Source of the DNA: a virus
Strand: one strand, 5' to 3'
Length of the DNA stretch: 64,000 bases
Virus record (IMG/VR): IMGVR_UViG_3300046792_000297
Span: 39,955 to 103,954 of that record
The translations under genes and the position numbers were made by a program. Positions 1 to 64,000 of the stretch are shown here, in pieces. A model generated the notes under the pieces. That model was not told where the DNA came from. It did not search any database and worked only from the letters and a program-made list of their open reading frames with translations. Within the stretch, counting starts at the first letter, position 1; each line of letters begins with the position of its first letter.

Positions 1-1
1 C

Positions 2-454
2 ACCACCGGGCTGGGCACCAACCTGAGCGACGAGGCTGTGGCCGCGACGCCCGACAAGTACGCCAGCGAACTGGGCGGCGGCGAAGGAGGGATGCCAGGC
101 ATGGGCGGACCGGGCGGGATGCCAGGTGGCCCACCGGGCGAGCCTGGCGAGGGCGAACCACCCAAGCCAGGCGGGGAAAACCCGCAGTTAGGCGCAGGAA
201 AGCCAGCAGGCGGCCTGGGCGGGCCTGGCGAGGCAGCCGGGCCGAGAGGCGTGGCCAACGAAGAGGCTCCCGCCAACACGCCGCGCGAGCTAACCGCGCC
301 TGCGCATCGTCCGCAACTGGGCATGGGCGGCGAGAACCCGTTCGCCCGCAAGCCGGTCGAGGATGACCAGACGGGGACTTCGCGCTATCAGCCGCCTGCG
401 GCACGGCAGCATGAAGCGCCGACTGCGAGGCAGCATGAACTCCCTGATCGCTAA
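2..454 (+). CDS. Portal protein C-terminus (partial, DUF1073-like)
   Basis: Frame open from the window start: TTGLGTNLSDEAVAATPDKY resembles the TG..TN(I/L)(T/S)DE end of DUF1073 portals, then a Gly/Pro low-complexity tail; lies upstream of head genes. Confidence 0.6.
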   Translation, partial: TTGLGTNLSDEAVAATPDKYASELGGGEGGMPGMGGPGGMPGGPPGEPGEGEPPKPGGENPQLGAGKPAGGLGGPGEAAGPRGVANEEAPANTPRELTAPAHRPQLGMGGENPFARKPVEDDQTGTSRYQPPAARQHEAPTARQHELPDR

Positions 455-1706
455 CGGCCTGGAGGACTGGACGCTGGCGGTCGACGCCGACTTTGATGAG
501 TCGGCAGTCAAGCGGGTTAGCAAAGGCAAGGAAGGCGGCGGGCAGTTCACGTCCAAGGGCGGCGGCGAAGAGAAGGGCGAGGAAGCCTACTTCGCGAGTG
601 GTATTGGACCGGGAGAAGAAGCGGAGCCGGGTTACGAGCCGCCTGCCAAGAAACTGACGCCGGGTCAGAAAGCGGCGGCGACCAAGGCTGGCAAGAAGGT
701 AATGGCCGCAGCGGCAGCGGTCCACCAGAAGACAGAAGCCGCGCAGCCGCCACAGCCCGTCACAGCCTCGAAGCATCCGAACTGGGCCGCGATGTCGCCG
801 GGGCAAAAGGCCGCCTGGACGAAGAAGCAGAACCAGGCGGCCAACAACAAAAAGATTCAGGAAGCGGCAAAGGCCACACCGGCCCAGCAGAAGCAGGCGG
901 AGCAGGCGCTGACGGCGGCGGAGCAGAAGGGCCACAAGCCGCTCTGGGTCAAAGCCACGGTGAACGGCGAACCCCAAATCTTCAAGCTCCAAGGCGTGCC
1001 CAGCGGCCTGGATAGTACGGCCAGCGTGCAGAAGCTGCTGGGCGAACAGCCCGATAAGTGGGGCGAGCTACACCCGGTTAGCGTTCAGAACGTGTCGCTG
1101 TGGAATGAATCGAAACCTCTGCCTCCCGCTTTCGAGACCGTCACGGCAGAGCAGAAGGCCATCGACAAGCTGGAAACCGAGAAGTACGAAGAGGCCAAAG
1201 CGGCGGTCCTGGCCAGCGGCCCGATCACTAGTAGCGAGTCACTAAGCGACGACATCATCTCTTCCATCAAGAGCTACACTGACGGCAGCTACCTGGCCCT
1301 GAATAAGGCGCTGCGAACCGGGCAGCCTCTGCAAAGCCACCAGGCCGTAATGGCGGCCAACCTGGACAAAGCCATTCGGAACAACAAGGTGCTGAGTGAG
1401 CGCAAGGTTTATCGTGGGCTTACGGATGCCGAAAAGTTCTTCGGCCCGACCGTGAAGATCGGCACCATCGTGATTGACAACGGCTTCATTTCAGTCAGCA
1501 AACACAGGGACACCGCCGATAACTTCGCGGGCTACAACGGCAAGGTGTGCGTGATTTCGCTGCCCAAGGGCAGCCCGGCGCTGGACATAGAGGCGTGGAG
1601 CTTGCTTGGCGATAGTGAGAAAGAAGCCCTATTACCTCGTGGTTCAATGTTCAAAGTCACCAACGTGAGCGGCAAGGAGGTTCACCTTGAGTATGCCAAC
1701 TATTGA
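435..1706 (+). CDS. ADP-ribosyltransferase (VIP2/Alt-like R-S-E clade) with shared N-terminal leader
   Basis: C-terminal YT...Y..LN..LR, VYRG, FISVS, EKEALLPRG motifs; N-terminus MNSLIANGLEDWTLAVD-ADFDES; ATG 435 follows GAGG. Confidence 0.9.
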   Translation: MNSLIANGLEDWTLAVDADFDESAVKRVSKGKEGGGQFTSKGGGEEKGEEAYFASGIGPGEEAEPGYEPPAKKLTPGQKAAATKAGKKVMAAAAAVHQKTEAAQPPQPVTASKHPNWAAMSPGQKAAWTKKQNQAANNKKIQEAAKATPAQQKQAEQALTAAEQKGHKPLWVKATVNGEPQIFKLQGVPSGLDSTASVQKLLGEQPDKWGELHPVSVQNVSLWNESKPLPPAFETVTAEQKAIDKLETEKYEEAKAAVLASGPITSSESLSDDIISSIKSYTDGSYLALNKALRTGQPLQSHQAVMAANLDKAIRNNKVLSERKVYRGLTDAEKFFGPTVKIGTIVIDNGFISVSKHRDTADNFAGYNGKVCVISLPKGSPALDIEAWSLLGDSEKEALLPRGSMFKVTNVSGKEVHLEYANY

Positions 1707-1878
1707 CCCCGAGCGGCTGAAGCGTTACCAGTGGGACCAGGACTCGCTCACCGTGGCCAGCGTGGGCACGGGCGAGGAAGTCAAGCTCGACCAGCCCAAG
1801 GAGGCCAAGAAGGACGACCAGGCCAAGGACCAGGCCATCTTCTCCAACTCGCTCGACGTGATGCTGGACGAGGAATAA
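1693..1878 (+). CDS. Small acidic protein overlapping the ART stop (candidate inhibitor/partner)
   Basis: AAGGAGG at 1674-1680; about 61 aa (TTG 1687 is an alternative start); ends AIFSNSLDVMLDEE; TAATG-coupled to the next gene. Confidence 0.7.
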   Translation: MPTIDPERLKRYQWDQDSLTVASVGTGEEVKLDQPKEAKKDDQAKDQAIFSNSLDVMLDEE

Positions 1879-2798
1879 TGATTAGCTGCCTGATCGCCAA
1901 CGGCTTGGAAGACTGGACCCTGGCGGTCGACGACTTCAAGGAAGCGGCGGTTCCGCGCGACGAGTCGGGCAAGTGGACCGGCAAGGGCGGTTCGAGCGGC
2001 GAAGCCAAGCCCCTGAACGCGGCGCACAAAGCCTGGGCCACGCGCAAAGCTAAACAGCAGGCGGCGCAATCGAAGAAGCCGGTCGACTATCTGGCCAAGA
2101 AGGTCGGCGGGCAAGGGGGCTCCAATCCGGGCGGGACCTATGAGGGCAGTGACGGCAAGAAACGCTACGTCAAGTTCTACAAGAACATGGCGCAGGGTCG
2201 GGCGGAATGCACGGCGGACACTATCTACAACGACCTGGGCATCGGCGCACACAAGAGCGACGTGTTCGAGGCGGACGGCAAAGAGGCGTTCGCGGCGGAA
2301 CTGATCGACGGCGGCGACCTGCTCAAGGATGTGGGCCTGAACAAGGAGAACGCTCGCGCCATCATGGAAGGCTTCGCGGCAGACGTGCTCATGGCCAACT
2401 GGGACAGCGTCGGCCTGGTCAACGACAACATCCTGCTCAAGGATGGCAAAGCCTACCGCATCGACAACGGGGCCACCTTCACGCACCGCGCGATGGCGTC
2501 CAGTCCGCCCAAGCCGGAAGGGCTGCTGCACAAGATCACCGAATGGGACGGGCTGTTCAACCCCAACATCAACGCGCAGTTCAGCCAGGTCGCCAAGGCC
2601 GCCGGATACAAATCGCCCAGCGACATCCCCGACATCAAGGCGCAAGTGGAGAAGATCGTCAAGCTCCGCGACCAGAGCGGCGGGTGGGACAAGTACCTCC
2701 AGGGCAAAGCGCCGTTCCTGTCCGACCAGGAGCGAAAGCAGTATGCCGGAATGCTGGACAGCCGCACCAAGCTACTGAGGGAGAAAGTCCAGGCGTGA
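1878..2798 (+). CDS. HipA/PI3-PI4-kinase-like kinase with shared leader
   Basis: GGSNPGG..Y...YVK, AE, ANWD..G...DNIL and RIDNG motifs; N-terminus MISCLIANGLEDWTLAVD-DFKEAAVPRDESGKW. Confidence 0.8.
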   Translation: MISCLIANGLEDWTLAVDDFKEAAVPRDESGKWTGKGGSSGEAKPLNAAHKAWATRKAKQQAAQSKKPVDYLAKKVGGQGGSNPGGTYEGSDGKKRYVKFYKNMAQGRAECTADTIYNDLGIGAHKSDVFEADGKEAFAAELIDGGDLLKDVGLNKENARAIMEGFAADVLMANWDSVGLVNDNILLKDGKAYRIDNGATFTHRAMASSPPKPEGLLHKITEWDGLFNPNINAQFSQVAKAAGYKSPSDIPDIKAQVEKIVKLRDQSGGWDKYLQGKAPFLSDQERKQYAGMLDSRTKLLREKVQA

Positions 2799-2808
2799 AG
2801 GGGTGGCG

Positions 2809-3672
2809 ATGAGAGATTGTCTGATCGGTAACGGCCTGGAGGATTGGACCCTCACCCTGGCGCTCGACGAGGGCGACTTCAAGGAGGAGCAGCACCCGCG
2901 CGACGAAACCGGCAAGTTCTCGCTGGGCAAAGGCGAGTCGACCGAGGAAGCCTTCAAGCATCCCACGACCGGCGAGTACGCGCCCAAGCGTTCGCAGCGC
3001 CACCAGGCCATTGTGGACAAGATCGTGGCGGGCAAGAAGTCCAGCGGAGCGCCCACCGCCTACATCATGGGCGGCGGATCGGCTTCGGGCAAGTCGACCG
3101 GCTTCAAGAAGAAGTTCGCCCGCAAGATGCGGATGGCGCTGGCGCACATCGACTCCGACGCCATCAAGAACCATCTTCCCGAGTACGAGAGGCTGAAGCA
3201 GATTGATCCCGAGAAGGCCGCCTACCGGGTGCATGAGGAGTCCAGCCACATCGCCAAGAAGGCGCTGGCGGCGGCCATTGCCGGGAAGCTCGACCTGGTC
3301 TACGACTCGACTGGCGCGGGCGGCGGCACGCAGGACATGGCCAAGCGGCTCAAGGGCGAGGGTTACAAGGTGCACGTGGTCTACTTCGACATTCCCATAC
3401 CGGAGGCCAAGGTGCGGGCCGGGAAACGGGCGGAGAAAACCGGGCGGCACATTCCCGAGCACGTGATCCAAGGTTCGCACAAGGGCAGCGCCAAGAACTT
3501 CATGGAGATGACCAAGGGCGGTCACATCGACAAGATGAGCCTCTACGATACGACCGAGCGCGTGCCCACGCTGGTCTACTCCAAGGAAGGTTCACGCCCT
3601 GGTATGATTATGGAAGGTGAGAAATGGAAAGAGTACATGAAGAAGGCGGGAGTGGAGGAGAACCAGAAGTGA
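2809..3672 (+). CDS. Zeta-toxin-family P-loop kinase with shared leader
   Basis: MGGGSASGKST Walker A, IDSDAIK..LPEY, HEESS, YDST, R...TGRHIP; N-terminus MRDCLIGNGLEDWTLTLALD-EGDFKEEQHPRDETGKF. Confidence 0.88.
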   Translation: MRDCLIGNGLEDWTLTLALDEGDFKEEQHPRDETGKFSLGKGESTEEAFKHPTTGEYAPKRSQRHQAIVDKIVAGKKSSGAPTAYIMGGGSASGKSTGFKKKFARKMRMALAHIDSDAIKNHLPEYERLKQIDPEKAAYRVHEESSHIAKKALAAAIAGKLDLVYDSTGAGGGTQDMAKRLKGEGYKVHVVYFDIPIPEAKVRAGKRAEKTGRHIPEHVIQGSHKGSAKNFMEMTKGGHIDKMSLYDTTERVPTLVYSKEGSRPGMIMEGEKWKEYMKKAGVEENQK

Positions 3673-3791
3673 TCCACCACTACACCGACGACACCGATTC
3701 CGACGTATTCCAAGACAAGGACGACCTGGCCGAGTTCGATGCCATGCTGGATAAAGCCAAGCAGGCGGCCAAGCAAAAACCCACCCAGTAA
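3669..3791 (+). CDS. 40-aa acidic peptide coupled to the zeta gene (candidate antitoxin)
   Basis: Not in the ORF track; GTGA overlap with the zeta stop, GGAGGAG RBS at 3654-3660; MIHHYTDDTDSDVFQDKDDLAEFDAMLDKAKQAAKQKPTQ. Confidence 0.7.
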   Translation: MIHHYTDDTDSDVFQDKDDLAEFDAMLDKAKQAAKQKPTQ

Positions 3792-3852
3792 TTCCCCTCA
3801 CATTCTGACCTTCTTCCGGCACCGGGAGAACCTCGACCCACGGAGAGAGCGC

Positions 3853-4095
3853 ATGGCCGACTGGGACGGAGCCCTCCAGGCTCCGCAGGGGATGTTTCGC
3901 GTGATTGGCGAGGACGAGCTACAGACACCAGCCGTGCGCTCGTGGATCGGCGACTACCGCTCGCTGGCTAGCGCCCGGCGGGTGGCCAACGACCACGCTA
4001 CGCCGCTGAATCCGGTAGTCGTATTCGATGACCAGAGCAAGACCCAGTGCCTCACCTGGGGCGACGTCGAAGTGGACGCGGAGGGCATCGTATGA
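3853..4095 (+). CDS. Hypothetical protein
   Basis: ATG after GGAGAG; ATGA overlap with the next gene. Confidence 0.65.
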   Translation: MADWDGALQAPQGMFRVIGEDELQTPAVRSWIGDYRSLASARRVANDHATPLNPVVVFDDQSKTQCLTWGDVEVDAEGIV

Positions 4096-5519
4096 GCGTG
4101 ACAGGGGGAACCACCGGTAGCTCGATCACGCTCGGCAGCCTGGGGCTGGTCAAGTACAGCGACGACGAGGTTGGCTGGGGCACGGGCTGGAACGGCAACA
4201 TGGACACCATCGACGCGGCGATCTCCAGCCTCCAGGTGGGCGGGTCGCAGGTGCAGGCCGACTGGGATGCGACCTCGGGCCTGGCCGAGATTCTCAACAA
4301 ACCGGACCTGGCTCCGGTCGCGACTTCGGGCGACTATGCCGATCTGGTCGGCGTGCCCGCGCTGCCGCACAACTTCAGTTCGCAGCCGCACCTGTTCCTG
4401 AACGGCTACAACGCCATCCTGGGCGTGTTCTCGGCGGCCCAGGCGACCGCGTCGGACGTCTCGGGGCTGGCACCTATCGCCATCTCGGGCAGCTACAACG
4501 ACCTCACCAACAAGCCAGTGCTGCCTGCGACTCAGGTGGCAGTGCCCAATCGCTTCTTCACCGCCTACAGCGCGACGACTGGCTTGTTTACGGAGGCGCA
4601 GCCTACAGCGCTGGACGTCTCCGGCCTGGCCGCCGTGGCAACCTCCGGCTCCTACACTGATCTCATCAACAAGCCGGTCCTGGCGGCTAACTCGCCTGCG
4701 GTGGCTCACCAGTTTCTCACCAGCTACGACAACATCACCGGGGCGTTCACCAAGGCCCAACCTGGCGCGGCGGATGTCAGCGGGCTGGCTCCTTCGGCAA
4801 CTATCGACACCACCAACGCGCTCAACATCACTTCGGGCACGCTGGCCGTGGCGCGGCTGCCTGTCATTCCGGCCACGCAGATCAGCGGGCTGGCGCTGGT
4901 GGCCACTTCGGGCTCCTATCTCGACTTGAGCAACAAGCCGGTGCTGGCAGCGACCATTGCCGCGACACCGAACAACTTCCTGACCGCCTACAACGCGGTC
5001 ACGGGTATCTTCACCAAGGGCCAACCGGCAGCGACGGACGTAACCGGCCTGGCCACGGTCGCCACGACCGGCAGCTACACCGACCTGATCAACAAGCCCA
5101 TCCTGCCAGTCAACACGGGCAGCACGCCGCACCAGTTCTTCATCGCCTACGACAACACGACCGGCGGCTTCCTCAAGGCGCAGCCAGCGGCGGCGGATGT
5201 GACTGGTTTGGCGACGGTCGCCACTTCGGGCTCCTACAACGACCTCACCAACAAACCAGTCTTGTCCACCGTGGCAGGCTCGGGCTCCTACCTGGACCTC
5301 ACGCACAAGCCGACCTACTCATTCTGCCCAGGCACGACGCCGGGTACGGTGTTCGTCTCGCCAGGCGCGGTGATCGCGGTGACCTACAACGGCACCGTGC
5401 TGCCGCGCGGCGTGGCCGCTCCCAAGCTGAGCTACACGCTGGCCGGGGATAACGTGACGATCACGCTCAACTTCACTGCCGAAGCCGGAGACCGAGTCGA
5501 TGCGTTCTGTACTACTTAG
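4092..5519 (+). CDS. Fibre-like structural protein with 53-aa repeats
   Basis: Five about 53-aa units starting LA.VATSGSY.DL.NKP plus partial copies; N-terminal LGL....GWG...N.N...ID motif typical of phage fibres. Confidence 0.8.
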   Translation: MSVTGGTTGSSITLGSLGLVKYSDDEVGWGTGWNGNMDTIDAAISSLQVGGSQVQADWDATSGLAEILNKPDLAPVATSGDYADLVGVPALPHNFSSQPHLFLNGYNAILGVFSAAQATASDVSGLAPIAISGSYNDLTNKPVLPATQVAVPNRFFTAYSATTGLFTEAQPTALDVSGLAAVATSGSYTDLINKPVLAANSPAVAHQFLTSYDNITGAFTKAQPGAADVSGLAPSATIDTTNALNITSGTLAVARLPVIPATQISGLALVATSGSYLDLSNKPVLAATIAATPNNFLTAYNAVTGIFTKGQPAATDVTGLATVATTGSYTDLINKPILPVNTGSTPHQFFIAYDNTTGGFLKAQPAAADVTGLATVATSGSYNDLTNKPVLSTVAGSGSYLDLTHKPTYSFCPGTTPGTVFVSPGAVIAVTYNGTVLPRGVAAPKLSYTLAGDNVTITLNFTAEAGDRVDAFCTT

Positions 5520-8500
5520 GGCAGTCGGAATAATGATTTTTGTGCTGGCGGGGCGGGCGGCGGCTCAGAGCAACCCGCACACCCAGATCGCCTGGCCCGC
5601 GAACTGCGACGACAGCAACTTCATGACCTACAACGTGCTCTCGAATACCTGCTTCAATGCCGGATCGACTAAACGTCCCATCGCGCCGCTAGCCAACGTT
5701 TCCCGGCCCGCGAGTTCCTCGGCCACCGGCGCGGCCATGCCCCAACAGGTGATCGCTTTCTTAGGTAATTCGCTGGTCGCGGGTGACACTGGGAGCACCA
5801 CCGAATTTTGCAATGAAGCAGGGATAGCTTCCACTAACGGACTTGGTCCTTTATTTATGGCGGGACACCAGTGCCGCCCGGCAACCAACATCACCGTGGA
5901 CAGCAGTAACAATGTGACCCTGGCGGTCAACAACGCCGACGGGTACTTTCAGAATGGTACGCGCTTCACCGCGTATGGTGGGGCAGGAGTGGATGGCGGA
6001 TGTCTCTACGATTCCTACATCGTCACCAGTGCCACGACAACGCAGATCGTATTCCCCAGTGCGCCCAACACGCCTTGCGCTCCGCTCGCCAGCACTCCGG
6101 TGGTCGCGAACAATGTTTTGTTGACCACCAGCCTCCAGAGGTTCGGCCAAAACGGCGGTTCGCTGGATTCATGGTTTAGCACCGTAGGCAACTGGACCTT
6201 TTCCGGCTACAAGACTTGGATTCAAGGAGCAATCGCGGCGGGGCAAACCCCGATTACCATCATGCGCGATGCGGGAATCATGACCAATTCCACCCGTATG
6301 AGCGCAATGGACTATCGGGCCTGGATGGCCGACCTCATGCCGGTGATCGCGGCTATCCAGGGCATTAGTGCTACGAATCCGGCAGGAGAAACAGTTTATG
6401 TTTCCAGCTTGCCATTCTACATCGACACCGGGAATCCCGAGGCTTGCAACACCGCTATGACGGCTTCCAGTACAGCGCCGTGTTCGGGAGGTCAGAACAC
6501 TGGGGCTGGCGGAGTGTATGTTCCACCCGTGCAGATGCCAGCCGGTGTGCAATATGTCTTCCCTTATGGGACACCGGGAAGCCAGTTTACAACTCCCGCT
6601 ACGATCACATCGGGAGCCATCAGCGCGGGAGCCAATACGGTAACGATCAATCCGTGTCCGCCTGATCTTTGGGGTGGTCCCGGCGATGTGATTCCCACCG
6701 CACTCGATTCGAACGGACTGCTACGCAGTCACGGCAACCTGATCCAGATGGTGGTTGATTCTGCCGCCTCGGCTGCGCAGGAACTTGTTTCGTTGACCGC
6801 GATCATCCCCACGGGAGCAACTGGACTGCATAATTGGCAGACTTGTCAGGTATCGTTCACTGCCGCTTTCGCTCATGCTGCGAACGCACCGATTTATGCC
6901 ACGCAGTTTACGGCTGACCAGACCTGGGTGCGGTGGAAGCTGCAAATCCCTTATGATGTGGCGGCTGCTTATCCCGGCCACATTGAAGTAATAGACACGC
7001 TCACCGCGATGGGGCGACAGGTTGCGAATCCCGGCTGGTGGATAGGGAATGAGCTTCATCCTGGTCTGGGTGGATACGCCAAGATCGGCAACCGGGAATT
7101 CACGGCACTAGCGTCCTATCAGCTTGCGCCCAAGCCTCCACCTACTCCTGATCCTTTAGCGTTTGATTATGCCACGCACCAAGTCAGCTTGCGAACAGGC
7201 GCGATTGACATCAACTTTGATCTCGACGCGGCAACGGCGGCTCGTGCCTTAGCTCTTGGGCACAATTGCGGTATGTACTACAACAAGTGCGACATAGACC
7301 CAGCTATGTTTTATCCCTCTGCCCTCTCGCCCACCATGACCTTCACTCACGGTACGCAGTTTGCTCGTATGACGATGGCGATTCAATCGGGGCAGAATTT
7401 GAGTGGAGACGGGCAAACGGGCGATTTTCTCTATACCAGTGTTGGGGGTAGCTGGCAACCAACGACACTAACTGCAATGGGGTTTGTTCCCGCCAGCTTA
7501 CTGGGTTTCAATTTTACCGGCACCCCCCCTGTGGACATGTCTGGCCGAGGGGCCATCATGCGTCCCTTCTATGCTGATCCGCTACAAGGAGCGAAGTTTG
7601 CCGCGCATCCGATCAGTTATCCGCTGAATGGCACCTATAACCTCAAGGTGGGCACTTCAACAACGAATAACCTGGTGTTTTCCATTCCCGTCGCTCAGAA
7701 TCCCGCTGTCATTGGCGGGCAGACTCTAACCTGTTTGCAAATCGAGATGCAAGCCGGAGACTGGATTGTCACCGCAGGAAACATTCCCGGTTCACAGGCT
7801 ACCGCCGCCGGGGTGTCCATCCAGTTGCCGACCGGAAGCTGGAATCCTCTCACCTGCACCTGGACGGACACCAGCGGAACAAACTACAGCGTCTACAACG
7901 GCGTGATGGCTACGCTGGTGCAGCAGTTCAGAGCGCCGGATGCAACGTTCAGTCTCGTTACCGCGCAGCAAAAAATACAAACACAAGCACTAACTGCGTT
8001 ACAGGGCGTTCAATCGCCCGGTACGCCCACTGTTATAGGTGTGGTTGGAGGAGCATTTACAAGCGCAACTACTGGCGGCAATTGCGCGAATGGAACAGCT
8101 TACACTCTAGGTCTGGCTTACATGCCTCTTGGTTGGGGAACGGACTACACTCATGCAGGTGCGATTCGCACCGTCTATGCAGTCTATACGCCAACTACCG
8201 GTACGACAACGGATGTTGTCGGAATCAATATCACTACAGCAGCGCCCTTTGGTTACACAACGGTAGCCTATCTGCTTATTGGTGGGACTTATTATGCGTT
8301 CGGCAAAGCACCGTCCACAGGTGCAGGTGTGATTACGACAACCTGCCCAGCAACCGGCGCTGGATTGATTGTGGCCAACACTTATGATAACGGCAGTGTG
8401 GGCTTTGTAGGCCCGGCATTCAGTTCGAGCGCCCCCCAGACCACTGTCAACTGTTCCACTTCAGGAACTGCAATCTTCGCGCAGACGCAAACCGGATCGA

Positions 8501-8697
8501 GCGAGAAGAAGGTGCTGGTCTATCTGGCGGCTTGCAGCGGCACGGCCAGCTACACCTTCCCGGTGCCGTTCACCCACTCGCCCAGCGTGTTCGGCTCGGA
8601 CGATGTGGCGGCCAGCATCGTGACGGCCAAGAGCACGACCGCCGTGACGGTGACCGGTGCGCCGTCGACCGGGGCGCTCGTGCTGGACAGCTTCTGA
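5500..8697 (+). CDS. Large secreted-type protein with SGNH/GDSL-like esterase domain and fibre-like C-terminus
   Basis: Signal-peptide-like MRSVLLRAVGIMIFVLAGRAAA-Q; AFLGNSL block I and ELHP...GY block V motifs; Cys/Thr/Gly-rich. Confidence 0.7.
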   Translation: MRSVLLRAVGIMIFVLAGRAAAQSNPHTQIAWPANCDDSNFMTYNVLSNTCFNAGSTKRPIAPLANVSRPASSSATGAAMPQQVIAFLGNSLVAGDTGSTTEFCNEAGIASTNGLGPLFMAGHQCRPATNITVDSSNNVTLAVNNADGYFQNGTRFTAYGGAGVDGGCLYDSYIVTSATTTQIVFPSAPNTPCAPLASTPVVANNVLLTTSLQRFGQNGGSLDSWFSTVGNWTFSGYKTWIQGAIAAGQTPITIMRDAGIMTNSTRMSAMDYRAWMADLMPVIAAIQGISATNPAGETVYVSSLPFYIDTGNPEACNTAMTASSTAPCSGGQNTGAGGVYVPPVQMPAGVQYVFPYGTPGSQFTTPATITSGAISAGANTVTINPCPPDLWGGPGDVIPTALDSNGLLRSHGNLIQMVVDSAASAAQELVSLTAIIPTGATGLHNWQTCQVSFTAAFAHAANAPIYATQFTADQTWVRWKLQIPYDVAAAYPGHIEVIDTLTAMGRQVANPGWWIGNELHPGLGGYAKIGNREFTALASYQLAPKPPPTPDPLAFDYATHQVSLRTGAIDINFDLDAATAARALALGHNCGMYYNKCDIDPAMFYPSALSPTMTFTHGTQFARMTMAIQSGQNLSGDGQTGDFLYTSVGGSWQPTTLTAMGFVPASLLGFNFTGTPPVDMSGRGAIMRPFYADPLQGAKFAAHPISYPLNGTYNLKVGTSTTNNLVFSIPVAQNPAVIGGQTLTCLQIEMQAGDWIVTAGNIPGSQATAAGVSIQLPTGSWNPLTCTWTDTSGTNYSVYNGVMATLVQQFRAPDATFSLVTAQQKIQTQALTALQGVQSPGTPTVIGVVGGAFTSATTGGNCANGTAYTLGLAYMPLGWGTDYTHAGAIRTVYAVYTPTTGTTTDVVGINITTAAPFGYTTVAYLLIGGTYYAFGKAPSTGAGVITTTCPATGAGLIVANTYDNGSVGFVGPAFSSSAPQTTVNCSTSGTAIFAQTQTGSSEKKVLVYLAACSGTASYTFPVPFTHSPSVFGSDDVAASIVTAKSTTAVTVTGAPSTGALVLDSF

Positions 8698-8705
8698 GGA
8701 CCATT

Positions 8706-8927
8706 ATGCCCATCACTGACCTCGAACACGCGCAACTTCGGGTGGAGCATGGGCAGTTGAAGTTGCAACTGCTGGAAGCGCAGAGCCGGATCGTGCAGCT
8801 TCAACACACGCTGCTCGCTAAGGAACTGGAGCAGGCGACCAAAGATTATCAGGCGCTCAAGGAGCAGGCCGATGCCCAGGTCGACCAGACCCTCAACCTC
8901 AACGGCCATCTTCGCGAACAGTCTTGA
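8706..8927 (+). CDS. Small coiled-coil protein (possible fibre chaperone)
   Basis: GAGGA RBS; Leu/Gln heptads; directly after the fibre-like gene. Confidence 0.6.
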   Translation: MPITDLEHAQLRVEHGQLKLQLLEAQSRIVQLQHTLLAKELEQATKDYQALKEQADAQVDQTLNLNGHLREQS

Positions 8928-9372
8928 CTACTGGACAGACTCCCAGTGGGCGGCGGACGCGGCGCAGTCTACCTTTCGCCGCCTGCATGGTTTGTTAATT
9001 GTTGTTGAAAATCCACAATACTCGCTGCGCCAGGGACGCGGCTGGATGTCTGCCGCACCCGCTGATTACGGCTACATCGCAGGCACCAAGGGAGCCGACG
9101 GCGACGAAATCGACTGCTACGTGGGTGACAACCCGGAGAGCCGGATCGCCTATATTGTGGATCAGAATAAAGTCGGCTCGCCGTTAGAGTTCGACGAACA
9201 TAAGGTATTCCTAAACTACCCTTCCCTGGCTGCGGCCAAGCAAGACTACCTCGACGGGCACACGGACGGCGCGAAGATTCTTCGCGCCATTACGGCTGTC
9301 GACCTGAAGACTTTGAAAGCGTGGCTGAAGCAGAGTAACCATGAGCGACCCTACAGCGAAACCGCAAGATAA
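8872..9372 (+). CDS. Inorganic-pyrophosphatase-like (phage InPase-type) protein with leader variant
   Basis: ENP...R.G..W...DYGYI.GT.GADGD.ID.YVG...DQ...FDEHKV.L motifs; N-terminal AIFANSLDYWTDSQWAAD-AA. Confidence 0.85.
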   Translation: MPRSTRPSTSTAIFANSLDYWTDSQWAADAAQSTFRRLHGLLIVVENPQYSLRQGRGWMSAAPADYGYIAGTKGADGDEIDCYVGDNPESRIAYIVDQNKVGSPLEFDEHKVFLNYPSLAAAKQDYLDGHTDGAKILRAITAVDLKTLKAWLKQSNHERPYSETAR

Positions 9373-9496
9373 TGGACCGGGCAAGAGCCTGACCATCGTG
9401 ATCTGCCCCCGGTGTGGCGCACTGATCTCCGAGGAACTGAAGGCCAAGCACAACGAGTGGCACGAGCAGCTACGGCAGATCGGTATGCCGGAATGA
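9341..9496 (+). CDS. 51-aa C2H2 zinc-finger peptide
   Basis: Hand translation: CPRC...HNEWH; fills the gap between the InPase and topoisomerase genes. Confidence 0.55.
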   Translation: MSDPTAKPQDNGPGKSLTIVICPRCGALISEELKAKHNEWHEQLRQIGMPE

Positions 9497-9508
9497 AAGG
9501 TCGCGCCC

Positions 9509-10789
9509 ATGAACGCCAGCTTTGCCAACTCCCTCGACGGGATCGACTGGGACGAGTCAGCCTGGGCGCTCGACGCCGAGTTCGATGAATCGGCCATCAA
9601 GCGTGTAAGCGCGGGCAAGGAAGGCGGCGGCCAGTTCGCGTCCGGCGGCGGAGCCGCAGGAGCCGAAGCTGGAGCCGAGGCGGGCGAACGCGAGCCCGTG
9701 GCGGGCGGTGAACAGGAAGCGGGCGCAGAGGGCGAGGAAGGCGAAGAGGACGAAGAGGAAGACGAAGAGGCGGGAGCCAAGCAGAAGGCCCGCAAGTCGG
9801 CCCACCTGGTAGCGGCGGGCGAGAACCGCGAGCAGTGGCCGGAACACATTCGCAAGATGGTCATCCCACCCGCCTGGACCGACGTCCAGATCGCCATGTC
9901 GCCCGACGCCGACCTGCAAGTGGTGGGCCGGGACAAGAAGGGCCGCAAGCAGTACGTCTACTCGGAGCAGTTCAAGAACTCGCAGGCGGCGCTGAAGTAC
10001 GCCCGCATGGAGTCGCTGCGCCAGGAGAAGCCGGGTATCATCGGCCAGCTTGCGGAGATGCACCAGAGCGCCGACCGCAAGCTGCGCGACCACGCCGACT
10101 GTGCCACGCTGGTCATGAAGATGGGCATCCGGCCTGGCTCGGACACCGACACCAAGGCGGAGAAGAAGGCTTACGGCGCGAGCACGCTCGAAGGCAAGCA
10201 CGTGGTGGTCGAGAACGGCCAGGTCTTCCTGCGCTTCACGGGCAAGAAGGGCGTCGACCTGAACCTGCCGGTCGAGGACAAGACGCTGGCCGCCAACCTG
10301 GCCAGCCGGGCCAAGAAGGCCGGGGCGGAGGGGCGGCTGTTCGGCGACGTGTACTCCGGTTCGCTGCTCCAGTTCGTCAAGAAGGACCTGGATCACGGCG
10401 GCTTCAAGACCAAGGACTTCCGTACCCTGCTGGCCAACGAGTTGGCCGTCAAGGCCATGAAGGGCGTGGCCAAGCCCAAGGATGCCAAGCAGTACAAGGC
10501 GGCGGTCAAGGAAGTGGCCACGCACGTGTCCAGCCGGTTGGGCAACACACCCACGGTCGCGCTCCAGTCCTACATCCACCCGGCGGTGTTCGGCGAGTGG
10601 AAGGGGGCCGCCGACGTACCGGCGGTCCAGGCCAAGGGCAAGAAGAAGGGTAAAGCCAAGGGGAAGAAGAAGCCCGCCGCCAAGCCCGCCGAGCCCGGCA
10701 AGCTGAGTGGAGCCGCGCTGGCCTGGGCCACGCGGCGAGCCGCCAAGGAGGCCGCCCATGCCGGAACCGCAGCCGCAGCCGCAAGCTGA
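9509..10789 (+). CDS. DNA topoisomerase IB (bacterial/poxvirus type) with shared leader
   Basis: IPPAWTDV, GRD.KGRKQY.Y, IRPG, YGASTL, FTGKKG, KDFRT, LGNTP.V...SYI with R-K-R-N-Y catalytic set; N-terminus MNASFANSLDGIDWDESAWALD-AEFDESAIKRVSAGKEGGGQF. Confidence 0.93.
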   Translation: MNASFANSLDGIDWDESAWALDAEFDESAIKRVSAGKEGGGQFASGGGAAGAEAGAEAGEREPVAGGEQEAGAEGEEGEEDEEEDEEAGAKQKARKSAHLVAAGENREQWPEHIRKMVIPPAWTDVQIAMSPDADLQVVGRDKKGRKQYVYSEQFKNSQAALKYARMESLRQEKPGIIGQLAEMHQSADRKLRDHADCATLVMKMGIRPGSDTDTKAEKKAYGASTLEGKHVVVENGQVFLRFTGKKGVDLNLPVEDKTLAANLASRAKKAGAEGRLFGDVYSGSLLQFVKKDLDHGGFKTKDFRTLLANELAVKAMKGVAKPKDAKQYKAAVKEVATHVSSRLGNTPTVALQSYIHPAVFGEWKGAADVPAVQAKGKKKGKAKGKKKPAAKPAEPGKLSGAALAWATRRAAKEAAHAGTAAAAAS

Positions 10790-10955
10790 CGAGGAACTGC
10801 CCGAACTGCACTTCGGACGCGCCGACGCGCCGCCGCTCGACTGGAGGAAGTACAAAGATGATTCCCTGGATGATGACGAGCCGCTTGCGCAAACGCCTGC
10901 GAGCACGGTTGCAATCCTCGGCTTCGACCCCCTCGACCTCGACAGCGACGAATAA
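10758..10955 (+). CDS. Small very acidic protein overlapping the topoisomerase stop (candidate inhibitor/DNA mimic)
   Basis: AAGGAGG RBS; 65 aa, D/E-rich, ends TP.ST..ILGFDPLDLDSDE. Confidence 0.7.
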   Translation: MPEPQPQPQADEELPELHFGRADAPPLDWRKYKDDSLDDDEPLAQTPASTVAILGFDPLDLDSDE

Positions 10956-10977
10956 TGATTTTTCCGGGGGTGCGCTC

Positions 10978-11193
10978 ATGTCGCCGCCGCTCGACTGGAG
11001 AAGGTACAAGGTACACATCGACCCGGACGCCATCGTGATCCAAGGCAAGCGCATCGACCTGGGCGTGTTCCTGGCCCTGATCGACGCCGACAAGCGGCTG
11101 CTCTGGCGCTTCATTGAGCGCGAGGGCAAGATCGAGGCCGTGTGCTTCGACGAACAGCAAGTGATCTGGATCGACCAACCACCGGCAGAATAA
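10978..11193 (+). CDS. Hypothetical protein
   Basis: 71 aa with GC3-rich codon usage; starts with PPLDWRRYK, duplicated from the previous gene. Confidence 0.6.
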   Translation: MSPPLDWRRYKVHIDPDAIVIQGKRIDLGVFLALIDADKRLLWRFIEREGKIEAVCFDEQQVIWIDQPPAE

Positions 11194-11220
11194 CCTGGCA
11201 CGCACGCAAGCGGAGGCTCC

Positions 11221-14200
11221 ATGAAGCGAATCCTGGGCTGGACCCTCTTGCTCTTCGTGTGCCAGGCCGCGCTCGCGCAGATGGCGCAAACCCCCAACCT
11301 GGGCTTGAACCTGCCGCCGCAGGGCTACCCCAACTGGGCCAACCTCAACAACCAGAACTTCGTCACCATCGACGCCGTAGTCGGCGGCTTGCAAAAGCAG
11401 TGGCAGGGCACCTGGACCTCGGCGGTCACCTACCAACCGGCGCAAATCGTCACCTGGCAAGCCTCGTCCTACATCTCCATCACGGGCACCAACGCCAACA
11501 ACCAGCCCGACCTCTCGCCTGGCTACTGGGCCAAGATCGGCACGACGGCGGCGGGAGCCGTGAATGAGTTGCAGATGAATGCCGGGGGTAGCTTCGCCGC
11601 GACCACCGGCATGACCTACGACCTCACCAGCAATACGCTGCGTGCGCCGCAGGTCAACGTGAGCGGCAACATTCAGGGCGTCTCGTTGAAGTTGAGCGGG
11701 CTGGCTCCCGGCTCGGCATTGGTCTGCACCAGTGGCACCGACGGCACGCTGACCAATGGAGCGTGCAGCGTTCCACCCGCCTCTGTGGCCTGGCCGCCAA
11801 GCTGCACGGGGGTCTACGCGCCTGCTACCAATACCTGCGTAGCGGTGGGAACGGCGGCCAATCCCGCAGGCAACGTCAAGGAAGTGCAATTCAATGCAGG
11901 AGGGACGTTTGGCACTGATTCTGCCATCACCATCGACAACTCCACGCACACGCTCGGCTCACAAAACGTTTCCGGCAGCGCCAACACCGTTCTCTATGTG
12001 AAAGCTCCTCCATACAACGCCAAATGCGACGTTCATGTAGGCGGGTTGGGAGATGCGGTCATTACTTCCGGCACGACCACTTACGGTGGTTTCTCGACTG
12101 CGGATGTGGGCAAGACCGTCAAGGGCGTCTCATCTCAAGCTAATGGGAGCGTGTCTTATGTTGGCAAGATTGTTTCATGGGTAGGCGGGACCACCACGCT
12201 CAGCCCCGCCGCCACCATCACGCTTCATTATTGGGAGTGGGCAACCGACGATCATGACTCACTCATGGCAGCGCTCAATGATGCGTATGCTCAGAACGTA
12301 GAAATCCAGCTTCCCGCTGGGCAGTGCTTAACTAGCACGCTTGTCTGGAAAGGGCAGTCCTTTCACGGCTCTGGAAGGGGCGTAAGCTATGTCAGAGGTA
12401 TGCCGGGACAAGATGTGTTTCAGATGCCAGAGTATGGCACCAGTTACTCCATTACGTCATGGTCGATCACTGGGAACGTGGCGACTTTTCAGACTACTAG
12501 CAATAATCTGCTAGCAGGGAACGTCGTTACTCTCGGCGGCTTCGGAACATCCACGTTTTTCAATCTGCAAACCGTGACTGTCACTTCGGCTACAGGGACT
12601 CAATTTGTTGCGCCCATCACTCATGCTAATGGCTCTGCCACAGAAGCTGGCTTTGCGGCAACTGGTGGAGCATTTCCTATCACGTCGTGGTCGATCACTG
12701 GAAACGTGGCAACTGTTCAAGTAGCTAACAATTTTCCAGCGGGAGCCAATATTACTTTAAGCAGGTTTGGGACTTCCACATTTTTCAACGCTCAAAATGT
12801 GACCATCCTCGCGGCGGGTCTTTCTCCAACTCAGTTCTCTTTTAACTTTACTCATGCTAACGGTTCGGCCACGGAGTCTGGACTGGCGACAACCCAAGCT
12901 ACTTCCATACGCCAGTTCAACGTTCATGATCTCAGTATCGTAATCGATTCGACGGTGAACGCGGCAGCGACGGCGGCAGGTGGGAACAACACTTTTCCCT
13001 ACCGCATAGGCGGAACCTTTCAGGGGATGACGCCGTTCACTCCTCCCCCCGCTCCCGGTGTTCCAGTATTCGGAACGTGTGGCGCTGGGGGAGGGTACGC
13101 CGACGCTGGCGGAACTCTGGTGACTATCACCTGCCCCCTTACTGGGTTACCCCTCAACCTTGCCAGCTTAGAGCCGACGTGGGTGATCAATGCTCCAATT
13201 ACTGTCGATGGAGCAGGAGCGGCTGGCGGAGTATATGCAGGTCACATTCAAAGTATTGTCAACGATGGTGTCACCAGCGTTTCTGGTTCTGGAGGAAGCG
13301 GGATGACGGTAGGCACTTACCCGCTCTCCTTCTCTGGAGGGGGCGGGTCTGGCGCATCGGGGACCATCGCGGTGACAAACGCCACTACTTATGTGGTGCT
13401 TCTTAGGGTTGGAGGCGCAGGCTACACTTCTCCGCCAACGGTAACCGCTGCTACTGGAGGGACGCCGCCGACGTTTACAGCCGCCATCGGAACTAGCTGC
13501 GCTGGTGGGACCATCTGCACCGTGCGCGTGGATAATGCCATTGCTACATCAGTGAGTGCCACTACCGGTACTTGGTTAACCGCACAGACGCCACCGTGGT
13601 ACTTCGGCAACGCTGGCATCGCGATGCCGTGTTCTGGTGGGGGTGCTTGCAATGGAGTCGGCTTCAGTGTTATTCGCAACGTAAACTTTGATCAGGTAGC
13701 CAACGGCTATATCGGCAGAAGCCACACTACGGGTATCTTCACGCAGGCGCAGATGTACGGAGATAGCTTCGAGAACCTAGTCTTCACTCAGCTCTACGGA
13801 GGTTACATCGAGGTGCAGCCTCCTGCTGGAAATCTCAGCACCGCCGATACCATGTCATTCAAGGATATTAGCTTTTACAACGAGAACTTCCCGATCATGA
13901 CTTACAACGGCAATGATCGTGTGATCAACGGCATGAATATCTATCAAGAGCTTCTCCTTTCGGAGGGGCCGTTTTTCTTCAGCAGGCAGCAGGCTCTTTC
14001 GGGGTATCTAAACTGGGCGATCAACAGCTTCTATATCGAAGGCGGAGCTTCTACCAACGGAGAATGGGCGCGTTTTCAAGGTGGCCCTTTTCATATGAGG
14101 GCGGCCAGCTTCGGCGGCGGGAACCCGGCTGGATCATACATCGAGTTCACGGGTGGTGGGTCAAGTTTGTGGGAAGGTGGGATTGGCGGCGCTCTTCATA

Positions 14201-15951
14201 TCGATGGCAGCAACATGAACACTTTCCGCAACACCGGTATTCTGCCGGGGTCTGGGCTTATTGTTGACAACGGCCACGGGAACATTTTTGAAACGCAGTA
14301 CGTTGCAGGCGTGCGGCAATATCTGGGGAGGCGTGTTTATGCTGGCACTAAGCCTGCCCGGAAGCCAGTTGGTGAGATGGACGGCTCAGCCATCGTGGGC
14401 GGCAGTGCGACAACACCTTACTACAGTGCTTCCGATCTGATGACAACTTGTTCAGATTGGGCATTTGCCTATTATCCCGGCACAACGGCAGGGTCATGCG
14501 TAAGCGATCCGAGCGGGACAGAGTTGCCACACGGTTATTTTGAATCTGCAACGCCCACGCCTGGCTTTGACATAGTCAATGCTTCGCCGGGTGGTGGCTG
14601 GGCGGGAGGCCCACGGTTATTTGGTGGTCATGCGCCTCTGCAAAAGGTAAGAGTCTACGTGACAGGCCGCTGCGTTGGCGCTGGATGTGCCGCAACGACG
14701 CTAGCAACCTACAGAGATTCGCCTACGAGCACGGAGTTCGGCAGAGCTACCTTGAACTTTACGTCATCGTGGTCAACTCAGTCGTTTCCTGCCGATGCGA
14801 GTAACGGTGTAGCGGGAAACATCCCCAACGTAACTATGACCGGTTGGACCAACACGGGAACAGCTTACGACATAGCGATGATCACCATTCAGCCGATCCC
14901 GACGGATACGATCAACGTCACCTATCTGGGCAACACTCCATCGCAAGCGGCAGCGGCGTTCGGATCGCCTGTGATACTCAGCATGGAGAAGGTGACGACT
15001 GGAGTTAGTGTTTTTTCGCTGCCTGATTCTACTTCACCAACAGGATTCTCGAATACGGCTACGGCATCTGGCGGTTGGATTTGCTGCACTACTTTTCCGA
15101 ATGGCACTGGTGTCTATCTTGGTGGAAGGGACTTTCCGACTAGCTACGGAGTGTTGCAATGGACGGTGCAGGGTCCATCCGTCTGGACCGATACACTCAA
15201 TGGTCTTCTGACCAACGTGGCGACCACATGCACCTTGACTACTTTTAATACTTCAACTTGGCAAGCTAATGGGTACTTCCTCATCGATCAAGAGATTCTT
15301 GGCTACACTGGGGCAGTGCCGGGGAGTAATGGATTTACCTGCACACGCGGCAACTTCGGAACTATCGCGCAGCAGCACTCTAATGGTGCAGCCGTGTCCA
15401 GCGTGGGGACGACAAACTTCCTGACCAAATGCAACAACCTAGATGCATCCACCGGGCGTAGCACCGTCGTTCCCATTCTTCCGACATGGCAGCAATATCG
15501 GCAAGCATTTGTCGGCACCGCCTGTTCTGGGTACACTCCCGCCTTTCAGATGTTTGCTGGCACCGGTCCAACGGGACAAACGTTCAAGGTGGCCAGTATC
15601 ACCATAGAAAGTTTGCAGGGCGTTCTTCCCCAGCCCACCGCCGCCAACCAAGTGTTAAGTTCTGGCGCGGTGCTAACTGGCGGCGCGGGGTATGCGTTCA
15701 ACACGCTGACCACCATGCCCCCAGTTAGGGCCGGAACATGGGCGATCTCGGCGGCGACTTCCGCTCCCATCACGTTTGCCCCGGTCATGCTGGCTACACC
15801 GACAAGCTGCGCTGTCACGCCCTCCGCCAGCGCCGCCACAACTGGCACACCATTCGCGTCTAGTCTCGCGACCACCGGGTTTACGGTCAACGTTCCCACC
15901 AGCGGCAGTTTGAGCGGCACCTACCTGTGCGCGATCACCAACGCCTACTAA
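11221..15951 (+). CDS. Giant signal-peptide-bearing fibre/spike-like protein (CBM-like and beta-helix depolymerase-like regions)
   Basis: GGAGG RBS; signal peptide MKRILGWTLLLFVCQAALA-Q; TPNLGL...W...N.NF..ID; W.G.W...Y....V carbohydrate-binding-like repeat; VK.PPYNAKCD / TDD...L..A...I.LPAG.C pectate-lyase-like start; internal duplicated about 75-aa module. Confidence 0.75.
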   Translation: MKRILGWTLLLFVCQAALAQMAQTPNLGLNLPPQGYPNWANLNNQNFVTIDAVVGGLQKQWQGTWTSAVTYQPAQIVTWQASSYISITGTNANNQPDLSPGYWAKIGTTAAGAVNELQMNAGGSFAATTGMTYDLTSNTLRAPQVNVSGNIQGVSLKLSGLAPGSALVCTSGTDGTLTNGACSVPPASVAWPPSCTGVYAPATNTCVAVGTAANPAGNVKEVQFNAGGTFGTDSAITIDNSTHTLGSQNVSGSANTVLYVKAPPYNAKCDVHVGGLGDAVITSGTTTYGGFSTADVGKTVKGVSSQANGSVSYVGKIVSWVGGTTTLSPAATITLHYWEWATDDHDSLMAALNDAYAQNVEIQLPAGQCLTSTLVWKGQSFHGSGRGVSYVRGMPGQDVFQMPEYGTSYSITSWSITGNVATFQTTSNNLLAGNVVTLGGFGTSTFFNLQTVTVTSATGTQFVAPITHANGSATEAGFAATGGAFPITSWSITGNVATVQVANNFPAGANITLSRFGTSTFFNAQNVTILAAGLSPTQFSFNFTHANGSATESGLATTQATSIRQFNVHDLSIVIDSTVNAAATAAGGNNTFPYRIGGTFQGMTPFTPPPAPGVPVFGTCGAGGGYADAGGTLVTITCPLTGLPLNLASLEPTWVINAPITVDGAGAAGGVYAGHIQSIVNDGVTSVSGSGGSGMTVGTYPLSFSGGGGSGASGTIAVTNATTYVVLLRVGGAGYTSPPTVTAATGGTPPTFTAAIGTSCAGGTICTVRVDNAIATSVSATTGTWLTAQTPPWYFGNAGIAMPCSGGGACNGVGFSVIRNVNFDQVANGYIGRSHTTGIFTQAQMYGDSFENLVFTQLYGGYIEVQPPAGNLSTADTMSFKDISFYNENFPIMTYNGNDRVINGMNIYQELLLSEGPFFFSRQQALSGYLNWAINSFYIEGGASTNGEWARFQGGPFHMRAASFGGGNPAGSYIEFTGGGSSLWEGGIGGALHIDGSNMNTFRNTGILPGSGLIVDNGHGNIFETQYVAGVRQYLGRRVYAGTKPARKPVGEMDGSAIVGGSATTPYYSASDLMTTCSDWAFAYYPGTTAGSCVSDPSGTELPHGYFESATPTPGFDIVNASPGGGWAGGPRLFGGHAPLQKVRVYVTGRCVGAGCAATTLATYRDSPTSTEFGRATLNFTSSWSTQSFPADASNGVAGNIPNVTMTGWTNTGTAYDIAMITIQPIPTDTINVTYLGNTPSQAAAAFGSPVILSMEKVTTGVSVFSLPDSTSPTGFSNTATASGGWICCTTFPNGTGVYLGGRDFPTSYGVLQWTVQGPSVWTDTLNGLLTNVATTCTLTTFNTSTWQANGYFLIDQEILGYTGAVPGSNGFTCTRGNFGTIAQQHSNGAAVSSVGTTNFLTKCNNLDASTGRSTVVPILPTWQQYRQAFVGTACSGYTPAFQMFAGTGPTGQTFKVASITIESLQGVLPQPTAANQVLSSGAVLTGGAGYAFNTLTTMPPVRAGTWAISAATSAPITFAPVMLATPTSCAVTPSASAATTGTPFASSLATTGFTVNVPTSGSLSGTYLCAITNAY

Positions 15952-16045
15952 TAATGATTATTTTGGCCCTGTTCGCGCTGGCCGTACTCCTGGCGCTCAG
16001 CCGTTGGTGGCCCGACCTGTTGAACCCGCTCTGAGGAGAATCGGT

Positions 16046-16381
16046 ATGGACACCAAGAAGACTGTCGCCTGGATCAAGACCGCCCTCATCTCGTCCGTGG
16101 TCGGCGGCATCATGGCCGCCATTGCCGCCGCCTGCGATCCGTCCAAGTACCGCTTCCCCCAGGACTTGGGCAGTGGGAAGCTCTGGCCGTTCTTTCTGGC
16201 CGGGGCGGGGGCGATGTTCGGCGGGATGCTGCTGAAGTCGCCGCTGGGTCAGTCGGCGCTCAGCACGTTCAAGGACAGCCAGGCGCAACTGGCGCAGAGC
16301 AAGCAGGACCTGGCCGACGCCAAGGAGCAACTCAAGCAAACCCCGACCGGGCCGCCGCCCAACGGGCCGGGAAAGGCGTAG
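16046..16381 (+). CDS. Two-TM membrane protein with coiled-coil tail (holin-like)
   Basis: GAGGAG RBS; two hydrophobic segments and a charged C-terminus. Confidence 0.5.
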   Translation: MDTKKTVAWIKTALISSVVGGIMAAIAAACDPSKYRFPQDLGSGKLWPFFLAGAGAMFGGMLLKSPLGQSALSTFKDSQAQLAQSKQDLADAKEQLKQTPTGPPPNGPGKA

Positions 16382-16388
16382 CGTCGTA

Positions 16389-17249
16389 ATGCCCGGCTTC
16401 CGCCCGCCCAACCGCATCGAGATCGCTTACCGGCGGGCCATCACCGACGCGCTGGCCGAACTGCTCGGCCTGATCCCGCCCGACCTCAGTGAAGGCGAGT
16501 GGCTCACCCAACTGGCGGCGCTCGGCTACCGCCCGGAGATGCTCGACCTGGCCGCTCGCACGGCCTACAAGATGGTCGAGTGGATCAACATCGACAACGC
16601 CAAGAGTTGGCGGGCCGCCTCGCGGCAGTCGCAACGCTCGCAAAGATTATTCCGCCTCTTGCAGCACGAACTGGCCGGGCCGGTCGGCGTCACCCTGAAC
16701 TGGCTGGTGCGGGAGAACGCCAAGCTGATCTCCTCGATCCCGTCGACTGTCGCGTCGATGTTGACCGGCGAGATCGCGACGGCGGCGCAGGGCGGAGCCC
16801 GGCACGAAACGATGACGCGGATGATGCGGGTCCGCTTTCCCGAATTGACCCACAACCGCATCGCCCTGATTGCTCGCACGGAGACGGCCAAGGCGTCGAC
16901 GGCGCTCACGCGAGCGCGGTCGGAAGAGTTGGACCTGACCTGGTTCGTCTGGAAGACTTCGGAGGATCGCCGGGTGCGCCCGGCGCATAAGAACCTGAAC
17001 GGCGTGCTGGTTTCCTGGGCCGACCTGCCGCAGCCCGAGGCGCTGATCGGGGAGAAGAGCACGCTGGGCAAGGGCGCGGCGGGCGACTTTCCCAACTGCC
17101 GCTGCTACCCCGCCCCGTTGCTCTCGCTCGACGACGTGTTCGCCAACGGCAGCGTGCGGGCGCGGGTGTATCACAACGACCACATTGAACGCATGACGCG
17201 GGCGCAGTTCGCGCGGCTGTCGGGCGTCGAGCGCCGCTACGCGGCTTGA
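16389..17249 (+). CDS. MuF / SPP1 gp7-family head morphogenesis protein (no C-terminal toxin extension)
   Basis: R...IARTET.K, W.TS.D.RVR..H..L.G and NCRC motifs. Confidence 0.92.
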   Translation: MPGFRPPNRIEIAYRRAITDALAELLGLIPPDLSEGEWLTQLAALGYRPEMLDLAARTAYKMVEWINIDNAKSWRAASRQSQRSQRLFRLLQHELAGPVGVTLNWLVRENAKLISSIPSTVASMLTGEIATAAQGGARHETMTRMMRVRFPELTHNRIALIARTETAKASTALTRARSEELDLTWFVWKTSEDRRVRPAHKNLNGVLVSWADLPQPEALIGEKSTLGKGAAGDFPNCRCYPAPLLSLDDVFANGSVRARVYHNDHIERMTRAQFARLSGVERRYAA

Positions 17250-17260
17250 AGGACACCATA

Positions 17261-18490
17261 ATGCCTACACGCAAGGATGCAGTCGCCGACCTGGGCTTCG
17301 ATCCCACCGGCAAGCAGGACTGTTCGCCCCGTCTGACCGACTACCTCAATTCCAGCGACGCCAATGGCGGCGAACTGCACTTCCCTGCCGGGCGCTACTA
17401 CTACCGCTCCACCGTGGAAAGCAACCAGAAGAACGTCAAGTTGGTGGGCGACGCACACTTGGCCAACATGGGCGACAGCCCGGTGGCCTTCTGCTCCGAT
17501 CAGTATCTTGAGGCGATTTTGTGGTGGAACGGTTCGCAACCTACTTCCAATATGAACGGGCCGAGAATCGACCACGTTCAATTTCAGGACACCAGCAGCG
17601 ACCACGCTCACTTGCGTAGCGCCATCCGCCTCACCGCGACCGCGAACGCGGAACTCAAGGTGGGCTTTTTGAATCTTCATCCGCAACGCTACTGCAATGG
17701 CACGGCGGCGGTGAGCACCAACTCGAAGACCGTTCAGGGAGCGGGCACCAAGTGGCAGGACTACATGAGCCGCTGTGCCTGGCTGGTGATTGATGGCTAT
17801 CCGTATGAGATCGCCAGCGTGGAGTCGGAGACTGCGCTGACGCTGGCCATCGAGTACCAGGGGCCGACCGCCAGCAATAAAGGATACGCAATCAACTGGG
17901 GCGGCGTGGGCGTGTGGCTCGATCCAGGCACAGACTTTTGTCAGTATGGCAAAGAATGGAGCTTGAATGGCCGCTGTGCGTGCGCCCTGTTCGCAGCGGC
18001 GGGCGCTACCAGCCCGCGCTACACCGGGACCAGCAGGATCAAGGTATTGAGTGGCTACTTAAATGGCGAGGGGATTCCAGACAGCATCGCCGGTTATTTC
18101 GGACCCTATTCCGACACGTTCGTTTGGGATTGCGCCATGAACTCGTTTGCCTTCGGACTTGTCATTGCGAACGGACACCAGCACGACGTGCAACATGGCG
18201 ATTATGAAAATGCTGGCGGGCCGGTGCCGGTCACGGGTAAGCCGTTGAGCTACGATTCCTGCCACGGCATCCTGGTCATGTCCTCCAATCACAGCGATAC
18301 CTGGGGCAACCGCCTGGGTGGATATTTCAGACAGATCGGGACGGCGATGGAACTCTATGGCACGCCCGGCAAAGCGCCTGATTGGACAATCATCGGCGTG
18401 TCCACCTTCCGCTCCAACAAGGCCAAGCTGATCGTGGGCAACGCCACCAACACCGAAATTCTGCAACCGTCGCTCGCGGGCGGCGTGTAA
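17261..18490 (+). CDS. Beta-helix (pectate-lyase-like) protein, possible depolymerase
   Basis: D.G.DPTG..DC and L.FPAG.Y N-terminal signature; Gly/Asn-rich beta strands. Confidence 0.6.
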   Translation: MPTRKDAVADLGFDPTGKQDCSPRLTDYLNSSDANGGELHFPAGRYYYRSTVESNQKNVKLVGDAHLANMGDSPVAFCSDQYLEAILWWNGSQPTSNMNGPRIDHVQFQDTSSDHAHLRSAIRLTATANAELKVGFLNLHPQRYCNGTAAVSTNSKTVQGAGTKWQDYMSRCAWLVIDGYPYEIASVESETALTLAIEYQGPTASNKGYAINWGGVGVWLDPGTDFCQYGKEWSLNGRCACALFAAAGATSPRYTGTSRIKVLSGYLNGEGIPDSIAGYFGPYSDTFVWDCAMNSFAFGLVIANGHQHDVQHGDYENAGGPVPVTGKPLSYDSCHGILVMSSNHSDTWGNRLGGYFRQIGTAMELYGTPGKAPDWTIIGVSTFRSNKAKLIVGNATNTEILQPSLAGGV

Positions 18491-18505
18491 ACCACGGAGG
18501 GACTA

Positions 18506-18874
18506 ATGCCGCTTACCAACAAGGGCGAATCAATCTTGAACTCGATGCGCGAAACTTACCCCTCGGAGGCAAAGGCCAAAGAGGTCTTCTATGCCTCAAA
18601 GAACGCACACACCATCAGTGGCGTCGACGCCATGTGCCGCGACGCCGACGAGATCGACGACGTGGGCCAGTCGGTGCTGCACGCGGTCGATGCGGAGTAT
18701 CCCATGCCTGGCCAACTGCCCGGCATCCGCATCAACGAGACGGGCCAGTCGGTGCTGCACGCCATCGACGCGAACGGCGGCGGCAACTCGGGCGCGGTGA
18801 TCTCGCCCACGCCGGAACTGGGCCAGAGCGCCTACCAGCGTGGCGAGGCCATCCCCGAAGCTAAGCGGGATTAG
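18506..18874 (+). CDS. Conserved small phage protein (MPLT.KG...VFYAS.N type) with repeated GQSVLHA(V/I)DA extension
   Basis: GGAGG RBS; recognisable N-terminal motif; two to three internal repeats. Confidence 0.75.
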   Translation: MPLTNKGESILNSMRETYPSEAKAKEVFYASKNAHTISGVDAMCRDADEIDDVGQSVLHAVDAEYPMPGQLPGIRINETGQSVLHAIDANGGGNSGAVISPTPELGQSAYQRGEAIPEAKRD

Positions 18875-18880
18875 CCGTCT

Positions 18881-18940
18881 GCCACGTCGCGCCAACTTGC
18901 GCCATGTCGCGCCAACGAACGCCAACTTGCGCCAACGAAC
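18881..18940. repeat. Six tandem 10-bp GCCA-initiated units
   Basis: gccacgtcgc/gccaacttgc/gccatgtcgc/gccaacgaac/gccaacttgc/gccaacgaac, intergenic. Confidence 0.85.
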
Positions 18941-18960
18941 TCAATAACCAGGAGGTTGTC

Positions 18961-19119
18961 ATGATCGCAGTAATTTTGATCATTCTGGTGTTAATGAATG
19001 GCATTGGGGCATGGGCATCCCCACAACCGGGTTACTACAGGCATGGATGGGGCGTGTTGGGTTTGATTTGCCTAATCCTGTTGATCATCTTGTTACTAAA
19101 GCCAGAGTTGCTCCACTGA
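18961..19119 (+). CDS. Small two-TM hydrophobic peptide
   Basis: GGAGG RBS at 18951; 52 aa, highly hydrophobic, AT-richer than its neighbours. Confidence 0.7.
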   Translation: MIAVILIILVLMNGIGAWASPQPGYYRHGWGVLGLICLILLIILLLKPELLH

Positions 19120-19127
19120 GGGCCGCC

Positions 19128-19493
19128 ATGACGATACAGGCTGGACACTCCGCATTCTCCGATCCACCCGCCGTGACCCATGCGGTCCAGCGCGACGAGC
19201 AGGGGCGCTTCGCCTCAGATGGCATCGGCGCGGGCAACTCCGCCTTGAGCGAACTCGCGCCCATCAATGCTCTACCCGTGCAGGTCTACGAAGCCTCGGA
19301 AAGCGAAGGCCCGCCGTTCGGCAGCGAGGCGGTGATCGAGCGCAGCGACGCGGGCCAGGCGACCAGCGAGCAGGCGGTCGAGCCGCTGATCAGCGCGGCC
19401 AAGGACGAAATGCGTCACCAGGAAGAGGGCTGGGACCCCGCCGGGTCGGCTCCGCAGCCGCTGCGACCGTGGGACGACAGCGCGGCCAAATAA
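19128..19493 (+). CDS. Acidic hypothetical protein with QRDEQGRF motif
   Basis: ATG after GAGG; motif resembles the PRDESGKW/HPRDETGKF motif of the cargo genes. Confidence 0.65.
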   Translation: MTIQAGHSAFSDPPAVTHAVQRDEQGRFASDGIGAGNSALSELAPINALPVQVYEASESEGPPFGSEAVIERSDAGQATSEQAVEPLISAAKDEMRHQEEGWDPAGSAPQPLRPWDDSAAK

Positions 19494-19568
19494 CACCACA
19501 TTAATCATTGTCGAGTAATGTCCTGGGTTCACCGGACGAGCGCCGTGATGCGCCTGGGAGTTGCTTTC

Positions 19569-19751
19569 ATGGATGACCAACGCAAGGTTAGCCCAAACGA
19601 AGTCCGCGCCATGCAGGCGGAACTCGACCGTATGGAGCGCGAAAGCCCCCACCATCCTGAGATCGACGCCCTGCGCAACCGGCTCCAGATTGCCTACCTC
19701 GAACTGGGCGTGCAGGAATTCGGAGGACACCATGCCGATGAATCCGGGTAA
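19569..19751 (+). CDS. Hypothetical helical protein
   Basis: GGGAG RBS before ATG 19569. Confidence 0.55.
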   Translation: MDDQRKVSPNEVRAMQAELDRMERESPHHPEIDALRNRLQIAYLELGVQEFGGHHADESG

Positions 19752-20184
19752 CTCGGCCTTCGAGGCCATGCCGGTCGTCCACGACAACTTCACGTCGCTG
19801 GGGCCGGGCTCCATCCCGGTCACCGACGCCCGCGAGCTTCCCTTCGCGCCGGACTCCCTTCCGGCGCTCGACGCGGGCACCACCGAGGGCGCGAAGAAAG
19901 CCTGGGAGTCGCGCAGCGGCGGCGAGCCGACCACCTCCAAGGGATCGCGCAGCAAAGCCAATTCTGGCCTGGCCACCATCTCGCGCAAGTATCACAACTC
20001 GATTCCGGTACAGGAAATCAACCACGCCCTGACCTCCGCTGGCCTCCAGCCGATGGAAGGCGGAATTTTCACCGGCAAAGAGGGGCGCTCGCACGAACAG
20101 GTTGGCCCCAACACCTGGCTCTCCTTGCAGTGGCACAAGATGGAAGCCACCGGGCGCTGGGAAATCAACGCCTACGTCAGCTAA
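19732..20184 (+). CDS. Hypothetical protein with ALD-AGTTEGAKKAWESR motif
   Basis: GGAGGA RBS; immediately upstream of the protease/scaffold gene. Confidence 0.7.
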   Translation: MPMNPGNSAFEAMPVVHDNFTSLGPGSIPVTDARELPFAPDSLPALDAGTTEGAKKAWESRSGGEPTTSKGSRSKANSGLATISRKYHNSIPVQEINHALTSAGLQPMEGGIFTGKEGRSHEQVGPNTWLSLQWHKMEATGRWEINAYVS

Positions 20185-20216
20185 CCACCACCTACATCTC
20201 TACCGGAGCGTGAGCG

Positions 20217-21884
20217 ATGCCCAAGTATTACTCCCTCATGCTCAGCCCCCACATCTCCAAGACGCCCGAGGGCTACCTGATTTGCCGCGACGTGAACATC
20301 TGCCGCAGCGGCTTTCAGGAGTACCGGGGCAACGAGTTGAGCCGCTTCCCCGGCTACGAGCATAGCTGGAACCTGGACCCCGGCCAGACCTACAAGGTCT
20401 ACCGGCCCAAGGAAGAAGTGCTCAACCCCGACACGATGGCCAGCTTCGAAGGCAAGACCGTGGTCAACGAGCACCCGGACGGCGACGCGGTCTACATCGA
20501 CAACGATGGCGAACTGAATTGCGGCCACATCCAGGGCGTGCATCGCGGGCCGGACCTGCCGCCCAGCGAAGACCTGCCCGAAGGCGCAGTCACCTTGCAG
20601 GGCGACCTGCATGTCAAGGACCCGGAACTGGTCGAGAAGATTTGGCCAGCGGGCGACCCGGAGAACGGAGTCCGCGACATCAGTTGCGGCTACTCACTGA
20701 GGCTCAAGCGTCTGGCGGACGGGACGCTTGTCATGACCCACATTCGCGGGAATCACGTGGCTGTGGTCGAGAAAGGCCGCGCGGGAAGTCTGATCGCTAT
20801 TCAAGATTCCGCGCCGCAAGCCAAGGCGGAAATCCTGGTTGCGATCTGCGACTCGGCACCGCCCGAAATCAAACAACAGCGGAGGAAAATCATGACCATC
20901 AAAGAATTGATTTTCGGGCGAGGGGTCAAAGCCATGATGCCAGATGCCAGCCCGGAAGAGGTCAGCGCCGTCCTCAAGGACCTGGAGGATGACAAGAACG
21001 GGCACAAGCCTGTAGCCAAGGACTCACTCACCAAACAGGACGAACTGGCCTCCGAACACCCTCACCGGGTCGCGGCTCATGCGGCGCTCGACCGCTGCAT
21101 GGACGCTCGCGGGAGCGCGGACGGTATGGGCAAGGACGCCTTCGGCAAGCCTTCCCATCTGAACCAACTCAAGAAGGAACTGCTCAAGTTCATCGAGGAA
21201 GAGGAGGCTGCGGAGGAAACCAAGCCGCCCGGCGAAGAGGGCAAACCTGCGCCCGCCACCGCCGCGCCGCCGCCCGCTGCACCACCCGCCGAAGCTGCGC
21301 CGCCTGCCAAGCCAGAAGAAGAGGATGCCGCGCCGCCCGAAGAAGCCAAGCCGGAGATCGAAGAACTGGCCGAAGGCGAAGGCGCGGAGGCGGAAGCTCC
21401 GCCGGAGGAAGCCGGTACTGCGCCGCCCGAGGAAGAGAGCGAGGATCGCGGGCCGGAAGGCAACGAAGAGCCGCCGGAGGAAGGCGACGAGGAAGAGGAA
21501 GAAGCCAACGACGCCGAAGTGACCGAGAAGGGCGAGAGTGTGCTCAAGCAGGCCAACGATTCAGTGCGGGCCTACATTCGCGCCACCAAGCCGGTGATCG
21601 CCGCCATCGTGGCCAAGCCCAAGAGCAAGCGCAGCCCCAAAGAGGTCCTGATGGTGGACAGCTACAACCGGGCCGTGCGCGGGGTCAATGCGGCGGGTCC
21701 GGCCTACCGCGTGCTGGCTAAGGTCAAGGTGCCGCCCCGCATTCCGGCACTGGCCGTCGACGCCGAGAAGGCTCGCACGGAAGCCAAGGCCGAAACCGAT
21801 TTGATCGCGAGTTTTTACGAAGGGGTGCCGTGGAATAAGGGCAAGGAACGCCACGACCTCTATCTCACTACGAAGGGAAAATAA
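20217..21884 (+). CDS. DUF2213-family prohead protease/scaffold
   Basis: TPEGYLIC, R.G.QEY, YRP.EEV, SFEGK.V..EHP, ISCGY, IRGNHVAVV..GRAG; acidic scaffold C-terminus. Confidence 0.92.
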   Translation: MPKYYSLMLSPHISKTPEGYLICRDVNICRSGFQEYRGNELSRFPGYEHSWNLDPGQTYKVYRPKEEVLNPDTMASFEGKTVVNEHPDGDAVYIDNDGELNCGHIQGVHRGPDLPPSEDLPEGAVTLQGDLHVKDPELVEKIWPAGDPENGVRDISCGYSLRLKRLADGTLVMTHIRGNHVAVVEKGRAGSLIAIQDSAPQAKAEILVAICDSAPPEIKQQRRKIMTIKELIFGRGVKAMMPDASPEEVSAVLKDLEDDKNGHKPVAKDSLTKQDELASEHPHRVAAHAALDRCMDARGSADGMGKDAFGKPSHLNQLKKELLKFIEEEEAAEETKPPGEEGKPAPATAAPPPAAPPAEAAPPAKPEEEDAAPPEEAKPEIEELAEGEGAEAEAPPEEAGTAPPEEESEDRGPEGNEEPPEEGDEEEEEANDAEVTEKGESVLKQANDSVRAYIRATKPVIAAIVAKPKSKRSPKEVLMVDSYNRAVRGVNAAGPAYRVLAKVKVPPRIPALAVDAEKARTEAKAETDLIASFYEGVPWNKGKERHDLYLTTKGK

Positions 21885-21887
21885 ACC

Positions 21888-22448
21888 ATGCCCGCAACTG
21901 TCATTCCAGTAAAGGGACTCAAACTTGGCTTCGTTGGGAATATCAGTAATGAGGGCTATTCCCTTCGCACGCCGCGCATGGTCAAGGCCGCCGATCCGAA
22001 TCCTATCGCGTTCGGTGAGACCGTGACCGTCAACTCCGACAACACCTACTCCAGCATCAAGAGTTTCGTCGCGGCGGCGGGCACGGTCCTCGCCACCACG
22101 CCGCTGGGCATTGCCGTGTCGAACGTGAACATCAACCCGGTCTACGCCACCACGGGTTCCGGCAACCTGCTCACGGGCGGCGGCAAGTACAACCAGGGCG
22201 AGATCGCCGACGTGCTGGTCAAGGGTACGGTGAATGTTTACTGCGCCAACGGTGCGCCCACCGCCAACGGCAACGTCTACATCCGGGTCGCGCTGAACGG
22301 CGCGATTCCCAACGGCGTCATCGGCGGCCTGGAAGCGGCAGCCGACGCAGCCAACTCCGTCCTGCTCACCAACCTGAAGTGGAAGACCGGGTACATCGAA
22401 GACGATGGCTCTTGCCAGGTCACCATCCTCAACCGCTTCATCCCCTAA
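21888..22448 (+). CDS. Capsid cement/decoration protein
   Basis: Between scaffold and capsid; GF.G, I.FG.V, V...G.V.V, VY.R motifs. Confidence 0.8.
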   Translation: MPATVIPVKGLKLGFVGNISNEGYSLRTPRMVKAADPNPIAFGETVTVNSDNTYSSIKSFVAAAGTVLATTPLGIAVSNVNINPVYATTGSGNLLTGGGKYNQGEIADVLVKGTVNVYCANGAPTANGNVYIRVALNGAIPNGVIGGLEAAADAANSVLLTNLKWKTGYIEDDGSCQVTILNRFIP

Positions 22449-22511
22449 TCGCGGGCAGTAAAAGCGGGCCGCGTTCGCGGTCCGCCACTTCATTGAAGGA
22501 GAAACGAAGCA

Positions 22512-23537
22512 ATGACTCCCAAAGAGTATCAGCAGTCGCTTGCTGCCCTGCGAAGTGGTCAGGTCTTGTCCGATGCCGCGCAAGCGGCCACGGGCCAGAC
22601 ATTCCTGATGGCAGAGTTGAGCAAGCTGGACCCGGTGGTACGGCTACCACTGGAGAATTACACCTACCTGCGCGACATTCCGCTGGACAAGGGCGGCGGC
22701 TGGGTAATGAACCACATCGCGCACAACGTGGATTTTCGCGGGCCACGTGATGCCGGAGCAGGCTCGCAGACCAACGACTCGCGGGTGATCGAGTACAACG
22801 TCAACCAGGACACCTGGCCGGTTTATCCCTACCAGGTCCGCATTCGGATTCCCATCGTGGAGTCCCTGCGCATGGCCCAGGTAGGGCGTTCTCCCCAGGA
22901 CCTGCTCGACAAGGGCGTCCGCGTCGACTATTCGAAGACGCTCGACACCCGCACCTACCAGGGCTTCCAGGGCGGCGTCAGCGGCGGAACTAATTATTAT
23001 GGGCTGATCGGCAACCCCGCCGTTACCGTGACCGCGCTGCCCAACACCGGCACCGGCTCGACCCTCACCTGGTCGACCAAGAACGCCAGCCAGATTCTGG
23101 GCGACTTCAACTTCATGGCGCTCACCATCTGGAACGCGTCCGGCAACGCGCCCGGTGCCATGCCCACGCGCTTCCTGGTGCCGCCCACGCAGTGGGTGCT
23201 GCTCACCCAGCCGATGGCTGTGGTGGGCGGACCGTCGGGCTACGCGTCCATCCTCGACTACATCGAGAAGAACTACCTCGGTGCGGCCTTCGGGGTGAAG
23301 CCGGAAATCTATCCGCTGCCGGTGTGGCTGGACAACGCCGGGCCGGGACCGAGCCAGTTGATCATCGCCTACAAGTACGACAAGGACTGCCTGTCGCTGG
23401 GCATTCCCCAGGAGATCACCCGCTTCGGCGCTCCGCCGTCCATCGTGTCGGGCTGCTTCGAGTTCCTCTACCTCGCCAACATCGGCGTGGTCAAGGTGAA
23501 CCGGCCCTCCACAATAGGCGGATTCTACGGCTGCTGA
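22512..23537 (+). CDS. Major capsid protein (DUF2184-like)
   Basis: 341 aa; FL..EL.KLDP....PL...TY.RDI, GL...P, W..K...I..D motifs; position. Confidence 0.9.
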   Translation: MTPKEYQQSLAALRSGQVLSDAAQAATGQTFLMAELSKLDPVVRLPLENYTYLRDIPLDKGGGWVMNHIAHNVDFRGPRDAGAGSQTNDSRVIEYNVNQDTWPVYPYQVRIRIPIVESLRMAQVGRSPQDLLDKGVRVDYSKTLDTRTYQGFQGGVSGGTNYYGLIGNPAVTVTALPNTGTGSTLTWSTKNASQILGDFNFMALTIWNASGNAPGAMPTRFLVPPTQWVLLTQPMAVVGGPSGYASILDYIEKNYLGAAFGVKPEIYPLPVWLDNAGPGPSQLIIAYKYDKDCLSLGIPQEITRFGAPPSIVSGCFEFLYLANIGVVKVNRPSTIGGFYGC

Positions 23538-23616
23538 GTAACACTCACTTGCCGCCCGTCATGCAAGTTCAACGGGATGGGCTAGGTCTGCGCCTGGCCC
23601 ATCGAGGAGACTGCTC

Positions 23617-24147
23617 ATGCAAATTCGAGCGCACGCCAGCGTCAATCTCTGGACCGCCGACACGGTGGCCTACCCGTTCGGCCTCGTTCACGTGGAGAAG
23701 GACACCGTCGCCACGGTGCCGGACGACGTCATCGACTATAAGGGGTACTCCCTGCTGGTACAGGCGGGCGATATAGTCGTAGTTTCGCCGCCGGGCGGCG
23801 GCCCTCCCCCGGAAGTTCCCAGCGGCGAGCCCAGCGAAACAAACCAAGTCCAGTGGGATGTCAAGGAAGCGGATACCGACATCGCGCTGGTGACCGCGCC
23901 GTCCACCGCCGTGGTGGTCGGCAGCGTGTTCCTGATCGACCTGGAATACATGACCGTCGGCGACATCTCCAACGTCGATAACCCCGGCGTGACTCGTGGG
24001 ACCTATAGCTCGACCGTCACCACGCACACGGCGGGCACTCCAGTCACGATCTGGGGCGGGGTCGTACCCCCACCTACGACCAGCGCCGCCAGCGCCAGCA
24101 GCAGCAAGCATACGGTGGTGGTGGCGGCCAAGGCGGGAAAGAAATAA
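23617..24147 (+). CDS. Small structural protein with ID.E...RG..H..G beta domain
   Basis: GAGGAG RBS; follows the capsid gene; domain shared with 39778-40596. Confidence 0.7.
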   Translation: MQIRAHASVNLWTADTVAYPFGLVHVEKDTVATVPDDVIDYKGYSLLVQAGDIVVVSPPGGGPPPEVPSGEPSETNQVQWDVKEADTDIALVTAPSTAVVVGSVFLIDLEYMTVGDISNVDNPGVTRGTYSSTVTTHTAGTPVTIWGGVVPPPTTSAASASSSKHTVVVAAKAGKK

Positions 24148-24150
24148 GCC

Positions 24151-24894
24151 ATGTGGCCGGACATCAATGGCTTCTACGACATGATCTACGGGGCGGGCGG
24201 CGTCGACCTGGGGGCGCTGACCGTCTGGCAGTTCGGCTACGCCAGCGGGCGCGTGTTCAACAACAACCCGCCCTTCACGGCCACCGACATGATTCCGTTC
24301 GCGCCGCAGTTATTCGGTTCGCCCACCAGCGTGACGTGCACGGTCAGTGCCGGTTCGAGCACCATCCTGATCACGAATACGACCGGCCTGGCGGTAGGAC
24401 AACTGGTGGTCAACCTGTCCAGTATTCCCAAGGATTCGGTGATTACCAACGTCTCGGCCAACGTCTCGATCACGATCTCGAACCTGGCGACCGCGCCGGA
24501 CACCAATGTATCGGTGTTCACCGCGCCCGCCATGCCGCTGGTGGTCATGCTGTGGTTCATCTACTTCGCGATGGCCAGCGTGATGAAGGCTCGCTACGAG
24601 GAGATGTGGACCTGGGCGATGTGCTGCTTCGTGGGCCACTACTGCATGATGTGGATGCAAACCTTGCCGGTGGGCGGAACCTCGGTGCCCAGCGGCCCGG
24701 CGGGCATCGGGCAGATCGTGTCGGCGGGCCTGGCGCAAGGCATCGCCACCGCGCAGTCGGCGGGCGACGTGAGCTTCAGCAGCCAGCCGCTGGCGGGCTT
24801 TGAGGACTGGGGCAGTTGGCAGTCCACGCAATACGGGCAAATGTTTGTCACGCTGGCCAAGGCCACGTGCGCGGGGCCGATATGGGTACAGTGA
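24151..24894 (+). CDS. Head-tail adaptor (DUF4054-like)
   Basis: F.GH, S.GDVS.S, W..TQYG..F motifs. Confidence 0.85.
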   Translation: MWPDINGFYDMIYGAGGVDLGALTVWQFGYASGRVFNNNPPFTATDMIPFAPQLFGSPTSVTCTVSAGSSTILITNTTGLAVGQLVVNLSSIPKDSVITNVSANVSITISNLATAPDTNVSVFTAPAMPLVVMLWFIYFAMASVMKARYEEMWTWAMCCFVGHYCMMWMQTLPVGGTSVPSGPAGIGQIVSAGLAQGIATAQSAGDVSFSSQPLAGFEDWGSWQSTQYGQMFVTLAKATCAGPIWVQ

Positions 24895-25067
24895 CGGATC
24901 AGTGGATGGTGGCGCGGCGGGACGGGCGGGAGTTGGAGGAGTACCACCGGTTCTACGACTCGGAGGAGCAGGCGCAGGCTGCCCGGCCCAACAATGATTA
25001 TTTGGTCGAGCCGGTCACCGTGGTGCGCTACCAGTTGAGCGAGGAGCCGCCGTGGCCCAACACCTGA
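24891..25067 (+). CDS. Hypothetical protein
   Basis: GTGA overlap with the adaptor stop; 58 aa. Confidence 0.5.
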   Translation: MTDQWMVARRDGRELEEYHRFYDSEEQAQAARPNNDYLVEPVTVVRYQLSEEPPWPNT

Positions 25068-25960
25068 CCGGGCCGTCCAAGAACTGGTATTCCCAGCCGC
25101 CCATCGTCAGCACCCGGACCAGCAGCGCCCTGCAAATCGGACGGGCCATCCAGCAGGCCAGCCGCATGGCCGTCTACGTGGGCATCCCGGCGACCTCGGA
25201 TGCGGAGCGGATCAGCCAGTTGCTGGCGCTGGCGGGCAAGATCACCAGCAAGAGCAAACGCTCCAGCAAGCGCCGCGACCGCATCCGCAAACTGGCCAGC
25301 GACACCAAGGTCAATAACGCCGAACTGCTCTACATCCACAGCAAGGGCTCGCCGCTGAGGAAGATTCCGGCGCGGCCCGTGCTCGAACCGGCCATCGCCG
25401 CGTCGGGCAACCGGGAAGCCATCGCGGCGGAACTGGCGGCGGCTCTCAAGGCGGCTATCGAGCAGAACACGGTCGAGGCCGTGCGGCGCATGAAACGTGC
25501 AGGCGTGGCGGGGCAGAATGCGGCGCGCGGCTGGTTCACCGACTCGCGCAACAACTGGCAGGCCAACGCGCCCTCGACCATCCGCCAAAAAGGCAGCGAG
25601 CGGCCCCTGATCGACACGGGAGCCATGCGCCAGGCGATCACTTACGTGCTCGATGTGACCTCGCTCAAGGACATCAAGAAGGAAAAGGAAGAAGAGAGGA
25701 AAAAGAAGAAGGAGCAGCCGGTCAAGGAAGAGAAGCCGGACACCAAGCCGCTGGGCAAACTGAGCGAGCAGCCTGTGGGGCTGGTCGAGAATGCGGCAGG
25801 CATCGCTGCCCAGCAGGCAGGCGAAGCTGTCCAGGGCACCGGAGAAGTGTTCGGAGAGGCGGCGGAAGGTATCGGCGCAGCCGTGGAAGGCGCAATCGCA
25901 ACGGTGGAGGGCGCACTGGGGGCTCTCGGCGAAGGCGCACTCGGCTTGTTGGCGTTGTGA
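25052..25960 (+). CDS. Neck/tail-completion protein
   Basis: V.VGIP, NA.L.YIH..G, IPARP, NAPSTI..KG..PLIDTG; unusual K/E then G/A-rich tail. Confidence 0.82.
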   Translation: MAQHLTGPSKNWYSQPPIVSTRTSSALQIGRAIQQASRMAVYVGIPATSDAERISQLLALAGKITSKSKRSSKRRDRIRKLASDTKVNNAELLYIHSKGSPLRKIPARPVLEPAIAASGNREAIAAELAAALKAAIEQNTVEAVRRMKRAGVAGQNAARGWFTDSRNNWQANAPSTIRQKGSERPLIDTGAMRQAITYVLDVTSLKDIKKEKEEERKKKKEQPVKEEKPDTKPLGKLSEQPVGLVENAAGIAAQQAGEAVQGTGEVFGEAAEGIGAAVEGAIATVEGALGALGEGALGLLAL

Positions 25961-25973
25961 AGGGCGGCGGACG

Positions 25974-26399
25974 ATGGGACGAATCAACCTGTCGCGCGTA
26001 GTCTCCAACCCGATGATGGCCGAGAACTATACCATCCGGCGCTCGGTGGGTTCGTTTGTGCTGGGCGGCTGGCAGAAGTCGTGGAGTGTGGTTGCAGGCT
26101 ACGGCGTGATCTCCAACGCCTCGGATGAGGACCTGGAGATGATTCCCGAGGGCGACCGCGTAACCGGCGCAATCGTGGTGCATTCGGTCGACCGGATTTA
26201 CATCACGTCGTCCGAGGTCGAGGGCGGTGGCTACAGCGAGCAGCCGTTCAGCACCAGCGGCTACGGCGGCGGCGAGGTCATGGAGTACATCAGCGACCAG
26301 GTGGTGTGGAACAACCAGACCTACCGCATCCTGCATGTCGGCCCCTACCCCAACCGTGGCTACTGGAAGGGGATCGCGGTCAAGATGCGCGGTCACTAA
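25974..26399 (+). CDS. Head-closure/neck protein
   Basis: DL...PEGDR, D.V.W....Y.I..V..Y...GY motifs; position. Confidence 0.75.
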   Translation: MGRINLSRVVSNPMMAENYTIRRSVGSFVLGGWQKSWSVVAGYGVISNASDEDLEMIPEGDRVTGAIVVHSVDRIYITSSEVEGGGYSEQPFSTSGYGGGEVMEYISDQVVWNNQTYRILHVGPYPNRGYWKGIAVKMRGH

Positions 26400-26410
26400 G
26401 GAGCACCGTC

Positions 26411-27268
26411 ATGAGCGTGATCACTTACCCCGACGGGAGCACGCTAACCTCGACCGCGCTCACCAAGAATCAGATTGAGACTTTGCTTCAGGTGCTCACT
26501 TGCCAACTGCTGGGTATCGTGGCGATGCCGTGGACCGTGAGTTTCGTCGTGACCGCCGGAGAGGCGGTTGGCACCACGGCCAGCTTGACCAATCTTTATG
26601 CCGGGCAAGTGATCAGTTGCCCCGGTCTGCCGCCGGGCACGCGGTTAAACTCGGTCGAGCCCATCAACCGCCAACTCTACTTCAGCAATCCCGCGACCGC
26701 GACCGGGAACCAGTACGGCACGGTGGTCGATCCGCTGGCGTTCTCCAAGGTGCGGATCGGCTGGCAACAGCAAGGGCAAGCGGGTTGGGGAGTGAACGAC
26801 GACATCGCCTTTGTGCGCTGTACTCCAGTCGACGCCGACTACTCTCGCGGGCGCGATGGCGACACTATCGATACGCCCGAGGGAACCAAGATTCTGCAAA
26901 GCGACAACTACACCCGTCAATGGCGGACTGCCTGGTGCTTCTATGGGCCGAACAGCATCGACTCCGCCCGCGCGGTGCGGGCCGCGCTGGGCCGGGCGAG
27001 CTTCGCCGATACGGCGCTCGCCGCGATGGGCCTGTATGTCAACCCTTCCATCGCCGAGATCACGCGCGTGCCGGAAATGTTTCAGGGCCAGTGGTGGGAG
27101 CGCGTCGACCTGGCGGCGATCTTCAATGAGGACATCCGCGAAACGGTGGAAGTGAATGCGGTGGCCTCGGTCGAAGTGTTCGGCTTCATCCGCCAAGGCC
27201 AGTTTACTGACGTCACGGTGACGGCGGCTACGGCGGCGGCGCACAAGGACGACGGTACATTTTCTTAA
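26411..27268 (+). CDS. Neck terminator / tail terminator
   Basis: VR..WQ, FYGPN, R.PE...GQW.ER.DL; directly before the sheath gene. Confidence 0.78.
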   Translation: MSVITYPDGSTLTSTALTKNQIETLLQVLTCQLLGIVAMPWTVSFVVTAGEAVGTTASLTNLYAGQVISCPGLPPGTRLNSVEPINRQLYFSNPATATGNQYGTVVDPLAFSKVRIGWQQQGQAGWGVNDDIAFVRCTPVDADYSRGRDGDTIDTPEGTKILQSDNYTRQWRTAWCFYGPNSIDSARAVRAALGRASFADTALAAMGLYVNPSIAEITRVPEMFQGQWWERVDLAAIFNEDIRETVEVNAVASVEVFGFIRQGQFTDVTVTAATAAAHKDDGTFS

Positions 27269-27298
27269 CCAGAATTCACACACCGAAGGAGCAAGGCC

Positions 27299-28732
27299 AT
27301 GTCTACCAACCCGCAGCCGCTCTCGATCATTGCGGATGTTATCGTCGTCGTCTCCTCCCCGCAGGTCAATGGCCCGCCCTTCAACCAGGGACTGTTCATC
27401 GGGTCTACGCCAGGCACCATCCCGAGCTACGGCGTCAACCCGCGCGTGCGCCAGTACCTGGCCGCGACCTTCAGCGATGAAATGCAGGGGGACGGTTATG
27501 CGGACGATGACCCGGAGTTCCTCTGCGCCCAGTTGTACTTCTCTCAGTCGCCCGCGCCGCAGGCGGTGTGGATCGGGTGTCAGGACGCCACGGCGATCAA
27601 GACTGCCGTGCCGACGCCAGCCAACCTGGGCACCGGCTACGTGCTGGGCGACATCATCGGGGTGACGCAAACTAGCGCCAGCTTTGGGCAGTTACGCGTC
27701 AGCCAGGTGGGCACTAATGGATCGGTGACGGGCCTGGCCACCATCGCCGGGCAGCAAGGCACACACTACGCGATTGGCACGGGGCTCGCCACGACCGGCG
27801 GCAGCGGCGTGGGCCTGAAGGTGGATGTTACGGCTGTAGGTGAATCGCCGCTCAGTGCATTACAAGCCTGCCGCCTGGCCAGTGGAGCCTGGTACTGCTG
27901 CATGTTTGCGGAACCCATGACCTCGGCGGATGTCGAAGCCGTGTCGGCCTGGGTGCAAAGCCAGGTCGGCACCTTCTTCTTCCACACCACCCAAGACTCC
28001 GACTCGCTCAACGGCATCCGGCCCAACCTGCTGACCACGCTGTTCGGAGCCAACAGCCGCCGGACCTGGGTGCAGTGGGCCAGTACGCAGAATAATGTTT
28101 ATCCCAGCCAGATTTACTTCACTGCCGCCGTGATGGGCTGCGCGATGGCCGCTAACACGCAACTGGCGGGCTCCTCGTACACCATGAAGTTTTCGGCGGG
28201 CGTGCCGTTGATTGGCGTCTATACCGAGCCGCTGACCCACACCCAGATTCAGAACATCGAGGGTATCGACACCGACCAGGGACCGAACGGCAACCTGTAC
28301 ATCAACTACGCCAACTCTTATCAGATTCTGGAGCAGGGCACCTGCTCGGCTCCCGGCCAGTTCTTCGACGAGATACTGGGGCTCGACGTGCTGGCTTCGA
28401 ATATCCAATACAACGTGCTCAACGTGCTGACGTCGAAGCCCAAGGTTCCGCAGACCGAGCCTGGCCAGGCGCAACTCGAACAGGCGGTGGAAGCGGCAGT
28501 CGCGCAGTCCGCCTCGACCGGCTTCATCGGGCCAGGTATCTGGAACGGCACGCAGGTGCTCAAGCTCACACCGGGCACGGCGCTGCCGCTGGGCTACATG
28601 GTGCAGTCGGATCGCTATGCCAACCAAAACGCCGCCGACCGGCAGCTTCGCAAGGCCATGCCCATCTACGTGACGGTGATCCTGGCCGGGGCCGTCCACT
28701 TCGTGACCATAGCGGTATTAGTACAGCGTTGA
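27299..28732 (+). CDS. Contractile tail sheath (DUF3383)
   Basis: PE...A..YFSQ.P.P, WY, FFDE..GLD.L...IQ, KVPQT..G, DR..RK..PI...LAGA.H. Confidence 0.92.
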   Translation: MSTNPQPLSIIADVIVVVSSPQVNGPPFNQGLFIGSTPGTIPSYGVNPRVRQYLAATFSDEMQGDGYADDDPEFLCAQLYFSQSPAPQAVWIGCQDATAIKTAVPTPANLGTGYVLGDIIGVTQTSASFGQLRVSQVGTNGSVTGLATIAGQQGTHYAIGTGLATTGGSGVGLKVDVTAVGESPLSALQACRLASGAWYCCMFAEPMTSADVEAVSAWVQSQVGTFFFHTTQDSDSLNGIRPNLLTTLFGANSRRTWVQWASTQNNVYPSQIYFTAAVMGCAMAANTQLAGSSYTMKFSAGVPLIGVYTEPLTHTQIQNIEGIDTDQGPNGNLYINYANSYQILEQGTCSAPGQFFDEILGLDVLASNIQYNVLNVLTSKPKVPQTEPGQAQLEQAVEAAVAQSASTGFIGPGIWNGTQVLKLTPGTALPLGYMVQSDRYANQNAADRQLRKAMPIYVTVILAGAVHFVTIAVLVQR

Positions 28733-28763
28733 CCTACTCGAATCTCCGAAAGGGGCATGACCT

Positions 28764-29204
28764 ATGAGCACTTACGCGTTCAAGAATATCGTGGGCTCCT
28801 TCTCGCACCCGGACTTGGGCGTCTACCCCTTCGCCGGTCAACAGGGAGTCAAGACCATCACCATTGTCAACACGGTGGATCGCGGCGTGCTCGACGTGGC
28901 CTCCGACGGCGGAATCATGATCAGCTACGTGGCGGGCGCGAACGGGTCGGCGGACATCGAGATGCAGCAGCAGTCCACCCTGCACATCTTCCTGACCAAC
29001 TGGGCCAACTTCGTGTTTACGATGGCCGAAACCGGCGACCTGTTCAACTTTGCGGCGGCGGCGCTCAAGATCAAGGACCTGCTGACCGGCGAACAGAAGG
29101 TGCTGACCGGCGTGTTCCCGCTCAAGATTCCCGACGTGCCCTACGGCAACGTGGGTGGCAACGTCACCTGGCGGATGTTGGCGGCCAACGTTACCAACCA
29201 GTAG
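28764..29204 (+). CDS. Tail tube (DUF3277-like)
   Basis: TY.F, DG...S...G, Q.S...L, K.PD..Y...G..V.W; follows the sheath gene. Confidence 0.85.
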   Translation: MSTYAFKNIVGSFSHPDLGVYPFAGQQGVKTITIVNTVDRGVLDVASDGGIMISYVAGANGSADIEMQQQSTLHIFLTNWANFVFTMAETGDLFNFAAAALKIKDLLTGEQKVLTGVFPLKIPDVPYGNVGGNVTWRMLAANVTNQ

Positions 29205-29213
29205 CCGGTGCCT

Positions 29214-29372
29214 ATGCTAACGACCACTACTCGCCTCTACGTCGCGTCGCGTGGGCAGCGCCGCCCCCCGGTGGACCCTGGTGCCAGGGTGGTGGGAGTG
29301 GCGATACTGTTGGCACTGGCCGAACTCGTGCTCGCGGTCGGCATCTATCTGCTAGCGAGACACTTTTCGTGA
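29214..29372 (+). CDS. Possible 52-aa single-TM peptide
   Basis: Hand-translated ORF with VVGVAILLALAELVLAVGIYLL; weak RBS. Confidence 0.4.
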   Translation: MLTTTTRLYVASRGQRRPPVDPGARVVGVAILLALAELVLAVGIYLLARHFS

Positions 29373-29394
29373 AGCATAAACTCAAGGAGAATTC

Positions 29395-29754
29395 ATGCCC
29401 AAGCAAACCCTGGAACCGCTCAACCTGGGCTCCATTGCGCGAGGCGCGGCCCTGGAGTTGTTTACCCTCGAACTGGCTCGCGTAGCCGCCAACATCAACG
29501 ACCGCTCTACGTCGCCGACCGCGACCCGCGAGATTGTGCTGCGCTTCAAGTTCAAGCCTGACGACGAGCGGCGCAGTATCGAAGTGACCACATCGGCGTC
29601 CAGCCGCATCGCGCCGGTCGATAACCACCAGAGCCGGGTCTACCTGGGCCGCGACGAGGCGGGCAACGCCTACGTGTTCGATACCGATCCGCGCCAGGAG
29701 ATGCTGTTCGAGCCGCCCGTGCCCAGCGAGAACGTCATATCCTTCAAACAGTAA
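29395..29754 (+). CDS. Conserved phage protein (YfdP-like partner of DUF2303 proteins)
   Basis: AAGGAG RBS; G...E.F..EL..V..NI.D..T.....R.I......KP...R pattern. Confidence 0.65.
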   Translation: MPKQTLEPLNLGSIARGAALELFTLELARVAANINDRSTSPTATREIVLRFKFKPDDERRSIEVTTSASSRIAPVDNHQSRVYLGRDEAGNAYVFDTDPRQEMLFEPPVPSENVISFKQ

Positions 29755-29759
29755 GGAGG

Positions 29760-30542
29760 ATGGGAATGCTCAAGGAAGCCATTCAGGAACTGGTGCAACT
29801 GGCCAGGCAGAATCAGGAACTGCCGACTATCCAGGCGCTCAACCTGGAGTTTGACGGCGAGTCGGCGGAGTATGAAGCGGAGATCGAGCCGACTGCGCAC
29901 GGGCGCAAGCTGGGCAAGATCATCCAGCCCTTCCGGCCCGCCCGGCTCGAAGTGAGCACCATCACCGGCTTCCTCGATGCCATCGAGGCGGGTGTGGTGG
30001 GCGAACTGAACACGCGCCTGGTGCACGTCGAGGACTACCTGACCGTGTCGGTCAAGACGGTGGCCTGCGACCAGTATGGCGTGCGCAACACCTTGCTAGT
30101 GGCCAAGCACCACCCCATCGACGCGTTCACGTTCGACCAATACTACACCGACCCGGCGCGGTTCATCATCGCCCTGCAAGTCGCCTTCCTGCCCACCGAG
30201 GAGTTGCTCTATCTGATCAAGATCGCCTCCAACCTCAAGGCGGGCAAGTCGCTGCACGTGCAGGATGACGGATTCTCGCAGTCGATCACCGTGAAGACCG
30301 GCGAGGTCCAAGCCGCCGAGGTCAAGATACCGCCGCGCATCAAGCTGGTGCCGCTGCGCAGCTTCCCCGAAGTGGCTCCGGTGACCGGCGAGTTCCTGAT
30401 CCGCTTCAAGCAGACCAGCGAGGAGACGCCCGCCATCGCGTTGTTCAATGTGGACGGCTCGAAGTGGCAGGGCGAGACCATGCGGGCCATCAAGGCGTAC
30501 CTGGACGAGCGCCTGACCGACATCAAAGCGATCCTGGCCTGA
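29760..30542 (+). CDS. DUF2303/YfdQ-like phage protein
   Basis: FII.LQ..F, DDG.SQ....K.G, L.P.R.F.EV, ALF..DG..W motifs. Confidence 0.65.
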   Translation: MGMLKEAIQELVQLARQNQELPTIQALNLEFDGESAEYEAEIEPTAHGRKLGKIIQPFRPARLEVSTITGFLDAIEAGVVGELNTRLVHVEDYLTVSVKTVACDQYGVRNTLLVAKHHPIDAFTFDQYYTDPARFIIALQVAFLPTEELLYLIKIASNLKAGKSLHVQDDGFSQSITVKTGEVQAAEVKIPPRIKLVPLRSFPEVAPVTGEFLIRFKQTSEETPAIALFNVDGSKWQGETMRAIKAYLDERLTDIKAILA

Positions 30543-30551
30543 GTTTGAACC

Positions 30552-30586
30552 AACGGGGCGGCCTGGCTGGCTGTCCCGTTCTTTTT
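30552..30586 (+). terminator. Rho-independent terminator-like hairpin
   Basis: aacggggcggcc-tggct-ggctgtcccgtt stem (G-U pairs) followed by cttttt. Confidence 0.65.
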
Positions 30587-30598
30587 CGGAAGGTGCCT

Positions 30599-31024
30599 GT
30601 GGAACTGCGCGTTAGCTATCAGGATGTCACCATCGAGGACCACGTGTTCCGGCTGCGCAAGATGGACGCGCGGACCGGCACCTGGCTCTACTCGTTGCTG
30701 TCGGCCAAGGCCAGCCCGACCGGCGAGCCGGTCACGCTGATGCAGCTAATCTCCGCCTTTCACTTGTCCAGCAAGGACGAGTACGGGCTGATCCAGCAGG
30801 AAGTGCTCAAGCGCACCTACCTGCTGGAAGACCTGGAGGGCAAGCAGTTCGAGTCGGCCATTGTCGCGCCCAACGGCACGGGCTTCTCGTTCGACTTCCT
30901 GACCTACGACACGGGAGCCATCTTCCAGTTGACCGACCTGGGGGTAATCTACAACGTCTCCCCTTTTTTTCCCGACCGCGCATCGAGTTCGCCGCCGCCG
31001 CCGAACCCCACTGGGAGCCGGTAG
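30599..31024 (+). CDS. Tail assembly chaperone (G-like)
   Basis: GTG after GGAAGG; upstream of tape measure; ends N.SPFF over a slippery run. Confidence 0.78.
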   Translation: MELRVSYQDVTIEDHVFRLRKMDARTGTWLYSLLSAKASPTGEPVTLMQLISAFHLSSKDEYGLIQQEVLKRTYLLEDLEGKQFESAIVAPNGTGFSFDFLTYDTGAIFQLTDLGVIYNVSPFFPDRASSSPPPPNPTGSR

Positions 31025-31203
31025 ACTACCGCACGCTCAACGCCACGCTGATGCGCCCGGTCGCGGCGGGCATGTGGAAGCTGCGCGAAAGCTTCGACGG
31101 CACCTACACGGTCGATGACCTGCTGGACATCTGCGAAGTGATGGACCTGCAAATCGAGAACCGCGCCCGCCAGGAGCAGTGGCTGGACCGGCAAAGAAAA
31201 TAA
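30961..31203 (+). other. Programmed -1 frameshift site and GT-like chaperone extension
   Basis: C CCT TTT TTT at 30961-30970; the -1 frame is open to TAA 31201-31203 and encodes RPV..G...L.E..DGTY..DDL...E..D...EN. Confidence 0.8.
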
Positions 31204-31222
31204 TCATTGTTGGGGTGACTCG

Positions 31223-32953
31223 ATGGCCAGTGCAGCCGGGGCGGGCATGAACGTAATCGAGTCCTACCTGGTCAAGCTGGGCTCCAGCATCGACGTGGGC
31301 TCGTTCAACAAGTTCCAGAGCACGCTCACCCAGGCCAACAACCAGGTGGCCTCGATGACCTCGGGGGCGGTCAAGGACTTCATTAAGCTGGAAGGCGCGA
31401 TCCTGGGCACCTTCACGGCCATCGGCGGCGGCCTGATCACGATGGCCGACCACGCGGCGATGGCCGACCAGAGTTACCGGCTGCTGGGTATGCGGATGCT
31501 GATGTCCAAGGACGCAGCCCGCTCCATGCAGATGGCGCTCGACACGCTGGGCATCACGCTCGACGAAGCCACCTACGACGAGGAATCCAACAAACGCTTC
31601 ATCGACCTGATGGAGCGCAACCGCAAGATGGGCGAGGCGCTCGGCCCGCTGTTCGACAAGGACATGCGCGGCATCCGCGACATCCGCACGGAGATCAAGC
31701 AGTTCGGCACCGAGTTGGACTTCCTGATGTACGGCACGGTGGACAAGCTCTACCAGAAGCTGGGCTTCGGCAGCGGCGACGCGCTGGCCGACATCAAGCG
31801 ACTGAGCAACCAGTTCGCCGACGACATTCCCATGTGGGCGGACAAGATGTCCACCGTGCTGATGCCCGTCTGGACCGACTTCACCAAGATCATGTATGGC
31901 CTGAAGGATGATGCGTCTTCGGCGGGACTGGCCTTCACCAACATCGTGGGCACGCTGACCGGCGACCAGAGCATCAAGGGCACCACGTTCGACGTAGAGA
32001 AGCTGGGCAAGGCGCTCGACCACGTGGCCGATGGGTTGACCAACGTCACCGTGCTGAGCGAGAAGGCGTTCAAGTGGGTGGTCGATAAACTGCCGGGGGC
32101 GGTCGACAAGACCAAGGGCTTCCTCGACAAGCTGTACGCCAGCCAGTTCGGCGGCGAACAACTGGTCACTCCCGGTCAAGTATGGGACGCCACCAAGGGA
32201 GCCAGCAAGTCAGTCTTTAACTGGAGTAAGCGCACGAATTGGAAGGACTACTTCAACCCGTTCTACGCCGGGCCTACGGGCACCAACATGGGCGGCCCTT
32301 CGCTGCCGCAGCTTGACCTGAACAGCATAACGACCAGTGGCGACCTGTTGCCGCTGATCCGGCAGAGTCAGGCCGGGGGCGGAGGCACCGCCGCGACGTC
32401 AATCGACTTTCATGGACTGCTGAGCAAGAAAGCAGTCGACAAGCAAACGCTGTCCGACATGATCAACAAGGCGGCCCAGGAAACCGGGCTCGATCCCCGG
32501 CTGATCGCGGCGGTGATGACCGTCGAGAGCCACGGCGACCCCGGCATCGTCAACCCGGATAGCGGGGCGACCGGCTTGATGCAACTCATGCCCGGCACCG
32601 CCAAACGCTATGGCGTGGCGGACATGACCGACCCGTGGTCGAACCTCGAAGCCGGGTCTAAGGAACTGGCTCGCTTCATCAATCTCAACCAGGGCGACCT
32701 CGGCAAAGGATTGGGCGGCTTCGGCGGCTTCGTGACCAAGGACCCGGAGGGCTATATCGCCAAGGTGGTCGACGCCTACCGCCAGGAGGGCGGCGGCGAA
32801 ATGGAGAAGCAGGTCAACATCCAGAACTTCACCATCCAAATGCCACCCGGCTCGCCCGACCAAAATGTGCAGTTCGTCCAAGACGTGCTCAAGAAGCTGC
32901 AACGCGACAGCGTGGTGCGGCTGGGGCAGGCGATGGGAGGTCCGTTCGGATAA
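31223..32953 (+). CDS. Tape measure protein with lytic transglycosylase (SLT) domain
   Basis: IESYLVKLG start, helical middle, AV..VES.G...SGA.GLMQLMP.TA. Confidence 0.88.
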   Translation: MASAAGAGMNVIESYLVKLGSSIDVGSFNKFQSTLTQANNQVASMTSGAVKDFIKLEGAILGTFTAIGGGLITMADHAAMADQSYRLLGMRMLMSKDAARSMQMALDTLGITLDEATYDEESNKRFIDLMERNRKMGEALGPLFDKDMRGIRDIRTEIKQFGTELDFLMYGTVDKLYQKLGFGSGDALADIKRLSNQFADDIPMWADKMSTVLMPVWTDFTKIMYGLKDDASSAGLAFTNIVGTLTGDQSIKGTTFDVEKLGKALDHVADGLTNVTVLSEKAFKWVVDKLPGAVDKTKGFLDKLYASQFGGEQLVTPGQVWDATKGASKSVFNWSKRTNWKDYFNPFYAGPTGTNMGGPSLPQLDLNSITTSGDLLPLIRQSQAGGGGTAATSIDFHGLLSKKAVDKQTLSDMINKAAQETGLDPRLIAAVMTVESHGDPGIVNPDSGATGLMQLMPGTAKRYGVADMTDPWSNLEAGSKELARFINLNQGDLGKGLGGFGGFVTKDPEGYIAKVVDAYRQEGGGEMEKQVNIQNFTIQMPPGSPDQNVQFVQDVLKKLQRDSVVRLGQAMGGPFG

Positions 32954-32957
32954 ACTT

Positions 32958-33833
32958 ATGGCCACCGGAATCATTGTTCCCAACCTGCTCGAACTGGCGT
33001 ACAGCATCTCTACTCCCATCCTGGTTAACCGGCTGAGCGCCTCCACGCGAGCCGAAATCCAGCGGTACGACTGGAGCAACCTGGCTACGCCTGGGCCTTG
33101 GAAGCCGCCGCAATGGTCGCAACCCGCCTTGACTGTTATCAGCCTGCCGCAAACGCCCGAGCAGATCGCGCAGACCCAGCAGGCCATCGAGATCGCGGGC
33201 GATGATACCCTGGCGGCCAACACGCTGGCGGCGGCCAAGAATAATTATGTGTTCGACGCGGTGATCCGGGCCAGCCACCGCCGCGTGCTGAAGAAGACTC
33301 AGCACCCGGTCCTGAGCGGAGCCAACATCTCCGACCACGCCTACATGGAGCCCGCGCGGCTCACGCTGGAGATCGGCATGAGCGACGTGATGGCGTCCTT
33401 CGTGACCGGCCACGAACGCTGGACCGGCTGGGGCACCAAGAGCGTGTCGGCCTGGCGGATCATGAAGCAGTGGATGATCAACCGCACGCTGCTGACGGTG
33501 CAGACGCGGCTCGACACCTACTACAACATGCTGATCGAGGATTGCTCCACGCAGGACGACAACCGGACCCTGCACGGCCTGCGGGCCACGGTGGTGTTCG
33601 GCGAATTGATTGCGGCTACCGCCGAATCGCAAAGCATCGTGAGCGCCCGGCCCCAGACCAGCGATGACAGCCCGGCGGGCGCGATCCAGGGCACGCCGAT
33701 CAGCCCAGACCAGCTTTCGCAGCACATGATTCCCTCGCTGGCTTATCCCGCTGCGATGCCCAATCCGTTCGTGCCCGGCGCGGGTGACGTGAGCAGCATC
33801 AACCTCAGTGCTCTACCGGTAGGCGGCAGATGA
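32958..33833 (+). CDS. Baseplate/tube initiator (Dit-like)
   Basis: FDAV...H.....T.HPV..GANISDHAY..P..L...IGMSD. Confidence 0.8.
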   Translation: MATGIIVPNLLELAYSISTPILVNRLSASTRAEIQRYDWSNLATPGPWKPPQWSQPALTVISLPQTPEQIAQTQQAIEIAGDDTLAANTLAAAKNNYVFDAVIRASHRRVLKKTQHPVLSGANISDHAYMEPARLTLEIGMSDVMASFVTGHERWTGWGTKSVSAWRIMKQWMINRTLLTVQTRLDTYYNMLIEDCSTQDDNRTLHGLRATVVFGELIAATAESQSIVSARPQTSDDSPAGAIQGTPISPDQLSQHMIPSLAYPAAMPNPFVPGAGDVSSINLSALPVGGR

Positions 33834-34255
33834 GCCTTCAGGCCGTGTCGGTGTCGAATGCGCCACGTCAATCCTTCAAGGCGCTACTCCTGGTGGATAA
33901 CCGGGCGCTCACGCTCAACCTGGCCATCACCTACAACGAGATGGCGGGTTACTGGGTGCTGAGAATTTCCGACGTGAACAACCAGGTGTTGGTGGATTCC
34001 ATCCCCATGCTGACCGGCGAGTATCCGGCAGCCAACCTGCTCGAACAACACCAGTACCTGGGCATCGGCAGCGCCTACCTGGTCGACATCTCCAACATCA
34101 GCTTGAGCACGCCAGTCGCTTCCATAGGCTATGGCGAGGGCGGCTATGGCCTGGGAGGTTACGGCGGCACGGGACTCAAAGAGGGCGGCATCGTCTATCC
34201 CAACCAGAGCAACCTGGGCACCGACTTCCACTTGTGGTGGGGGGATACGCCATGA
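33830..34255 (+). CDS. Baseplate plug-like protein
   Basis: YN..AGYW...I.D, IP...G...NLL.Q..YL.IG, LG.DF.L.W. Confidence 0.75.
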   Translation: MSLQAVSVSNAPRQSFKALLLVDNRALTLNLAITYNEMAGYWVLRISDVNNQVLVDSIPMLTGEYPAANLLEQHQYLGIGSAYLVDISNISLSTPVASIGYGEGGYGLGGYGGTGLKEGGIVYPNQSNLGTDFHLWWGDTP

Positions 34256-35307
34256 ACCGCTCGACCACGCCCTTCTTTGGCCGGTCCTACAAGCTGACCG
34301 TCTTTCCGGCCACCGATCCAGACAACCAGATCGTGATCTCGGGCGACGAGTGGGAGCCGGACGCGCTGCGCTTCAGTTTCGAAATCGAGCAAGTGGCTTA
34401 TGCGAAGGGAGGTTCCTTCTGGTACGCGGAGATCGACATCTACAACTGCGACGGCACCATCGCCTATGGTCCTTCGGCGGGCAAGACGCTGATTGCCGAC
34501 CTGCTGACCGAGAATTCGAAGGTGCGGGTGCAGGCGGGCTACCAGGCAGACGGCGAGCCCATCGCCATCTGGGAGGGCATTCTCTACCAGGCGCTTTGGG
34601 AGCGGGTGAATGTTACGGACTTCAAGCTGACCCTGCGCTGCACGATGGCTCGCGGCCTGCCGAACTTCGTCAAAGCCAACATAGACCCGTACAAGACGTT
34701 AGCCGAGCAGGTAAAGAAAATCGCGGAAAGCTCCATCACGCCCATCGGCGTGACCGACTCGCAATTGCATGTGTTGGGTGGCCCCAGGCTGGCGCGAAGC
34801 AAGACGGTCTATGGGAACCCCAACCGTTATTTGTCGCAGGTGGCGGCCTCCGCCCAGGTGCCCAATTGGTTTACGGCGGACAACTTTTCGCTGGCCTCGC
34901 TCCAGGGCGGCGCTCAACTGTATTACGCCCCGCCTGTATTGGGTGGCCCCGCGCCGACTCGCGAGGCGGATGGCATCACCCGTTCGCTGATCGGCAGCCC
35001 GCAGCAGACCATGCAGGGTATCCAGTTTCGGGTGCTCTTGGACTCGCGCTTGCAGATCATTTCGCCGCTGCCGGTTGTGTCGGTCGACCGGCGCTACATT
35101 CGCCAGCAGGCCATCAAGCCGCCGGTCAGCGGCTTCATGCCGCGCAAGCTGGACAACCAGGATTCCTACTACCTGGTGGGCGTGCGCCACGTGGGCGACA
35201 CGCGCGGCAACGCGTGGTATTCGGAGGCGACCTGCTGGTCGCTGATCACCGACGTCAAGCAATTGTTCTTGGGCACACCCAGCCCGGATATTGGCGAGGG
35301 AATGTGA
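34252..35307 (+). CDS. Baseplate hub protein
   Basis: F.I, A.I.IYN, V...AGY, LIG.P.QT..G, H.GDTRG..WY. Confidence 0.8.
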   Translation: MNRSTTPFFGRSYKLTVFPATDPDNQIVISGDEWEPDALRFSFEIEQVAYAKGGSFWYAEIDIYNCDGTIAYGPSAGKTLIADLLTENSKVRVQAGYQADGEPIAIWEGILYQALWERVNVTDFKLTLRCTMARGLPNFVKANIDPYKTLAEQVKKIAESSITPIGVTDSQLHVLGGPRLARSKTVYGNPNRYLSQVAASAQVPNWFTADNFSLASLQGGAQLYYAPPVLGGPAPTREADGITRSLIGSPQQTMQGIQFRVLLDSRLQIISPLPVVSVDRRYIRQQAIKPPVSGFMPRKLDNQDSYYLVGVRHVGDTRGNAWYSEATCWSLITDVKQLFLGTPSPDIGEGM

Positions 35308-35308
35308 A

Positions 35309-36403
35309 ATGCCGATTTCCATCCCCGACCGCTTTGGCGTACCCAGCGAACCCTTCGAAGTGGCCCTTTGGCAGTGGTCCTGTATGCTGCGCTGCGCCAT
35401 TCCGGCCCAGGTGGTGTCCTTCGACCCGGTCAAGCTGACCTGCGAAGTTCAGGTCATGATTCAGGAACTGGTTCGGCTGCCGCGCAAGTCGAACGATCCC
35501 AGCCCCAATCCTGGCAACACGCAGAACCTGGCCGACTGGGATACCATCCCCAACCTGCGCGACGTGCCGGTGGTGATGATGCACGCGGGCGGCTGGTCGC
35601 TCACCTTCCCGGTTGAGGCGGGCGACGAATGCCTGCTGATCTTCGCCGACGCCTGCATCGACGGTTGGTGGGAGTCGGGCAACCTGTCGGCGCAGTACGA
35701 CCGCCGCCGCCACGATCTGTCGGACGCCTTCGCCCTGTTCGGCCCCTGGTCGCAGAAGCCGAGCACCCGGCTGTACAACTACTCGACCGGCTCGATGCAG
35801 CTTCGCTCGGATGATCAGAGCGTCGTGATCGACCTGGCACCCGGCGCAATCGACATTGCCGCGCCGGTCGTCACCATTACGGCGGGCACCGTGACCCTCA
35901 CCGGAGCGTCGGCGATCCACCTGGCTGGTCCGGTCACCGTGGAGGGCTCGTTGAGCGCGACCGGCGGCATCGACGTCACTGGCACGATGACGGTCACGGG
36001 CGACATCGAGTCCATCGGCAACATTCACACCACGGGCAACATCGTGGCCGAGGGCACCATCGTGGCGGGCAGCCCCACCTTCGCGGCTACCAGGGCGGGC
36101 CAGCAGCCGGGCATGGTGGCGGCGGAACACAGCATGGTCACGCTGGGCGACATCACCGCCGAGGGCAACATCGCCGCGACCGGCAGCCTGGCGGCGGGCA
36201 CCACCATCTACGCCGCCGACGACATAAGCTCGGGGACCCACGTGCGGGCGTTGGGCGACGTGACCAGTGCCGGTCGAACGATTTCGCTGACCGATCACAT
36301 CCACAGCACGCCTCCAAATGACAAGCCCACCAGCCCACCGATCCCGCTGGTGACTGCCACGCAGCCAGCCCCGGAGCCGCCGCCAGCCGAGCCGAAGGAA
36401 TAA
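35309..36403 (+). CDS. Central spike (Gp138-like)
   Basis: P..VVSFD, DVPV....GG...TFPV..GDECLL.FAD.CID.WW, R.HDLSD; beta-helix repeats and a C-terminal HIH motif. Confidence 0.88.
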   Translation: MPISIPDRFGVPSEPFEVALWQWSCMLRCAIPAQVVSFDPVKLTCEVQVMIQELVRLPRKSNDPSPNPGNTQNLADWDTIPNLRDVPVVMMHAGGWSLTFPVEAGDECLLIFADACIDGWWESGNLSAQYDRRRHDLSDAFALFGPWSQKPSTRLYNYSTGSMQLRSDDQSVVIDLAPGAIDIAAPVVTITAGTVTLTGASAIHLAGPVTVEGSLSATGGIDVTGTMTVTGDIESIGNIHTTGNIVAEGTIVAGSPTFAATRAGQQPGMVAAEHSMVTLGDITAEGNIAATGSLAAGTTIYAADDISSGTHVRALGDVTSAGRTISLTDHIHSTPPNDKPTSPPIPLVTATQPAPEPPPAEPKE

Positions 36404-36410
36404 AGATTAT

Positions 36411-36788
36411 ATGGCCAGTCCGACCATCACCGTGCGGGCGCTGGACGCCAACTGGGAGCCGCTCCAGGGCAACGGGCAGAAGAACTTTCTCTCCGACACT
36501 GAGGCGGTGGCGCAGATCATTGCCCAGCGCCTGAAGCTGTTCCAGGGCGAGTGGTGGGAGAACCTGCTCGACGGCCTGCCCATGTTCCAGAAGATTCTGG
36601 GCGCGGGCGGCTCGCAGCGCGGCCTCCAGGTGATCGTCGAGTTGATCTCGCAGCGCATCACCGGCACGGTCTACGTCACCGGCATCAGTGCGATCTCCGC
36701 GACCTACCAGAACCGGCGCTTCGCTTTCAGCGCTACGGTCGAAACCCAGTTCGGCACCGTCTTCCTGGGCACCACGCCACCAGCTTAA
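36411..36788 (+). CDS. Baseplate wedge / sheath initiator
   Basis: R.LD...G.G..F, VAQ.I..RL.LF.GEWW...G.P. Confidence 0.8.
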   Translation: MASPTITVRALDANWEPLQGNGQKNFLSDTEAVAQIIAQRLKLFQGEWWENLLDGLPMFQKILGAGGSQRGLQVIVELISQRITGTVYVTGISAISATYQNRRFAFSATVETQFGTVFLGTTPPA

Positions 36789-36803
36789 AGGTCGGGGGAA
36801 TCC

Positions 36804-38036
36804 ATGACTTATGCGCCGCCCGCCGTCACCGCTGCCGGGCTGACTATCCCCAGTTACAACGACATCCTCGCGTCCTTGATGCAGAGCTACCAGGCCATCT
36901 ACGGCCAGAGCGTCTACCTGGGCATCGACTCGGCGGACTACCAGAACATCTCCGTGCTCGCGCTCAAGCTGGCCGACAATTGCAGCCTTTGCCAGTTGGA
37001 CTACAACAGCCGGTCGCCCTTGACCGCCATCGGCGCGGCGCTCGACAGTGTGGTTAAGCTGAACGGCCTGGTGCGGAAACCAGCTTCCAAGTCGACCGTG
37101 CTGCTCACCTTGACTGGCACGGCGGGTACGATCATCAACAACGGGGTGGTCGCGGACAGTAACGGGGTGTACTGGTCCTTGCCCACCACGGTCGTGCTTG
37201 GCTCGGGCGGGCTGGTCAGCGTGACGGCGGTCTGTCAGCAAACCGGCCCAATCAGCGCCGACGCCGGGACGGTCACCCAGCCGGTGGGCGGGTTTACCTC
37301 GGGCTGGACGGGAGTCTCGAATCCCGATCCGGCGGCACCAGGCACGCCGGTCGAGAACGATGCCCAGCTTCGCGCCCGGCAGTCGCTCTCGGTCGCCATG
37401 CCGTCCTCCACGCGGCTGGCGGGCACCATCGCGGGCATTGCGGCGGTCGCGGGCGTAACCCGCTACAACGTGCTCGAAAACCAGGGCAGCGTGACCGACA
37501 GCTACGGCAACCTGGGCCACTCCCTCACGGCGGTGGTCGAGGGCGGGACCGAGATCGACATTGCCACGGCTATCTACGACAATCGCGGCATCGGCTGCAA
37601 CACGCAGGGCGCGACGGCGGTCGCGATGGTGATCACGCCGGTCACCGACAGCAATACGGGTGTGATCACCGACATCGGGTTCGTGCGCCGCGTGTCCAGG
37701 CAGGTCTACGTGTCCATCGGCATTCATGACCTGACCGGCACGGGCGCAGGCGTGACGGACGCGGTCAAGACGGCGATCAGTCAGGCGTTGGCCGCGCCCA
37801 TCGCGCCCGGTCCGCCGGGCTACCTGAATGCCTTGCAGATTGGCGAGATGGTCACGCAGAGCGCCCTCTATGGGGTGGCCATGTCGGTGGTTCCCAACCT
37901 GGCCAACCCGCCGTTCTCGATCCGGTCGCTGACGCTGGGTTTCGCCGCCACACCGAGCGGCACCACCGACCTGGTGCTGCAATTCTGGGAAGTGGCGGCC
38001 AGCGATCCGGCCAAGGTGATCGTGAGCACGGTATGA
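36804..38036 (+). CDS. Baseplate J-like protein
   Basis: P..A.G..LD....NG..R, G...E.D..LR.R, H.L..VV.GG. Confidence 0.9.
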   Translation: MTYAPPAVTAAGLTIPSYNDILASLMQSYQAIYGQSVYLGIDSADYQNISVLALKLADNCSLCQLDYNSRSPLTAIGAALDSVVKLNGLVRKPASKSTVLLTLTGTAGTIINNGVVADSNGVYWSLPTTVVLGSGGLVSVTAVCQQTGPISADAGTVTQPVGGFTSGWTGVSNPDPAAPGTPVENDAQLRARQSLSVAMPSSTRLAGTIAGIAAVAGVTRYNVLENQGSVTDSYGNLGHSLTAVVEGGTEIDIATAIYDNRGIGCNTQGATAVAMVITPVTDSNTGVITDIGFVRRVSRQVYVSIGIHDLTGTGAGVTDAVKTAISQALAAPIAPGPPGYLNALQIGEMVTQSALYGVAMSVVPNLANPPFSIRSLTLGFAATPSGTTDLVLQFWEVAASDPAKVIVSTV

Positions 38037-38614
38037 GCACTCCGGTTCAAGTCCTGCCCCTGAGTTATTACGTCGGGCTCTTGACCAGCGAGTACCGGCA
38101 ATCGGAGAAGCTGAACCTCTGGCTGCTGGCCGTACTCAGCATCGCCAGCGACATTAGCAACTGCCTGTCGTTGATGGCCTATGCGTTCGACCTCGATTAC
38201 GCGGTCGGCGTGCAACTGGACACGCTGGGCGTGATCGTGGGCGTCTCGCGGACCGTGCCCTTCATGCCCAGTGGCGGCGGCGGCCAGGTGCTGGACGACG
38301 ACACCTACCGGCTGCTGATCAAGGCCACGATTGCCAACAACCAGTGGGACGGCAAGATCGGCAGCCTGTACCCGATCTGGAAGAGCCTGTTTGCGGGCGG
38401 CACGATCAGCATCCTCGACCACCAGGACATGACCGTGGACGTGGTGCTGACGGGCAGCTTTACCTCCATCATTCAAGACCTGATCGTGCACGGGATGATC
38501 GTGCCCAAGCCGCAAGCGGTCGGCTACACCTACGACTTCGGCGGCCTGCCCTTCTTCGGGTTTGATCGCAACGATGCGTACATAGCAGGATTTGACACGG
38601 GCAAGTGGTCGTAA
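38033..38614 (+). CDS. Baseplate protein (DUF2612)
   Basis: FDLD.AVGVQLD.LG.IVG.SR, L.D..YR.LIKA.I..N.WDG, FGFD. Confidence 0.88.
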   Translation: MSTPVQVLPLSYYVGLLTSEYRQSEKLNLWLLAVLSIASDISNCLSLMAYAFDLDYAVGVQLDTLGVIVGVSRTVPFMPSGGGGQVLDDDTYRLLIKATIANNQWDGKIGSLYPIWKSLFAGGTISILDHQDMTVDVVLTGSFTSIIQDLIVHGMIVPKPQAVGYTYDFGGLPFFGFDRNDAYIAGFDTGKWS

Positions 38615-38629
38615 CACAAGAGAGGAACA

Positions 38630-39745
38630 ATGCCAACGACGAATTTCCTGCCGTGGGATCAGGCAATGACGAACACGAAGACGGACGCGGCCTATTCGAG
38701 CGATCCGCAGCGGGCCAACGGCGGAGCCGTGGGCGCGGCCTTTCCCTCCTCCACGTTCAACAAGTTCGGGCTGCAAGCCAGCGGCATGGCCTACGCGCTG
38801 GCGCAGTTCCTGGTCTCCAAGGGCTACAACATCAACGACAACAACCTGCCTGCCATCGTGTCCGCGCTGCAAGCCTTGTTCGCCAACGTGCCGGGCCGCC
38901 AGGCTATGCAGGCCATGACTTACTCGCCGTCGCTGGTCTGCGATGCCTCGCTCTACAACGGCTTCCAGATTCCGCTGCCAGGAAATGTTACGGCGCTCAC
39001 GGTCACCAACCGCAGCGCGGGCCAGCAACTCACCTTCCAATTCATTCAGCAATCGGGCGGCGGGCATACCGTCACTTGGCCGAGTTACTTCTTTGGAGCG
39101 GCGCAGCCCGACCCGACCGATGGTGCCGTTTCGGTCATCACCTGGCAGACCGGTAGTGACCTAACCGGAAAGATCGCGACGCCACCCATGTCGGCGGACG
39201 GCTTGACGGGTGTAACCATCGGCGCAGCCAATCCGCAGAGCGCCGTGTTTACCACGGCGACCGTCAACGGACCACTGAATACAGCCTCGCTGTCGGTGTC
39301 AGGCGCGGCGACCATAGCGAGTTTGATCGTCAACCTCACGACGGCCTTGAATAGTCTCTCGGTCTCGGGCACGGCCACGGTGGCGGGTTTGGTCGCCAAC
39401 ATCTTTGCCCAGGTCCCGAACGTGGCTTTCACCGACAACAGCAACAACGCAATCAGCACCGTCTGGGCCAAGACGGGCTTGGCCTCGTCGCTGGCCGCCA
39501 ACGGCTATATCAAGCTGCCGTCGTGGATGGGCGGCCTGATCATCGAGTGGGGCCGGGCCAGCAGCGGCACAAACTCGGTCTCGCCGGTCTTCTCGCCCGG
39601 CTTTACCAACCTGTTCGTGGTGCTGCCCATCTCGGCTCCGGCGATCCGTGACAGCGTCTACGTGACGGCCTTCAACAACGCCAACTTCACCTGCGGCACC
39701 GCCGGAAGCACGATCAGCATTCACTGGGTGGCTATCGGCAACTAA
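38630..39745 (+). CDS. Tail fibre protein
   Basis: After the baseplate genes; NF.P, S..FNK N-terminus; C-terminal NGY.KLP...GLI.EWG domain. Confidence 0.8.
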   Translation: MPTTNFLPWDQAMTNTKTDAAYSSDPQRANGGAVGAAFPSSTFNKFGLQASGMAYALAQFLVSKGYNINDNNLPAIVSALQALFANVPGRQAMQAMTYSPSLVCDASLYNGFQIPLPGNVTALTVTNRSAGQQLTFQFIQQSGGGHTVTWPSYFFGAAQPDPTDGAVSVITWQTGSDLTGKIATPPMSADGLTGVTIGAANPQSAVFTTATVNGPLNTASLSVSGAATIASLIVNLTTALNSLSVSGTATVAGLVANIFAQVPNVAFTDNSNNAISTVWAKTGLASSLAANGYIKLPSWMGGLIIEWGRASSGTNSVSPVFSPGFTNLFVVLPISAPAIRDSVYVTAFNNANFTCGTAGSTISIHWVAIGN

Positions 39746-39777
39746 TCAACTTCCAACCAACCTGAAAGGAACGTGCA

Positions 39778-40596
39778 ATGCCTCTTGCATACATCAAATT
39801 CGTCGATCAACATGGCCATCCCATTGATCCCGGCTTCGGAAACGAAGGTCTCGAACCCGGTCATCCCGACAACGGCCTGCCGCCCGATCCTGCTTACCCC
39901 AGCGGCGGACCGATCTACGGCGGCGGGCGTCCCGACAATGGCCTGCCTTGGGCCCCCCTGCGCCCAGATGGCAGTCCCATCCTGCCGCCCCGCCCTTGGC
40001 CGCCGCTGCCCTGGCCGCCCAAGGACTTTCCTCCTGGTCCCACCGACCCTGACTGGGGTGTCGGCGGCGGTCCGCCCACTCATCCCACCCTGCCCATCTA
40101 CTTGCCGCCCGATCAGATCGACAACGGCCTGCCGCCCGTGGGCGAAACCAAGCCTCCCACAAACCCGCCGCCGGGAACCATCTGGCCGCCTATTGCAGGG
40201 CTGCCCTCGGGCAAGTGCGCCCTGCTGGCGTGGTTCTACCGTTTGGGCTGGCGCTACGTGGTGGTGGATACTTCGCTGACGCCGGGCTATCCGCTTCCGC
40301 CTCCGGGTGGAGGCACGCAGCCCGAGCCTCCTCCGGGTCACCCTCCGACCAGCGAAGCTGGCTACATCACTGCGGCTCTGGGTGCGACGACAATGGATTC
40401 GACAGTAGTCTTGGGCGTTCCCTCGACCACGGCGGTCCTCGGAACGGTACTCCAAATCGACAGCGAGTACATGACCGTGTCCAACGTCAACGACCCGCAG
40501 AGACTCCAGGTCGCCAGAGCTACCTACGGATCGACCCTCGCAGCGCACGCGGTCAATTCGTATGTGTCGTTCTTGGTCGATAAGCCGGTAGGGTAG
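39778..40596 (+). CDS. Proline-rich protein (PDNGLP repeats) with C-terminal beta domain
   Basis: HPDNGLP/RPDNGLP/IDNGLP repeats; IDSEY...RATYGS..H domain. Confidence 0.75.
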   Translation: MPLAYIKFVDQHGHPIDPGFGNEGLEPGHPDNGLPPDPAYPSGGPIYGGGRPDNGLPWAPLRPDGSPILPPRPWPPLPWPPKDFPPGPTDPDWGVGGGPPTHPTLPIYLPPDQIDNGLPPVGETKPPTNPPPGTIWPPIAGLPSGKCALLAWFYRLGWRYVVVDTSLTPGYPLPPPGGGTQPEPPPGHPPTSEAGYITAALGATTMDSTVVLGVPSTTAVLGTVLQIDSEYMTVSNVNDPQRLQVARATYGSTLAAHAVNSYVSFLVDKPVG

Positions 40597-40625
40597 GGAA
40601 GGGAAGTAATTATTATTGGCACCAA

Positions 40626-40655
40626 CAAGAAACCCGCCTGCGGGCGGGTTTCTTG
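40626..40655. terminator. Bidirectional terminator ending the structural operon
   Basis: Perfect 13-bp stem caagaaacccgcc-tgcg-ggcgggtttcttg. Confidence 0.85.
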
Positions 40656-40761
40656 GAGGCTGCGAATGGGGAATGGAGGCAACGGCTATAGCCCTCAGTA
40701 GACACCCAACCGCTGGGCGGCGCAAGCCTATTCTGATAGCCTTTTCAAGTCGAGGCCCGTC

Positions 40762-41127
40762 ATGGAATTAGCACCCCACCCGGCGAACGAGTTACCGCAC
40801 TGTCCGGCCTGCCAGCAGATTTGCGACGGCATCACGCCCCTCGAACCGGGAGCGGTGCCCAGTGTGGGCGACTGGTCGCTCTGCATGTACTGCGGCGCGA
40901 TCCTGCGGGTGGGCGAGCCGGGCCGCGTGGTCGAGGCGGAAGAAGGCGGCCACCTGCGCCTGGTCGGCATCCGGTTTCGGCTGGCCCGCGTACCGGAGTT
41001 GAGCGAGTTGCACCAGCAGCAGCCGCGCGAGTACGGGATGCTGATGGAAGGGAAGCGGTTCGTGGCCAACCGTCAGCGGGCGGGGAACTATTATCGGACA
41101 AGGCCGCGCACAAGGCGCAGATTCTAA
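40762..41127 (+). CDS. Small Zn-ribbon protein
   Basis: CPAC...P..GD.S.C.YCG; GAGG RBS. Confidence 0.65.
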   Translation: MELAPHPANELPHCPACQQICDGITPLEPGAVPSVGDWSLCMYCGAILRVGEPGRVVEAEEGGHLRLVGIRFRLARVPELSELHQQQPREYGMLMEGKRFVANRQRAGNYYRTRPRTRRRF

Positions 41128-41183
41128 ATAACTTGAGCTAGGTAACATAACACTTCTTATCAGACTTTCGATGGAGGCAAGCG

Positions 41184-41354
41184 GTGTACGAGCACTTCAA
41201 CGAGGAGTCCGTGGATGAGTTGAAAATGCGCGGCATCATTTACGAGTTCATGTTGTGGTTCGGTGGCAGTGGTCATCCGCAGCCTAACCACCCCGAGGCG
41301 CTGAATAACCTGATTCGCAGCTATATTCTGGTTCGTCGCCAACGAAATGGTTGA
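41184..41354 (+). CDS. Hypothetical 56-aa protein
   Basis: GGAGG RBS then GTG; hand translated. Confidence 0.45.
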   Translation: MYEHFNEESVDELKMRGIIYEFMLWFGGSGHPQPNHPEALNNLIRSYILVRRQRNG

Positions 41355-41535
41355 TATGAAGATGTTTCGTTGTGGAATGTGCGGAGGCACGTTTGAACAG
41401 TTGCGAACCGACGAGGAAGCTGAGGAAGAGGCGCGGCGATTATACGGTGTGGATAAAGCCAGCACCGATCCTGATATGGGCGTGGTGTGTCACGACTGCT
41501 GGCTCAAGCTGGAGCCGCTGACGAGGGCGCACTAG
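41347..41535 (+). CDS. Small Zn-ribbon protein
   Basis: CGMCG...F and VVC.DCW. Confidence 0.65.
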   Translation: MVDMKMFRCGMCGGTFEQLRTDEEAEEEARRLYGVDKASTDPDMGVVCHDCWLKLEPLTRAH

Positions 41536-41580
41536 ATATTCAGCCTTTCCTGCGCCGCACCTTCTTCTGCGGCGGGTTGA

Positions 41581-41787
41581 TCACCGTCGAAAGCAGAGTT
41601 CCTCGTTGACGGTGTGCAACAAATCCCAGATTTCCCTCATCGCCTTACCGCCAAACTTGCAGCATGGATCGTAGACACCATTACCGAATGCAAGTGAATA
41701 TGCTTTCGATAGAGCCGTCAGCGCGGCTTGACTGACGATGGTCGTCTTGGGCACGTACTCCACGCCGTCAATGATGACGATGTTCAT
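41581..41787 (-). CDS. Hypothetical protein
   Basis: AGGAGAG RBS; MNIVIIDGVEYVPK start is a common phage pattern. Confidence 0.6.
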   Translation of the reverse strand: MNIVIIDGVEYVPKTTIVSQAALTALSKAYSLAFGNGVYDPCCKFGGKAMREIWDLLHTVNEELCFRR

Positions 41788-41808
41788 CGTTCTCTCCTGA
41801 GAAACACA

Positions 41809-41985
41809 ATGCCAGCCAAGAAACCCACGACCTGTCCGGCCTGGATTCCCTGCCCGTGCTGCGAGGACTTCCTCTGCACCATTCATGGTAGCCACGTCCA
41901 CGACTGCGACTGCCCGGCCATCGAGGAGTGGGAGGTGGACCCCTACACCACGGGTGGCCAGCCTAGCGTGATCGTGCCAGCTTGA
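41809..41985 (+). CDS. Cys/His-rich small protein
   Basis: PAW..C.CC.D..C.IH..H..DC.CP. Confidence 0.55.
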   Translation: MPAKKPTTCPAWIPCPCCEDFLCTIHGSHVHDCDCPAIEEWEVDPYTTGGQPSVIVPA

Positions 41986-42184
41986 CGGGAGCCGCGACGG
42001 AAACAGGAGGCTTGGAAGGCACTCGATCAGTGAGGCGCTCGCGTTCCCAGGCCCGCAACAGGGCTAGGTGATTCAAGCTGCAACAACGGACCGGCCCGTC
42101 GATGATCTGGCGCGTCCTCCAAGGAAACAGTTGCTTGCACCACTCGCAGCGCAGAATGAAGATGGGCGGTTTCTTGGCCCTCAT
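41963..42184 (-). CDS. Small Zn-binding protein
   Basis: CEWC...F...CCS..H; GGAGG RBS. Confidence 0.55.
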   Translation of the reverse strand: MRAKKPPIFILRCEWCKQLFPWRTRQIIDGPVRCCSLNHLALLRAWERERLTDRVPSKPPVSVAAPVKLARSR

Positions 42185-42202
42185 AGGAGCCTCCCATAAT
42201 AA

Positions 42203-42742
42203 TTATGCGGCCCGGTTCGTTGGGCTGGGTAGCGGCGTCAGTTCCGCTTCGGATTTCCCGGCCTGGCGCTCCGCGCTGCGGGTCGCGTAAATCTTCTGCT
42301 GGGCCGCGCGTTCTTCTTTGCTGCGCACTGGCCTGCCGCCACGGGTTAGCTTCCTGCCTTCCTTCGCGGCCACTCGCGACCTTCGCTTCGCCTCGCGGTC
42401 GGCGGCTCTTCGCTTCTCCAGCTTCTGGGCGGCGGTCAGCTTTCCCGCTTTGGTGGATCGAGTGTGCAGCCCATCAACTGGTGCAGTGTTTGACGACGCC
42501 AGCGTGCGCTTCCCTGAAGCTCGCTCGGCGGCTTGAACCCGCAGGTCTGGCACACTATGGGGAATCCCCAATACTTGCCGTAGCGCCTCGGGGCTGGAAA
42601 ATAGTTCCCCCATCCGTGAGGTAAGCTCGATCTGAAGTACACCGATGGCCTTACTAAGTTCGGCTTGGGCTTCGATGCGGCCTCGGAGGTACGCGAGACC
42701 AACTTCAACGCGGTTCGACTCATTAGGCAGTTCCTTTCTCAT
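42203..42742 (-). CDS. Basic hypothetical protein (possible DNA binding)
   Basis: K/R-rich C-terminus with RGGRP; RBS present. Confidence 0.6.
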   Translation of the reverse strand: MRKELPNESNRVEVGLAYLRGRIEAQAELSKAIGVLQIELTSRMGELFSSPEALRQVLGIPHSVPDLRVQAAERASGKRTLASSNTAPVDGLHTRSTKAGKLTAAQKLEKRRAADREAKRRSRVAAKEGRKLTRGGRPVRSKEERAAQQKIYATRSAERQAGKSEAELTPLPSPTNRAA

Positions 42743-42757
42743 TCGCTCTTCCCTTTC

Positions 42758-43561
42758 TCACTGCGATCCCTTGCGGTAGACACCTTTGTCGATGCGGATC
42801 AGGAAGCCCTCCTTGGCCAGCGCGGCCAGGCCCGCAGGCACGTTGACCTTGGCCGTGGCCCGCTTTGCTAGGGGAGCGGTAGCCACGATCTCCGCCGCCG
42901 TCCAATTGGTACTAGGGTTGGCTTCGAAGAACTTACGCAGGTCGCGTGAACCGTAGATGTCGCCGGTCGCGCGATGCCCGTTGTGCTTGACGGTCGAGGG
43001 CTTCAGCCACTCCGAGCCGATCTTGGCGCTGTTCTCCACCAGGAGTTGGCAGGAGCCCAGCGTTTCCTCGACGTGCATGAGGGTGGCCTGCTCGCGGGCG
43101 ATCTGCGCATCGAGCGTGCCCAGGTCGGCGGCCAGACTGGCGCGGCGAGCGTTCAGCTTTTCGAGCGAGAGCGCGATGGCCGTGCGGCTGATGCGAACCT
43201 GGCCGACAATGCTGGCCACGGTGGCGGTGTAGGGACCGGCAGTGTTGAGCCATTCGAGGTCGGGCGGCAGGGCAACCGCAACCGTCGCGTCTTGCTCGAC
43301 AGGCGGAGTAGTAACCAAGGGCACAGAAATCGTGAAGTTGACTGAAGAGGATGATACGGCTGGTGCTGGAGGAGGCTCGGGCGGTGTGATGTGTGGATCG
43401 AAGTGTTCGGCTACCTTAATGTAGCGGTCGATATTAAGAGGCTGTTCACGGGCCTTGCGGGTCTTAATGATTCTCTTGGGTGACTTGGGCGGCTTGGGCC
43501 GGACTGACTGCCCAGCTTTGTGGCGGGCTGCTTGTTCTAAGGCTTCGCGTAGGCTACTCAT
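42758..43561 (-). CDS. Coiled-coil protein with C-terminal winged-HTH-like region
   Basis: T..EI...L..L.KEG.L.R..KG.Y ending. Confidence 0.6.
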   Translation of the reverse strand: MSSLREALEQAARHKAGQSVRPKPPKSPKRIIKTRKAREQPLNIDRYIKVAEHFDPHITPPEPPPAPAVSSSSVNFTISVPLVTTPPVEQDATVAVALPPDLEWLNTAGPYTATVASIVGQVRISRTAIALSLEKLNARRASLAADLGTLDAQIAREQATLMHVEETLGSCQLLVENSAKIGSEWLKPSTVKHNGHRATGDIYGSRDLRKFFEANPSTNWTAAEIVATAPLAKRATAKVNVPAGLAALAKEGFLIRIDKGVYRKGSQ

Positions 43562-44080
43562 TTACTTGTTTGGTTCCTCTCTATTAAATTCAAATCGCCA
43601 TACGTCCGTGCCTCCTGCTTGATGATCGGCGGCGGCGATGTGGTTGCTGAACAGGCGCACGGCATTGGTGCCGTGCGGATAGAGCGCGGCGCGGTGCTTG
43701 CCGTCGATCCAGATTTCGACGATCTTCATTGGCAGGATGGAATGATCGACCAGGCGGAACTCGATGTTGGCGGGGTGCGTGGGCAGCGCATAGTAGGCAT
43801 TGGCTTCCATCATCGGCACGCGCTCGCCATCCTCGGTGATGCAGCCGAAGCCGCCCTCGCTCGGCTTGGCCAGATGGCCCTCGGCGTCGATGCCCCACTT
43901 GCTCACGATCCTGGCCACGTGGCCGCGCACCGTCTTGACGTGCGTCGCCTCGCGAATGTCGACGTGCAGCGGCTCTTGCCAGAGATGAGTATCGGGATCG
44001 ACGGTAACCGTTGCGCCGCACTTCCAGCAGGGCGTGAAGGGCGCGTCGGGATTGGCCGGAACGTGGCCGCAAGGACTCAT
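43562..44080 (-). CDS. Hypothetical protein
   Basis: Coupled ORF in the early operon. Confidence 0.6.
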   Translation of the reverse strand: MSPCGHVPANPDAPFTPCWKCGATVTVDPDTHLWQEPLHVDIREATHVKTVRGHVARIVSKWGIDAEGHLAKPSEGGFGCITEDGERVPMMEANAYYALPTHPANIEFRLVDHSILPMKIVEIWIDGKHRAALYPHGTNAVRLFSNHIAAADHQAGGTDVWRFEFNREEPNK

Positions 44081-44511
44081 GGAACCTCGACTCGCTTGAT
44101 TTCAATTAGGTCCTGGTCGAGCAGGTATTGCATCGTCTTCTGAGGATCATCGGGCTCGGGCGGATAGAAGCAATCCACGGCCCCGACCAATACCCGTGCC
44201 GCCATGCCTTCGAGGCCGAACATCTTCTGGAGAGCCAGGTACAGCATACCTTCCAGTTCGGCGGCGAGTGTTCCCGTGATTGCCATGCGGTCGCTTTGAT
44301 CTTGATTCTTGGGTGTGACGTGATACCAGGAGTCTTTGCCGCTGGGATAGCGGAAGCGGAAGTTGGCCGAGACCTCATGGGTCTCGCGATTCTCCACAAT
44401 GAAGGCCCGCCAGAAGGCCACGCTCGGCATACCCATCAACTCGGCCCAGGTATCATCGAGCACCATGTGGCAGAGCAAGTTTTCTTTGCGGGTGTCGAAG
44501 CCTACATTCAT
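44077..44511 (-). CDS. Hypothetical protein
   Basis: Coupled ORF. Confidence 0.6.
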   Translation of the reverse strand: MNVGFDTRKENLLCHMVLDDTWAELMGMPSVAFWRAFIVENRETHEVSANFRFRYPSGKDSWYHVTPKNQDQSDRMAITGTLAAELEGMLYLALQKMFGLEGMAARVLVGAVDCFYPPEPDDPQKTMQYLLDQDLIEIKRVEVP

Positions 44512-44514
44512 AAT

Positions 44515-44829
44515 TCAAAATCTCTCATAGGTGACCAGCTTGCGGAGGCGCAGCATGGTCAGCACCTGGGGGCGGATTGCGCCGTCCCGCTTGCGTGCCC
44601 GCACGATGGGCTCGGTGGTGATGCCAGCGGCGCGGGCCAGCGCATTGACGCCGCCCGCCTCACTGATCGCGTCTTCCAGTTCCCGGCGTATCTGTTCCTC
44701 CGTGAGAATGACACGACGGCGCTTGGGCTTCTTCTTCATTGATTGCGGTTGTGCCATCGCAAGCACACGGTCTTGGCCACTATATTTCGCCGGGGCCGAA
44801 TTTGCAAGTTCAGGACTTATTGAGGTCAT
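44515..44829 (-). CDS. Cro-like HTH protein
   Basis: AI.EAGG..ALAR.AGI....I.R; start could be 44757 or 44739. Confidence 0.6.
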   Translation of the reverse strand: MTSISPELANSAPAKYSGQDRVLAMAQPQSMKKKPKRRRVILTEEQIRRELEDAISEAGGVNALARAAGITTEPIVRARKRDGAIRPQVLTMLRLRKLVTYERF

Positions 44830-46111
44830 ACGCGTCCACCTGCGGGATGCTGATTACACCGTCCATGCTTTTGACGTGCGCCGAAATCGCCTTCTCGTCG
44901 AGAATCCAGTATTCATCGGGTATCTCGGAGGGATTGACCAGCGCGGTGCGCCGGATGGGCGAGAGCGGAGCGAGGTCCGGCGAGCGGAAGAAGCGGGGTA
45001 GGATGCGCCAGCGCCAGAGCGGCGGACGGGAGCGCAGACCGGCCACCTTCAGGTCGGGCCGGGCGACCACCGCCGGGGCCACGAAGATCGGCCCCAGTGT
45101 GACCGGCGTCTGGGCGAGCACGTCGGCTTGCTGAAGGTCGGCCTGGGCGCGAGCCACTTCGGCGCGGGCTGCTTCGGTGCGATCCGCTTCCAGTCCGAAC
45201 AGGTTGGTCTGGGGCTGCGGAGCCGCGATGGCAGCCTGGGCTTCGGTCAGGCGCTGGCGTGCGGATTCGGCCATGAGTCTTGCCTCCTCGGCTTGCTGTT
45301 TGCGCCGACCTTCGGCAGCCTCCTCGGCCACCCGCCGGGCGCGGGCTTCGTTCTCGCGGCGGGCGCGGGCTTCCTCTTCCCTCACCCGCTGCTCTTCGGC
45401 TCGCTTGAAGGTTTGCAGGGCGGCATTGAGACGCCTTTCCGCCTCGTCGTACTTGGCCAGCACTTCGTTGCGCCACGCATCGTAGTTGCGTTTGGCTTCG
45501 ACTACCGGCTTGGCGATCAGGTCCAGCGCCTTGTCCACCGCGCGGCGCTCGGTCTGGATCACCACCAGCGCGGAGCCCAGCGCCTTGTAGGCGTCCGCGC
45601 TGGTCACGCGGAGCGTGGCGGGCACGGCGGCGGCGACAGCCAGCGCCCGTTCGCGGACGACCTGGTTGAAAGGCTTGTCGCCCTCGCGGACGTCGGGCGG
45701 CAGTATCTGGGGCATGACCACCGCAGGCGCTTCGGGGATCACGGCAATGGCGCGGATCGGCTCCGGCACCAGGTGGATTTCGTCGCGCAGCTTCGCGCCG
45801 TTGTCTGCGCCGGTCTGGCCCATGCGGTCGGCTTCGAATTCCTCGCGGGATTCGGCGGGTGGCAGTTCGATCACCCGGAAGGGATGGCTGGTGGGCTTGG
45901 AGATGATCTCCTCGTAGAGCCAGGCACCCTTGCTCTCGGCTTCCTGGCCCTCGTCGTACACTTCCGGGGCCACGCCGCTATAGACGCAGGTCACGCCATG
46001 CGGCTGCTTCTTGGAGGGCGGATACTGCACGTAAAGTTCGCTGGCACGCTGGTCGTAGTGCCAGGCTTGGAAGCGACTGCTTTCGACCGGGGTGAGTTCA
46101 GGCATTCCCAT
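44810..46111 (-). CDS. KTSC domain fused to coiled-coil Gp157/Gam-like region
   Basis: PVESS....YD....L.V.Y...Y.GV...Y....AESKG; C-terminal IP.EY..LDEK.I...IP.V; next to the recombination genes. Confidence 0.7.
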   Translation of the reverse strand: MGMPELTPVESSRFQAWHYDQRASELYVQYPPSKKQPHGVTCVYSGVAPEVYDEGQEAESKGAWLYEEIISKPTSHPFRVIELPPAESREEFEADRMGQTGADNGAKLRDEIHLVPEPIRAIAVIPEAPAVVMPQILPPDVREGDKPFNQVVRERALAVAAAVPATLRVTSADAYKALGSALVVIQTERRAVDKALDLIAKPVVEAKRNYDAWRNEVLAKYDEAERRLNAALQTFKRAEEQRVREEEARARRENEARARRVAEEAAEGRRKQQAEEARLMAESARQRLTEAQAAIAAPQPQTNLFGLEADRTEAARAEVARAQADLQQADVLAQTPVTLGPIFVAPAVVARPDLKVAGLRSRPPLWRWRILPRFFRSPDLAPLSPIRRTALVNPSEIPDEYWILDEKAISAHVKSMDGVISIPQVDAYDLNKS

Positions 46112-46745
46112 TGAAGTTCCCTTTCGTGAGGTTGTTGTTGGCCTTCCATGCTTCGAGGGAGATCATGCTCATAAATGCGTCGCCGTCGGATTGATCTTCG
46201 TACCAGTGGACCTGAAAGCGGCCCTCGGGAAATAGCTGGCAACTGCACCGCTTGACCGTGTTATCGAGATGGGTGCGGTTGTAGCGCATCAGTTCGTAGC
46301 CTGCGGTCTGCACCTTCCAGGCGGGCATGTGGTAGGTGCAGAACTTCAAGTCGAGCACCACGTCCTGGGTCCGCTTGCGTCTCATGCGCCGGTCGGGCGT
46401 GCCGCCGACGACCAGACCCAAAATGCTGGACATTAACCGGTGTTCGATCTCGATCAACTCGAAGTCGGACTGGCGACGAAACTTCTGCCAGCCTTCGGCG
46501 TAGCCGATGGCGTGTTCGGGCAGCACCAGCATGTCATCGTCGCCGTCGCGGTCGTAGCGTTCGGTCCAGGCGTGCAGTGCCAGGCCGAGTTCGCGTTTCC
46601 GTTCGAGCACGACTGGGTCAACCATCGAGTAATCAATTAGGCCGTGCTTCTTCAACAGGCCGGTAACGCTGGGGTGATTGCGCCCGTTCTGGACGTACTT
46701 GTGGCCGTCCTCTTCGAAGTGGAAGAAGTCGAGGGACTCGATCAC
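46098..46745 (-). CDS. PD-(D/E)xK exonuclease (RecE/Cas4-like)
   Basis: H.Y...PSVT..L, G...H, E, G.PD, DLK, Q..GY motifs. Confidence 0.85.
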   Translation of the reverse strand: MIESLDFFHFEEDGHKYVQNGRNHPSVTGLLKKHGLIDYSMVDPVVLERKRELGLALHAWTERYDRDGDDDMLVLPEHAIGYAEGWQKFRRQSDFELIEIEHRLMSSILGLVVGGTPDRRMRRKRTQDVVLDLKFCTYHMPAWKVQTAGYELMRYNRTHLDNTVKRCSCQLFPEGRFQVHWYEDQSDGDAFMSMISLEAWKANNNLTKGNFNGNA

Positions 46746-46909
46746 GGCTTCGTCTCTTTCTTCAGGTGGCGAAGCAATTCCACCGCCTGCGCCTTGTTGA
46801 GCCGCTCCGCGATTCGTTGACCGACGAGCTTCGCGCTCAGCCAGAAGCCGAGCAGGAACGCCACGGCAAAAGTGAAGCAAATCGCGCTAAGCACCGCATA
46901 GATGGTCAC
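46742..46909 (-). CDS. Small single-TM protein
   Basis: Hand-translated MTIYAVLSAICFTFAVAFLLGFWL...; overlaps both neighbours by 4 nt. Confidence 0.5.
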   Translation of the reverse strand: MTIYAVLSAICFTFAVAFLLGFWLSAKLVGQRIAERLNKAQAVELLRHLKKETKP

Positions 46910-47208
46910 AGCCCCACCGCCGCCCAGAACTTGTCGGGGTTGACCGGGTGCAACTGCTTGCCGCCCTTGGCGTGGAACACCAGCAGGTCACCGCCATCCG
47001 CGATGCGAACTTCCAGCCCTTGGGCCAGGGCGCGGTCGACCTGCTCTTTGGCGGCTTGGCGGGTAATTTCTTCGTCGGGATACTGGACTGGTCCCTTGCG
47101 AAACCACTTGGAGCCGCGAGAGTAGCCGTCGCGGTCGTAGACGTAGAGCCGCCAGGGGCCGGGGCCGGGTTCGGCGTACTGCATCTTGTCAAACGTGTAG
47201 ATGGCCAT
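46906..47208 (-). CDS. Hypothetical protein
   Basis: AAGGAG RBS; TAATG coupling. Confidence 0.65.
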   Translation of the reverse strand: MAIYTFDKMQYAEPGPGPWRLYVYDRDGYSRGSKWFRKGPVQYPDEEITRQAAKEQVDRALAQGLEVRIADGGDLLVFHAKGGKQLHPVNPDKFWAAVGL

Positions 47209-47399
47209 TAGGGCTCTCCTTGGTAATAGCCGTTGACTAACTCGATATGGCCACCTTTGCTCTTTACCCAAGCTGTGAATTTGGATAAATTCGCGCCGCT
47301 AAATTTCTGAAACACCGGGGCAGTCTCGGTAATAATCCCATCAGTTACAACCACCCCCGCGACGATGTTATTCAACGCAACGACGTAAGTTTCATCCAT
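47208..47399 (-). CDS. Hypothetical protein (lower GC)
   Basis: GGAGG RBS; AGVVV.DG.I.E.AP pattern. Confidence 0.55.
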   Translation of the reverse strand: MDETYVVALNNIVAGVVVTDGIITETAPVFQKFSGANLSKFTAWVKSKGGHIELVNGYYQGEP

Positions 47400-47571
47400 G
47401 AGCCGCTGCCTCCTCGTCGATCTCTTCCACGTCCCAGTTGCGGTAGCCGACCCAGGTGGGCTCGGTATCTTCGAGCGTGTCCGCGATCCGCACCAGTTCG
47501 TCGCTGGCCTGGTTCGCGGACGCTGCTTCGACGATGCAAATGCCGGTGAAGGTGAGCCGGTACTTGGCCAT
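47392..47571 (-). CDS. Hypothetical protein
   Basis: GGAGG RBS; MAKYRL...VEA.S...A pattern. Confidence 0.55.
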   Translation of the reverse strand: MAKYRLTFTGICIVEAASANQASDELVRIADTLEDTEPTWVGYRNWDVEEIDEEAAAHG

Positions 47572-47588
47572 GACTGCCTCCACAATAA

Positions 47589-48701
47589 TTATTTCTGTTG
47601 TGCGTCCCGCTCTTCGATCTGGCGGTTCAGGTCGGCCTTGATCTGGGCTTCGGAGAACTTGCCCATCTTGCCCAGGTAGTCCTTGCGCTCGGCCACCGTC
47701 CAGCCCAGAATCTCGAACAACTGCGAGAACGGACTGACGGCGGGCTTCTCTGGTTCCTGCTTGGCAGTCGCGGTGGTGGTCGCGGCAGCCTGCTCGACCG
47801 GCGAGGGCTTGGTGTTGGCCCAGACCATCGCCTGTTCGCGCTGTTCGGGCTTGATGTCGAGCGAGGTATCCACCTTCAGCACGTCCTTCAGGAAGGCGCG
47901 GCCCTCCTTGCTGCTGTGGTTGGCCTTGGCGGCGTTGTGCCACTCGGCGGCGAAGGCGGACGCCTCCTGCTTGAGTACGGCGGCGGCGGGATCGCCGTTG
48001 CCGTTGCCGTTCGTCGCAGCAGACTGCATGGGGGTGGTCTGCTCGGCGGCGGCAGGGGCGGGCGGGAAGCTGGCTTCGATGGTGTTGGGGTAGTCCTGCA
48101 ACTCCTCCACGCACTTCATGCCGCGCAGCGCGTCGGCGAACTTGTCGCGCAGGGCGAACGCACGGGCACGCATCATCAACATGCGCTTGGGGTAGCAGTG
48201 CCAGGGCGCGGGGTTGGACATAGGGTTGCCGTCGCGGCCCGTGATCTTCTCCCGCGTGTCCCACAAGTTAGCCGTCTTGGCGTCGGCCACGCTGAAGCGC
48301 GACTCGTGAACTTCTTGTCCGCGCCGCTTAACCTGGCAGACGGCGACCAGGTTGTCGCCCTCGCCCTCCCAGAATTCTTTGTGGCCCTCGTAGGCCGGAT
48401 GCGCCTGCACAACCGCAAGCATGTCGTCGCCGAAGATACCGGGACGGCCATTGATCACCGCGATGGCGATCACCGATTGCATGATCGACAGGCCCAGCGC
48501 CTGGCCGAACTTGGCGGCCACGAACACGTCGCCGGGTTTGTTGCGGTAACTATTCGGACAGAGCGTGGAACCGGCAATGATGGTGGACAGTTCCATAGCT
48601 TCGGCCAGGTTGTCGGGCATCGTCCAGAGCCGGTCGGGCAAGGCCAGCGGCGCGGACGAGTCATCGTGGCGTGGTGCGAGAGTAAGTGCTGCGGTTCCCA
48701 T
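47589..48701 (-). CDS. RecT/Redbeta-like ssDNA annealing protein
   Basis: G..LGL..MQS...IAVINGRP, FS..DA..A.LW, PW..YPKRML..RA..FALRD.F.D.L.G. Confidence 0.88.
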   Translation of the reverse strand: MGTAALTLAPRHDDSSAPLALPDRLWTMPDNLAEAMELSTIIAGSTLCPNSYRNKPGDVFVAAKFGQALGLSIMQSVIAIAVINGRPGIFGDDMLAVVQAHPAYEGHKEFWEGEGDNLVAVCQVKRRGQEVHESRFSVADAKTANLWDTREKITGRDGNPMSNPAPWHCYPKRMLMMRARAFALRDKFADALRGMKCVEELQDYPNTIEASFPPAPAAAEQTTPMQSAATNGNGNGDPAAAVLKQEASAFAAEWHNAAKANHSSKEGRAFLKDVLKVDTSLDIKPEQREQAMVWANTKPSPVEQAAATTTATAKQEPEKPAVSPFSQLFEILGWTVAERKDYLGKMGKFSEAQIKADLNRQIEERDAQQK

Positions 48702-48727
48702 ATATCCTCCGAATTTCAAGTGCGTCA

Positions 48728-48756
48728 ATCATAAGTTATCGGTTGTGATTGCGCAA
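48728..48756 (-). promoter_or_regulatory. Sigma70-like promoter for the recombination operon
   Basis: TTGCGC-17-TATGAT on the minus strand. Confidence 0.6.
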
Positions 48757-48803
48757 GCACATTCGGCATCAATTTGCAAATAAGTTGGGGCATAAGTGAC
48801 TTA

Positions 48804-48833
48804 GTCATTGACTGTCAATGACGCGTCAATGAC
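48804..48833. promoter_or_regulatory. Three phased GTCAwTGAC palindromes (operator/iteron-like)
   Basis: Copies start at 48804, 48814 and 48825 in a divergent intergenic region. Confidence 0.65.
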
Positions 48834-48881
48834 GCGGCGTAAATTACCGTAACTTACCGGCAGTGCGCCCGGAGTGTGCCT

Positions 48882-49136
48882 ATGAGTCGAGGCGTTCACC
48901 AATGGCTGAAACAGGCGTGCGTGCGCCAGCCGCGCATCAGCGGCGGCTTCGCCATGTTGCTGCTGGAGTTCAACGAGTGGTTGTGGAAGTACGAGCAGGA
49001 ACGCTGCGCCCCGGAGCAGTTCCGCGCCATGCTGGCCGCCGAAGGTTTCGGGGTGATTGAAGTGCACGGCACGCTGCTGGTGCCCGGCCTGGGCTTAGAA
49101 GAGGACTGGGAAGCGTGCAAGCCGTTGATGGGTTAG
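48882..49136 (+). CDS. Stand-alone winged-helix-like protein (resembles D5-primase C-terminal domain)
   Basis: WL..C...L...F..W.......F...L...GF......GL.L pattern. Confidence 0.5.
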   Translation: MSRGVHQWLKQACVRQPRISGGFAMLLLEFNEWLWKYEQERCAPEQFRAMLAAEGFGVIEVHGTLLVPGLGLEEDWEACKPLMG

Positions 49137-49245
49137 AATGCTGGCAAGGCGGCGGCGTCACGCGGACGACTGAACGGGTCCAACGCTGGTAGTCGGGAAG
49201 GACGGCCAGTATCCAACCTGGCCCGCCGTGATACAGGAGACTTAG

Positions 49246-49905
49246 ATGGCCACCACGGTTGCACCCAAGACCGAACCGCTGCCGACCAGGATGCAGCACT
49301 TACCCGTCGACCCCAAGCGCGGATTCGTAGTGCCCTGGTTTGTCGATTGGATCGATGGCGTGCCCGAGTTTCGCGCGATGGACGGGTCGAAGTATCTGCG
49401 AGCAATTCGCGAGAAACTGTGCTGGGTGTGCGGCAATAAACTGGCGGGCGTGTTCGTGTTTGTCGCGGGACCCATGTGCGGAATCAACCGCACCAGTTCC
49501 GAGCCGCCCAGCCACATCGAGTGCGGACGCTGGTCGGCGCGAAACTGCCCGTTCTTGTCGAACCCCAACATGGTGCGCCGCGAGGACGACCTGATCAACA
49601 ACGCCAAGTTTCGCGACGGTGCTCCTGGCGTTGCTATTGCCCGCAATCCGGGCGTGGCTATGCTCTGGTTCACGCGCGAATATGAACTCTTCAACGACGG
49701 CAAGGGTCGAGCGCTCATCTTGATGGGTAGGCCAAGCGGCGTCGAGTGGTACTGTTACGGTCGCGCCGCCACGCGGGACGAGGTCGAGGAATCCATCGAC
49801 AACGGCATTGGGGCGCTGGAAGCGATGGCCCGCACCGAACCGGGCGGCATGGAAGACCTGGCGCGGAAGCGGCAGCGGTTCCAACGCTGGCTGCCGACGG
49901 CGTAA
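49246..49905 (+). CDS. Conserved Zn-binding phage protein
   Basis: RG..VPWFV, CWVCG, GPMC, EPP.H.EC...CPFL; AGGAG RBS. Confidence 0.8.
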   Translation: MATTVAPKTEPLPTRMQHLPVDPKRGFVVPWFVDWIDGVPEFRAMDGSKYLRAIREKLCWVCGNKLAGVFVFVAGPMCGINRTSSEPPSHIECGRWSARNCPFLSNPNMVRREDDLINNAKFRDGAPGVAIARNPGVAMLWFTREYELFNDGKGRALILMGRPSGVEWYCYGRAATRDEVEESIDNGIGALEAMARTEPGGMEDLARKRQRFQRWLPTA

Positions 49906-49923
49906 TCATTATTGGGAGGGTCG

Positions 49924-50346
49924 ATGCGAGGGTTAGTGATCGACGAGGAAGTGCGAGGAAGGGTGCAGCGCGTACTGGCTTACGCGGAGCAGAACGTCTA
50001 CCATCCACGCAAGGGGCGGCTGCCGGGCAACGATGCCCGGCTGGTGCTCCAACTCAACACCTACTGCTGCGTGTTCAGCTACACGATGGATCAGTCGACC
50101 GGCGACCTCTACCGGCACCTGTCCATCTCCATTCCCCGCGAGGGTTACATGGCGCACCCGGTCGTGGTCGCCGAGCTTGCCGGGCTCTACGGCTTCAGCG
50201 GCCACGAGCAAGGCGTGGAGGCCCGGCTGGCCAATGGCGCGTGGCTGATCAATGTGAACAAGCAGGACCACTGTATTGTGCTGGGTGAGAAGCTGGCCGA
50301 CGAGCAGAGCCAGGCCATCCTGGCGAAAGTCGAGAGCCGCGCATGA
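49924..50346 (+). CDS. Hypothetical protein
   Basis: GGAGG RBS; RHLSIS motif. Confidence 0.7.
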   Translation: MRGLVIDEEVRGRVQRVLAYAEQNVYHPRKGRLPGNDARLVLQLNTYCCVFSYTMDQSTGDLYRHLSISIPREGYMAHPVVVAELAGLYGFSGHEQGVEARLANGAWLINVNKQDHCIVLGEKLADEQSQAILAKVESRA

Positions 50347-50585
50347 CGATCCAGTACGAAGAGCCGGGAGTGCCGGTCGAGCGGGCCGTGTTCACCGACA
50401 TGCAGGGCAAGCCGCTTTGGGAAGAACAGCCCTACCAGTTCTCGCGGATGAGCGCGGTCGGTGAGTATCTGGTACAGGCGGGTCAGCCCTACACCGTGGT
50501 CCGCGTAGCGGTGTGTGAGGGCTGCATGTACGTTAACCTGGAAGCGATGGATCGCGAGGTTCCCCTCACTGGTGTGGCCCGATGA
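50343..50585 (+). CDS. Hypothetical protein
   Basis: ATGA overlaps on both sides. Confidence 0.65.
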   Translation: MTIQYEEPGVPVERAVFTDMQGKPLWEEQPYQFSRMSAVGEYLVQAGQPYTVVRVAVCEGCMYVNLEAMDREVPLTGVAR

Positions 50586-51280
50586 GCAAGTCCGGTCCCA
50601 CCGACTTGGCCGCCTACCATGCCGGGTCGCCCGGCCAGAAGGCGTGGATCACGCGCAAGAGCCGCGAAGCCAGCCAGTCGCGTCAGCCGGTGCAGGCGAC
50701 CGGCGAGGTCATGCCGCCCAAGGATGACTTCACTTCCCTCTCCGATCTGACACCCGACCCGCGCAACGCCCGCAAGCATGGCGAGCGCAACATCGCCACG
50801 CTGGAGAAGAGCCTGGAACAATTCGGCGCGGCCCGCTCCATCGTGGTCGACGAGCATGGCCGCATCCTGGCCGGGAACGGCGTGGTGGAGGCGGCGGCCA
50901 ACGTGGGCATCGAACGGGTGAAGACGGTGGAGGCGGATGGCAACGAGATCATCGCCGTGGTGCGGCGCGGGCTGACCGAAGCGCAGAAGCTGGGCCTGGC
51001 CGTGGCCGACAACCGGGTCGCCGAGTTGGCCGAGTGGGACACCACCATGCTGGCGCAGATCGGCACCGAGATCGACCTGACCCCGTTCTTTACCGAACAG
51101 GAACTGGGCGACTTGCTCAGCGACACCGAGCACCTGCGCGAAGTGGAGAAGTCGCTCCAGCCCAAACAGTTCGTGCGGGTGCTGGTCTCGGTGCCCATCG
51201 ACCACGCCGCCGAAGCCAAGGAACTGCTCGACCAACTGGCCACCGTACCGGAGATCGAGATTGACTACTCGGCGAATTGA
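50582..51280 (+). CDS. ParB/Srx N-terminal-domain protein
   Basis: L.PDPRNARKH, SL..FG..R.IVVD...ILAGNG..EAA, L..ADNR..ELAEWD. Confidence 0.88.
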   Translation: MSKSGPTDLAAYHAGSPGQKAWITRKSREASQSRQPVQATGEVMPPKDDFTSLSDLTPDPRNARKHGERNIATLEKSLEQFGAARSIVVDEHGRILAGNGVVEAAANVGIERVKTVEADGNEIIAVVRRGLTEAQKLGLAVADNRVAELAEWDTTMLAQIGTEIDLTPFFTEQELGDLLSDTEHLREVEKSLQPKQFVRVLVSVPIDHAAEAKELLDQLATVPEIEIDYSAN

Positions 51281-51289
51281 AGGATGGAC

Positions 51290-51709
51290 ATGACCAATCA
51301 ACAACTCACCGCGCTCAGCTTTCCGTGCGTCGAAGCCGAAGAGACCGGCGACCGCCGCTTCTATCGAGTGGTCGCGGACTGGAGTGTCGGGCTGACGGTC
51401 AACGTCGGCTTCGAGTGAATTGAGTTCTTTGCTGGGCTGCCCGTGTGGCACGCCTCGATTGCCAGTCCCGACCTCAAGCGTATGCGTACCAGGCCGGTGT
51501 GGGAGTGGACCGGAGCCATGCACGACAAGGCGCGGAAGATTCTGACCGATAGCCTTCGCGGCGTCGGTACGGACTGGGAGAGTTCGAGCGCGGGCGACAT
51601 CGCCATCCACACGCGCAGACGGCTGTCGCGGGAGGAAGCACGAGCGCTGTATGCCATTCTGCCCACCGCGCCGGTCTTCACCCACGGCAAGGCATTGGAA
51701 CTGCTATGA
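51290..51709 (+). pseudogene. Hypothetical gene interrupted by an in-frame TGA at 51416-51418
   Basis: The ATG 51290 frame continues after one TGA into the 51443-51709 ORF, whose GTG lacks an RBS. Confidence 0.5.
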
Positions 51710-51966
51710 CCATGAATCCCTGGCTCAAGGAATGGAATGTTTGGGTTGAGTTGACCCGCCTGGAGCGCACCGCGCTGATCGAAGTTCTTATTGACTACTA
51801 TCGCCGCGTGGACGCCACGCAGGAATTTGTGGACGTGGCGACGGGACAAACCATTAACGTAGGGGACCTGATCACGATCTTGACCAGCAAAGCCCGCGAC
51901 CAGGATGGTAACTACGTCGGCTTTGCTCTCGATAAATTACACCCAGAGCCGGGACCAATTCAGTGA
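51706..51966 (+). CDS. Hypothetical protein
   Basis: Coupled ORF. Confidence 0.6.
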   Translation: MTMNPWLKEWNVWVELTRLERTALIEVLIDYYRRVDATQEFVDVATGQTINVGDLITILTSKARDQDGNYVGFALDKLHPEPGPIQ

Positions 51967-52502
51967 CCACCAAGACCGATAACTCCTTCCTGCGCGACAA
52001 GGTTCAGCTTCGCGTGAACAACCTTCCGCCCGGCGACCTGCGGGTGCTCGACTGCTACTCGGGCAAGGGCCTGATCTGGGCCGCCGTCCAGCGGCTCACG
52101 GGGCGCAAGATCACCGTGCTGCCCATCGACAAGCGCGGCGACAAGGATGACTTCCACCTGCCCGGCGACAACCTTGCCTACCTGGAGACGCTCGACCTGA
52201 GTAAGTTCAACGTGGTGGATTTAGACGCCTACGGCGTACCGTTCGAGCAGATCGAGTGCCTGGTGCGGCGGCGCTATCAGGGCACCGTGTTCGTGACCGC
52301 CATCCAGAGCGTGATGGGCCGGTTGCCAAACGCCATGCTGGAAGCGGTTGGCTTCACCGCAGCCCAGATCGACAAGGCTCCCACACTGCTCTGCAAGCGC
52401 GGGTTCGAGTACATGCTTCAATACCTGGCCAGCATCGGCGTCAGCCGTATCCGGCACCGTTCAGTAGCTCGCAAACATTACTTCGTTATGGAGATGAAAT
52501 GA
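51963..52502 (+). CDS. SAM-dependent methyltransferase-like protein
   Basis: VLDCYSGKG motif I; F.VVDLDAYG.P motif. Confidence 0.75.
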   Translation: MTTKTDNSFLRDKVQLRVNNLPPGDLRVLDCYSGKGLIWAAVQRLTGRKITVLPIDKRGDKDDFHLPGDNLAYLETLDLSKFNVVDLDAYGVPFEQIECLVRRRYQGTVFVTAIQSVMGRLPNAMLEAVGFTAAQIDKAPTLLCKRGFEYMLQYLASIGVSRIRHRSVARKHYFVMEMK

Positions 52503-53242
52503 TTAAGCGCATCAAACGCATGGACGTTTCCCCGCTTTGGAGTTGCAGTATCCAACTGGCCAGGGAGAACTGGGCCACGCAGCCGTCGCCGTACACGGTT
52601 GACGGCGAGACCTACACCGCCACTTACTCGGTGGGCGAGGTCAGCCCGATTGACACCAGCTTTTGCACCCGGTTCCATCTCGACACCAGTAGCGCCGCCT
52701 CTGCGCTGTTCAGCCTGGCCTTGTGCTCCAACAATTTGGGAATCTTAGGAGCGGACAGCGACCACACCGTGCTGCCCTCGATCAGAGAAATCATCTATTC
52801 CGGCGAGTGGTACGTTGATCCAGCCGAGACCGACAATGTCGGCTCGGTCGAGTTAGATTTCAGCCTGTTCCTCGACACCACCTACATCCCCGGCGCGTTC
52901 CATTTTCGGCGGAGTCAGCTAAACGGGGAGAACTCGTTTCCCGATGAGTGGGACATCACCAACGGCAACAACCAATGGCAACCGACCGGCATTAGGGGCG
53001 TGGTCAGAGAGAAGGATTGGAACTCGTTCTCGCTGCACCTGGACGTGGATGCGGCGGCCAACTTTAGGTATCACTCCATCGAAATGAACGGCGACAAAGC
53101 GATCCTCGACTGGTCCTACGCCCCGATCATCCTTCCGGCCCACGCAGGATGGTGGGGAGCGCAGCCCAATGTGCAGGGCGACGCACTGAAGCGACCGCTC
53201 GACCTCTGGACGCGCGACCTTGCCGCCGAGGTCACCAACTAA
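52499..53242 (+). CDS. Beta-sandwich (lectin/ConA-like) hypothetical protein
   Basis: ATGA overlap; Trp- and strand-rich. Confidence 0.5.
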   Translation: MIKRIKRMDVSPLWSCSIQLARENWATQPSPYTVDGETYTATYSVGEVSPIDTSFCTRFHLDTSSAASALFSLALCSNNLGILGADSDHTVLPSIREIIYSGEWYVDPAETDNVGSVELDFSLFLDTTYIPGAFHFRRSQLNGENSFPDEWDITNGNNQWQPTGIRGVVREKDWNSFSLHLDVDAAANFRYHSIEMNGDKAILDWSYAPIILPAHAGWWGAQPNVQGDALKRPLDLWTRDLAAEVTN

Positions 53243-53273
53243 TCATTATTCGAGCGTGGCGGTGCTCCCGCAA

Positions 53274-53735
53274 CTAGACTTCCCCCGTTGCAATTCCTAG
53301 AACTTTTGAAGTTTGAATCATGTGTCGCCGTGCGCCCTCGGGGTCCGTTTTGCTTACTGCATGGTTCCCGAATCCATCTTCGGGGCGAATGGCATGGAGG
53401 CAATGAGGACAACACGGCAGCATATTGTGCCTACGCCACGCCTTTTCAACCTTCAATGCGGCTTTGTGCGTAACGTTCTTTGCGATTTCCTCGTCAAGCT
53501 GCTTACGGTCAGCGTCCAGCCTCTCACGCATACGCTTTAGACCCTCATTCATCGTGAGGAACGCCCACCATGCCGTGACTTGCTTTTTGCAGTCCTTGCA
53601 CTCAACCGTCTGACCGTTCTCGTCGAAGAGTAAGTGAAGGTGCGGGCACCCTATGTCGGTCGAGAAGCGTAGACCGTGAGTGTCTCCCTTCACTTCAATC
53701 CGGTAGTCCTCAATATTGAAAACCTTCAAAATCAT
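53274..53735 (-). CDS. Zn-binding hypothetical protein (lower GC)
   Basis: C.H, VEC.DC, CPHC motifs. Confidence 0.7.
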   Translation of the reverse strand: MILKVFNIEDYRIEVKGDTHGLRFSTDIGCPHLHLLFDENGQTVECKDCKKQVTAWWAFLTMNEGLKRMRERLDADRKQLDEEIAKNVTHKAALKVEKAWRRHNMLPCCPHCLHAIRPEDGFGNHAVSKTDPEGARRHMIQTSKVLGIATGEV

Positions 53736-54322
53736 ATCTCCCCCGGCGAGGACGGCACATTATTGCGAACGCGGCGGTTCTCGCGCTCGACCTGGTTGTG
53801 GTGCTGGCGGCAAAGCGTGATGCCGTTCGACACGTCGTAGCGCAGGTCGGGGTAGTCCATGAAGGGCAGGATGTGGTGGGCGTGCAGCCCCTTCCACCGG
53901 CCCTGGCTCTCGGTTGCGCCGCAGCCGCGCCACTGGCAGCGATGACCGTCGCGGGCCAGCACCTGCTTGCGCCAGGAGCGGGTCCGCGCCTTGGCGATCT
54001 TCAAGGCCGAGCACACGCCGCCCTTCCAGGCGTGGCTCTTCTCGCCGCGCTGGGCCAGGCCGATCTTCAGGCGGTGCTCGGGCGTCAGGCAGCGTTGGCG
54101 CAGCTTGGCCAGCGTGGCTTCGCTGTGGCGGCGCAGCCGCCCCGCCTCGGCGATGCGCTGGCGCGTGGCTTCCGTGTGGTGGCGGCCCTGCTTGGCGGCC
54201 CGCATCTTCTCGATCACGGGCGCAGGCATACGCTTGCCGGTCCAGTAGCCGGGCCTGCCGGTCTGGGCGCGGGAGATCGCGGCCTTGTGAGCCTCGGAGA
54301 TCGGCTTGCGCTTCTGCTTCAT
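53732..54322 (-). CDS. NUMOD3-repeat HNH homing endonuclease
   Basis: Repeated HSE.T..KI motifs; W.GG; WR..V..RD...C...C...LHAHHI...NGITLC..HH. Confidence 0.88.
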   Translation of the reverse strand: MKQKRKPISEAHKAAISRAQTGRPGYWTGKRMPAPVIEKMRAAKQGRHHTEATRQRIAEAGRLRRHSEATLAKLRQRCLTPEHRLKIGLAQRGEKSHAWKGGVCSALKIAKARTRSWRKQVLARDGHRCQWRGCGATESQGRWKGLHAHHILPFMDYPDLRYDVSNGITLCRQHHNQVERENRRVRNNVPSSPGEI

Positions 54323-54858
54323 CGCACCAGGGCGTTGATGGCCTGCATCTCGAAGTTGATGTGTTGCTGCGCGAAGGTCGTCGCATCTTCTAGCCGACCT
54401 TGGTTGAACCGTTGCCAGCTTCCATCCTCTGGATCGACCAGCCAGATTTGCGGGATGCCCATCGCCTCGTAAAGACGCAGGTTGCGCATCATTCTACCCA
54501 CCCGATTCGCCGGGCTCCAGACCTCGAACACGGCCAGCGGAGGCGTGACGGCGATCCGCTCGCGGGGCGTGGCGGCGTCGAGGATGGCCACGTCGGCGAT
54601 CAGGTAGTTCTCGGCTTTGACCTGCACTCGAAGCTCGGGCCGCACGCGGATGTTCCATTCTTCCGCGTGCTGGGCGAACCACAACTGAATCGCTAGTTGC
54701 CAAGCAGAGTGATTGTCTTCACCCACAGGTCGCTCCTCGATCTGGCCGTTGATAAAGTTGGCATCCGGTTGCCACTCGGCGGAGTGGAGGTAGTGGGCCA
54801 GCGCATTGGGCGTGGTGGCGGTGTCGTGAAGAACGGAAGCGCCAGGATTGATCGACAT
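54319..54858 (-). CDS. Uma2 (DUF820) family endonuclease-like protein
   Basis: YL....PD..F..G...ER..G...H, ELRVQV, DV, P.AV.EV.SP, Y..MG...IW.VDP. Confidence 0.88.
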   Translation of the reverse strand: MSINPGASVLHDTATTPNALAHYLHSAEWQPDANFINGQIEERPVGEDNHSAWQLAIQLWFAQHAEEWNIRVRPELRVQVKAENYLIADVAILDAATPRERIAVTPPLAVFEVWSPANRVGRMMRNLRLYEAMGIPQIWLVDPEDGSWQRFNQGRLEDATTFAQQHINFEMQAINALVR

Positions 54859-54868
54859 GGCGTGAACC

Positions 54869-55693
54869 TCAGTGGTGCTGCGGCACGCGCAGCGGGTTAG
54901 GATAGTCCTTGGGAAGATACTTCTGCAAATCCTTTTTGATGTAGTGGGCCGCGCCCAGCGATTGCAGCAGGTCCACCATGCGGTGGGTGTAGCTCTCCCA
55001 GTCGGTGCTGGCGGTCATGGGCAGGTAGTTGGCCCGGCCCACTTTGTAGAGGTCCACAAAGCCGTGCGTGGCCCGCACAATGGCCATCGAGGATTCGCAG
55101 TCCAACGTGGGCTCCAGGCTCACCCAGGTGAAGATGCCCTGCTGGTGAAACTTCTGAATAGCCGCGATGCGGTCCTCGGGCATGGCCGCGTTGCGCTCCC
55201 ACTTCTTCGAGAACGTGTCGTCCAGGCTGGTCAGCGTGGAAGCAAAGGCGTCTCGCTGGGGACGGAAGAGATCGAGATCACGCAGCGCCCTGGTGCCGCC
55301 CTTGGTCAGCGTGCAGAAGCCCAGGCCGTGGTCGCGCAGCACTTCGATGGAGTTGCGGGTCAGCAGGGTGGCCGAAGGGCTGTACACGTCCGTGGTGAAG
55401 CTGAACATGACCTGTTCGGTGATCCCGGCGGCCTGATACTTGCGGGCATCTTTGGTCAGGTGGAACAGGTAGTTGGGACGTTCGACTGCGCCCGCATCGA
55501 ATTCCGCCCGGTCCATGCGCAGCACCTTGGGCACGTAGCAGTAGGCGCAGCCGTGGCCGCAGCCCCGATAGGGATTGGCCGCCAGCGGAGAATACTCCCC
55601 GGCCTGGCCAGCCGGGGCATAGATGTAAGAGCAGCCAGGCAAAGCCTGGCTTTGCTGGGGTTGGGGTTCGATCTGAAACAAGGGAGTTTGCAT
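54869..55693 (-). CDS. Radical SAM protein (spore-photoproduct-lyase-like family)
   Basis: NPY.GCGHGC.YCY CxxxCxxC; SF.TD.Y, LTK, SLEP motifs. Confidence 0.88.
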   Translation of the reverse strand: MQTPLFQIEPQPQQSQALPGCSYIYAPAGQAGEYSPLAANPYRGCGHGCAYCYVPKVLRMDRAEFDAGAVERPNYLFHLTKDARKYQAAGITEQVMFSFTTDVYSPSATLLTRNSIEVLRDHGLGFCTLTKGGTRALRDLDLFRPQRDAFASTLTSLDDTFSKKWERNAAMPEDRIAAIQKFHQQGIFTWVSLEPTLDCESSMAIVRATHGFVDLYKVGRANYLPMTASTDWESYTHRMVDLLQSLGAAHYIKKDLQKYLPKDYPNPLRVPQHH

Positions 55694-55709
55694 TTTCAAC
55701 CTCAATGTT

Positions 55710-55738
55710 AGTATAGCACATTAATCAGAATCATGCCA
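55710..55738 (-). promoter_or_regulatory. Sigma70-like promoter (extended -10)
   Basis: TGGCAT-17-TATACT with TG upstream of the -10. Confidence 0.5.
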
Positions 55739-55744
55739 GACGAT

Positions 55745-56542
55745 TCATCGGTGCCCGTTCTTGGCCGCCATCCTGGCTCGCTGCCTCAAGTTTTCCGGGC
55801 AGCGCGGGATGTGCTTGCGCATCTCCACGGTGCCGAATGGCAGCCCGCAAAATTCGCAATCCTTCAAGGTCGGCTTGCGTCCCGCTCCGTCGCGCTTCGC
55901 GAACTTGCTGGCAATGTACGTGCGCGTGATTGGTTCGTGGCACTGGGGGCAAGTGATCGACCGGACCGGCGGCTTCTCCTTGACCGCCTGCTCGGGTTGA
56001 TTCATGGGCTTGCGTCCCGCTCCATCGCGCAAAGCGAAGTTGCGGGCGATGTAGGTGCGCTTGATGCGGTAGCCGCACTTGGGGCAAGGCAGCGTGGCGC
56101 GGCTGGCTTCCCGCTTGGTGGTCTTCTGGAGGCGCAGGTTGTCGCGCGTGTTCCGCAGCGTATTCGTGGGGTCGATAAACTCCACGCGATCCTTTTCCTT
56201 GGCCCGCATGACCTCGCGGTGCATCTGGATGGGCCGCTTCTGCCCCTGGTCGTCGTACTCGATGCGTTGCGCATAGAACCGGCCCGTTCGCGGGTCTTCG
56301 CGAGCCAGCCATTCGTACTGGGACAGGCGTGGATAATCGACCGCATCCACGGTGGCAAGCTGGTCGCGAGTCAGCGGGATGTAGCGGATCGGCTTGCTGC
56401 GTGGCTGCCGGGGCTTCGCTCGTGGCTGCCGGAACTGGTGACCGCGCAGATACGTCTGAGGTTTACCTTCACGCGAATAATTAACAGGCAGCCCGCAGCC
56501 GCAAGCGCATAGTTGCGGTTTGGTGGCCATTAGTTTCTCCAT
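55745..56542 (-). CDS. Degenerate HNH-like protein with tandem Zn ribbons
   Basis: CACGCG; IPLT....A.VD..D...L...W; MHR; HNH histidines appear lost; duplicated CP.C...I.RTYIA..FA.RDGAGRKP. Confidence 0.65.
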   Translation of the reverse strand: MEKLMATKPQLCACGCGLPVNYSREGKPQTYLRGHQFRQPRAKPRQPRSKPIRYIPLTRDQLATVDAVDYPRLSQYEWLAREDPRTGRFYAQRIEYDDQGQKRPIQMHREVMRAKEKDRVEFIDPTNTLRNTRDNLRLQKTTKREASRATLPCPKCGYRIKRTYIARNFALRDGAGRKPMNQPEQAVKEKPPVRSITCPQCHEPITRTYIASKFAKRDGAGRKPTLKDCEFCGLPFGTVEMRKHIPRCPENLRQRARMAAKNGHR

Positions 56543-56568
56543 TTGTTGAGTATCTCATCAATTCTGTT

Positions 56569-57474
56569 TCATTTCGCCATCGCCATCCTCCGGCGAGTGG
56601 CCCAGGCTTTGAGCGCGGCGTTGCTGCGTCTTTCGTCCTGGGTTGTCAGTGCAGAGCGTGGCTTGTGGCTGGGCACGAAGGCCGCCACGGGTACGTCGAC
56701 GGCGGGAGTGTCGACCGGCACCGGTCGCGGACCGGAGAGCAGATCGGTCTCCAGCCGCATCAGCGCGTCGCGGACGCCCACGCCCATCGCCACGTGCTCG
56801 AAGTAGCCTTGCGGCGTTGCCCCGCCCTGCTCCAGCGTCCAGAGGCGCTCCAGGTAGGCCGCCAGTTCGGCCTGGTTGACGGCCTCGAAGGGCTGCAATA
56901 GGCAGCGGGAGACAAAGCGTGGGAGCAAGGTCGAGGGCACGTCTGTTTCCTGGGGTCCGCGTCCGTTGCAGGTCATGATCCAGATGATCGGCGGCGGCGT
57001 GCCCCGCTCGAAGCCGCCGCCAAAGACCGGCTTGAGCGAAGCCGTGCCATCGAGGCGCGACAAGAGTTGCAACTGGGCCTTCTCGGTCATCTGGTCGGCC
57101 TCGTCGATCAGCACCACCCAGAACTTGCCGGTCGGCGGCATGTAAGCCGTCTGGTCGCGCAAGTCGTCCAGTCTGGCGACGTCACATTTCTGGGCCGGGA
57201 TGTGAATCAGCGAGCCGGGAAGCTCTTCCGCGAAGGCCATGCCCAGCGCCGTCTTGCCCGAGCCGGGCGGCCCGACGAACAGCAGGCCGCAGGCGCGAGG
57301 CTTGGCGGCCAGGTTGCGCAGCATGGTCTTCGGGCGGGTGATGCCGATGAAGTCGTCCAGGCGGCGGGGCTGGTAACGCTCGGCCAGCGTGGCCGGGAAC
57401 TCCATGCCGTGCTGGATTGTCTGCCCCAGGTCCATGACCGCCTGCGGCTCGGGCGCAAAGATTTGCTGATTCAT
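56569..57474 (-). CDS. Clamp-loader/RarA-like AAA+ ATPase
   Basis: LAERYQP..LDD.IG, GPPGSGKT, IDEAD, TCN, SRC. Confidence 0.88.
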   Translation of the reverse strand: MNQQIFAPEPQAVMDLGQTIQHGMEFPATLAERYQPRRLDDFIGITRPKTMLRNLAAKPRACGLLFVGPPGSGKTALGMAFAEELPGSLIHIPAQKCDVARLDDLRDQTAYMPPTGKFWVVLIDEADQMTEKAQLQLLSRLDGTASLKPVFGGGFERGTPPPIIWIMTCNGRGPQETDVPSTLLPRFVSRCLLQPFEAVNQAELAAYLERLWTLEQGGATPQGYFEHVAMGVGVRDALMRLETDLLSGPRPVPVDTPAVDVPVAAFVPSHKPRSALTTQDERRSNAALKAWATRRRMAMAK

Positions 57475-57623
57475 GCCTTGCCTGCTTTCGCGGCCACCAG
57501 CATCTGGACGGCCTCTTCGGTACATTTGTCGCACGCCCCGTAGTGGAAGCTGATCGCCTTGGTGCCGCATATCTTGCACGGAAAGCCGTTGGCGCTGGTC
57601 GTGGGCATCTTGAATGTCGTCAT
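57471..57623 (-). CDS. Small CxxC protein
   Basis: Hand translation CKIC...CDKC; GGGAG RBS. Confidence 0.5.
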   Translation of the reverse strand: MTTFKMPTTSANGFPCKICGTKAISFHYGACDKCTEEAVQMLVAAKAGKA

Positions 57624-57644
57624 TCGCATTCTCCCTACAATTGA

Positions 57645-57673
57645 AGTATATCACCAATCGGAATGATGTACAA
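57645..57673 (-). promoter_or_regulatory. Sigma70-like promoter
   Basis: TTGTAC-17-TATACT. Confidence 0.65.
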
Positions 57674-57727
57674 GCAAGAACGGGGCCAAAGGGTATAATC
57701 AAGGCCATCCGAATGCAAGACAACCTC

Positions 57728-57758
57728 GGGGTGCGATCTTGAGTCGCACCCCTTTTTT
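57728..57758 (+). terminator. Terminator hairpin with U-tract on the + strand
   Basis: ggggtgcga-tcttgag-tcgcacccc-tttttt. Confidence 0.7.
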
Positions 57759-57771
57759 GCCCGGTGGGGCG

Positions 57772-58203
57772 CTATTCGGTGGGCGCGGGCGGCTGCCCGC
57801 TGACGGCGCGGAGGAACTCGTCCTGGGCCACCCGGCGTGCGCGGACCAGTTCGCGCAACTCGGCGAAGTCTTCGCGGATGTTGCTGGCATCCTGTTCCCT
57901 GACCACCATCTCGACCAGGGCGAACTCGTGGTTGTGGACGAAGCGCATGGCGGCGTTGGCTACGGCGACCGCTGAATCCTCGAACTCGTGCATCGCCTTG
58001 TTAGTGCGCTCGATGCCTTCCGGCGTGGTGCAGCCGCGCGGCGTGAGGTCGATGAAGCCGACCTGCGTTACTTCGACGGCTCCCTCCTCGCGGATGCCGA
58101 AGTCTTCCGGGTCGGCGATGATCTCGACCGAGTCGGGCACGGCGTTGATGTCGAAGCCATCCGACCCGTGGCCGGTGAATGTGCGGTACTCGTTGTCTGC
58201 CAT
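57772..58203 (-). CDS. Hypothetical protein
   Basis: AGGAG RBS. Confidence 0.7.
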   Translation of the reverse strand: MADNEYRTFTGHGSDGFDINAVPDSVEIIADPEDFGIREEGAVEVTQVGFIDLTPRGCTTPEGIERTNKAMHEFEDSAVAVANAAMRFVHNHEFALVEMVVREQDASNIREDFAELRELVRARRVAQDEFLRAVSGQPPAPTE

Positions 58204-58210
58204 ATAATGA

Positions 58211-58981
58211 TTATTCTCCTGATGTCAGTTGCGGTTGTTGCGCGGCGGCCTGTTCGGCCAGCCCGCGACGGTAGTCGTCCAGCCACGCCTTGGCGTTGCG
58301 CAGGTTGCGGCTGGCCTCGATGATCGAGCGGATCACGTCAATGGCCTGTCGGATTTCGTTGGACTTCATGGTAGCCACATGGGGATCGCTGGCGCTCCAG
58401 CAGCCATGCCACTTCAGCCACTCGGTCGGCTCGGCCATGCTGCCGTAGCCGTGCTTGGGGCTCTTGTTCAACCAGCCGCGAATGGCGTCGGCCAGCACGA
58501 AGTTTTCCAGCCCGCGTGCGTAGTCCTGGTGGAGCATGTTGTAGATGGCCCCGCCGCTCCCATCGTGGCGGCGCTCGATGCGCTCCCAACGCTTGTCGTG
58601 GCGCTTGTCGGCGCTGGTGACCTTCAGGAACTCCAGCGAGTAGTAGCGTGGCTTGGCGTAGCCGGTCTCGTCGTTGTCGATCACCGAGGCGGCGAAGGCA
58701 ATCCGCGCCGGATCGGGCAGGTGCGGGAAGCGCCAGGTCATCGTGTCGGCCAGTTCGGGATCGGCCAGCATGGCGGCGGCCAGCGAGTTCAGGTAGTCGG
58801 CAGTGAACTGCTCGACAATGGGCAGTTCCGGCGAATGCTGGGTGTGCCCGTCGCCGTAAGTCTCGAACATCAGCATGTGCATGTCCACCAGCGCGTGCGT
58901 CTTCCACGAGCCGGAATCGTAGATGTAGCCGTACTTGGCCGGGTAGGCCAGGGATGGAAACTTCGTGAAGGTGTCGGACAT
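58211..58981 (-). CDS. Hypothetical protein
   Basis: AGGAG RBS before ATG 58981; GC3-rich. Confidence 0.7.
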   Translation of the reverse strand: MSDTFTKFPSLAYPAKYGYIYDSGSWKTHALVDMHMLMFETYGDGHTQHSPELPIVEQFTADYLNSLAAAMLADPELADTMTWRFPHLPDPARIAFAASVIDNDETGYAKPRYYSLEFLKVTSADKRHDKRWERIERRHDGSGGAIYNMLHQDYARGLENFVLADAIRGWLNKSPKHGYGSMAEPTEWLKWHGCWSASDPHVATMKSNEIRQAIDVIRSIIEASRNLRNAKAWLDDYRRGLAEQAAAQQPQLTSGE

Positions 58982-58989
58982 TCGTTCTC

Positions 58990-59208
58990 CTAGCGGTAGG
59001 TGGTGCGAATCTGGAACTGGCCGGATGCCTGCTCGGCGGCCAGCTTCTCGGGTGTAAGGATGGCGCGAATGCTGCGCGTAGTGAATGCGTAGGTGACGGC
59101 GAACTTGCCGTCCTTGCGTGGGCGCGAAGCAACCCAGAGCACGGGCAGGCTTTGCAACTCGGCCTTGCGTGCTTCGTGCCATTCCGGCGTTCCGAATACT
59201 GCGCCCAT
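58990..59208 (-). CDS. Hypothetical protein
   Basis: GGAG RBS. Confidence 0.55.
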   Translation of the reverse strand: MGAVFGTPEWHEARKAELQSLPVLWVASRPRKDGKFAVTYAFTTRSIRAILTPEKLAAEQASGQFQIRTTYR

Positions 59209-59287
59209 GTCGATCTCCGTGGACTTATCAGGTTCACCGTGGCCCGCAAGGCAATCCAGGCTCCCGCCGCTGCCCTGCGAACGGGTG

Positions 59288-59512
59288 TCACCCCAGTTGC
59301 TCGCGCGGTGAACCGGATAAAGCCACGTTCGCCACGTCTTTCTTTTCTGCCGCTTCGGCCCGCCTGGCGGCCACTGCCGCCATCGTCGCTGGCCAGCCCT
59401 TCTGTAGCTTCTCCATGTAGACGCGGAGAAAGGTGTTCTTCCAAACCATCGGCCTCTTGCTTTTGCGCTGGCCCCAGTTTGCGTCCTCATACGGGTTGTA
59501 TTCGTCGCGCAT
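59288..59512 (-). CDS. Hypothetical protein
   Basis: AAGGA RBS. Confidence 0.5.
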   Translation of the reverse strand: MRDEYNPYEDANWGQRKSKRPMVWKNTFLRVYMEKLQKGWPATMAAVAARRAEAAEKKDVANVALSGSPREQLG

Positions 59513-59532
59513 TGCTATTCCTTTCGTCTCCT

Positions 59533-59688
59533 GACGTTTCGGATGCCCGTCGATGACGCCCCACGGTCGATCTAACCGCTGGGCAATCAAGATGCTTTCG
59601 GCTGCGTCCAGCCTCGTTTCAGCGGCCCCACTACACCGTTTCCAGTGCTGTTTCGCGAGGCAAGCATCTGATGGGCATCCGAAACGCC
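59533..59688 (-). ncRNA. Candidate structured leader RNA
   Basis: 14-bp perfect closing inverted repeat (59535-59548/59673-59686) with nested stems and a GAAA tetraloop; downstream of a promoter. Confidence 0.45.
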
Positions 59689-59735
59689 CCAGAGTTCCAG
59701 GTGGAGGGTTGTTTCCATTCCCTCTCACCATGAAT

Positions 59736-59763
59736 AGAATAGCATAAATCAGATTGATGTAAA
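59736..59763 (-). promoter_or_regulatory. Sigma70-like promoter
   Basis: TTTACA-16-TATTCT with extended TG. Confidence 0.55.
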
Positions 59764-59813
59764 CATAATTCGTACAGGAATTGTGCTCCTGTAAACGGTT
59801 GAATACCGGGTCG

Positions 59814-60035
59814 TTAGGCTTCGCAGGGGTAGATGGTGGCCAGCATGGCCAGCAGGGCGGCCTCGTGTTCGGGCGCGGTGGCCACGCCAACCTCCAGGTC
59901 GGAGGCGGCCCGGAGCGAGGCGGTGTAGCGGTGGACCTGGGTTTGGAAGTCGACGGCGTCGGCGATCTCCAGGTCAACTTGTTGGTCCGGGCGGCTTGGA
60001 CCGCTCGTGGTGCGAATTGTCAAGGTCACTTGCAT
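59814..60035 (-). CDS. Hypothetical protein
   Basis: GGGAG RBS. Confidence 0.55.
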   Translation of the reverse strand: MQVTLTIRTTSGPSRPDQQVDLEIADAVDFQTQVHRYTASLRAASDLEVGVATAPEHEAALLAMLATIYPCEA

Positions 60036-60285
60036 GGACGCTCCCGTCGGAAATCAGCATGGCGAACAGGCCGCGAGCGGTGGCCAGGTTCTGAAGGTAC
60101 TGCGCCGCCAGGATGGCGTGCTCGTTGGAGGCGAAGGTGACGGTCATGAAGCGGCCCCGTGGCCGCTCCTCGAAGTCGGTGTGGCAGTCGGCCTGGTAGC
60201 GTTGCATCACGATGCCCAGGAAGACTGAAGCGTTGTGCAGCGCCGTCTCGTCGTTGCCGATCAGGATGCTGACCGCCGGGTCCAT
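59974..60285 (-). CDS. Hypothetical protein
   Basis: GAGGAGG RBS; TAATG coupling. Confidence 0.6.
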   Translation of the reverse strand: MDPAVSILIGNDETALHNASVFLGIVMQRYQADCHTDFEERPRGRFMTVTFASNEHAILAAQYLQNLATARGLFAMLISDGSVHASDLDNSHHERSKPPGPTS

Positions 60286-60974
60286 TAGTCGTCCTCCTCT
60301 TCCTCGTACTTCCGGCCACGATGGTCGGGATCGTCATCGGGCAGGTACACGGGGCTGTAGCCGCGCTGTTCCAGTTCGGCGGCCTCGTCGGAACCGCGCT
60401 GGGATTCACCCATCATGACTTCGATGCGCTGCGGTCGCCACACCTTGAAGATGGCGGGCGTGACCAGCTTGCACTCGCCCGCGCAGGTCGCGCAGTGCTC
60501 GGCGATCACCACGCCGTCCGCATTCCTGGCCAGCCCGGAGCCGCCGCAGGTCTCGCAGGGTTTCACGATGGCCTTGGAGTGGGCAAGCAGTATCCAGGTC
60601 TCGCCCAGCACGAAGTTGCGAGGCACGGCGGCGATGCGGCGGCTGATGCCCAGCTTGCGAGCCTCGCGCTCGAAGTGCGCCGGGGTGGGATAGAACTGCT
60701 CCCCGATCCAGATCAGGCCCGCCTTGCCCATCTCGCTGGTGGCCATGCAGAGCGGGCAAGGAAACTGGTCGGTGCAGCCGCGATGCACGCCGCCCACCAG
60801 CGCGTTGAGGTCTACCCAGGTGAACCCGCGCGACTGCTTGAAGCCGTGCGAGCAGGTCGGGCAGACCGTCAAGGGAATGGGCAGCCGGTCGCAAGGCACG
60901 CCCCCGGATTCGCCTGCGAGGTAGCACCCGCCAATTTTTCTGTATCCGCAACCACGTTTCGCTTCGACGGCCAT
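60285..60974 (-). CDS. Conserved Cys-rich phage protein
   Basis: E.KRGCGYRK.GG.YL, WIGE.FY.TP..F..EA...GISRRI. Confidence 0.75.
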   Translation of the reverse strand: MAVEAKRGCGYRKIGGCYLAGESGGVPCDRLPIPLTVCPTCSHGFKQSRGFTWVDLNALVGGVHRGCTDQFPCPLCMATSEMGKAGLIWIGEQFYPTPAHFEREARKLGISRRIAAVPRNFVLGETWILLAHSKAIVKPCETCGGSGLARNADGVVIAEHCATCAGECKLVTPAIFKVWRPQRIEVMMGESQRGSDEAAELEQRGYSPVYLPDDDPDHRGRKYEEEEDD

Positions 60975-61228
60975 CAATGCACCTGCGCAGTCTTGGCGGC
61001 TTCCACCATGCGGATCAAGTCGCCCAGTTCGACCGCCACGGAGGCGGAAGGCTTGAACTGATCGCCCAGGTAGTGAGCGGTCAGCCGGTTGTTCACCGCG
61101 ATGCGGTGAGTGTAACCCGGCACGTTGCGGGCCGGGATGAAGTCGATGATCTCGTACTCCGCGCCGCGCATAATGCGGTAGCGATGGATGCGCTCGACCT
61201 GGACAGTATTGCCGTTCGCGTCCTTCAT
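60974..61228 (-). CDS. Hypothetical protein
   Basis: Coupled ORF. Confidence 0.6.
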   Translation of the reverse strand: MKDANGNTVQVERIHRYRIMRGAEYEIIDFIPARNVPGYTHRIAVNNRLTAHYLGDQFKPSASVAVELGDLIRMVEAAKTAQVH

Positions 61229-61389
61229 TGCGTTGGCTCCGCGTAGCCCTTGACCACCTTGGCAATCGGGTAGATGCCCTGGTGGAGCAGCGCCAGGCCC
61301 AGTGCGAGAAACAGCGCGTGGGCTTTCGGGTCCAGCGCGATCACTTCCTGCTCGGTCTTCAGCATGTCGATGGCTTCCTCTTGTGTCAT
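61225..61389 (-). CDS. Hypothetical protein
   Basis: GAGGA RBS; MTQEEAIDML start. Confidence 0.55.
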   Translation of the reverse strand: MTQEEAIDMLKTEQEVIALDPKAHALFLALGLALLHQGIYPIAKVVKGYAEPTQ

Positions 61390-61400
61390 CGTGTCCTCTC

Positions 61401-61739
61401 TCAGTCCATCTGCAAGTATTGCCCGCAGGGCAAGCCAGCCTGTTGGAACGCCCGGTAGGCCGCGTCGGCCATGCGAGTGCGCCGGTTGCCCTGGCCGCGA
61501 TTGTGCAGCAGCATCAGGATGCGACCGTGCCACTGGTAGTCCTGAAGCACCACCTTGTAGCGCGGGAAGGCGGCCATAATCGTTTCCGCCTGCGCCTTGC
61601 GCATACCGGGCACGCGCAGGTAGGCGGAGTCGAAGTTGCACGTCCCGCCATCTTCCTCGCCGTGGAACGCATCCACCGCATCGGCCTCGGCGATCCCGCT
61701 CTGGAGCGCCGCAATAATCTTTTGTGTGTCGTACTTCAT
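61401..61739 (-). CDS. Conserved phage protein
   Basis: DGGTCNFD...GQG..RT..A.A motif. Confidence 0.75.
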   Translation of the reverse strand: MKYDTQKIIAALQSGIAEADAVDAFHGEEDGGTCNFDSAYLRVPGMRKAQAETIMAAFPRYKVVLQDYQWHGRILMLLHNRGQGNRRTRMADAAYRAFQQAGLPCGQYLQMD

Positions 61740-61757
61740 TCACTCTCCGTTCTGTTG

Positions 61758-61930
61758 GTAGCCCTCACGCCAGAGCAGGATGCTGGCCAGCTAGTGCGTC
61801 AGCCGCGATCTTCAACTGGCGGGCGCTCCGCCTAACCAACTTCCCACTAAAGACGATGTGGGCCTGTTTCCAGTTGGCGGCTCGCCAGTCTCCCGCGCCC
61901 TATCACTTCCTGCCCTGGCGGGAAGGCTAC
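61758..61930 (-). ncRNA. Candidate structured leader RNA
   Basis: 23-nt closing stem (61758-61780/61908-61930) with two G-U pairs on the minus strand; nested inner stems. Confidence 0.5.
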
Positions 61931-61954
61931 GTCACCATTCCCAACCACAACTAT

Positions 61955-61983
61955 AGTGTATCACACTATTCAAATTGATGCAA
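61955..61983 (-). promoter_or_regulatory. Sigma70-like promoter
   Basis: TTGCAT-17-TACACT. Confidence 0.6.
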
Positions 61984-61996
61984 GATGGAGGTTTCA

Positions 61997-62488
61997 ATGG
62001 ACAAGCAAGCGATATCCGCCCTGGTGCTGGGCCATGAGGGCATCCGTCACGCCGTCTACCTGGATACGGAGGGCATCCAGACCGTGGGCGTGGGCTTCAA
62101 CCTGGAACGCGCGGGAGCCAGGCAACGCATCGCGGCGTGCGGCGTGGACTACGAGCAGCTATGCGAGGGCACGGCCACACTCACCGCCGCGCAGGCTCAA
62201 CAACTGTTCGAGGACGACCTGGACAACGCCATCACGGACGCCCGGCAGATCGTGCGCAACTTCGACGACCAGCCCAGCGAAGTGCAGGCGGTGATCGTGG
62301 ACATGGTGTTCAACCTGGGCGCGGCGGGCTTCAGGAAGTTCCGCATGGCCATCGCGTGCCTGGAGGACAAGGACTACCAGGGCGCGGCCAAGGAGTTGAA
62401 GAACTCCAAGTGGGCCACGCAGGTGCCCAACCGGGCCAACGACAACATCGCGCAGATCAAGCAATTCGGTGAGGCTTCTTCGGCTTAG
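61997..62488 (+). CDS. Endolysin, T4-type lysozyme (GH24)
   Basis: HEG.R...Y.DT.G..T.G.G.NL catalytic E-D-T; M.FNLG, AA.E...SKW..Q...RA; GGAGG RBS. Confidence 0.92.
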   Translation: MDKQAISALVLGHEGIRHAVYLDTEGIQTVGVGFNLERAGARQRIAACGVDYEQLCEGTATLTAAQAQQLFEDDLDNAITDARQIVRNFDDQPSEVQAVIVDMVFNLGAAGFRKFRMAIACLEDKDYQGAAKELKNSKWATQVPNRANDNIAQIKQFGEASSA

Positions 62489-62711
62489 GCTTAGCCAGGT
62501 GGCACTCGCGGCTCATGGTCGCCAGCCAATGCTCGAACTTGAGGCGCAGGTCCATCGTGTCGGCGGCGAACAAGGTCTTCGCGCCCACGCGGATGGCGTA
62601 AGGCGTGAGCGGGCTGTCCTCGAAGTAGCGAGCGTAGTCGAAGAAATACTGCTGCCGCTGCTCCGCATTCATGGCCAGCATTTCAGCGAGTCCCAGCGCC
62701 GGAATGGCCAT
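62457..62711 (-). CDS. Hypothetical protein
   Basis: AGGAGG RBS; TGATG coupling. Confidence 0.6.
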   Translation of the reverse strand: MAIPALGLAEMLAMNAEQRQQYFFDYARYFEDSPLTPYAIRVGAKTLFAADTMDLRLKFEHWLATMSRECHLAKPKPKKPHRIA

Positions 62712-62989
62712 CAGACGATCCTCCTGATCTGGATACCCAGCCGTCGTTCGAGCAGCGCCTTCCAGAGTTGCCGCGCGGCGCGGTCCAGTTCGACGCTGGC
62801 CTTCTGCCAGCCGGGCTGCGACTCGTAAAGCTGCCAGGGATTCTCGCCGCGCAGCGGGTATGGATTCCCTTCCCTGCCCGCTTCGATCACTCGGTCGTAG
62901 GCGTGGTAGCCTTCTGAGTCTTGTGCGCCGTAGTCGCTCCAGACCTTCATGGCCTGATCCAGTTTCGCGTATGCGTCATCCACTTTCAT
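62711..62989 (-). CDS. Hypothetical protein
   Basis: GGAG RBS; ATGA overlap. Confidence 0.6.
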   Translation of the reverse strand: MKVDDAYAKLDQAMKVWSDYGAQDSEGYHAYDRVIEAGREGNPYPLRGENPWQLYESQPGWQKASVELDRAARQLWKALLERRLGIQIRRIV

Positions 62990-63468
62990 GCGGGTTGCTC
63001 CATTCTGGCCAGAAACGTGTCGACCGGCAGGTCCAGCAGTTTCCGGTTGGTGAGGCCGATCACGCCATAGACCCCGGTGCGCAGCGCGGTGCGCTGCACG
63101 TACCGCCAGCGGAACGGGATGCCGAAGTAGCCGCTGGCCTCGCGCAGCGTGGGGTCGATCACCTGGCCGTCGCGGTCGATGCACCAGGCGTGCTCGATGG
63201 GAATCAGACCCATGTGGCACCAGCCCTCGACGTAAGTCAGGCTACGGTCGGCGGCGGCGGCGCGGTAGGCATTCATGTAGCACATGCCGGGCTCCTGGCG
63301 CGGTCCAGCAAAAGATTGCTCGCCCATGTAGCACGCCACGCCGTGATCGAGCATAAACGAGCGAATGGTCGTGCCCACACCCATCGGCACATCGAAGTGG
63401 TCGCGAATCATGCGCAGGTAGTCGGTGATCTGGGCGATAGCTTGGTCTTGCTCGATTCGCGTCTTCAT
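62986..63468 (-). CDS. Papain/transglutaminase-like phage protein
   Basis: CY.NA, YVEG, P.EHAW, VIDPT, YFG motifs (C-H-D triad). Confidence 0.7.
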   Translation of the reverse strand: MKTRIEQDQAIAQITDYLRMIRDHFDVPMGVGTTIRSFMLDHGVACYMGEQSFAGPRQEPGMCYMNAYRAAAADRSLTYVEGWCHMGLIPIEHAWCIDRDGQVIDPTLREASGYFGIPFRWRYVQRTALRTGVYGVIGLTNRKLLDLPVDTFLARMEQPA

Positions 63469-63755
63469 TCGGTGTCCTTGTAGAACAGCAGCAGCCAGGA
63501 TGCGTAGGGCTCGGCGTGGACGCCTCTCACGCGGGTCATACCGGACAGCGGGAACTCGCCATAGTTATCGGTCGATTCGACCACCAGTTCGTTGACTGCG
63601 CCGAACGGCGTCTCTTCGAGCACCACGCCCGCCGCCGCCCGCCCGTAGCCCTTCTCCTTGCAAGTCTTGCCATCCCATACCGGCACGCTCATGCCGGGGA
63701 TGAGGGCCTGCACCGCTTTCGCGAACTTCAGCGCCTGTTTCTCGGATGCCGTCAT
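63465..63755 (-). CDS. Hypothetical protein
   Basis: AAGGAG RBS. Confidence 0.65.
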   Translation of the reverse strand: MTASEKQALKFAKAVQALIPGMSVPVWDGKTCKEKGYGRAAAGVVLEETPFGAVNELVVESTDNYGEFPLSGMTRVRGVHAEPYASWLLLFYKDTE

Positions 63756-63763
63756 CGTTCTCC

Positions 63764-63979
63764 TTACTGAATGTGAACCGTGTCGCCGTTGGGTGCGACC
63801 GCCACGTAGCCGAACAGGCTGGTGTCCGTTCTCACCTTGTGCTCGGGGCCGAAACTTCTATCGGCCAATCTGCCGAACAGCTTCAGGTAATCCGTGTGCG
63901 TGGTGACGTTGGTCTGGCCGATGACCGTTTCGATCAGTTGGCCGTGCTCCAGGGTGGTCAGTACAATGTCTGCTTTCAT
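63764..63979 (-). CDS. Hypothetical protein
   Basis: GGAG RBS. Confidence 0.6.
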   Translation of the reverse strand: MKADIVLTTLEHGQLIETVIGQTNVTTHTDYLKLFGRLADRSFGPEHKVRTDTSLFGYVAVAPNGDTVHIQ

Positions 63980-64000
63980 TTCTCACTCCAGATATAGAAT

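Follow-up and report, generated by a model that had tools for sequence, protein, structure and literature searches.

Five unrelated enzyme genes in a phage head module share a two-part N-terminal leader that may mark them as capsid cargo

Why would five unrelated enzymes, encoded among the head genes of a phage, begin with the same short peptide? The question is raised by a complete uncultured phage genome of 103,954 bp (IMG/VR record IMGVR_UViG_3300046792_000297), known from a metagenome alone, with direct terminal repeats and a CheckV completeness of 100%. The stretch analysed, hereafter the window, comprises the 64,000 nucleotides from 39,955 to 103,954 of this record, and coordinates are those of the window unless stated otherwise. 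Between portal and MuF, all on the plus strand, five enzyme genes carry one common N-terminal peptide, as the initial annotation had proposed. The genes, and the two leader parts as delimited by the leader alignment, are the following.

1..454 (genome 38633-40408), plus strand: 3′ end of the portal gene (Phage_portal_3, E 9.8e-86, N-terminal 455 aa); its stop overlaps the ART start
435..1706, plus strand: ADP-ribosyltransferase (ART), candidate cargo gene (ADPrib_exo_Tox, E 2.5e-17); GAGG upstream of the ATG at 435
444-485 and 489-548, plus strand: ART leader, part 1 (LIANGLEDWTLAVD) and part 2 (DFDESAVKR...GGGQF)
1693..1878, plus strand: small acidic ORF, overlapping the ART stop and coupled to the kinase start by a TAATG overlap
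1840-1875, plus strand: sixth leader copy, AIFSNSLDVMLDEE-stop, at the C-terminus of this small ORF
1878..2798, plus strand: kinase-like candidate cargo gene (HipA_2/PI3_PI4-like fold by ESM-Atlas likeness; homologous modules in P0083, P0139 and P0145)
1890-1931 and 1932-1976, plus strand: kinase leader, part 1 and part 2 (DFKEAAVPRDESGKW)
2809..3672, plus strand: zeta-toxin-type kinase, candidate cargo gene (Zeta_toxin, E 8.9e-28; Walker A GGGSASGKST)
2821-2868 and 2869-2919, plus strand: zeta leader, part 1 and part 2 (EGDFKEEQHPRDETGKF, the canonical form)
8872..9372, plus strand: InPase pyrophosphatase, candidate cargo gene (InPase, E 1.4e-31; same-leader orthologues in relatives L003 and L012)
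8905-8958, plus strand: InPase leader, part 1 only (AIFANSLDYWTDSQWAAD), 11 residues past the ATG
9509..10789, plus strand: topoisomerase IB, candidate cargo gene (Topoisom_I, E 8.6e-18, plus Top1B_N_bact)
9518-9574 and 9575-9637, plus strand: topo IB leader, part 1 and part 2 (AEFDESAIKR...GGGQF)

Pfam-type domain matches (ADPrib_exo_Tox, Zeta_toxin, InPase, and Topoisom_I with Top1B_N_bact) bear out four of the identities first given to these enzymes. The fifth, the kinase, is retained in part: the protein resembles HipA_2 and PI3_PI4_kinase clusters (TM 0.72 and 0.68, ESM-Atlas), and also the C-termini of MuF fusions, but the Pfam, PHROG and NCBIfam models searched gave no match, and we call it kinase-like, a label drawn solely from the ESM-Atlas likeness and from homology to polyvalent-protein modules. 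Each of the five proteins has one recognisable enzyme domain, where a polyvalent protein has at least two effector domains per polypeptide, and none has a MuF domain, so that they are not MuF-plus-toxin fusions either. The genes stand alone between portal and MuF as described, although three large fibre-like genes and a number of small ORFs lie among them; they are co-directional and show overlap or coupling with the portal and adjoining genes. Small acidic ORFs, none matching any family, come after ART, zeta and topo IB. The leader had been placed at the extreme N-terminus, which is right for four genes, but in the InPase it begins at residue 12. An AAGGAG Shine-Dalgarno sequence lies 7 nt upstream of the InPase ATG at 8872; because it is strong, an ordinary start is likelier than a frameshift from the upstream coiled-coil ORF 8706-8927, which we rejected.

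Part 1 of the leader follows the pattern [FI]-[AG]-N-[GS]-L-[ED]...W...[AL]-x-D in all five enzymes, and is continued in four by part 2, F-x-E...R...G-x-[FW], the InPase having part 1 only. When all 103,954 bp of the genome are translated in six frames, the expression [FILV][AGS]N[GS]L[ED] is matched 7 times, where fewer than one match is expected by chance (a rough estimate from residue frequencies), and 6 of the 7 are in frame within positions 447-9538 of the window. The leader is restricted to the portal-MuF interval: it occurs on five genes and one remnant, with no further copy in the 103,954-bp genome, and in this genome and the complete record of a relative the leader profile matches these genes only. 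The string FANSLDVMLD of the small ORF 1693-1878 is the N-terminal leader string on two cargo genes of relative L003. The earlier statement that the DNA copies differ largely at synonymous positions also stands, since between the ART and kinase leaders 4 of 42 bases are changed, each synonymously, and the zeta leader adds three synonymous and two non-synonymous changes and a 2-codon insertion. Moreover, the leaders are mosaic, part 1 of ART being close to the kinase and zeta versions and its part 2 to that of topo IB. The leader is a genuine, selected two-part peptide carried by unrelated enzymes in a head module.

That any enzyme could be placed behind such a leader fits what is seen in evolution, as relatives retain the leader and exchange the cargo. 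Indeed, at 76% and 68% portal identity the leader is found on RelA_SpoT, InPase and topo IB, and in two related phages a RelA/SpoT enzyme replaces ART in the first slot after the portal, an exchange behind a kept leader that is reported here for the first time. In this slot, DNA homology extends over the ribosome-binding site and leader as well as the portal 3′ end, and is lost where ART and RelA/SpoT start. In the topo IB orthologue of L003, leader and catalytic core are conserved and the linker is variable and full of indels. Relatives at 61-66% portal identity have no FANSLD box and begin with M-F-x-L-P-[PA]-[VC] instead; any address must therefore be clade-specific. A word-indexed protein search with topo IB residues 1-45 and leader pattern scans of IMG/VR and of GTDB genomes returned nothing besides the window's own proteins, and when the zeta leader was compared by tblastn with 50,697 phage records, only a chance match (E = 4) came up. 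Scanning GTDB genomes with the portal gave no related prophage, and the head module had no blastn match among phage records.

Part 2 has a different distribution. It had been read as half of each effector's own label, but it is no label private to this phage: it is the window's version of a widespread motif, AA[DEA]-[WF]-D-E-S-x-H-P-R...G-x-F, which serves as a general header in giant phage polyvalent proteins. The leader profile retrieved 426 representative proteins at E<=1e-3, the top ones being 600-7334 aa long with several part-2 copies each. Among 151 proteins, namely the 150 listed of these 426 matches plus the window's topo IB, 144 hold 472 copies of the motif at a median spacing of 258 aa, with H and P nearly invariant. 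The header recurs 2-16 times, every ~260 residues, and since it is mostly internal in these large proteins, part 2 is not an N-terminal signal as such. KAW-x-[TSE]-R, seen in the kinase, the topo IB C-terminus and a small head protein, was considered as a third general punctuation and dropped, as it occurs in 2 of the 151 proteins, one being the window's kinase.

In the domain table, header-bearing proteins combine ART, topo IB, InPase, zeta, PI3/4-kinase and Acb1 domains with MuF, portal_3, DUF2213 and S78_2, which agrees with the earlier remark that ART, zeta, kinase and InPase domains occur fused to MuF or in polyvalent proteins. All five window enzymes have homologues among the modules of such proteins, in four cases with the same header in front; the ART, kinase, zeta and topo modules usually lie ~20-140 aa downstream of it, and InPase modules usually have no header upstream. 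The header joins portal (P0089, P0130, P0086) or MuF (6 of 56 proteins) directly to the same enzymes, the first two portal fusions leading to InPase or topo IB, and in P0101, P0026 and P0110 it follows a DUF2213 protease domain within ~10 residues and precedes topo IB. That the same enzyme types are fused elsewhere to portal, MuF or DUF2213 protease supports a location inside the head. In the window phage, H-P is replaced in three of the four motif-bearing genes (VKR in ART, IKR in topo IB, VPR in the kinase), and part 2 there is partly degenerate; it is part 1 that is specific to the clade. The domain libraries and literature searched hold no description of the header, and no paper with DESKHPR or KHPRD was found; the link between leader part 2 and the polyvalent-protein header appears to be new.

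The head genes downstream of the cargo region include a candidate prohead protease.

16389..17249, plus strand: MuF head-morphogenesis protein, stand-alone, 286 aa (Phage_Mu_F, E 7.7e-14, residues 128-239; phrog_324)
18506-18874, 19011-19493 and 19732-20184, plus strand: three small head genes with G-x-S-[VIA]-[LFY] boxes
20217..21884, plus strand: DUF2213 protein (DUF2213, E 1.3e-33; model pLDDT 73)
21888-22448, plus strand: cement protein (Phage_cement, E 5.7e-17)
22512-23537, plus strand: major capsid protein (Major_capside, E 1.1e-31)

The MuF protein has the MuF domain only and is without a toxin, as first noted. In the DUF2213 protein, the model predicts a prohead protease domain of the T4 gp21 fold (residues 1-195), an acidic linker and a scaffold-like C-terminal part. 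The N-domain model aligns with T4 gp21 (5jbl_A) over 138 residues (Z 10.8, rmsd 3.2), and with the VZV and HCMV proteases at Z 7.7 and Z 4.5; its three best Foldseek matches are 5jbl chains (prob 0.96 for the first). H86, S156, D197, D448, D481 and D515 are conserved, and the otherwise variable scaffold region contains invariant D-[SAN] pairs, among them LAVD/AE (the slash marks a candidate cut). The head module is thus predicted to encode a prohead protease of gp21/assemblin fold with putative catalysis, and this modelled fold is new for the DUF2213 head protein. A sequence search of solved structures with DUF2213 and the kinase gave no match, and the papers found to mention DUF2213 say nothing on its function; a homologue, Pa193 gp24, has been described only as a scaffold that stays in the virion, with no cleavage shown (PMC11456595).

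Part 1 of the leader resembles, in sequence, the G-x-S-hydrophobic...D/A boxes of the scaffold-protease and small head proteins. G.S[VIA][LFY] has 25 matches in the six-frame translation of the genome, of which 7 are in frame in 18506..20184 and 9 fall in 5.3 kb of head genes, where the boxes are conserved in relatives. The small head genes 18506..20184 also contain GQSVLHA[VI]D/A repeats, RDEQGRF and an N-terminal MPMNPGNSAFE, and the capsid protein has a conserved N-terminal SGQVLSD/AA, identical in relatives L003 and L005. Each leader is likewise followed by [AL]-x-D/[ASG]; as this pattern is short and common in an Ala-rich proteome, its recurrence is weak evidence for a cleavage site. Complex prediction with full-length DUF2213, capsid protein and leader scored 0.01, a value that counts neither way.

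Taken together, we put at about even chances a reading in which the five genes are split polyvalent-protein modules with a T4-like address for loading and cutting. Single modules of the phage-type polyvalent repertoire would have become separate genes in a late head operon, each keeping its header, in which a short amphipathic stretch closes with [AL]-x-D and [FW]-x-E...(H-P)-R...G-x-[FW] comes next. The clade-specific part 1 (IANGLEDW / FANSLD) would bring each enzyme into the assembling procapsid core, where the gp21-fold DUF2213 protease would probably then cut after the conserved Asp; the enzymes would exit together with the DNA and, once in the new host, ADP-ribosylate, phosphorylate, hydrolyse pyrophosphate and relax DNA. 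By analogy with T4, the leader probably marks the enzymes as cargo that is taken up by the head and enters the host along with the DNA; packaging, binding partner, cleavage site, ejection and host targets are what we infer. Against this reading speak the internal position of part 2 elsewhere, the loss of H-P in three of four copies, an InPase leader away from the extreme N-terminus, the commonness of the [AL]-x-D/[AS] pattern, the description of Pa193 gp24 as a scaffold only, and the lack of a FANSLD box in relatives at 61-66% portal identity.

Alternatively, the leader could be a junction between modules, a linker or processing site inherited from a polyvalent protein that underwent fission, and devoid of any addressing role, the enzymes acting late in the producing cell or being packaged through another feature. 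Part 2 is indeed mainly internal in polyvalent proteins and degenerate in ART, topo IB and kinase, and InPase modules elsewhere usually go without an upstream header. However, a vestige is expected to decay, yet the leader is uniform across five paralogous positions; part 1 is the best-conserved element outside the catalytic cores, kept across phages while linkers and cargo change, and ART and kinase leaders differ at synonymous sites only. We consider this origin unlikely, and give the same low weight to the idea that the leader is a docking peptide, attaching the enzymes non-covalently to MuF or portal in place of covalent MuF- or portal-toxin fusions, with few copies per virion near the portal vertex. 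The genes do lie between portal and a toxin-free MuF, the header joins portal (P0089, P0130, P0086) or MuF (6 of 56 proteins) to the same enzymes elsewhere, and in MuF toxins the MuF domain is regarded as serving to target the capsid (PMC11699363); but topo IB is linked through the header to the DUF2213 protease domain as well, and the leader resembles boxes of the scaffold-protease and small head proteins, no similar segment being seen in MuF or portal.

Far less probable still is that the shared sequence is mainly a DNA-level recombination boundary for the exchange of cargo cassettes between phages, the peptide being functionless. Mosaic leaders (ART part 1 akin to kinase and zeta, part 2 to topo IB) and a homology breakpoint directly after the leader in the portal-proximal slot could be expected from it, but the copies differ mostly at synonymous positions, the peptide is retained where the DNA has diverged, and the motif is conserved as protein in hundreds of unrelated proteins.

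A broader form of the preferred reading, loading and cutting of split modules, we offer only tentatively. The header AA[DEA]-[WF]-D-E-S-x-H-P-R...G-x-F could be a general marker of capsid-delivered effector modules in tailed phages, a site for processing or hand-over that lies between cargo and head-assembly domains (portal, MuF, gp21-like or S78 protease). Lineages like this one may add to it a short address box, particular to their clade and copied from substrates of their own scaffold-protease, whereby an enzyme of any kind behind the leader would be loaded, trimmed and injected. MIX and FIX are markers of type VI secretion effectors, and the header would be comparable. If the leader is a true loading tag, phages far from T4 would use a portable address for swappable head enzymes, and fusion and fission of header-plus-enzyme modules could account for how giant polyvalent proteins evolved. 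Moreover, a header of 20-45 residues could then be searched to predict injected proteins in any phage genome, and laboratory systems would gain an easy way of putting foreign proteins into phage capsids. The enzymes themselves, among them topoisomerase IB and ADP-ribosyltransferase here and RelA/SpoT in relatives, may serve to take over the host early or to counter its defences.

Phage-type polyvalent proteins (Iyer, Burroughs, Anand, de Souza, Aravind 2017; PMC5512222) share with the window a repertoire of ART, zeta-like kinase, InPase and RelA/SpoT and a head-module location, whereas the window's modules are separate genes with their own starts and an extra clade-specific N-terminal box. The same study proposes metallopeptidase domains for polyvalent-protein processing, and the header motif is absent from it. 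MuF polymorphic toxins (Jamet et al. 2017, PMC5576092; Bxa and Apk2, PMC11699363) likewise place toxin-type enzymes in the head morphogenesis region, with variable C-terminal domains behind a constant N-terminal delivery element and with small downstream ORFs as candidate immunity proteins; Jamet et al. 2017 (PMC5576092) say nothing of linkers or cleavage. In the window, by contrast, the constant element is a peptide of 20-45 residues and a toxin-free MuF is encoded apart.

The ejection proteins of phiKZ and SPN3US bear propeptides that are cut by gp175/gp245 (PMC7411985, PMC10052503). In these phages a gp21-related prohead protease trims numerous proteins of the packaged set, at short sites whose P1 is acidic, as may happen here, but their propeptides are long and include no uniform shared tag, and their genomes and head architectures are unrelated. 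The closest parallel is T4. Its internal-protein capsid targeting sequence was reportedly described by Mullaney and Black in 1996. The sequence, present on IPI-III and Alt, is removed by the prohead protease gp21, and Alt is packaged (PMC9958956). The window leader has no sequence similarity to the T4 peptide and is two-part, its second part being the widespread polyvalent-protein header; the window protease is fused to scaffold (DUF2213), the head module is of the Phage_portal_3 / PF09950 capsid type, and the window phage is known from genes alone. Alike in both, a short N-terminal peptide is common to unrelated proteins (in T4, non-essential head-core proteins), ART is among the cargo, the window genome encodes a head protease with the predicted gp21 fold, and a candidate acidic P1 site follows the leader.

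The virus record is 103,954 bp long and complete: it carries direct terminal repeats, and CheckV rates it 100% complete. The window is its right-hand 64 kb. The head module lies entirely on the + strand and runs from the small and large terminase subunits through the portal, the leader-gene region, MuF, a pectate-lyase-like gene, three small genes, DUF2213 and a cement protein to the PF09950 major capsid protein.

Features of the head module discussed here (window coordinates)
3' end at 454, + strand, portal (Phage_portal_3, E 9.8e-86)
435-1706, + strand, ADP-ribosyltransferase (ART), domain confirmed by Pfam
1878-2798, + strand, kinase-like protein, ESM-Atlas likeness only
2809-3672, + strand, zeta-type kinase, domain confirmed by Pfam
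8872-9372, + strand, InPase pyrophosphatase, domain confirmed by Pfam
9509-10789, + strand, topoisomerase IB (topo IB), domain confirmed by Pfam
16389-17249, + strand, MuF
20217-21884, + strand, DUF2213

Pfam thus supports four of the five enzyme domains (ART, zeta, InPase and topo IB), and the fifth is called kinase-like solely because it resembles HipA_2/PI3_PI4 clusters in ESM-Atlas and MuF fusion C-termini. Dispersed among the five, the portal-MuF interval also holds three large genes that look fibre-like and several small ORFs. These fibre- or depolymerase-like genes (n=3; 490, 1065 and 1576 aa; 4047-8697 and 11221-15951) and the pectate-lyase-like gene (17246-18490) all sit inside the head module. 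Two genes of this set have signal-peptide-like N-termini, GC dips there to 0.54-0.56 vs 0.62-0.64, and a related contig (L007) holds similar genes in the same interval. The portal itself has a long Gly/Pro/Glu-rich C-terminal tail before its stop (GGMPGMGGPGGMPGGPPGEPGEGEPP..., window 1-454).

The initial annotation had proposed that five unrelated enzymes share one N-terminal leader, and both the leader alignment and genome-wide regular-expression and profile searches bear this out. Part 1 of the leader, [FI]-[AG]-N-[GS]-L-[ED] followed by W and then [AL]-x-D, is found on 5/5 enzymes, and part 2, F-x-E...R...G-x-[FW], continues it in 4/5, as had been claimed, the InPase having part 1 only. 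The InPase is also the exception to the statement that the proteins begin with the leader, which otherwise holds: its copy starts with residue 12, and the ATG upstream of it has a strong Shine-Dalgarno. A sixth copy, AIFSNSLDVMLDEE, forms the C-terminus of a small ORF (1693-1878). In a six-frame translation of the whole genome the leader-core expression matched seven times, six of them in frame in the leader region, and profile matches in this genome were confined to the leader genes. The DNA differences had been described as largely synonymous; between the ART and kinase leaders they amount to 4 of 42 bases, all synonymous. The leaders are also mosaic, since the ART part 1 is that of the kinase and zeta genes and its part 2 that of topo IB.

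A search of phage records and GTDB genomes yielded no close cultured phage or prophage, and portal-based scans found one related IMG/VR genome (L003, 95.6 kb, portal identity 76%) and nine metagenome contigs (41-68%). Directly 3' of its portal, L003 has three leader genes (RelA_SpoT, InPase and topo IB) with the leader FANSLDVMLDG-[WF]-x-ES-x-HPR...GGQF, and L012, the contig at 68%, has the leader on RelA_SpoT and InPase. When the portal-adjacent slots of this phage and L003 are compared, DNA homology spans the 3' end of the portal gene, then the ribosome-binding site and the entire leader, and ends at the start of ART or RelA/SpoT. Topo IB orthologues conserve leader and catalytic core around an indel-rich linker. 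Contigs at 61-66% portal identity are devoid of a FANSLD-type box and use an alternative N-terminal string, M-F-x-L-P-[PA]-[VC]. The leader is thus kept where the cargo is swapped and absent from these contigs, which makes the tag specific to its clade, conserved and cargo-independent. Among the more distant relatives (L005, L007, L008 and L009), the alternative string lies 3' of the portals on an InPase, a 904-aa ART-containing protein and a protein with HPRAEGGKF, which suggests that the address changes from clade to clade.

Part 2 has a far wider distribution. A leader-profile search with tabulation of domains and DUF2213 linkage had been proposed; we ran a 46-position profile, built from seven leaders, against 1.84 billion representative proteins and obtained 426 matches at E<=1e-3. 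The best are 600-7334 residues long and match profile positions 14-44 several times per protein. Among the best 150 of the 426 matches plus the window topo IB, 144/151 proteins carry 472 copies of a header, mostly 2-7 per protein at a median spacing of 258 residues, with the consensus L-A-A-A-[DAE]-[WF]-D-E-S-K-H-P-R...G-x-F and near-invariant H and P. In a Pfam scan of 56 header-bearing proteins, ART, topo IB, InPase, zeta, PI3/4-kinase and Acb1 domains occur alongside MuF, portal_3, DUF2213 and S78_2, and no Pfam family covers the header itself. It is neither described in Iyer et al. 2017 (PMC5512222) nor found by full-text literature search. Homologues of four window enzymes (ART, kinase, zeta kinase and topo IB) in these proteins usually lie ~20-140 residues downstream of a header, and InPase modules usually have none, as in the window. 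Part 2 is a header of modules in general; of the two parts of the leader, only the first is specific to the clade.

In other phages the header also joins enzymes to head proteins: it links portal to InPase in one protein (P0089) and portal to topo IB in another (P0130), and in three more (P0101, P0026 and P0110) it stands within ~10 residues after a DUF2213 protease domain and precedes topo IB. Such fusions argue that the same enzymes would lie inside capsids in those phages. In the latter three, topo IB and further modules replace the usual scaffold part of the DUF2213 protein, and they look like a self-processing head polyprotein.

The DUF2213 protein of this phage (model of residues 1-228, pLDDT 73) resembles the T4 prohead protease gp21 (Z 10.8, rmsd 3.2, 138 residues) and then the varicella-zoster protease (Z 7.7), far clear of the remaining matches; Foldseek likewise placed gp21 first. 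The candidate catalytic residues His86 and Ser156 are conserved, as is an RGNH-VA-VV strand. Downstream of the protease domain, four Asp-[Ser/Ala/Asn] pairs are invariant among relatives amid variable sequence, and one of them reads LAVD|AE, which the leaders of ART and kinase also have. G-x-S-[VIA]-[LFY] boxes number 25 in the six-frame genome, 9 of them in frame within 5.3 kb of head genes, and recur in the relatives' orthologues. GQSVLHAVD|A of a small head protein aligns position by position with the L003 leader ANSLDVMLD|G, and SGQVLSD|AA is conserved at the N-terminus of the capsid protein. Inferring from these short motifs, we read part 1 as a probable variant of the head-module box.

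The five enzymes are most likely polyvalent-protein modules split into separate genes. Part 1 would bring them into the procapsid core beside the scaffold-protease and the small head proteins, the gp21-fold DUF2213 protease probably trims after the leader Asp, and the enzymes would then exit with the DNA. In T4, gp21 trims IPI-III and Alt (PMC9958956). Alternatively, the leader could be a junction that was passed on from a polyvalent ancestor and serves no function, a non-covalent docking element for MuF or the portal, or a recombination boundary acting at the DNA level.

Small acidic ORFs lie 3' of ART, zeta and topo IB (1693-1878, 3624-3791, 10707-10955 and 10858-11193); none matches a family, and three have a P-x-L-x-W-R-[KR]-Y-K-like string in common at the N-terminus. 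By analogy with MuF toxin loci, they may encode immunity or chaperone proteins. A small protein with the conserved sequence WDG-x-L-x-AP-x-G-x-FRVIG lies 3' of zeta here (3850-4095) and 3' of RelA/SpoT in L012 (2138-2371), and a zinc-ribbon-like small ORF (C-P-R-C-G / C-G-R-C-G) adjoins InPase in both (window 9341-9496, L012:2420-2734).

The enzyme repertoire is common to polyvalent proteins and MuF toxins. The window enzymes nevertheless fall outside the definition of either family, because they are single-domain, which polyvalent proteins are not, and have no MuF fusion. In its working, the five-enzyme leader would resemble the capsid-targeting system of T4.

Follow-up and report, generated by a model that had tools for sequence, protein, structure and literature searches.

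Three small acidic ORFs of 61, 40 and 65 aa (s61, s40 and s65) in the window, that is, the whole 64,000-nt stretch of DNA analysed here, are real genes and conserved companions of the genes for ART, zeta and Topo IB. Each is a conserved segment directly behind one particular enzyme domain; elsewhere among phages these segments are found fused in frame to the enzyme or split off by an overlapping stop and start. Because other phages keep each pairing, split or fused, sequence comparison marks the three as accessory segments that have become detached from polyvalent-type virion effectors. An earlier note on this DNA had pointed out the three overlapping ORFs, all of which are present (Table 1), and had called them D/E-rich, which holds: D and E account for 15/61 residues in s61, 10/40 in s40 and 18/65 in s65, with pI values of 4.36, 4.47 and 4.05. 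The conservation of each enzyme/companion pairing in other phages is new.

The window makes up the right arm of a phage whose complete genome is 104 kb, and its genes for ART, a kinase-like protein, zeta, InPase and Topo IB are located between the portal and the Mu F genes. A Pfam search confirmed ADPrib_exo_Tox, Zeta_toxin, InPase and Topoisom_I domains among these effectors, and the model of a relative (P0007) gives Z 17.5–18.9 against zeta, PezT and AvrRxo1. The kinase-like effector has zero matches in Pfam, PHROGs and NCBIfam; it resembles, as read by eye, the C-terminal regions of the polyvalent proteins P0063 and P0110, and tblastn aligns it with polyvalent ORFs from several loci. In related phages, the same enzyme domains are bundled in single 1000–1900-aa proteins, and the effector sets vary from relative to relative. 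The window's effector genes are unbundled versions of these multi-domain "polyvalent" virion proteins. Polyvalent proteins of phages and conjugative elements, described by Iyer, Burroughs, Anand, de Souza and Aravind in 2017 (PMC5512222), have a similar enzyme repertoire (ART, InPase, zeta-type kinase, NUDIX, and Mu F/portal fusions), likewise lie among head genes and are predicted to be virion-delivered; that paper names topoisomerase once only, in its reference list. In the window, by contrast, each domain has a gene of its own with a short common leader, and the inter-domain segments persist as separate small ORFs.

Table 1. Features of the effector region and its surroundings, in window positions.
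Feature	Positions	Strand	Remarks
ART effector, N-terminal leader MNSLIANGLEDW	435..1706	+	Pfam ADPrib_exo_Tox, E 2.5e-17; leader by motif search
s61, 61-aa acidic ORF	1693..1878	+	ATG 1693; codon LLR 0.65; GC3 0.89
Leader-type motif AIFSNSLDVMLD, s61 C-terminus	1834..1869	+	FSNSLDVMLD compared with G001 leaders
Palindrome AATAATnATTATT copy, s61 stop/kinase start	1874..1886	.	genome-wide palindrome
Kinase-like effector, leader MISCLIANGLEDW	1878..2798	+	no small partner behind it
Zeta-toxin-type kinase effector, leader MRDCLIGNGLEDW	2809..3672	+	Pfam Zeta_toxin, E 8.9e-28
s40, 40-aa acidic ORF	3669..3791	+	GTG start; GTGA overlap with zeta stop; codon LLR 0.58
InPase effector, leader ..AIFANSLDYW	8872..9372	+	Pfam InPase, E 1.4e-31
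zn51, 51-aa zinc-ribbon-like ORF, non-acidic	9341..9496	+	overlaps InPase 3′ end by 32 nt
Topo IB effector, leader MNASFANSLD	9509..10789	+	Pfam Topoisom_I, E 8.6e-18, and Top1B_N_bact
s65, 65-aa acidic ORF	10758..10955	+	ATG start; overlaps Topo IB end (10789) by 32 nt; codon LLR 0.22 (moderate)
28-nt direct repeat, copy 1, within s65	10828..10855	+	encodes PPLDWRKYK; 93% identical to 10982-11009
Palindrome copy at s65 stop	10951..10963	.	palindrome search
orf71, start holds repeat copy 2 (MSPPLDWRRYK)	10978..11193	+	conserved in related phages
409-aa protein behind Mu F-like gene, start MPTRKDAVADLGFDPTG	17261..18490	+	canonical short LGFDP leader; family HMM

The codon-bias log-likelihoods per codon of the three ORFs (codon LLR, Table 1) compare with a mean of 0.45 (sd 0.21) for true-gene windows and of −0.69 for off-frame windows. 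As to the strong ribosome-binding sites claimed for them, AAGGAGG or GGAGGAG is found 5′ of each start; these sites fall within enzyme-gene coding sequence, and the one before s40 encodes the conserved peptide KKAGVE, which makes it weak evidence by itself. Each ORF overlaps the stop of the enzyme gene directly upstream in a different frame. This arrangement, together with the in-frame fused versions in other phages, could also reflect recoding, in which a ribosomal frameshift from the enzyme gene would give some C-terminally extended enzyme, as in the tail-chaperone pair G/GT. We regard this as very improbable. By codon-position arithmetic, the step from zeta to s40 is to frame −1 in the window and in two other loci (L022 and L023) but to +1 in a third (L024), while those from ART to s61 and from Topo IB to s65 are both +1, so the frame relation is not conserved. 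Moreover, a start codon is at or adjoining the enzyme stop in nearly all loci, and the zeta/s40 overlap, read by eye, lacks an X XXY YYZ slippery heptamer.

The Topo IB companion belongs to a large family previously without annotation. s65 is a stand-alone LPDVHFG..DWRK..acidic..LGFDP module (family HMM score 87.8 bits) and has 233 relatives, counted as clusters, at E ≤ 1e-3 among 1.84 billion representatives; neither the module nor its pairing with Topo IB has a model in Pfam, PHROGs or NCBIfam, a point of difference from the polyvalent proteins. In 80 phage loci picked by Topo IB alone, irrespective of the module, it lies directly downstream of Topo IB in 71 (~90%). These loci hold 64 unique modules, 37 of them stand-alone, 24 fused to the N-terminus of the next protein and 3 in frame with Topo, and 55 of the 61 that are separate from Topo start −16 to +75 nt from its stop. 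In loci selected by the module, a start codon is close ahead of the motif. The Topo-bearing upstream ORFs are anywhere from 271 to 1266 aa long and the genes on the other side are variable, yet the Topo/module junction is constant; in the window, the portal does not adjoin Topo and s65 is behind Topo nonetheless. The AF2 model of s65 (112 sequences; pLDDT 85, pTM 0.39, almost zero secondary structure) and the ESM model (pLDDT 0.26) are, in our reading, consistent with partner-dependent folding of the peptide.

For the zeta companion, the reading frame is open from ATG 3624. Counterparts of s40 are separate ORFs that overlap or directly follow the zeta stop in L023 (ATGA), L022 (GTGA) and L024, the last in another frame than the other two; an s40-type ORF matched the local HMM at E 0.007 prior to its inclusion in the model. 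Counting the window, four phages have the separate ORF, and their zeta proteins share only 40–57% identity. Four further proteins (L025, L026, L043 and P0007) carry the segment fused in frame C-terminally to the zeta domain, and the local HMM matches solely these known s40 segments, all immediately past the zeta match. AF2 models the natural fusion P0007 with a disordered linker (299–316) and, after it, a tail helix (324–348; block-mean pLDDT 84–94). s40 is the C-terminal module of this zeta subfamily in detached form. Profiles of s40 and s65 gave no credible match to solved structures, epsilon, PezA and AvrRxo1-ORF2 included.

The ART companion overlaps the ART stop (1704–1706) by 14 nt, with TTG 1687 as an alternative start, and its TAA shares bases with the start codon of the following gene (TAATG). 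A homologue in L090 (6268–6405) has the identical 14-nt overlap behind a 50%-identical ART (z 5.0, shuffle p 0.0002, rank 1 of 19,066 six-frame pieces), and the gene that follows it is not a kinase. A search for further relatives found none, so the pairing rests on this single homologue; s61 matches no family in Pfam, PHROGs or NCBIfam. The pairs co-occur elsewhere: each recurs with an overlap or a directly adjoining start, and this recurrence, with the natural in-frame zeta-s40 and Topo-s65 fusions, ties the partners functionally to their upstream enzymes. The earlier note's remark that the kinase has no adjacent partner is also borne out, as a small ORF was not found between the kinase-like gene and zeta. 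InPase is likewise overlapped by a small downstream ORF, the non-acidic zn51, an addition to the earlier list; zn51 is absent from the sister phage G001.

Our best explanation, held at a confidence a little short of even, is that each peptide binds its own enzyme and acts as a trans-acting pro-segment. The stop/start overlap would couple translation and give roughly matched amounts of enzyme and peptide, and the peptide, bound to its cognate enzyme, would serve during phage building as a safety catch on, or folding chaperone for, an enzyme that could do harm. s61 and s65 could enter the procapsid together with the enzyme, because both end in an address-type motif, and release might follow by proteolysis or by dissociation post-ejection. 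The earlier note had suggested that the partners may be co-packaged and then cut by the prohead protease at x-x-D sites. An inhibitor or pro-segment role for the three is plausible by analogy, because EzeT, a zeta toxin, has an antitoxin domain that acts in cis as well as in trans (PMC4803016). s40, with its split and fused versions, matches that arrangement, although the fused s40 segment is C-terminal and the EzeT antitoxin domain is N-terminal. More generally, epsilon/zeta, PezAT, EzeT and AvrRxo1-ORF1:ORF2 share with the zeta/s40 pair a zeta-fold kinase and a small co-translated acidic partner. AvrRxo1-ORF2 is encoded downstream of its zeta-like toxin, AvrRxo1. In contrast to epsilon/zeta-type pairs, s40, a putative antitoxin, is downstream, has only 40 aa, is predicted to be a single helix, is unlike epsilon or PezA in sequence and is set in a phage head module instead of an addiction module. 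One N-terminal leader is already common to ART, zeta and Topo, yet each has a different small partner, which points to an enzyme-specific job. On the other side, Alt, the ART that phage T4 packages, has no known inhibitor, so a lytic phage may need no immunity at all.

A serious rival to the inhibitor role, especially for s65, is that the small proteins are address or docking modules, linear peptides that dock proteins in the procapsid or onto the portal, Mu F or the protease. Here, LIANGLEDW and FANSLD would be short forms of the LGFDP module, s65 and the s61 tail leader-only genes (perhaps assembly or scaffold-like components, loading competitors or Topo IB tethers) and s40 a mere structural tail of the zeta domain. 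The LGFDP module is always N-terminal within its ORF, and when fused it precedes Mu F, DUF2213 and XkdF protease, ART, InPase and NUDIX domains, followed by an EF.E..HPR..G.F linker as behind the short leaders of the window. Its presence at the N-termini of such varied head proteins suits docking no less than it suits an inhibitor specific to Topo, and its fusion to unrelated head proteins (24/64) far more often than to Topo (3/64) makes it look like a general leader, which speaks against a pro-segment. The 409-aa protein behind the Mu F-like gene is also headed by a canonical short LGFDP leader (family HMM E 0.41 in the six-frame translation of the genome); its residues 144–212 match tail-fibre PHROGs. 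Docking, however, leaves unexplained the position directly behind Topo IB with both flanks variable, and the different partners of three enzymes with a common leader. The family HMM also misses the short leaders and s61, which leaves pattern resemblance as their only link to the LGFDP motif. On balance, we consider this explanation rather unlikely, if clearly the strongest of the alternatives.

In phage T4, internal proteins and Alt carry a capsid targeting sequence, and giant phages have propeptides that are cut by the prohead protease; as in the window, a shared short N-terminal leader is found on unrelated head-gene-encoded proteins, delivered with the DNA in those phages and by prediction here, a packaged ART included. 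The window's sequences differ (LIANGLEDW, FANSLD, LGFDP), the full module is acidic, ~55 aa long and often a free-standing gene, and one copy, in s61, has the motif C-terminally. Encapsulin cargo-loading peptides, in which a short G-S-L-type linear motif docks cargo on the inner face of an HK97-fold shell, resemble the NSL, NGL and LGF motifs in pattern only.

The pattern [FILVM][AGS]N[GS]L[DE] has six plus-strand copies in the 104-kb genome, all within this region, five at effector N-termini and one at the s61 C-terminus; elsewhere, in 1.46 Mb of related loci, it occurs in one sister phage and in three scattered matches only. The address motif reported at the end of s61 is indeed there: the final ten residues (FSNSLDVMLD) agree at 9/10 positions with FANSLDVMLDG, the N-terminal leader sequence on two G001 effectors, and differences within the motif in the DNA alignment are mostly third-position or synonymous. 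By sequence, the s61 C-terminus is truly homologous to an effector leader, which also suits docking. The earlier note had seen such a motif in one partner alone, but s65 ends in an address-type motif too (VAILGFDPLD, the canonical form of its family). Because the L090 homologue of s61 is without the leader tail, this tail has the look of a lost effector's 5′ end that became fused. This observation fits the idea of evolutionary debris, that is, functionless leftovers, translated or not, of polyvalent break-up and cassette exchange at leaders and palindromes. A copy of the palindrome AATAATGATT lies exactly at the ends of both s61 and s65 (18 copies of AATAATnATTATT in the window against 0.15 expected), a 28-nt repeat connects s65 with orf71, and effector sets vary as described above. 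Debris nonetheless appears improbable given the 233 clusters of s65 relatives, the stand-alone modules with nearby start codons, the separate s40 ORF retained beside diverged zeta proteins, and the coding codon bias of all three ORFs.

The protein motif encoded by the repeat is common to s65 and orf71 (z 6.3). orf71 has tblastn matches in L023, L072, L070 and L090, and in G001 its homologue is placed after the module and before Mu F.

Between the portal gene and the Mu F-like gene, this phage encodes an ART, a kinase-like protein, a zeta-type kinase, two large fibre or spike-like proteins, an InPase and a Topo IB (see the table below). The viral record is 103,954 bp long, carries direct terminal repeats and is rated complete; the window corresponds to its bases 39955-103954. 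Enzyme domains of the polyvalent repertoire, i.e., that of the multi-domain virion effector proteins of related phages, are encoded here alongside portal, Mu F and head genes. Polyvalent proteins carry several domains on one polypeptide, whereas in this phage there is one ORF per domain (PMC5512222). InPase has been described as a polyvalent domain (PMC5512222), and effector domains are fused in five related loci (L025, L026, L031, L043 and L047).

Features of the effector region; positions refer to the window unless marked genome
Feature	Position	Remarks
Terminase	genome 35595-36857	just upstream of the window effectors
Portal	genome 38633-40408	effectors come after
ART	435-1706	Pfam-confirmed
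s61	1693-1878	ATG start; 14-nt overlap with ART stop; its TAA overlaps the next ATG
Kinase-like protein	1878-2798	
Zeta-type kinase	2809-3672	Pfam Zeta_toxin, E 8.9e-28
s40	3669-3791	GTG start; GTGA overlap with zeta stop; downstream of zeta
Two large fibre or spike-like proteins		between zeta and InPase in the gene list
InPase	8872-9372	Pfam-confirmed
Topo IB	9509-10789	Pfam-confirmed
s65	10758-10955	ATG start; 32-nt overlap with Topo IB
orf71	10978-11193	after s65
Mu F-like gene	16389-17249	downstream of effectors
DUF2213-type gene	20217-21884	downstream; capsid-like genes also downstream
Palindrome copies	1874, 5529, 10951, 15950	14 more copies

The small ORFs s61, s40 and s65 lie where the earlier note had put them, each overlapping the gene of its enzyme (ART, zeta and Topo IB, respectively), and their acidic character is borne out by computed pI values of 4.36, 4.47 and 4.05. 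ORFs of 40-65 aa are often missed by gene callers. Scored with a codon model trained on the long genes of the window, s61, s40 and s65 reach 0.65, 0.58 and 0.22 per codon, to be compared with means of 0.45 (sd 0.21) for true-gene windows and -0.69 for off-frame windows. Moreover, the co-occurrence of the enzyme/partner pairs in other phages, which the same note had proposed as a check, was seen for s40/zeta, s65/Topo IB and, in locus L090, s61/ART. Collectively, these data show that s61, s40 and s65 are three real genes, that each is conserved as an appendage to a particular enzyme domain, and that different phages have it either split from or joined to that domain. That they are evolutionary debris is unlikely. 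Split and joined states of one pair are classically taken to signal that the two parts are associated, physically or functionally, and they are consistent with a break-up of polyvalent virion proteins (PMC5512222).

The nearest homologues of the window zeta show 52-57% identity to it. A single-protein IMG/VR scan with zeta gave no relatives, and an alignment-based scan yielded 28 related loci. In two of these, an ORF overlapping the zeta gene aligns with s40 (VIHHYTDDTDSDVFQDKDDLAEFDAMLDKAKQ): the ATGA-overlapping ORF of L023 encodes MSKVNHYQGCDSEVFRDEKDLAEFEKLLKEAKKKE..., and the GTGA-overlapping ORF of L022 begins VSKSKVLHFNAVDSEVFRADDDAAEFSSMVD... L025, L026 and L043 have the zeta domain embedded in larger proteins (1000-1900 aa), with an s40-like segment in frame behind it, e.g., GHYTDYNKDIFDDSDDIDDFSKLLEQE, and such a segment also forms the end of the related protein P0007 (349 aa). 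A six-member s40 HMM detected a seventh member in L024 (E 0.007, before L024 joined the model); this small ORF sits 41 nt beyond the end of the zeta match and has the opposite frame relation to zeta. With the split and the fused form represented four times each, the alignments indicate that s40 is the detached tail of the zeta domain. Recoding as the means by which the small frames are reached is very improbable, since variation in the frame relation of s40, along with the presence of start codons, speaks against programmed frameshifting. Run over the related loci, the s40 HMM gave no more members, including among the small acidic ORFs behind zeta in L027, L028 and L030. These ORFs of more distant phages (e.g., ..SPDDDDEAVAEYFKAKKFKE) may be analogous partners.

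The AF2 model of P0007, which is 41% identical to the window zeta, has a pLDDT of 80 and comprises a zeta core, a disordered linker (residues 299-316) and a helix (residues 324-348; block-mean pLDDT 84-94). Compared with 1gvn, 3q8x, 2p5t and 4z8u, the model gives Z scores of 17.5-18.9; the alignments to zeta, PezT and AvrRxo1 cover only residues 48-297, and the tail falls outside all of them. Both Pfam and the P0007 model place the zeta/PezT P-loop kinase fold in the window zeta. For s40, there is no match in Pfam, PHROGs or NCBIfam. The s40-family profile gave chance matches only (E>1) against all PDB sequences, and as it has just 44 positions, the absence of a match to epsilon, the PezA C-domain or AvrRxo1-ORF2 proves little. 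In epsilon/zeta pairs, the partner gene is located upstream of the toxin in one operon, whereas s40 comes after zeta and overlaps its stop. The AvrRxo1-ORF1:ORF2 gene order resembles the zeta-s40 order.

A phmmer search with s65 against 1.84 billion representatives returned 233 matches at E<=1e-3 (best match E 4.8e-15, 66% identity), most of them proteins of 50-100 aa that are 45-66% identical across s65 residues 13-63. The family consensus reads LPDVHFG..(A)P.DWRK..DD..DDDEEL..TP.DVVAMLGFDPLE; s65 matches the pattern LPDVHFG..DWRK..acidic..TP.DVVAMLGFDP and scores 87.8 bits with the family HMM. Pfam, PHROGs and NCBIfam hold no model for this acidic segment, which we refer to as the LGFDP module, and tblastn of s65 against 50,697 phage records gave no match. 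The approximately 55-residue module is also the N-terminus of longer proteins, where it precedes ART (P0048), InPase and ART (P0120), DUF2213 (P0131), Mu F (P0138), an XkdF protease (P0053), or NUDIX and kinase-like domains (P0063). At the N-terminus of another protein, P0158 (633 aa), the TP..V...LGFDPL motif is present twice in tandem.

Among 74 IMG/VR loci selected by the module (60 distinct), the module is N-terminal in its ORF in all 74; it stands alone in 40 of the distinct loci and is fused to a larger protein in the other 20. The Topo IB C-terminus (..GNTPTVALQSYI.P.VF..WR..) immediately precedes the module in at least 50 of the 60, mostly overlapping its start, and in three loci Topo IB and module are in frame. 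In an independent sample of 80 loci picked by Topo IB alone, the module is downstream of Topo IB in 71, and three of the nine module-less loci have <=132 nt of sequence past Topo. This sample contains 64 unique modules (37 stand-alone, 24 fused to the next protein and three in frame with Topo), and 55 of the 61 separate ones start -16 to +75 nt from the Topo stop. The Topo-bearing ORFs upstream of the module are 271-1266 aa long, and the genes downstream are of several kinds (Mu F-like, DUF2213 and others); the Topo IB/module junction is the constant part, with varying flanks. In the window, Topo IB is not adjacent to the portal gene, yet s65 is directly behind it. On these sequence data, s65 is assigned to a family that is large, unannotated and linked to Topo IB. 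The main rival to the pro-segment role favoured below is that docking or addressing is what the module chiefly does and that its stand-alone copies serve assembly; this explanation, which we hold to be somewhat less probable, fits the many N-terminal fusions but does not fit the fixed place of the module behind Topo IB.

With a 112-sequence alignment, AF2 predicts s65 with a pLDDT of 85 and a pTM of 0.39 and with two short helices only, and ESM gives a pLDDT of 0.26; from these predictions, we read s65 as an extended peptide and not a globular domain. Profile searches of the PDB with the s40 and LGFDP-module profiles gave nothing useful, and matches of the module to light-harvesting proteins were judged to be motif coincidence. 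An ESM Atlas search added no information.

For s61, a single-protein IMG/VR scan gave no relatives, tblastn against 50,697 phage records gave no match, and a 5.8-billion-protein index held only s61 itself at 33-107 aa and none among longer proteins. A locus search based on the ART, with a two-sequence alignment, returned one truncated locus. The closest ART (50% identity) is carried by L090, as module plus ART, and its stop is overlapped by an ORF reading MSADERDARYKWEEDDDMEVVEVGKGAVLD... The overlap is 14 nt as in the window, and the start ATG falls within the same conserved LEY[AV] codons as that of s61 (MPTIDPERLKRYQWDQDSLTVASVGTGEEVKLD). The L090 ORF aligns with s61 at z 5.0 (shuffle p 0.0002) and ranks first among 19,066 six-frame pieces. 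The gene that follows in L090 does not encode a kinase, which leaves the ART as the conserved neighbour. By this comparison, s61 is also conserved. A paralogous relation of s61 and s65 was rejected (pairwise z 0.0; s61 against the LGFDP-family HMM, E 13); just the last 12 residues of s61 resemble a short leader, the NSLD/NGLE-type motif at effector N-termini, and the L090 homologue lacks this tail.

Across the + strand of the complete genome, [FILVM][AGS]N[GS]L[DE] is present in six copies, all of them in this region: five at effector N-termini and one at the s61 C-terminus. A search with a back-translated leader pattern (NGLEDWT) gave chance matches only. In the 95.6-kb sister phage G001, whose Topo shares 56% identity with that of the window, the gene order is portal, 277-aa effector, InPase, Topo, s65 homologue, orf71 homologue and Mu F; G001 has no ART. 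Its leaders are MKCLFANSLDVMLDGW and MRAIFANSLDVMLDGFEESEHPR. The proposed likeness between the s61 C-terminus and an effector leader holds, as FSNSLDVMLD is 9/10 identical to the G001 leaders. At the DNA level, most of the differences that the alignment shows within the motif are third-position changes; together with the 9/10 identity, this means that the s61 tail is real leader sequence. Its subtype is not used at present by any effector of this phage, and the tail is either what is left of a lost effector, whose 5′ end became fused to s61, or a functional tag on s61.

Short leaders and the module are both followed by [DE][FW].E..HPR..G.F at a similar distance from the motif. Together with the LGFDP-type start of the ORF at 17261-18490, this suggests that the short leaders correspond to the closing part of the LGFDP module. 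Since the family HMM misses the short leaders and s61, this kinship is confined to a resemblance in pattern. A linker, [DE][FW].E..H[PK]R....G.F plus a glycine run, is present behind every leader or module, here (e.g., window 2890-2925 and 9560-9640) and in distant polyvalent proteins (P0048, P0063, P0081, P0110 and P0120), and may be a processing or hinge site. The ORF at 17261-18490 (409 aa, after the Mu F-like gene) begins MPTRKDAVADLGFDPTG, a canonical short LGFDP leader; its residues 144-212 match tail-fibre PHROGs, and a head-type leader on a fibre-like protein is odd.

Of the functional explanations for the small partners, we favour, tentatively, that of a pro-segment specific to each enzyme, acting as inhibitor or chaperone. 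The enzymes share one leader yet each keeps a different partner, and the stop/start overlaps between enzyme and partner genes point in the same direction. Overlaps of this kind are usually taken to couple translation of two adjacent genes, so that their products are made in matching amounts. The zeta family also provides a precedent in EzeT, the antitoxin part of which is active in cis or in trans (PMC4803016). A more elaborate and rather doubtful proposal is that the virion-delivered enzymes are zymogen-like pairs, in which the enzyme's own acidic pro-segment would hold it inactive and carry a capsid-address motif. Each pro-segment would be short, acidic and encoded right behind its enzyme domain, and the linear motif (LGFDP, NSLD or NGLE) would work at either protein end. 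One peptide class would then be both safety catch and loading tag, with the Topo IB/LGFDP pair as the most widespread form, and the motif might be a phage counterpart of encapsulin cargo-loading peptides.

To our knowledge, only in very few systems (T4, P1, N4 and giant phages) is it understood how phage enzymes are loaded into the capsid and how harm before packaging is avoided. The present analysis yields three concrete, testable enzyme-peptide pairs and a widespread acidic family of about 55 aa that marks phage Topo IB genes and is unannotated in the three model collections. Should the peptides prove to be inhibitors, zeta kinases, ARTs and type IB topoisomerases would have minimal antitoxin-like regulators of a new class; should they prove to be address tags, they would provide a portable signal with which phage heads could be loaded with foreign proteins. 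In both cases, the LGFDP family merits an annotation model.

The palindrome AATAATnATTATT has 18 copies with <=2 mismatches (0.15 expected). The four copies read in this region are all at gene junctions, three of them with AATAATGATT and an ATG within the motif, and the s61 and s65 stops are both inside a copy. The palindrome may mark cassette or transcription-unit borders. In addition, a 28-nt direct repeat (93% identical) links 10828-10855 in s65 (PPLDWRKYK) and 10982-11009 at the start of orf71 (MSPPLDWRRYK); the resulting 154-nt repeat unit spans the palindrome and may be a duplication from cassette insertion.

The kinase-like effector has no model in Pfam, PHROGs or NCBIfam and looks like another unannotated effector family; its motifs GSNPGG...Y.K and ANWD..G..N.N are common to domains in many polyvalent proteins (e.g., P0063 and P0110). 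The InPase gene is overlapped at its 5′ end (56 nt) by a 73-aa, apparently coiled-coil ORF (8706-8927) and at its 3′ end (32 nt) by a 51-aa zinc-ribbon-like ORF (9341-9496). G001 is without both, and its InPase starts five residues ahead of the leader motif. Amid its effector genes, G001 has a HicB-like antitoxin ORF (MLSYVATIQPDGDTFMVSFPDFPGVYSQGDD..) on the opposite strand (L206, G001:C1:34000-53900, minus, ~12311-12772).

Follow-up and report, generated by a model that had tools for sequence, protein, structure and literature searches.

The 64-kb window analysed here (the whole stretch of 64,000 nucleotides) covers bases 39955–103954 of a virus record of 103,954 bp with a GC content of 62%. 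The record represents an uncultured soil phage of ~104 kb whose host group is probably Acidobacteria; homology of one gene, Ku, together with GC content suggests Acidobacteriaceae as the probable host clade. The phage carries genes for DNA-end processing and recombination (Ku, an ATP-dependent ligase, an exonuclease, a RecT-like protein and a HerA-like ATPase) and a HicAB toxin–antitoxin pair, and no integrase, ParA, CI-like repressor or KorA/TrbA-like partner was found in its incomplete annotation. Its sole close relative, referred to below as the sister phage, is 95.6 kb long, has 65–79% nucleotide identity and carries ~31 evenly spaced sites of the kind described below.

A 13-bp palindrome dispersed over the genome

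The 13-bp AT-rich palindrome AATAATSATTATT, with a 6-1-6 layout and the core ATAAT-N-ATTAT, had been noticed across the window in an initial annotation, and this observation holds: 18 matches with at most two mismatches correspond to 16 distinct sites, compared with 0.15 expected and a largest value of 1 in dinucleotide shuffles. The additional three-mismatch copy reported there is the site at 19500. The array extends beyond the window over the entire record, where 26 sites have at most two mismatches and a position weight matrix (PWM) derived from the sister phage gives 30 sites of at least 12 bits, whereas shuffles give 0.75. In an unbiased count of all 5-N(0–8)-5 palindromes, ATAAT-N-ATTAT ranks first, ~1,300-fold above composition, and it also ranks first in the sister phage; the enrichment of the motif is ~100-fold or more. 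The sites are listed in window coordinates (strand not applicable).

1874..1886, site AATAATGATTAGC: TAA ends a 61-aa ORF, and an overlapping ATG opens the following gene
5529..5541, site AATAATGATTTTT: 5' edge of a 1065-aa low-GC ORF absent from the sister phage
10951..10963, site AATAATGATTTTT: a 1576-aa ORF begins 270 bp downstream
15950..15962, perfect site AATAATGATTATT: overlaps the stop of the 1576-aa ORF
19500..19512, weak site ATTAATCATTGTC (3 mismatches, 13.3 bits): within a 7-kb gap; a perfect site at the same junction in the sister
22989..23001, site ACTAATTATTATG: in the major capsid gene, encoding T N Y Y; the sister has ACG AGC TAT TAT
24990..25002, site AACAATGATTATT: in a small ORF that precedes a 302-aa gene
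28091..28103, site AATAATGTTTATC: within a 477-aa gene (sheath according to the initial annotation); orthologous codons of the sister lack the site
31199..31211, site AATAATCATTGTT: a 50-aa ORF terminates at its TAA
33237..33249, site AAGAATAATTATG: within a 291-aa late-module gene; the sister has a site in other codons of the same gene
36399..36411, site AATAAAGATTATA: TAA terminates a 364-aa gene; the following gene begins 6 nt on
40605..40617, site AGTAATTATTATT: directly past the final gene of the rightward late module
42195..42207, site CATAATAATTATG: downstream end of the leftward exonuclease/RecT-like operon
47581..47593, site CACAATAATTATT: the RecT-like gene terminates at the minus-strand half-site TAA
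49901..49913, site CGTAATCATTATT: a 219-aa gene terminates at its TAA
53238..53250, site ACTAATCATTATT: convergent junction, where the site provides the final rightward gene with its stop
58203..58215, site TATAATGATTATT: separates two leftward genes, with the stop of one inside it and the start of the next 6 nt off
61713..61725, weak site AATAATCTTTTGT (3 mismatches, 10 bits): strand-switch junction

Symmetry, spacing and turnover of the sites

When the sites are oriented to the coding strand, mismatches are shared equally between their halves (53 and 45), G or C occupies the centre in 41 of 52 sites without favouring either strand, the TAAT-N-ATTA positions are near-invariant and the flanks are random. 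The sites lack polarity with respect to the coding strand, and no RNA hairpin forms at them; therefore, they do not behave like stoperators. The strict dyad symmetry and the near-invariant TAAT-N-ATTA point to recognition by a sequence-specific dimer, not to mere melting, and the earlier proposal that a dimeric protein may tile the genome fits this symmetry.

The palindromes lie at intervals of ~3.5 kb, and the evenness is far beyond chance: the coefficient of variation (CV) is 0.40 compared with 0.95 under random placement, and 0 of 20,000 simulations were as even, nor did any of 20,000 placements at gene junctions reach the observed value. The largest gap is 5.4–6.0 kb, and random placement almost never yields one so small. 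Reciprocal PWM scans gave 30 and 31 sites, a CV of 0.38–0.45 and a largest gap of ~6 kb in the phage and its sister. The two largest gaps cover two low-GC giant genes, recently acquired and absent from the sister phage. The interval range of 1.6–5.4 kb first reported is correct if the three-mismatch site at 19500 is counted; at two or fewer mismatches there is one gap of 7.0 kb (15950 to 22989). It should be noted that even spacing by itself is no proof of spreading or sliding.

Most sites are located outside promoters. In 11 of the 26 sites the upstream gene ends with the TAA of a half-site, and at genome position 37726 one site provides the stop codons of two convergent genes; this register at gene ends is explained by the fact that fitting the word across a stop codon imposes TAA automatically. 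Approximately one third of the sites lie inside essential late genes. Coding sequences contain 8 sites, compared with 0.99 ± 0.87 (maximum 3) in 200 synonymous-codon shuffles, an approximately eightfold excess, and the capsid, sheath and baseplate sites are built from amino-acid and codon choices that are missing in the sister orthologues, although the capsids are 94% identical. The DNA-level selection of intragenic copies suggested from the first reading is thus confirmed.

Site positions are mostly unconserved between the two phages. Intragenic sites occupy different codons or genes in each, with number and spacing kept; therefore, the sites turn over while the spacing persists. The array is restricted to one lineage: it is found in both genomes with a common non-structural module, the motif also occurs in two 58%-GC fragments (capsid identity 89–91%), and five complete relatives having only the structural module in common lack it. 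Conservation thus extends to the sister and the two fragments, not to these five; with two full genomes and two fragments as the only carriers, co-occurrence tests are low-powered. In the 26 Mb of five Acidobacteriaceae genomes, the single copy of the 11-bp core lies within a coding sequence, and the 13-mer is at control level; with at most one mismatch, the 13-mer is ~500 times denser in the phage.

Candidate readers and explanations of the array

We propose, with a probability of roughly 0.45, that the palindromes are recognition sites of a symmetric phage-encoded binder and form a phage-specific lattice that acts over a limited range. The reader, a symmetric (dimeric) DNA-binding protein, would come from the non-structural module of the phage, and the palindromes would act jointly as a lattice and not as local promoter operators. 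Each site would nucleate or load an activity reaching a few kilobases, and selection would therefore hold all stretches of the chromosome within ~3 kb of one. The lattice may additionally mark phage DNA apart from host DNA, since the word hardly occurs in the probable host chromosome; the purposes of such coating or marking could include protection, organisation, silencing or recruitment of DNA enzymes. Within this proposal, we infer a protein that reads the sites, its origin from the phage and its limited reach. Three phage proteins were considered as readers.

44515..44739, minus strand: candidate reader of 74 aa, pI 11, with a helix-turn-helix (HTH) and a basic N-terminal arm; putative recognition helix EPIVRARK identical in the sister
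42758..43324, minus strand: weaker candidate reader of 188 aa; C-terminus winged-helix-like by eye only; 41% identical in the sister
50582..51280, plus strand: ParB-like N-domain protein of 232 aa; 77% identical in the sister; ParB/Srx fold, no HTH

Pfam and PHROGs gave no convincing regulator among the 83 proteins common to both phages. Among the binders named in the initial annotation, the 74-aa HTH protein remains a live candidate, with known homologues only in the two motif-bearing genomes and one 5.3-kb metagenome contig. The 188-aa protein, for which no family match was obtained, stays a weaker one. The winged-helix candidate at 48882 has no orthologue in the motif-bearing sister phage, and the ParB-like protein is a lone N-domain with neither an HTH nor GxxR.

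Static stoperator-type roadblocks or insulators, where a bound repressor halts RNA polymerase at gene and module ends and either keeps the genome silent in a carrier or plasmid-prophage state or isolates transcription units from each other, are an unlikely explanation. Many sites do lie exactly at gene ends and convergent junctions, and four in the left arm fill the space from a stop codon to an early promoter, the expected place of a terminator; intrinsic-terminator-like hairpins are depleted in this arm (7 versus 19.5 expected), and the HicAB pair hints at a plasmid-like state. However, the sites are symmetric and lack transcription polarity, unlike stoperators (PMC4351075, PMC9283540), the TAA register is automatic, about one third of the sites are inside essential late genes, positions are mostly not kept between the phages, and the integrase, ParA and CI-like repressor are among the functions not found in the incomplete annotation. 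The four left-arm sites fit a static insulator as well as they fit the lattice.

Quite unlikely, in our estimate, is that the sites are parS/OB-like loading sites for the ParB-like protein acting as a KorB-type sliding clamp. This protein is encoded and conserved in both phages, its structure model, of modest quality (pLDDT 66), resembles ParB, Noc and KorB (Foldseek E 6e-5 to 2e-2), and KorB of RK2 offers a precedent for dispersed palindromes. Cluster O phages, which have dispersed dyad repeats, likewise encode a ParB-like domain protein (PMC4351075). Against this, Pfam finds no HTH in the phage protein and did not reach ParB_N itself, AGNG replaces the GxxR of the ParB CTPase, the homologues are N-domains of ParB–DNA-methyltransferase fusions, and GC-rich viral contigs with 49–56% identical homologues lack the array.

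We regard as improbable the idea of DNA-processing sites (nicking, recombination initiation, priming or unwinding) that handle replication, recombination or packaging stress in ~4 kb units. AT-rich, easily melted 13-mers in 62% GC DNA, the wealth of DNA-end and recombination genes and the even spacing, which suits a processivity-limited process, speak for it, but the dyad symmetry and near-invariant positions favour a sequence-specific dimer, symmetric nicking would cut both strands, and the HNH nuclease (53732–54322) has no orthologue in the sister.

Boxes of a host Fur-family protein (Fur/PerR/Zur), through which a host metal or peroxide sensor would regulate the phage or be titrated by replicating phage DNA, are very improbable, and the Fur/PerR reading is not supported. 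The core is the centre of a 7-1-7 Fur box, and several sister-phage sites, GATAATCATTATC or GATAATCATTATG, resemble the right-hand portion of the 19-bp E. coli consensus (PMC11353095). The link drawn initially survives as this resemblance only: a six-frame search found no Fur-family protein in the phage, most sites are not at promoters, and the five Acidobacteriaceae genomes encode 2–3 Fur homologues each yet do not use the word. With the core present once in 26 Mb, a host regulator of this specificity would have no host regulon.

An RNA-level or coding by-product (the stop–start word TAATG, an AU-rich RNase E site or a translation-initiation context) is close to refuted: many sites contain a stop codon and some the next start, and AU-rich islands would be unstructured in GC-rich mRNA, but the half 3' of the stop is conserved as well as the upstream half, intragenic sites occupy two reading frames, others lie between convergent genes or in promoter-distal spacers, even spacing has no RNA-level rationale, and C is commoner than G as the coding-strand centre base, so ATG is not the driver of the word.

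Comparison with known dispersed-site systems

The word read by KorB on plasmid RK2 is a 13-bp palindrome centred on G/C and present at 12 dispersed, promoter-linked sites, whereas the phage has ~30 evenly spaced ones, some of them intragenic. The likeness to KorB and its OB sites on this IncP plasmid lies in a compact palindrome dispersed over a mobile replicon and in a dimeric ParB-family reader that loads at the sites and acts at kilobase distance (PMC13768133, PMC13584720), KorB being a sliding clamp (PMC13768133). The ParB-like protein of the phage differs in lacking the HTH domain and the GxxR CTP motif, and the KorA/TrbA-like partner and ParA were not found in the phage. Mechanistically, KorB sets a precedent for dispersed sites whose action is limited in range.

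Cluster A stoperators (L5, Bxb1) resemble the array in having 20–35 copies of a 13-bp site genome-wide, often placed in the short intergenic spaces where genes end, and are bound by a phage-encoded protein, the monomeric immunity repressor of a temperate phage (PMC9283540, PMC6550527). They are asymmetric and transcription-oriented (PMC4351075, PMC9283540), whereas the phage sites are symmetric, without polarity and also present inside late genes, and neither a repressor nor an integrase was found in the incomplete annotation. The initial description "stoperator-like" is only loosely supported.

The E. coli Fur box (19-bp consensus GATAATGATAATCATTATC, overlapping 7-1-7 repeats; PMC11353095) has an identical 11-bp core, ATAAT-N-ATTAT, and both are inverted repeats about one central base. 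The phage sites differ in lying outside promoters, each as a single 13-mer without an overlapping second repeat, in a phage without Fur; the probable host clade has Fur homologues and does not use the word.

The nearest published case is that of the unexplained 17-bp repeats of Cluster O mycobacteriophages. In Corndog and its relatives, the dyad repeat TGTTCGGNNNCCGAACA is present in more than 30 copies in a GC-rich genome (PMC4351075). The word there is 7-3-7 and GC-rich, compared with 6-1-6 and AT-rich here; the 34 Corndog sites are uneven (CV 1.06) and crowded rightward, compared with a CV of 0.40 genome-wide; neither the ParB-like proteins, which BLASTP does not match, nor the Ku proteins, with 24% identity, are orthologous; virion type and host phylum also differ. 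Common to both is one dyad-symmetric word throughout a GC-rich phage genome without signs of lysogeny, with about one third of the copies inside ORFs and most away from promoters (PMC4351075).

The phage genome and its dispersed palindrome

The record to which the window belongs (G000) comprises 103,954 bp at 62% GC and is 100% complete according to CheckV; a 127-bp repeat at its ends indicates that the assembly closes on itself. Our own gene call, based on codon usage, gave about 175 genes, arranged as follows:

Genome 1-29 kb, leftward: early arm
Genome 30-81 kb, rightward: DnaB, terminase, portal, head and tail genes
Up to genome 104 kb: blocks of mixed strand

Functions were identified for Ku, an ATP-dependent DNA ligase, DnaB, a HerA-like ATPase, the large and small terminases, HicA and HicB, an exonuclease, a ParB-like protein, a RecT-like annealing protein, a radical-SAM enzyme, Uma2 and HNH nucleases and an AAA+ ATPase. 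No tRNA genes, which could have hinted at the host, are present in G000. Five of these proteins form an unusually full DNA-end and recombination toolkit (L001 is genome 1-20000, and L002 is a further stretch of the genome):

L001:9307-10146, minus: Ku
L001:10458-11768, minus: WGR-domain ATP-dependent DNA ligase
Window 46098-46745, minus: exonuclease
Window 47589-48728, minus: RecT-like annealing protein
L002:3037-4794, minus: HerA-like ATPase

A nucleotide search of GenBank phages returned no relative, and tblastn with the capsid gave distant matches only, at no more than 35% identity. The sole close relative in IMG/VR is a syntenic sister phage (G001; 95.6 kb, 57% GC), with 65-79% nucleotide identity where alignable, a 94% identical capsid and 83 of 173 proteins in common. 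Capsids of 78-84% identity are also found in other phages (L004-L027 and G002-G006) at 39-48% GC and with genomes of 64-79 kb, compared with 57-62% GC and 96-104 kb in the lineage of G000 and G001. One structural module thus serves lineages of very different base composition, which presumably have different hosts.

The initial annotation had reported a 13-bp palindrome recurring across the window, and the observation is confirmed: 16 distinct sites (18 matches) of AATAATNATTATT occur there at two or fewer mismatches, compared with 0.15 expected. Genome-wide, there are 26 such sites, and a few copies with three mismatches fall in the long gaps. In an unbiased count of all 5-N(0-8)-5 palindromes, ATAAT-N-ATTAT ranks first in G000 and in G001. 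The motif extends over 13 bp, with positions 2-12 near-invariant and ordinary GC-rich sequence on either side. Of 52 orientable sites, 41 have G or C at the centre; a top-strand bias towards G was seen in G000 and was not reproduced in G001. When each genome was scanned at 12 bits with a position weight matrix (PWM) trained on the other genome only, G000 gave 30 sites where 0.75 were expected, and G001 gave 31 where 1.45 were expected.

Spacing, turnover and gene context of the sites

The even spacing remarked on in the initial annotation withstood simulation. The coefficient of variation (CV) of the gaps between the 26 sites is 0.40, compared with about 0.95 for random placement, and this value was reached in 0 of 20,000 simulations, as also in 0 of 20,000 in which sites were drawn from real gene junctions. 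The PWM site sets gave CVs of 0.38 (G000) and 0.45 (G001), with largest gaps of 6.0 and 6.2 kb. The more marked deviation from chance is the upper limit on gap length: for the 30-site set, a largest gap this small arose in no simulation, and the smallest gap was ordinary (P = 0.09). This suggests that every part of the genome needs a nearby site, more than that the sites repel each other.

It should be noted that two giant ORFs of 1065 and 1576 aa (window 5500-8697 and 11221-15951), which are missing from G001, are lower in GC and unusual in codon usage. They are flanked by sites, and the two longest stretches free of sites are due to them; they seem to have been acquired recently and not yet to have gained sites of their own.

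Conservation in relatives, which the initial annotation had proposed as a check, holds for the array as such and for some of its junction positions. Sites are kept in G000 and G001 upstream of the ligase operon, in the divergent region adjoining the DnaB operon, ahead of the gene that follows the scaffold region and where the tail module ends. Intragenic sites do not keep their positions: ACT AAT TAT TAT in the capsid gene of G000 reads ACG AGC TAT TAT in G001, a baseplate-region gene has a site in both phages at different codons, and other sites are private to one genome. No excess of sites was found at synteny breakpoints between the two phages. Two short metagenome fragments (89-91% capsid identity, 58% GC) carry one site each. 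The five complete relatives with the structural module only (capsid 78-81% identical, 64-79 kb, 39-46% GC) lack sites at one or fewer mismatches and have no dispersed palindrome of another kind, so the array goes together with the non-structural module in this lineage.

Eleven of the 26 sites have a half-site TAA that serves as the stop of the gene upstream, whichever strand carries that gene, and one perfect site at genome 37726 provides the stops of two convergent genes. Elsewhere, sites overlap start codons or are located in spacers or within genes, and the pattern is the same in G001. The word itself dictates this fixed register: its only in-frame stop is TAA, and its other two frames are open, reading N-N-x-Y or I-I/M-I-I. 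Overlap with a stop codon is therefore the cheapest means of accommodating the word among closely packed genes and no sign of a termination function. Eight sites lie inside coding sequences, compared with 0.99 ± 0.87 in synonymous-codon shuffles, an excess that agrees with the earlier proposal of selection at the DNA level. Relative to the coding strand, mismatches number 53 in one half of the sites and 45 in the other, that is, no polarity, and the centre base is C in 24 cases and G in 17; the slight preponderance of C indicates that the motif is not due to ATG start codons. No conserved hairpin or terminator structure was found around the sites, the mean minimum free energy being −17.8 versus −22.5 for random 73-mers (less stable), which speaks against an RNA-level motif.

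Four left-arm sites lie between a stop codon and a sigma-70-like early promoter, 10-130 bp upstream of the promoters and not over them. Intrinsic-terminator-like hairpins are depleted in this early arm, L001 1-20000 (7 versus 19.5 ± 4.4 in shuffles), with one only on the coding strand. This placement, where hairpin terminators are scarce, makes it a reasonable rival explanation that the sites are insulators or roadblocks, although we consider it improbable.

The early promoters (TTTACA/TTGACA, 16-18 nt spacer, TG-n-TATTCT) constitute a second repeat family, whose spacer palindrome TCAATCWGATT, with 9 copies in 20 kb versus 0.03 expected, is probably the operator for a different regulator. Examples are:

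L001 126-146, minus: promoter with TCAATCWGATT
L001 4143-4163, minus: promoter with TCAATCWGATT
L001 12120-12140, minus: promoter with TCAATCWGATT
L001 15471-15491, minus: promoter with TCAATCWGATT

Proteins that might read the sites

Three conserved small proteins resemble DNA binders and serve as leads to the putative reader of the sites:

Window 44515-44739, minus: HTH protein of 74 aa, pI 11, with a basic N-terminal arm
Genome 26683-26943, minus: Fis-type HTH protein of 86 aa
Window 42758-43324, minus: protein of 188 aa whose C-terminus is winged-helix-like by eye

The putative recognition helix of the 74-aa protein is identical in G001, and the operon of the 86-aa protein starts at a position-conserved site in both phages. 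Within IMG/VR, these two proteins occur only in G000 and G001; a large protein database added one homologue of the 74-aa protein (P0004), on a 5.3-kb contig. When about 80 proteins were compared with Pfam, PHROGs and PDB sequences, no regulator emerged beyond weak HTH matches, and no immunity repressor, integrase or partition system was found among them with Pfam or PHROGs, many ORFs having no match at all. Because the five distant relatives used for phylogenetic profiling have only the structural module in common with G000, 59 candidates remained. Phages recovered with the HerA-like protein as query (45-77% identity, GC 54-59%) carry no array; they share almost nothing else with G000 and therefore do not narrow the choice of reader.

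HicB was rejected as the reader. The perfect palindrome in the hicAB promoter region of G000, GTAAACAA-TT-TTGTTTAC, is a different one, and this promoter holds no site:

Genome 34157-34738, minus: HicA/HicB toxin-antitoxin pair, conserved in G001
Genome 34783-34802 (L002): palindrome of the hicAB promoter region

A candidate of the initial annotation, a ParB-like protein, fared poorly:

Window 50582-51280, plus: ParB-like N-domain protein of 232 aa (PHROG 620 'ParB-like partition protein', E 1e-29)

Its predicted structure (pLDDT 66) resembles ParB, Noc and KorB, and in alignments it matches the N-terminal part of fusions between ParB and a DNA methyltransferase that other viral contigs encode; Pfam ParB_N was not reached, either in the six-frame phage search or for the protein itself. 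It has no HTH family match, and its residues after about 150, a region replaced by a methyltransferase in homologues, are short helices of low confidence. Where ParB CTPases have GxxR ('GERRxR'), it has AGNG, which is invariant in 8 homologues as read from the alignment. No sites occur in GC-rich viral contigs whose homologues are 49-56% identical, and an AT-richer contig with a homologue has 7 versus 3.2 expected, which is not significant. With no HTH, no GxxR and no array beside these homologues, the ParB-like protein alone is unlikely to read the sites, and even allowing for some partner, such a role is quite doubtful.

A conserved 179-aa ORF lies 700 bp downstream of the ParB-like gene and has motifs resembling those of SAM-methyltransferases by eye (VLDCYSGKG, DLDAYG), with no family match:

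Window 51963-52502, plus: 179-aa ORF

The two genes may represent a split ParB-methyltransferase. Near the N-terminus, residues 18-26 of the ParB-like protein read QKAWITRK, and the G001 version reads QKAAITRR.

In a search of 185,579 species genomes, the best bacterial relatives of the phage Ku (up to 62% identity) were almost exclusively Acidobacteriota/Terriglobales. This one gene suggests a probable host in that clade, whose usual GC fits the phage. In five Acidobacteriaceae genomes (26 Mb), the 11-bp core occurs once, inside a galT-like coding sequence, and the 13-mer at one or fewer mismatches occurs 6 times versus 8 for the reversed control. The word is about 500 times denser in the phage than in the probable hosts and can therefore serve as a phage-specific mark.

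The initial annotation had also likened the word to Fur/PerR boxes, and the resemblance to the Fur-box consensus, an inverted repeat with the core ATAAT-N-ATTAT, is real at the level of sequence (PMC11353095). However, Fur boxes overlap the −35/−10 region of promoters, whereas most phage sites coincide with stop codons or are located within genes or at convergent junctions; a six-frame search of the whole phage with PF01475 gave no match at E ≤ 1, with positive controls; and the five Acidobacteriaceae genomes, each with two or three Fur-family proteins, contain no regulon of the box. Given the near-absence of the core, a host regulator of this specificity would have no host targets, the host itself being deduced from Ku homology, and it is very unlikely that the sites are host Fur-family boxes.

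A possible phage-specific lattice and its published counterparts

Our best explanation, to which we assign a probability of roughly 45%, is that a phage-encoded symmetric binder uses the sites as a phage-specific lattice, with an action from each site that would be limited in range. The initial interpretation is partly supported: a dimeric protein tiling the genome is plausible, Fur/PerR and a true stoperator are not. Even spacing, the bounded largest gap, turnover with number and spacing kept and near-absence from the probable hosts are the mechanism-restricting features added here; taken together, they point to a whole-chromosome function of the array, not gene-by-gene regulation.

More tentatively, the array might be a 'self-marking' lattice: phage DNA carries the word at intervals no longer than about 6 kb, and the host chromosome is almost devoid of it. 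This would let a protein that the phage dedicates to the task coat, organise or protect phage DNA alone, or bring the phage ligase and ParB-like enzymes to it. If true, this would be a sequence-based discrimination of self from host DNA for a phage without modified bases, and the array would exemplify a widespread type of phage chromosome architecture that has yet to be described. The identity of the reader would reveal either a new mode of organising or labelling phage DNA or global phage regulators of a new family, and it would account for a signal that recurs in soil viromes.

Among known systems, the stoperators of Cluster A mycobacteriophages, to which the initial annotation had compared the sites, are likewise 13-bp words in many copies genome-wide, often at gene ends. 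They are asymmetric and oriented with transcription (PMC4351075, PMC9283540), whereas the phage sites are palindromic and have no polarity, which sets them apart from true stoperators. A mechanistic precedent for action at kilobase range from dispersed palindromes is provided by KorB of RK2 and its OB operators (PMC13768133, PMC13584720).

Dispersed dyad repeats in apparently lytic phages are in print only as an unexplained curiosity, in Cluster O (2015; PMC4351075), and this is the closest published case to our array. Cluster O (Corndog) has 34 copies of a 17-bp dyad repeat throughout the genome, with unknown function and a predicted dimeric binder (PMC4351075); our recount for Corndog also gave 34 sites, not evenly spaced overall (CV 1.06). 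Both systems have more than 30 copies of one dyad-symmetric word, also inside ORFs and mostly off promoters. The words differ, however, and the proteins are not orthologous: BLASTP similarity is lacking between the ParB-like proteins and likewise for the AAA and HerA-like proteins, and the Ku proteins are only 24% identical. The array described here consists of an AT-rich word with a Fur-like core, spread evenly across the whole genome in what is probably an Acidobacteria myovirus lineage.
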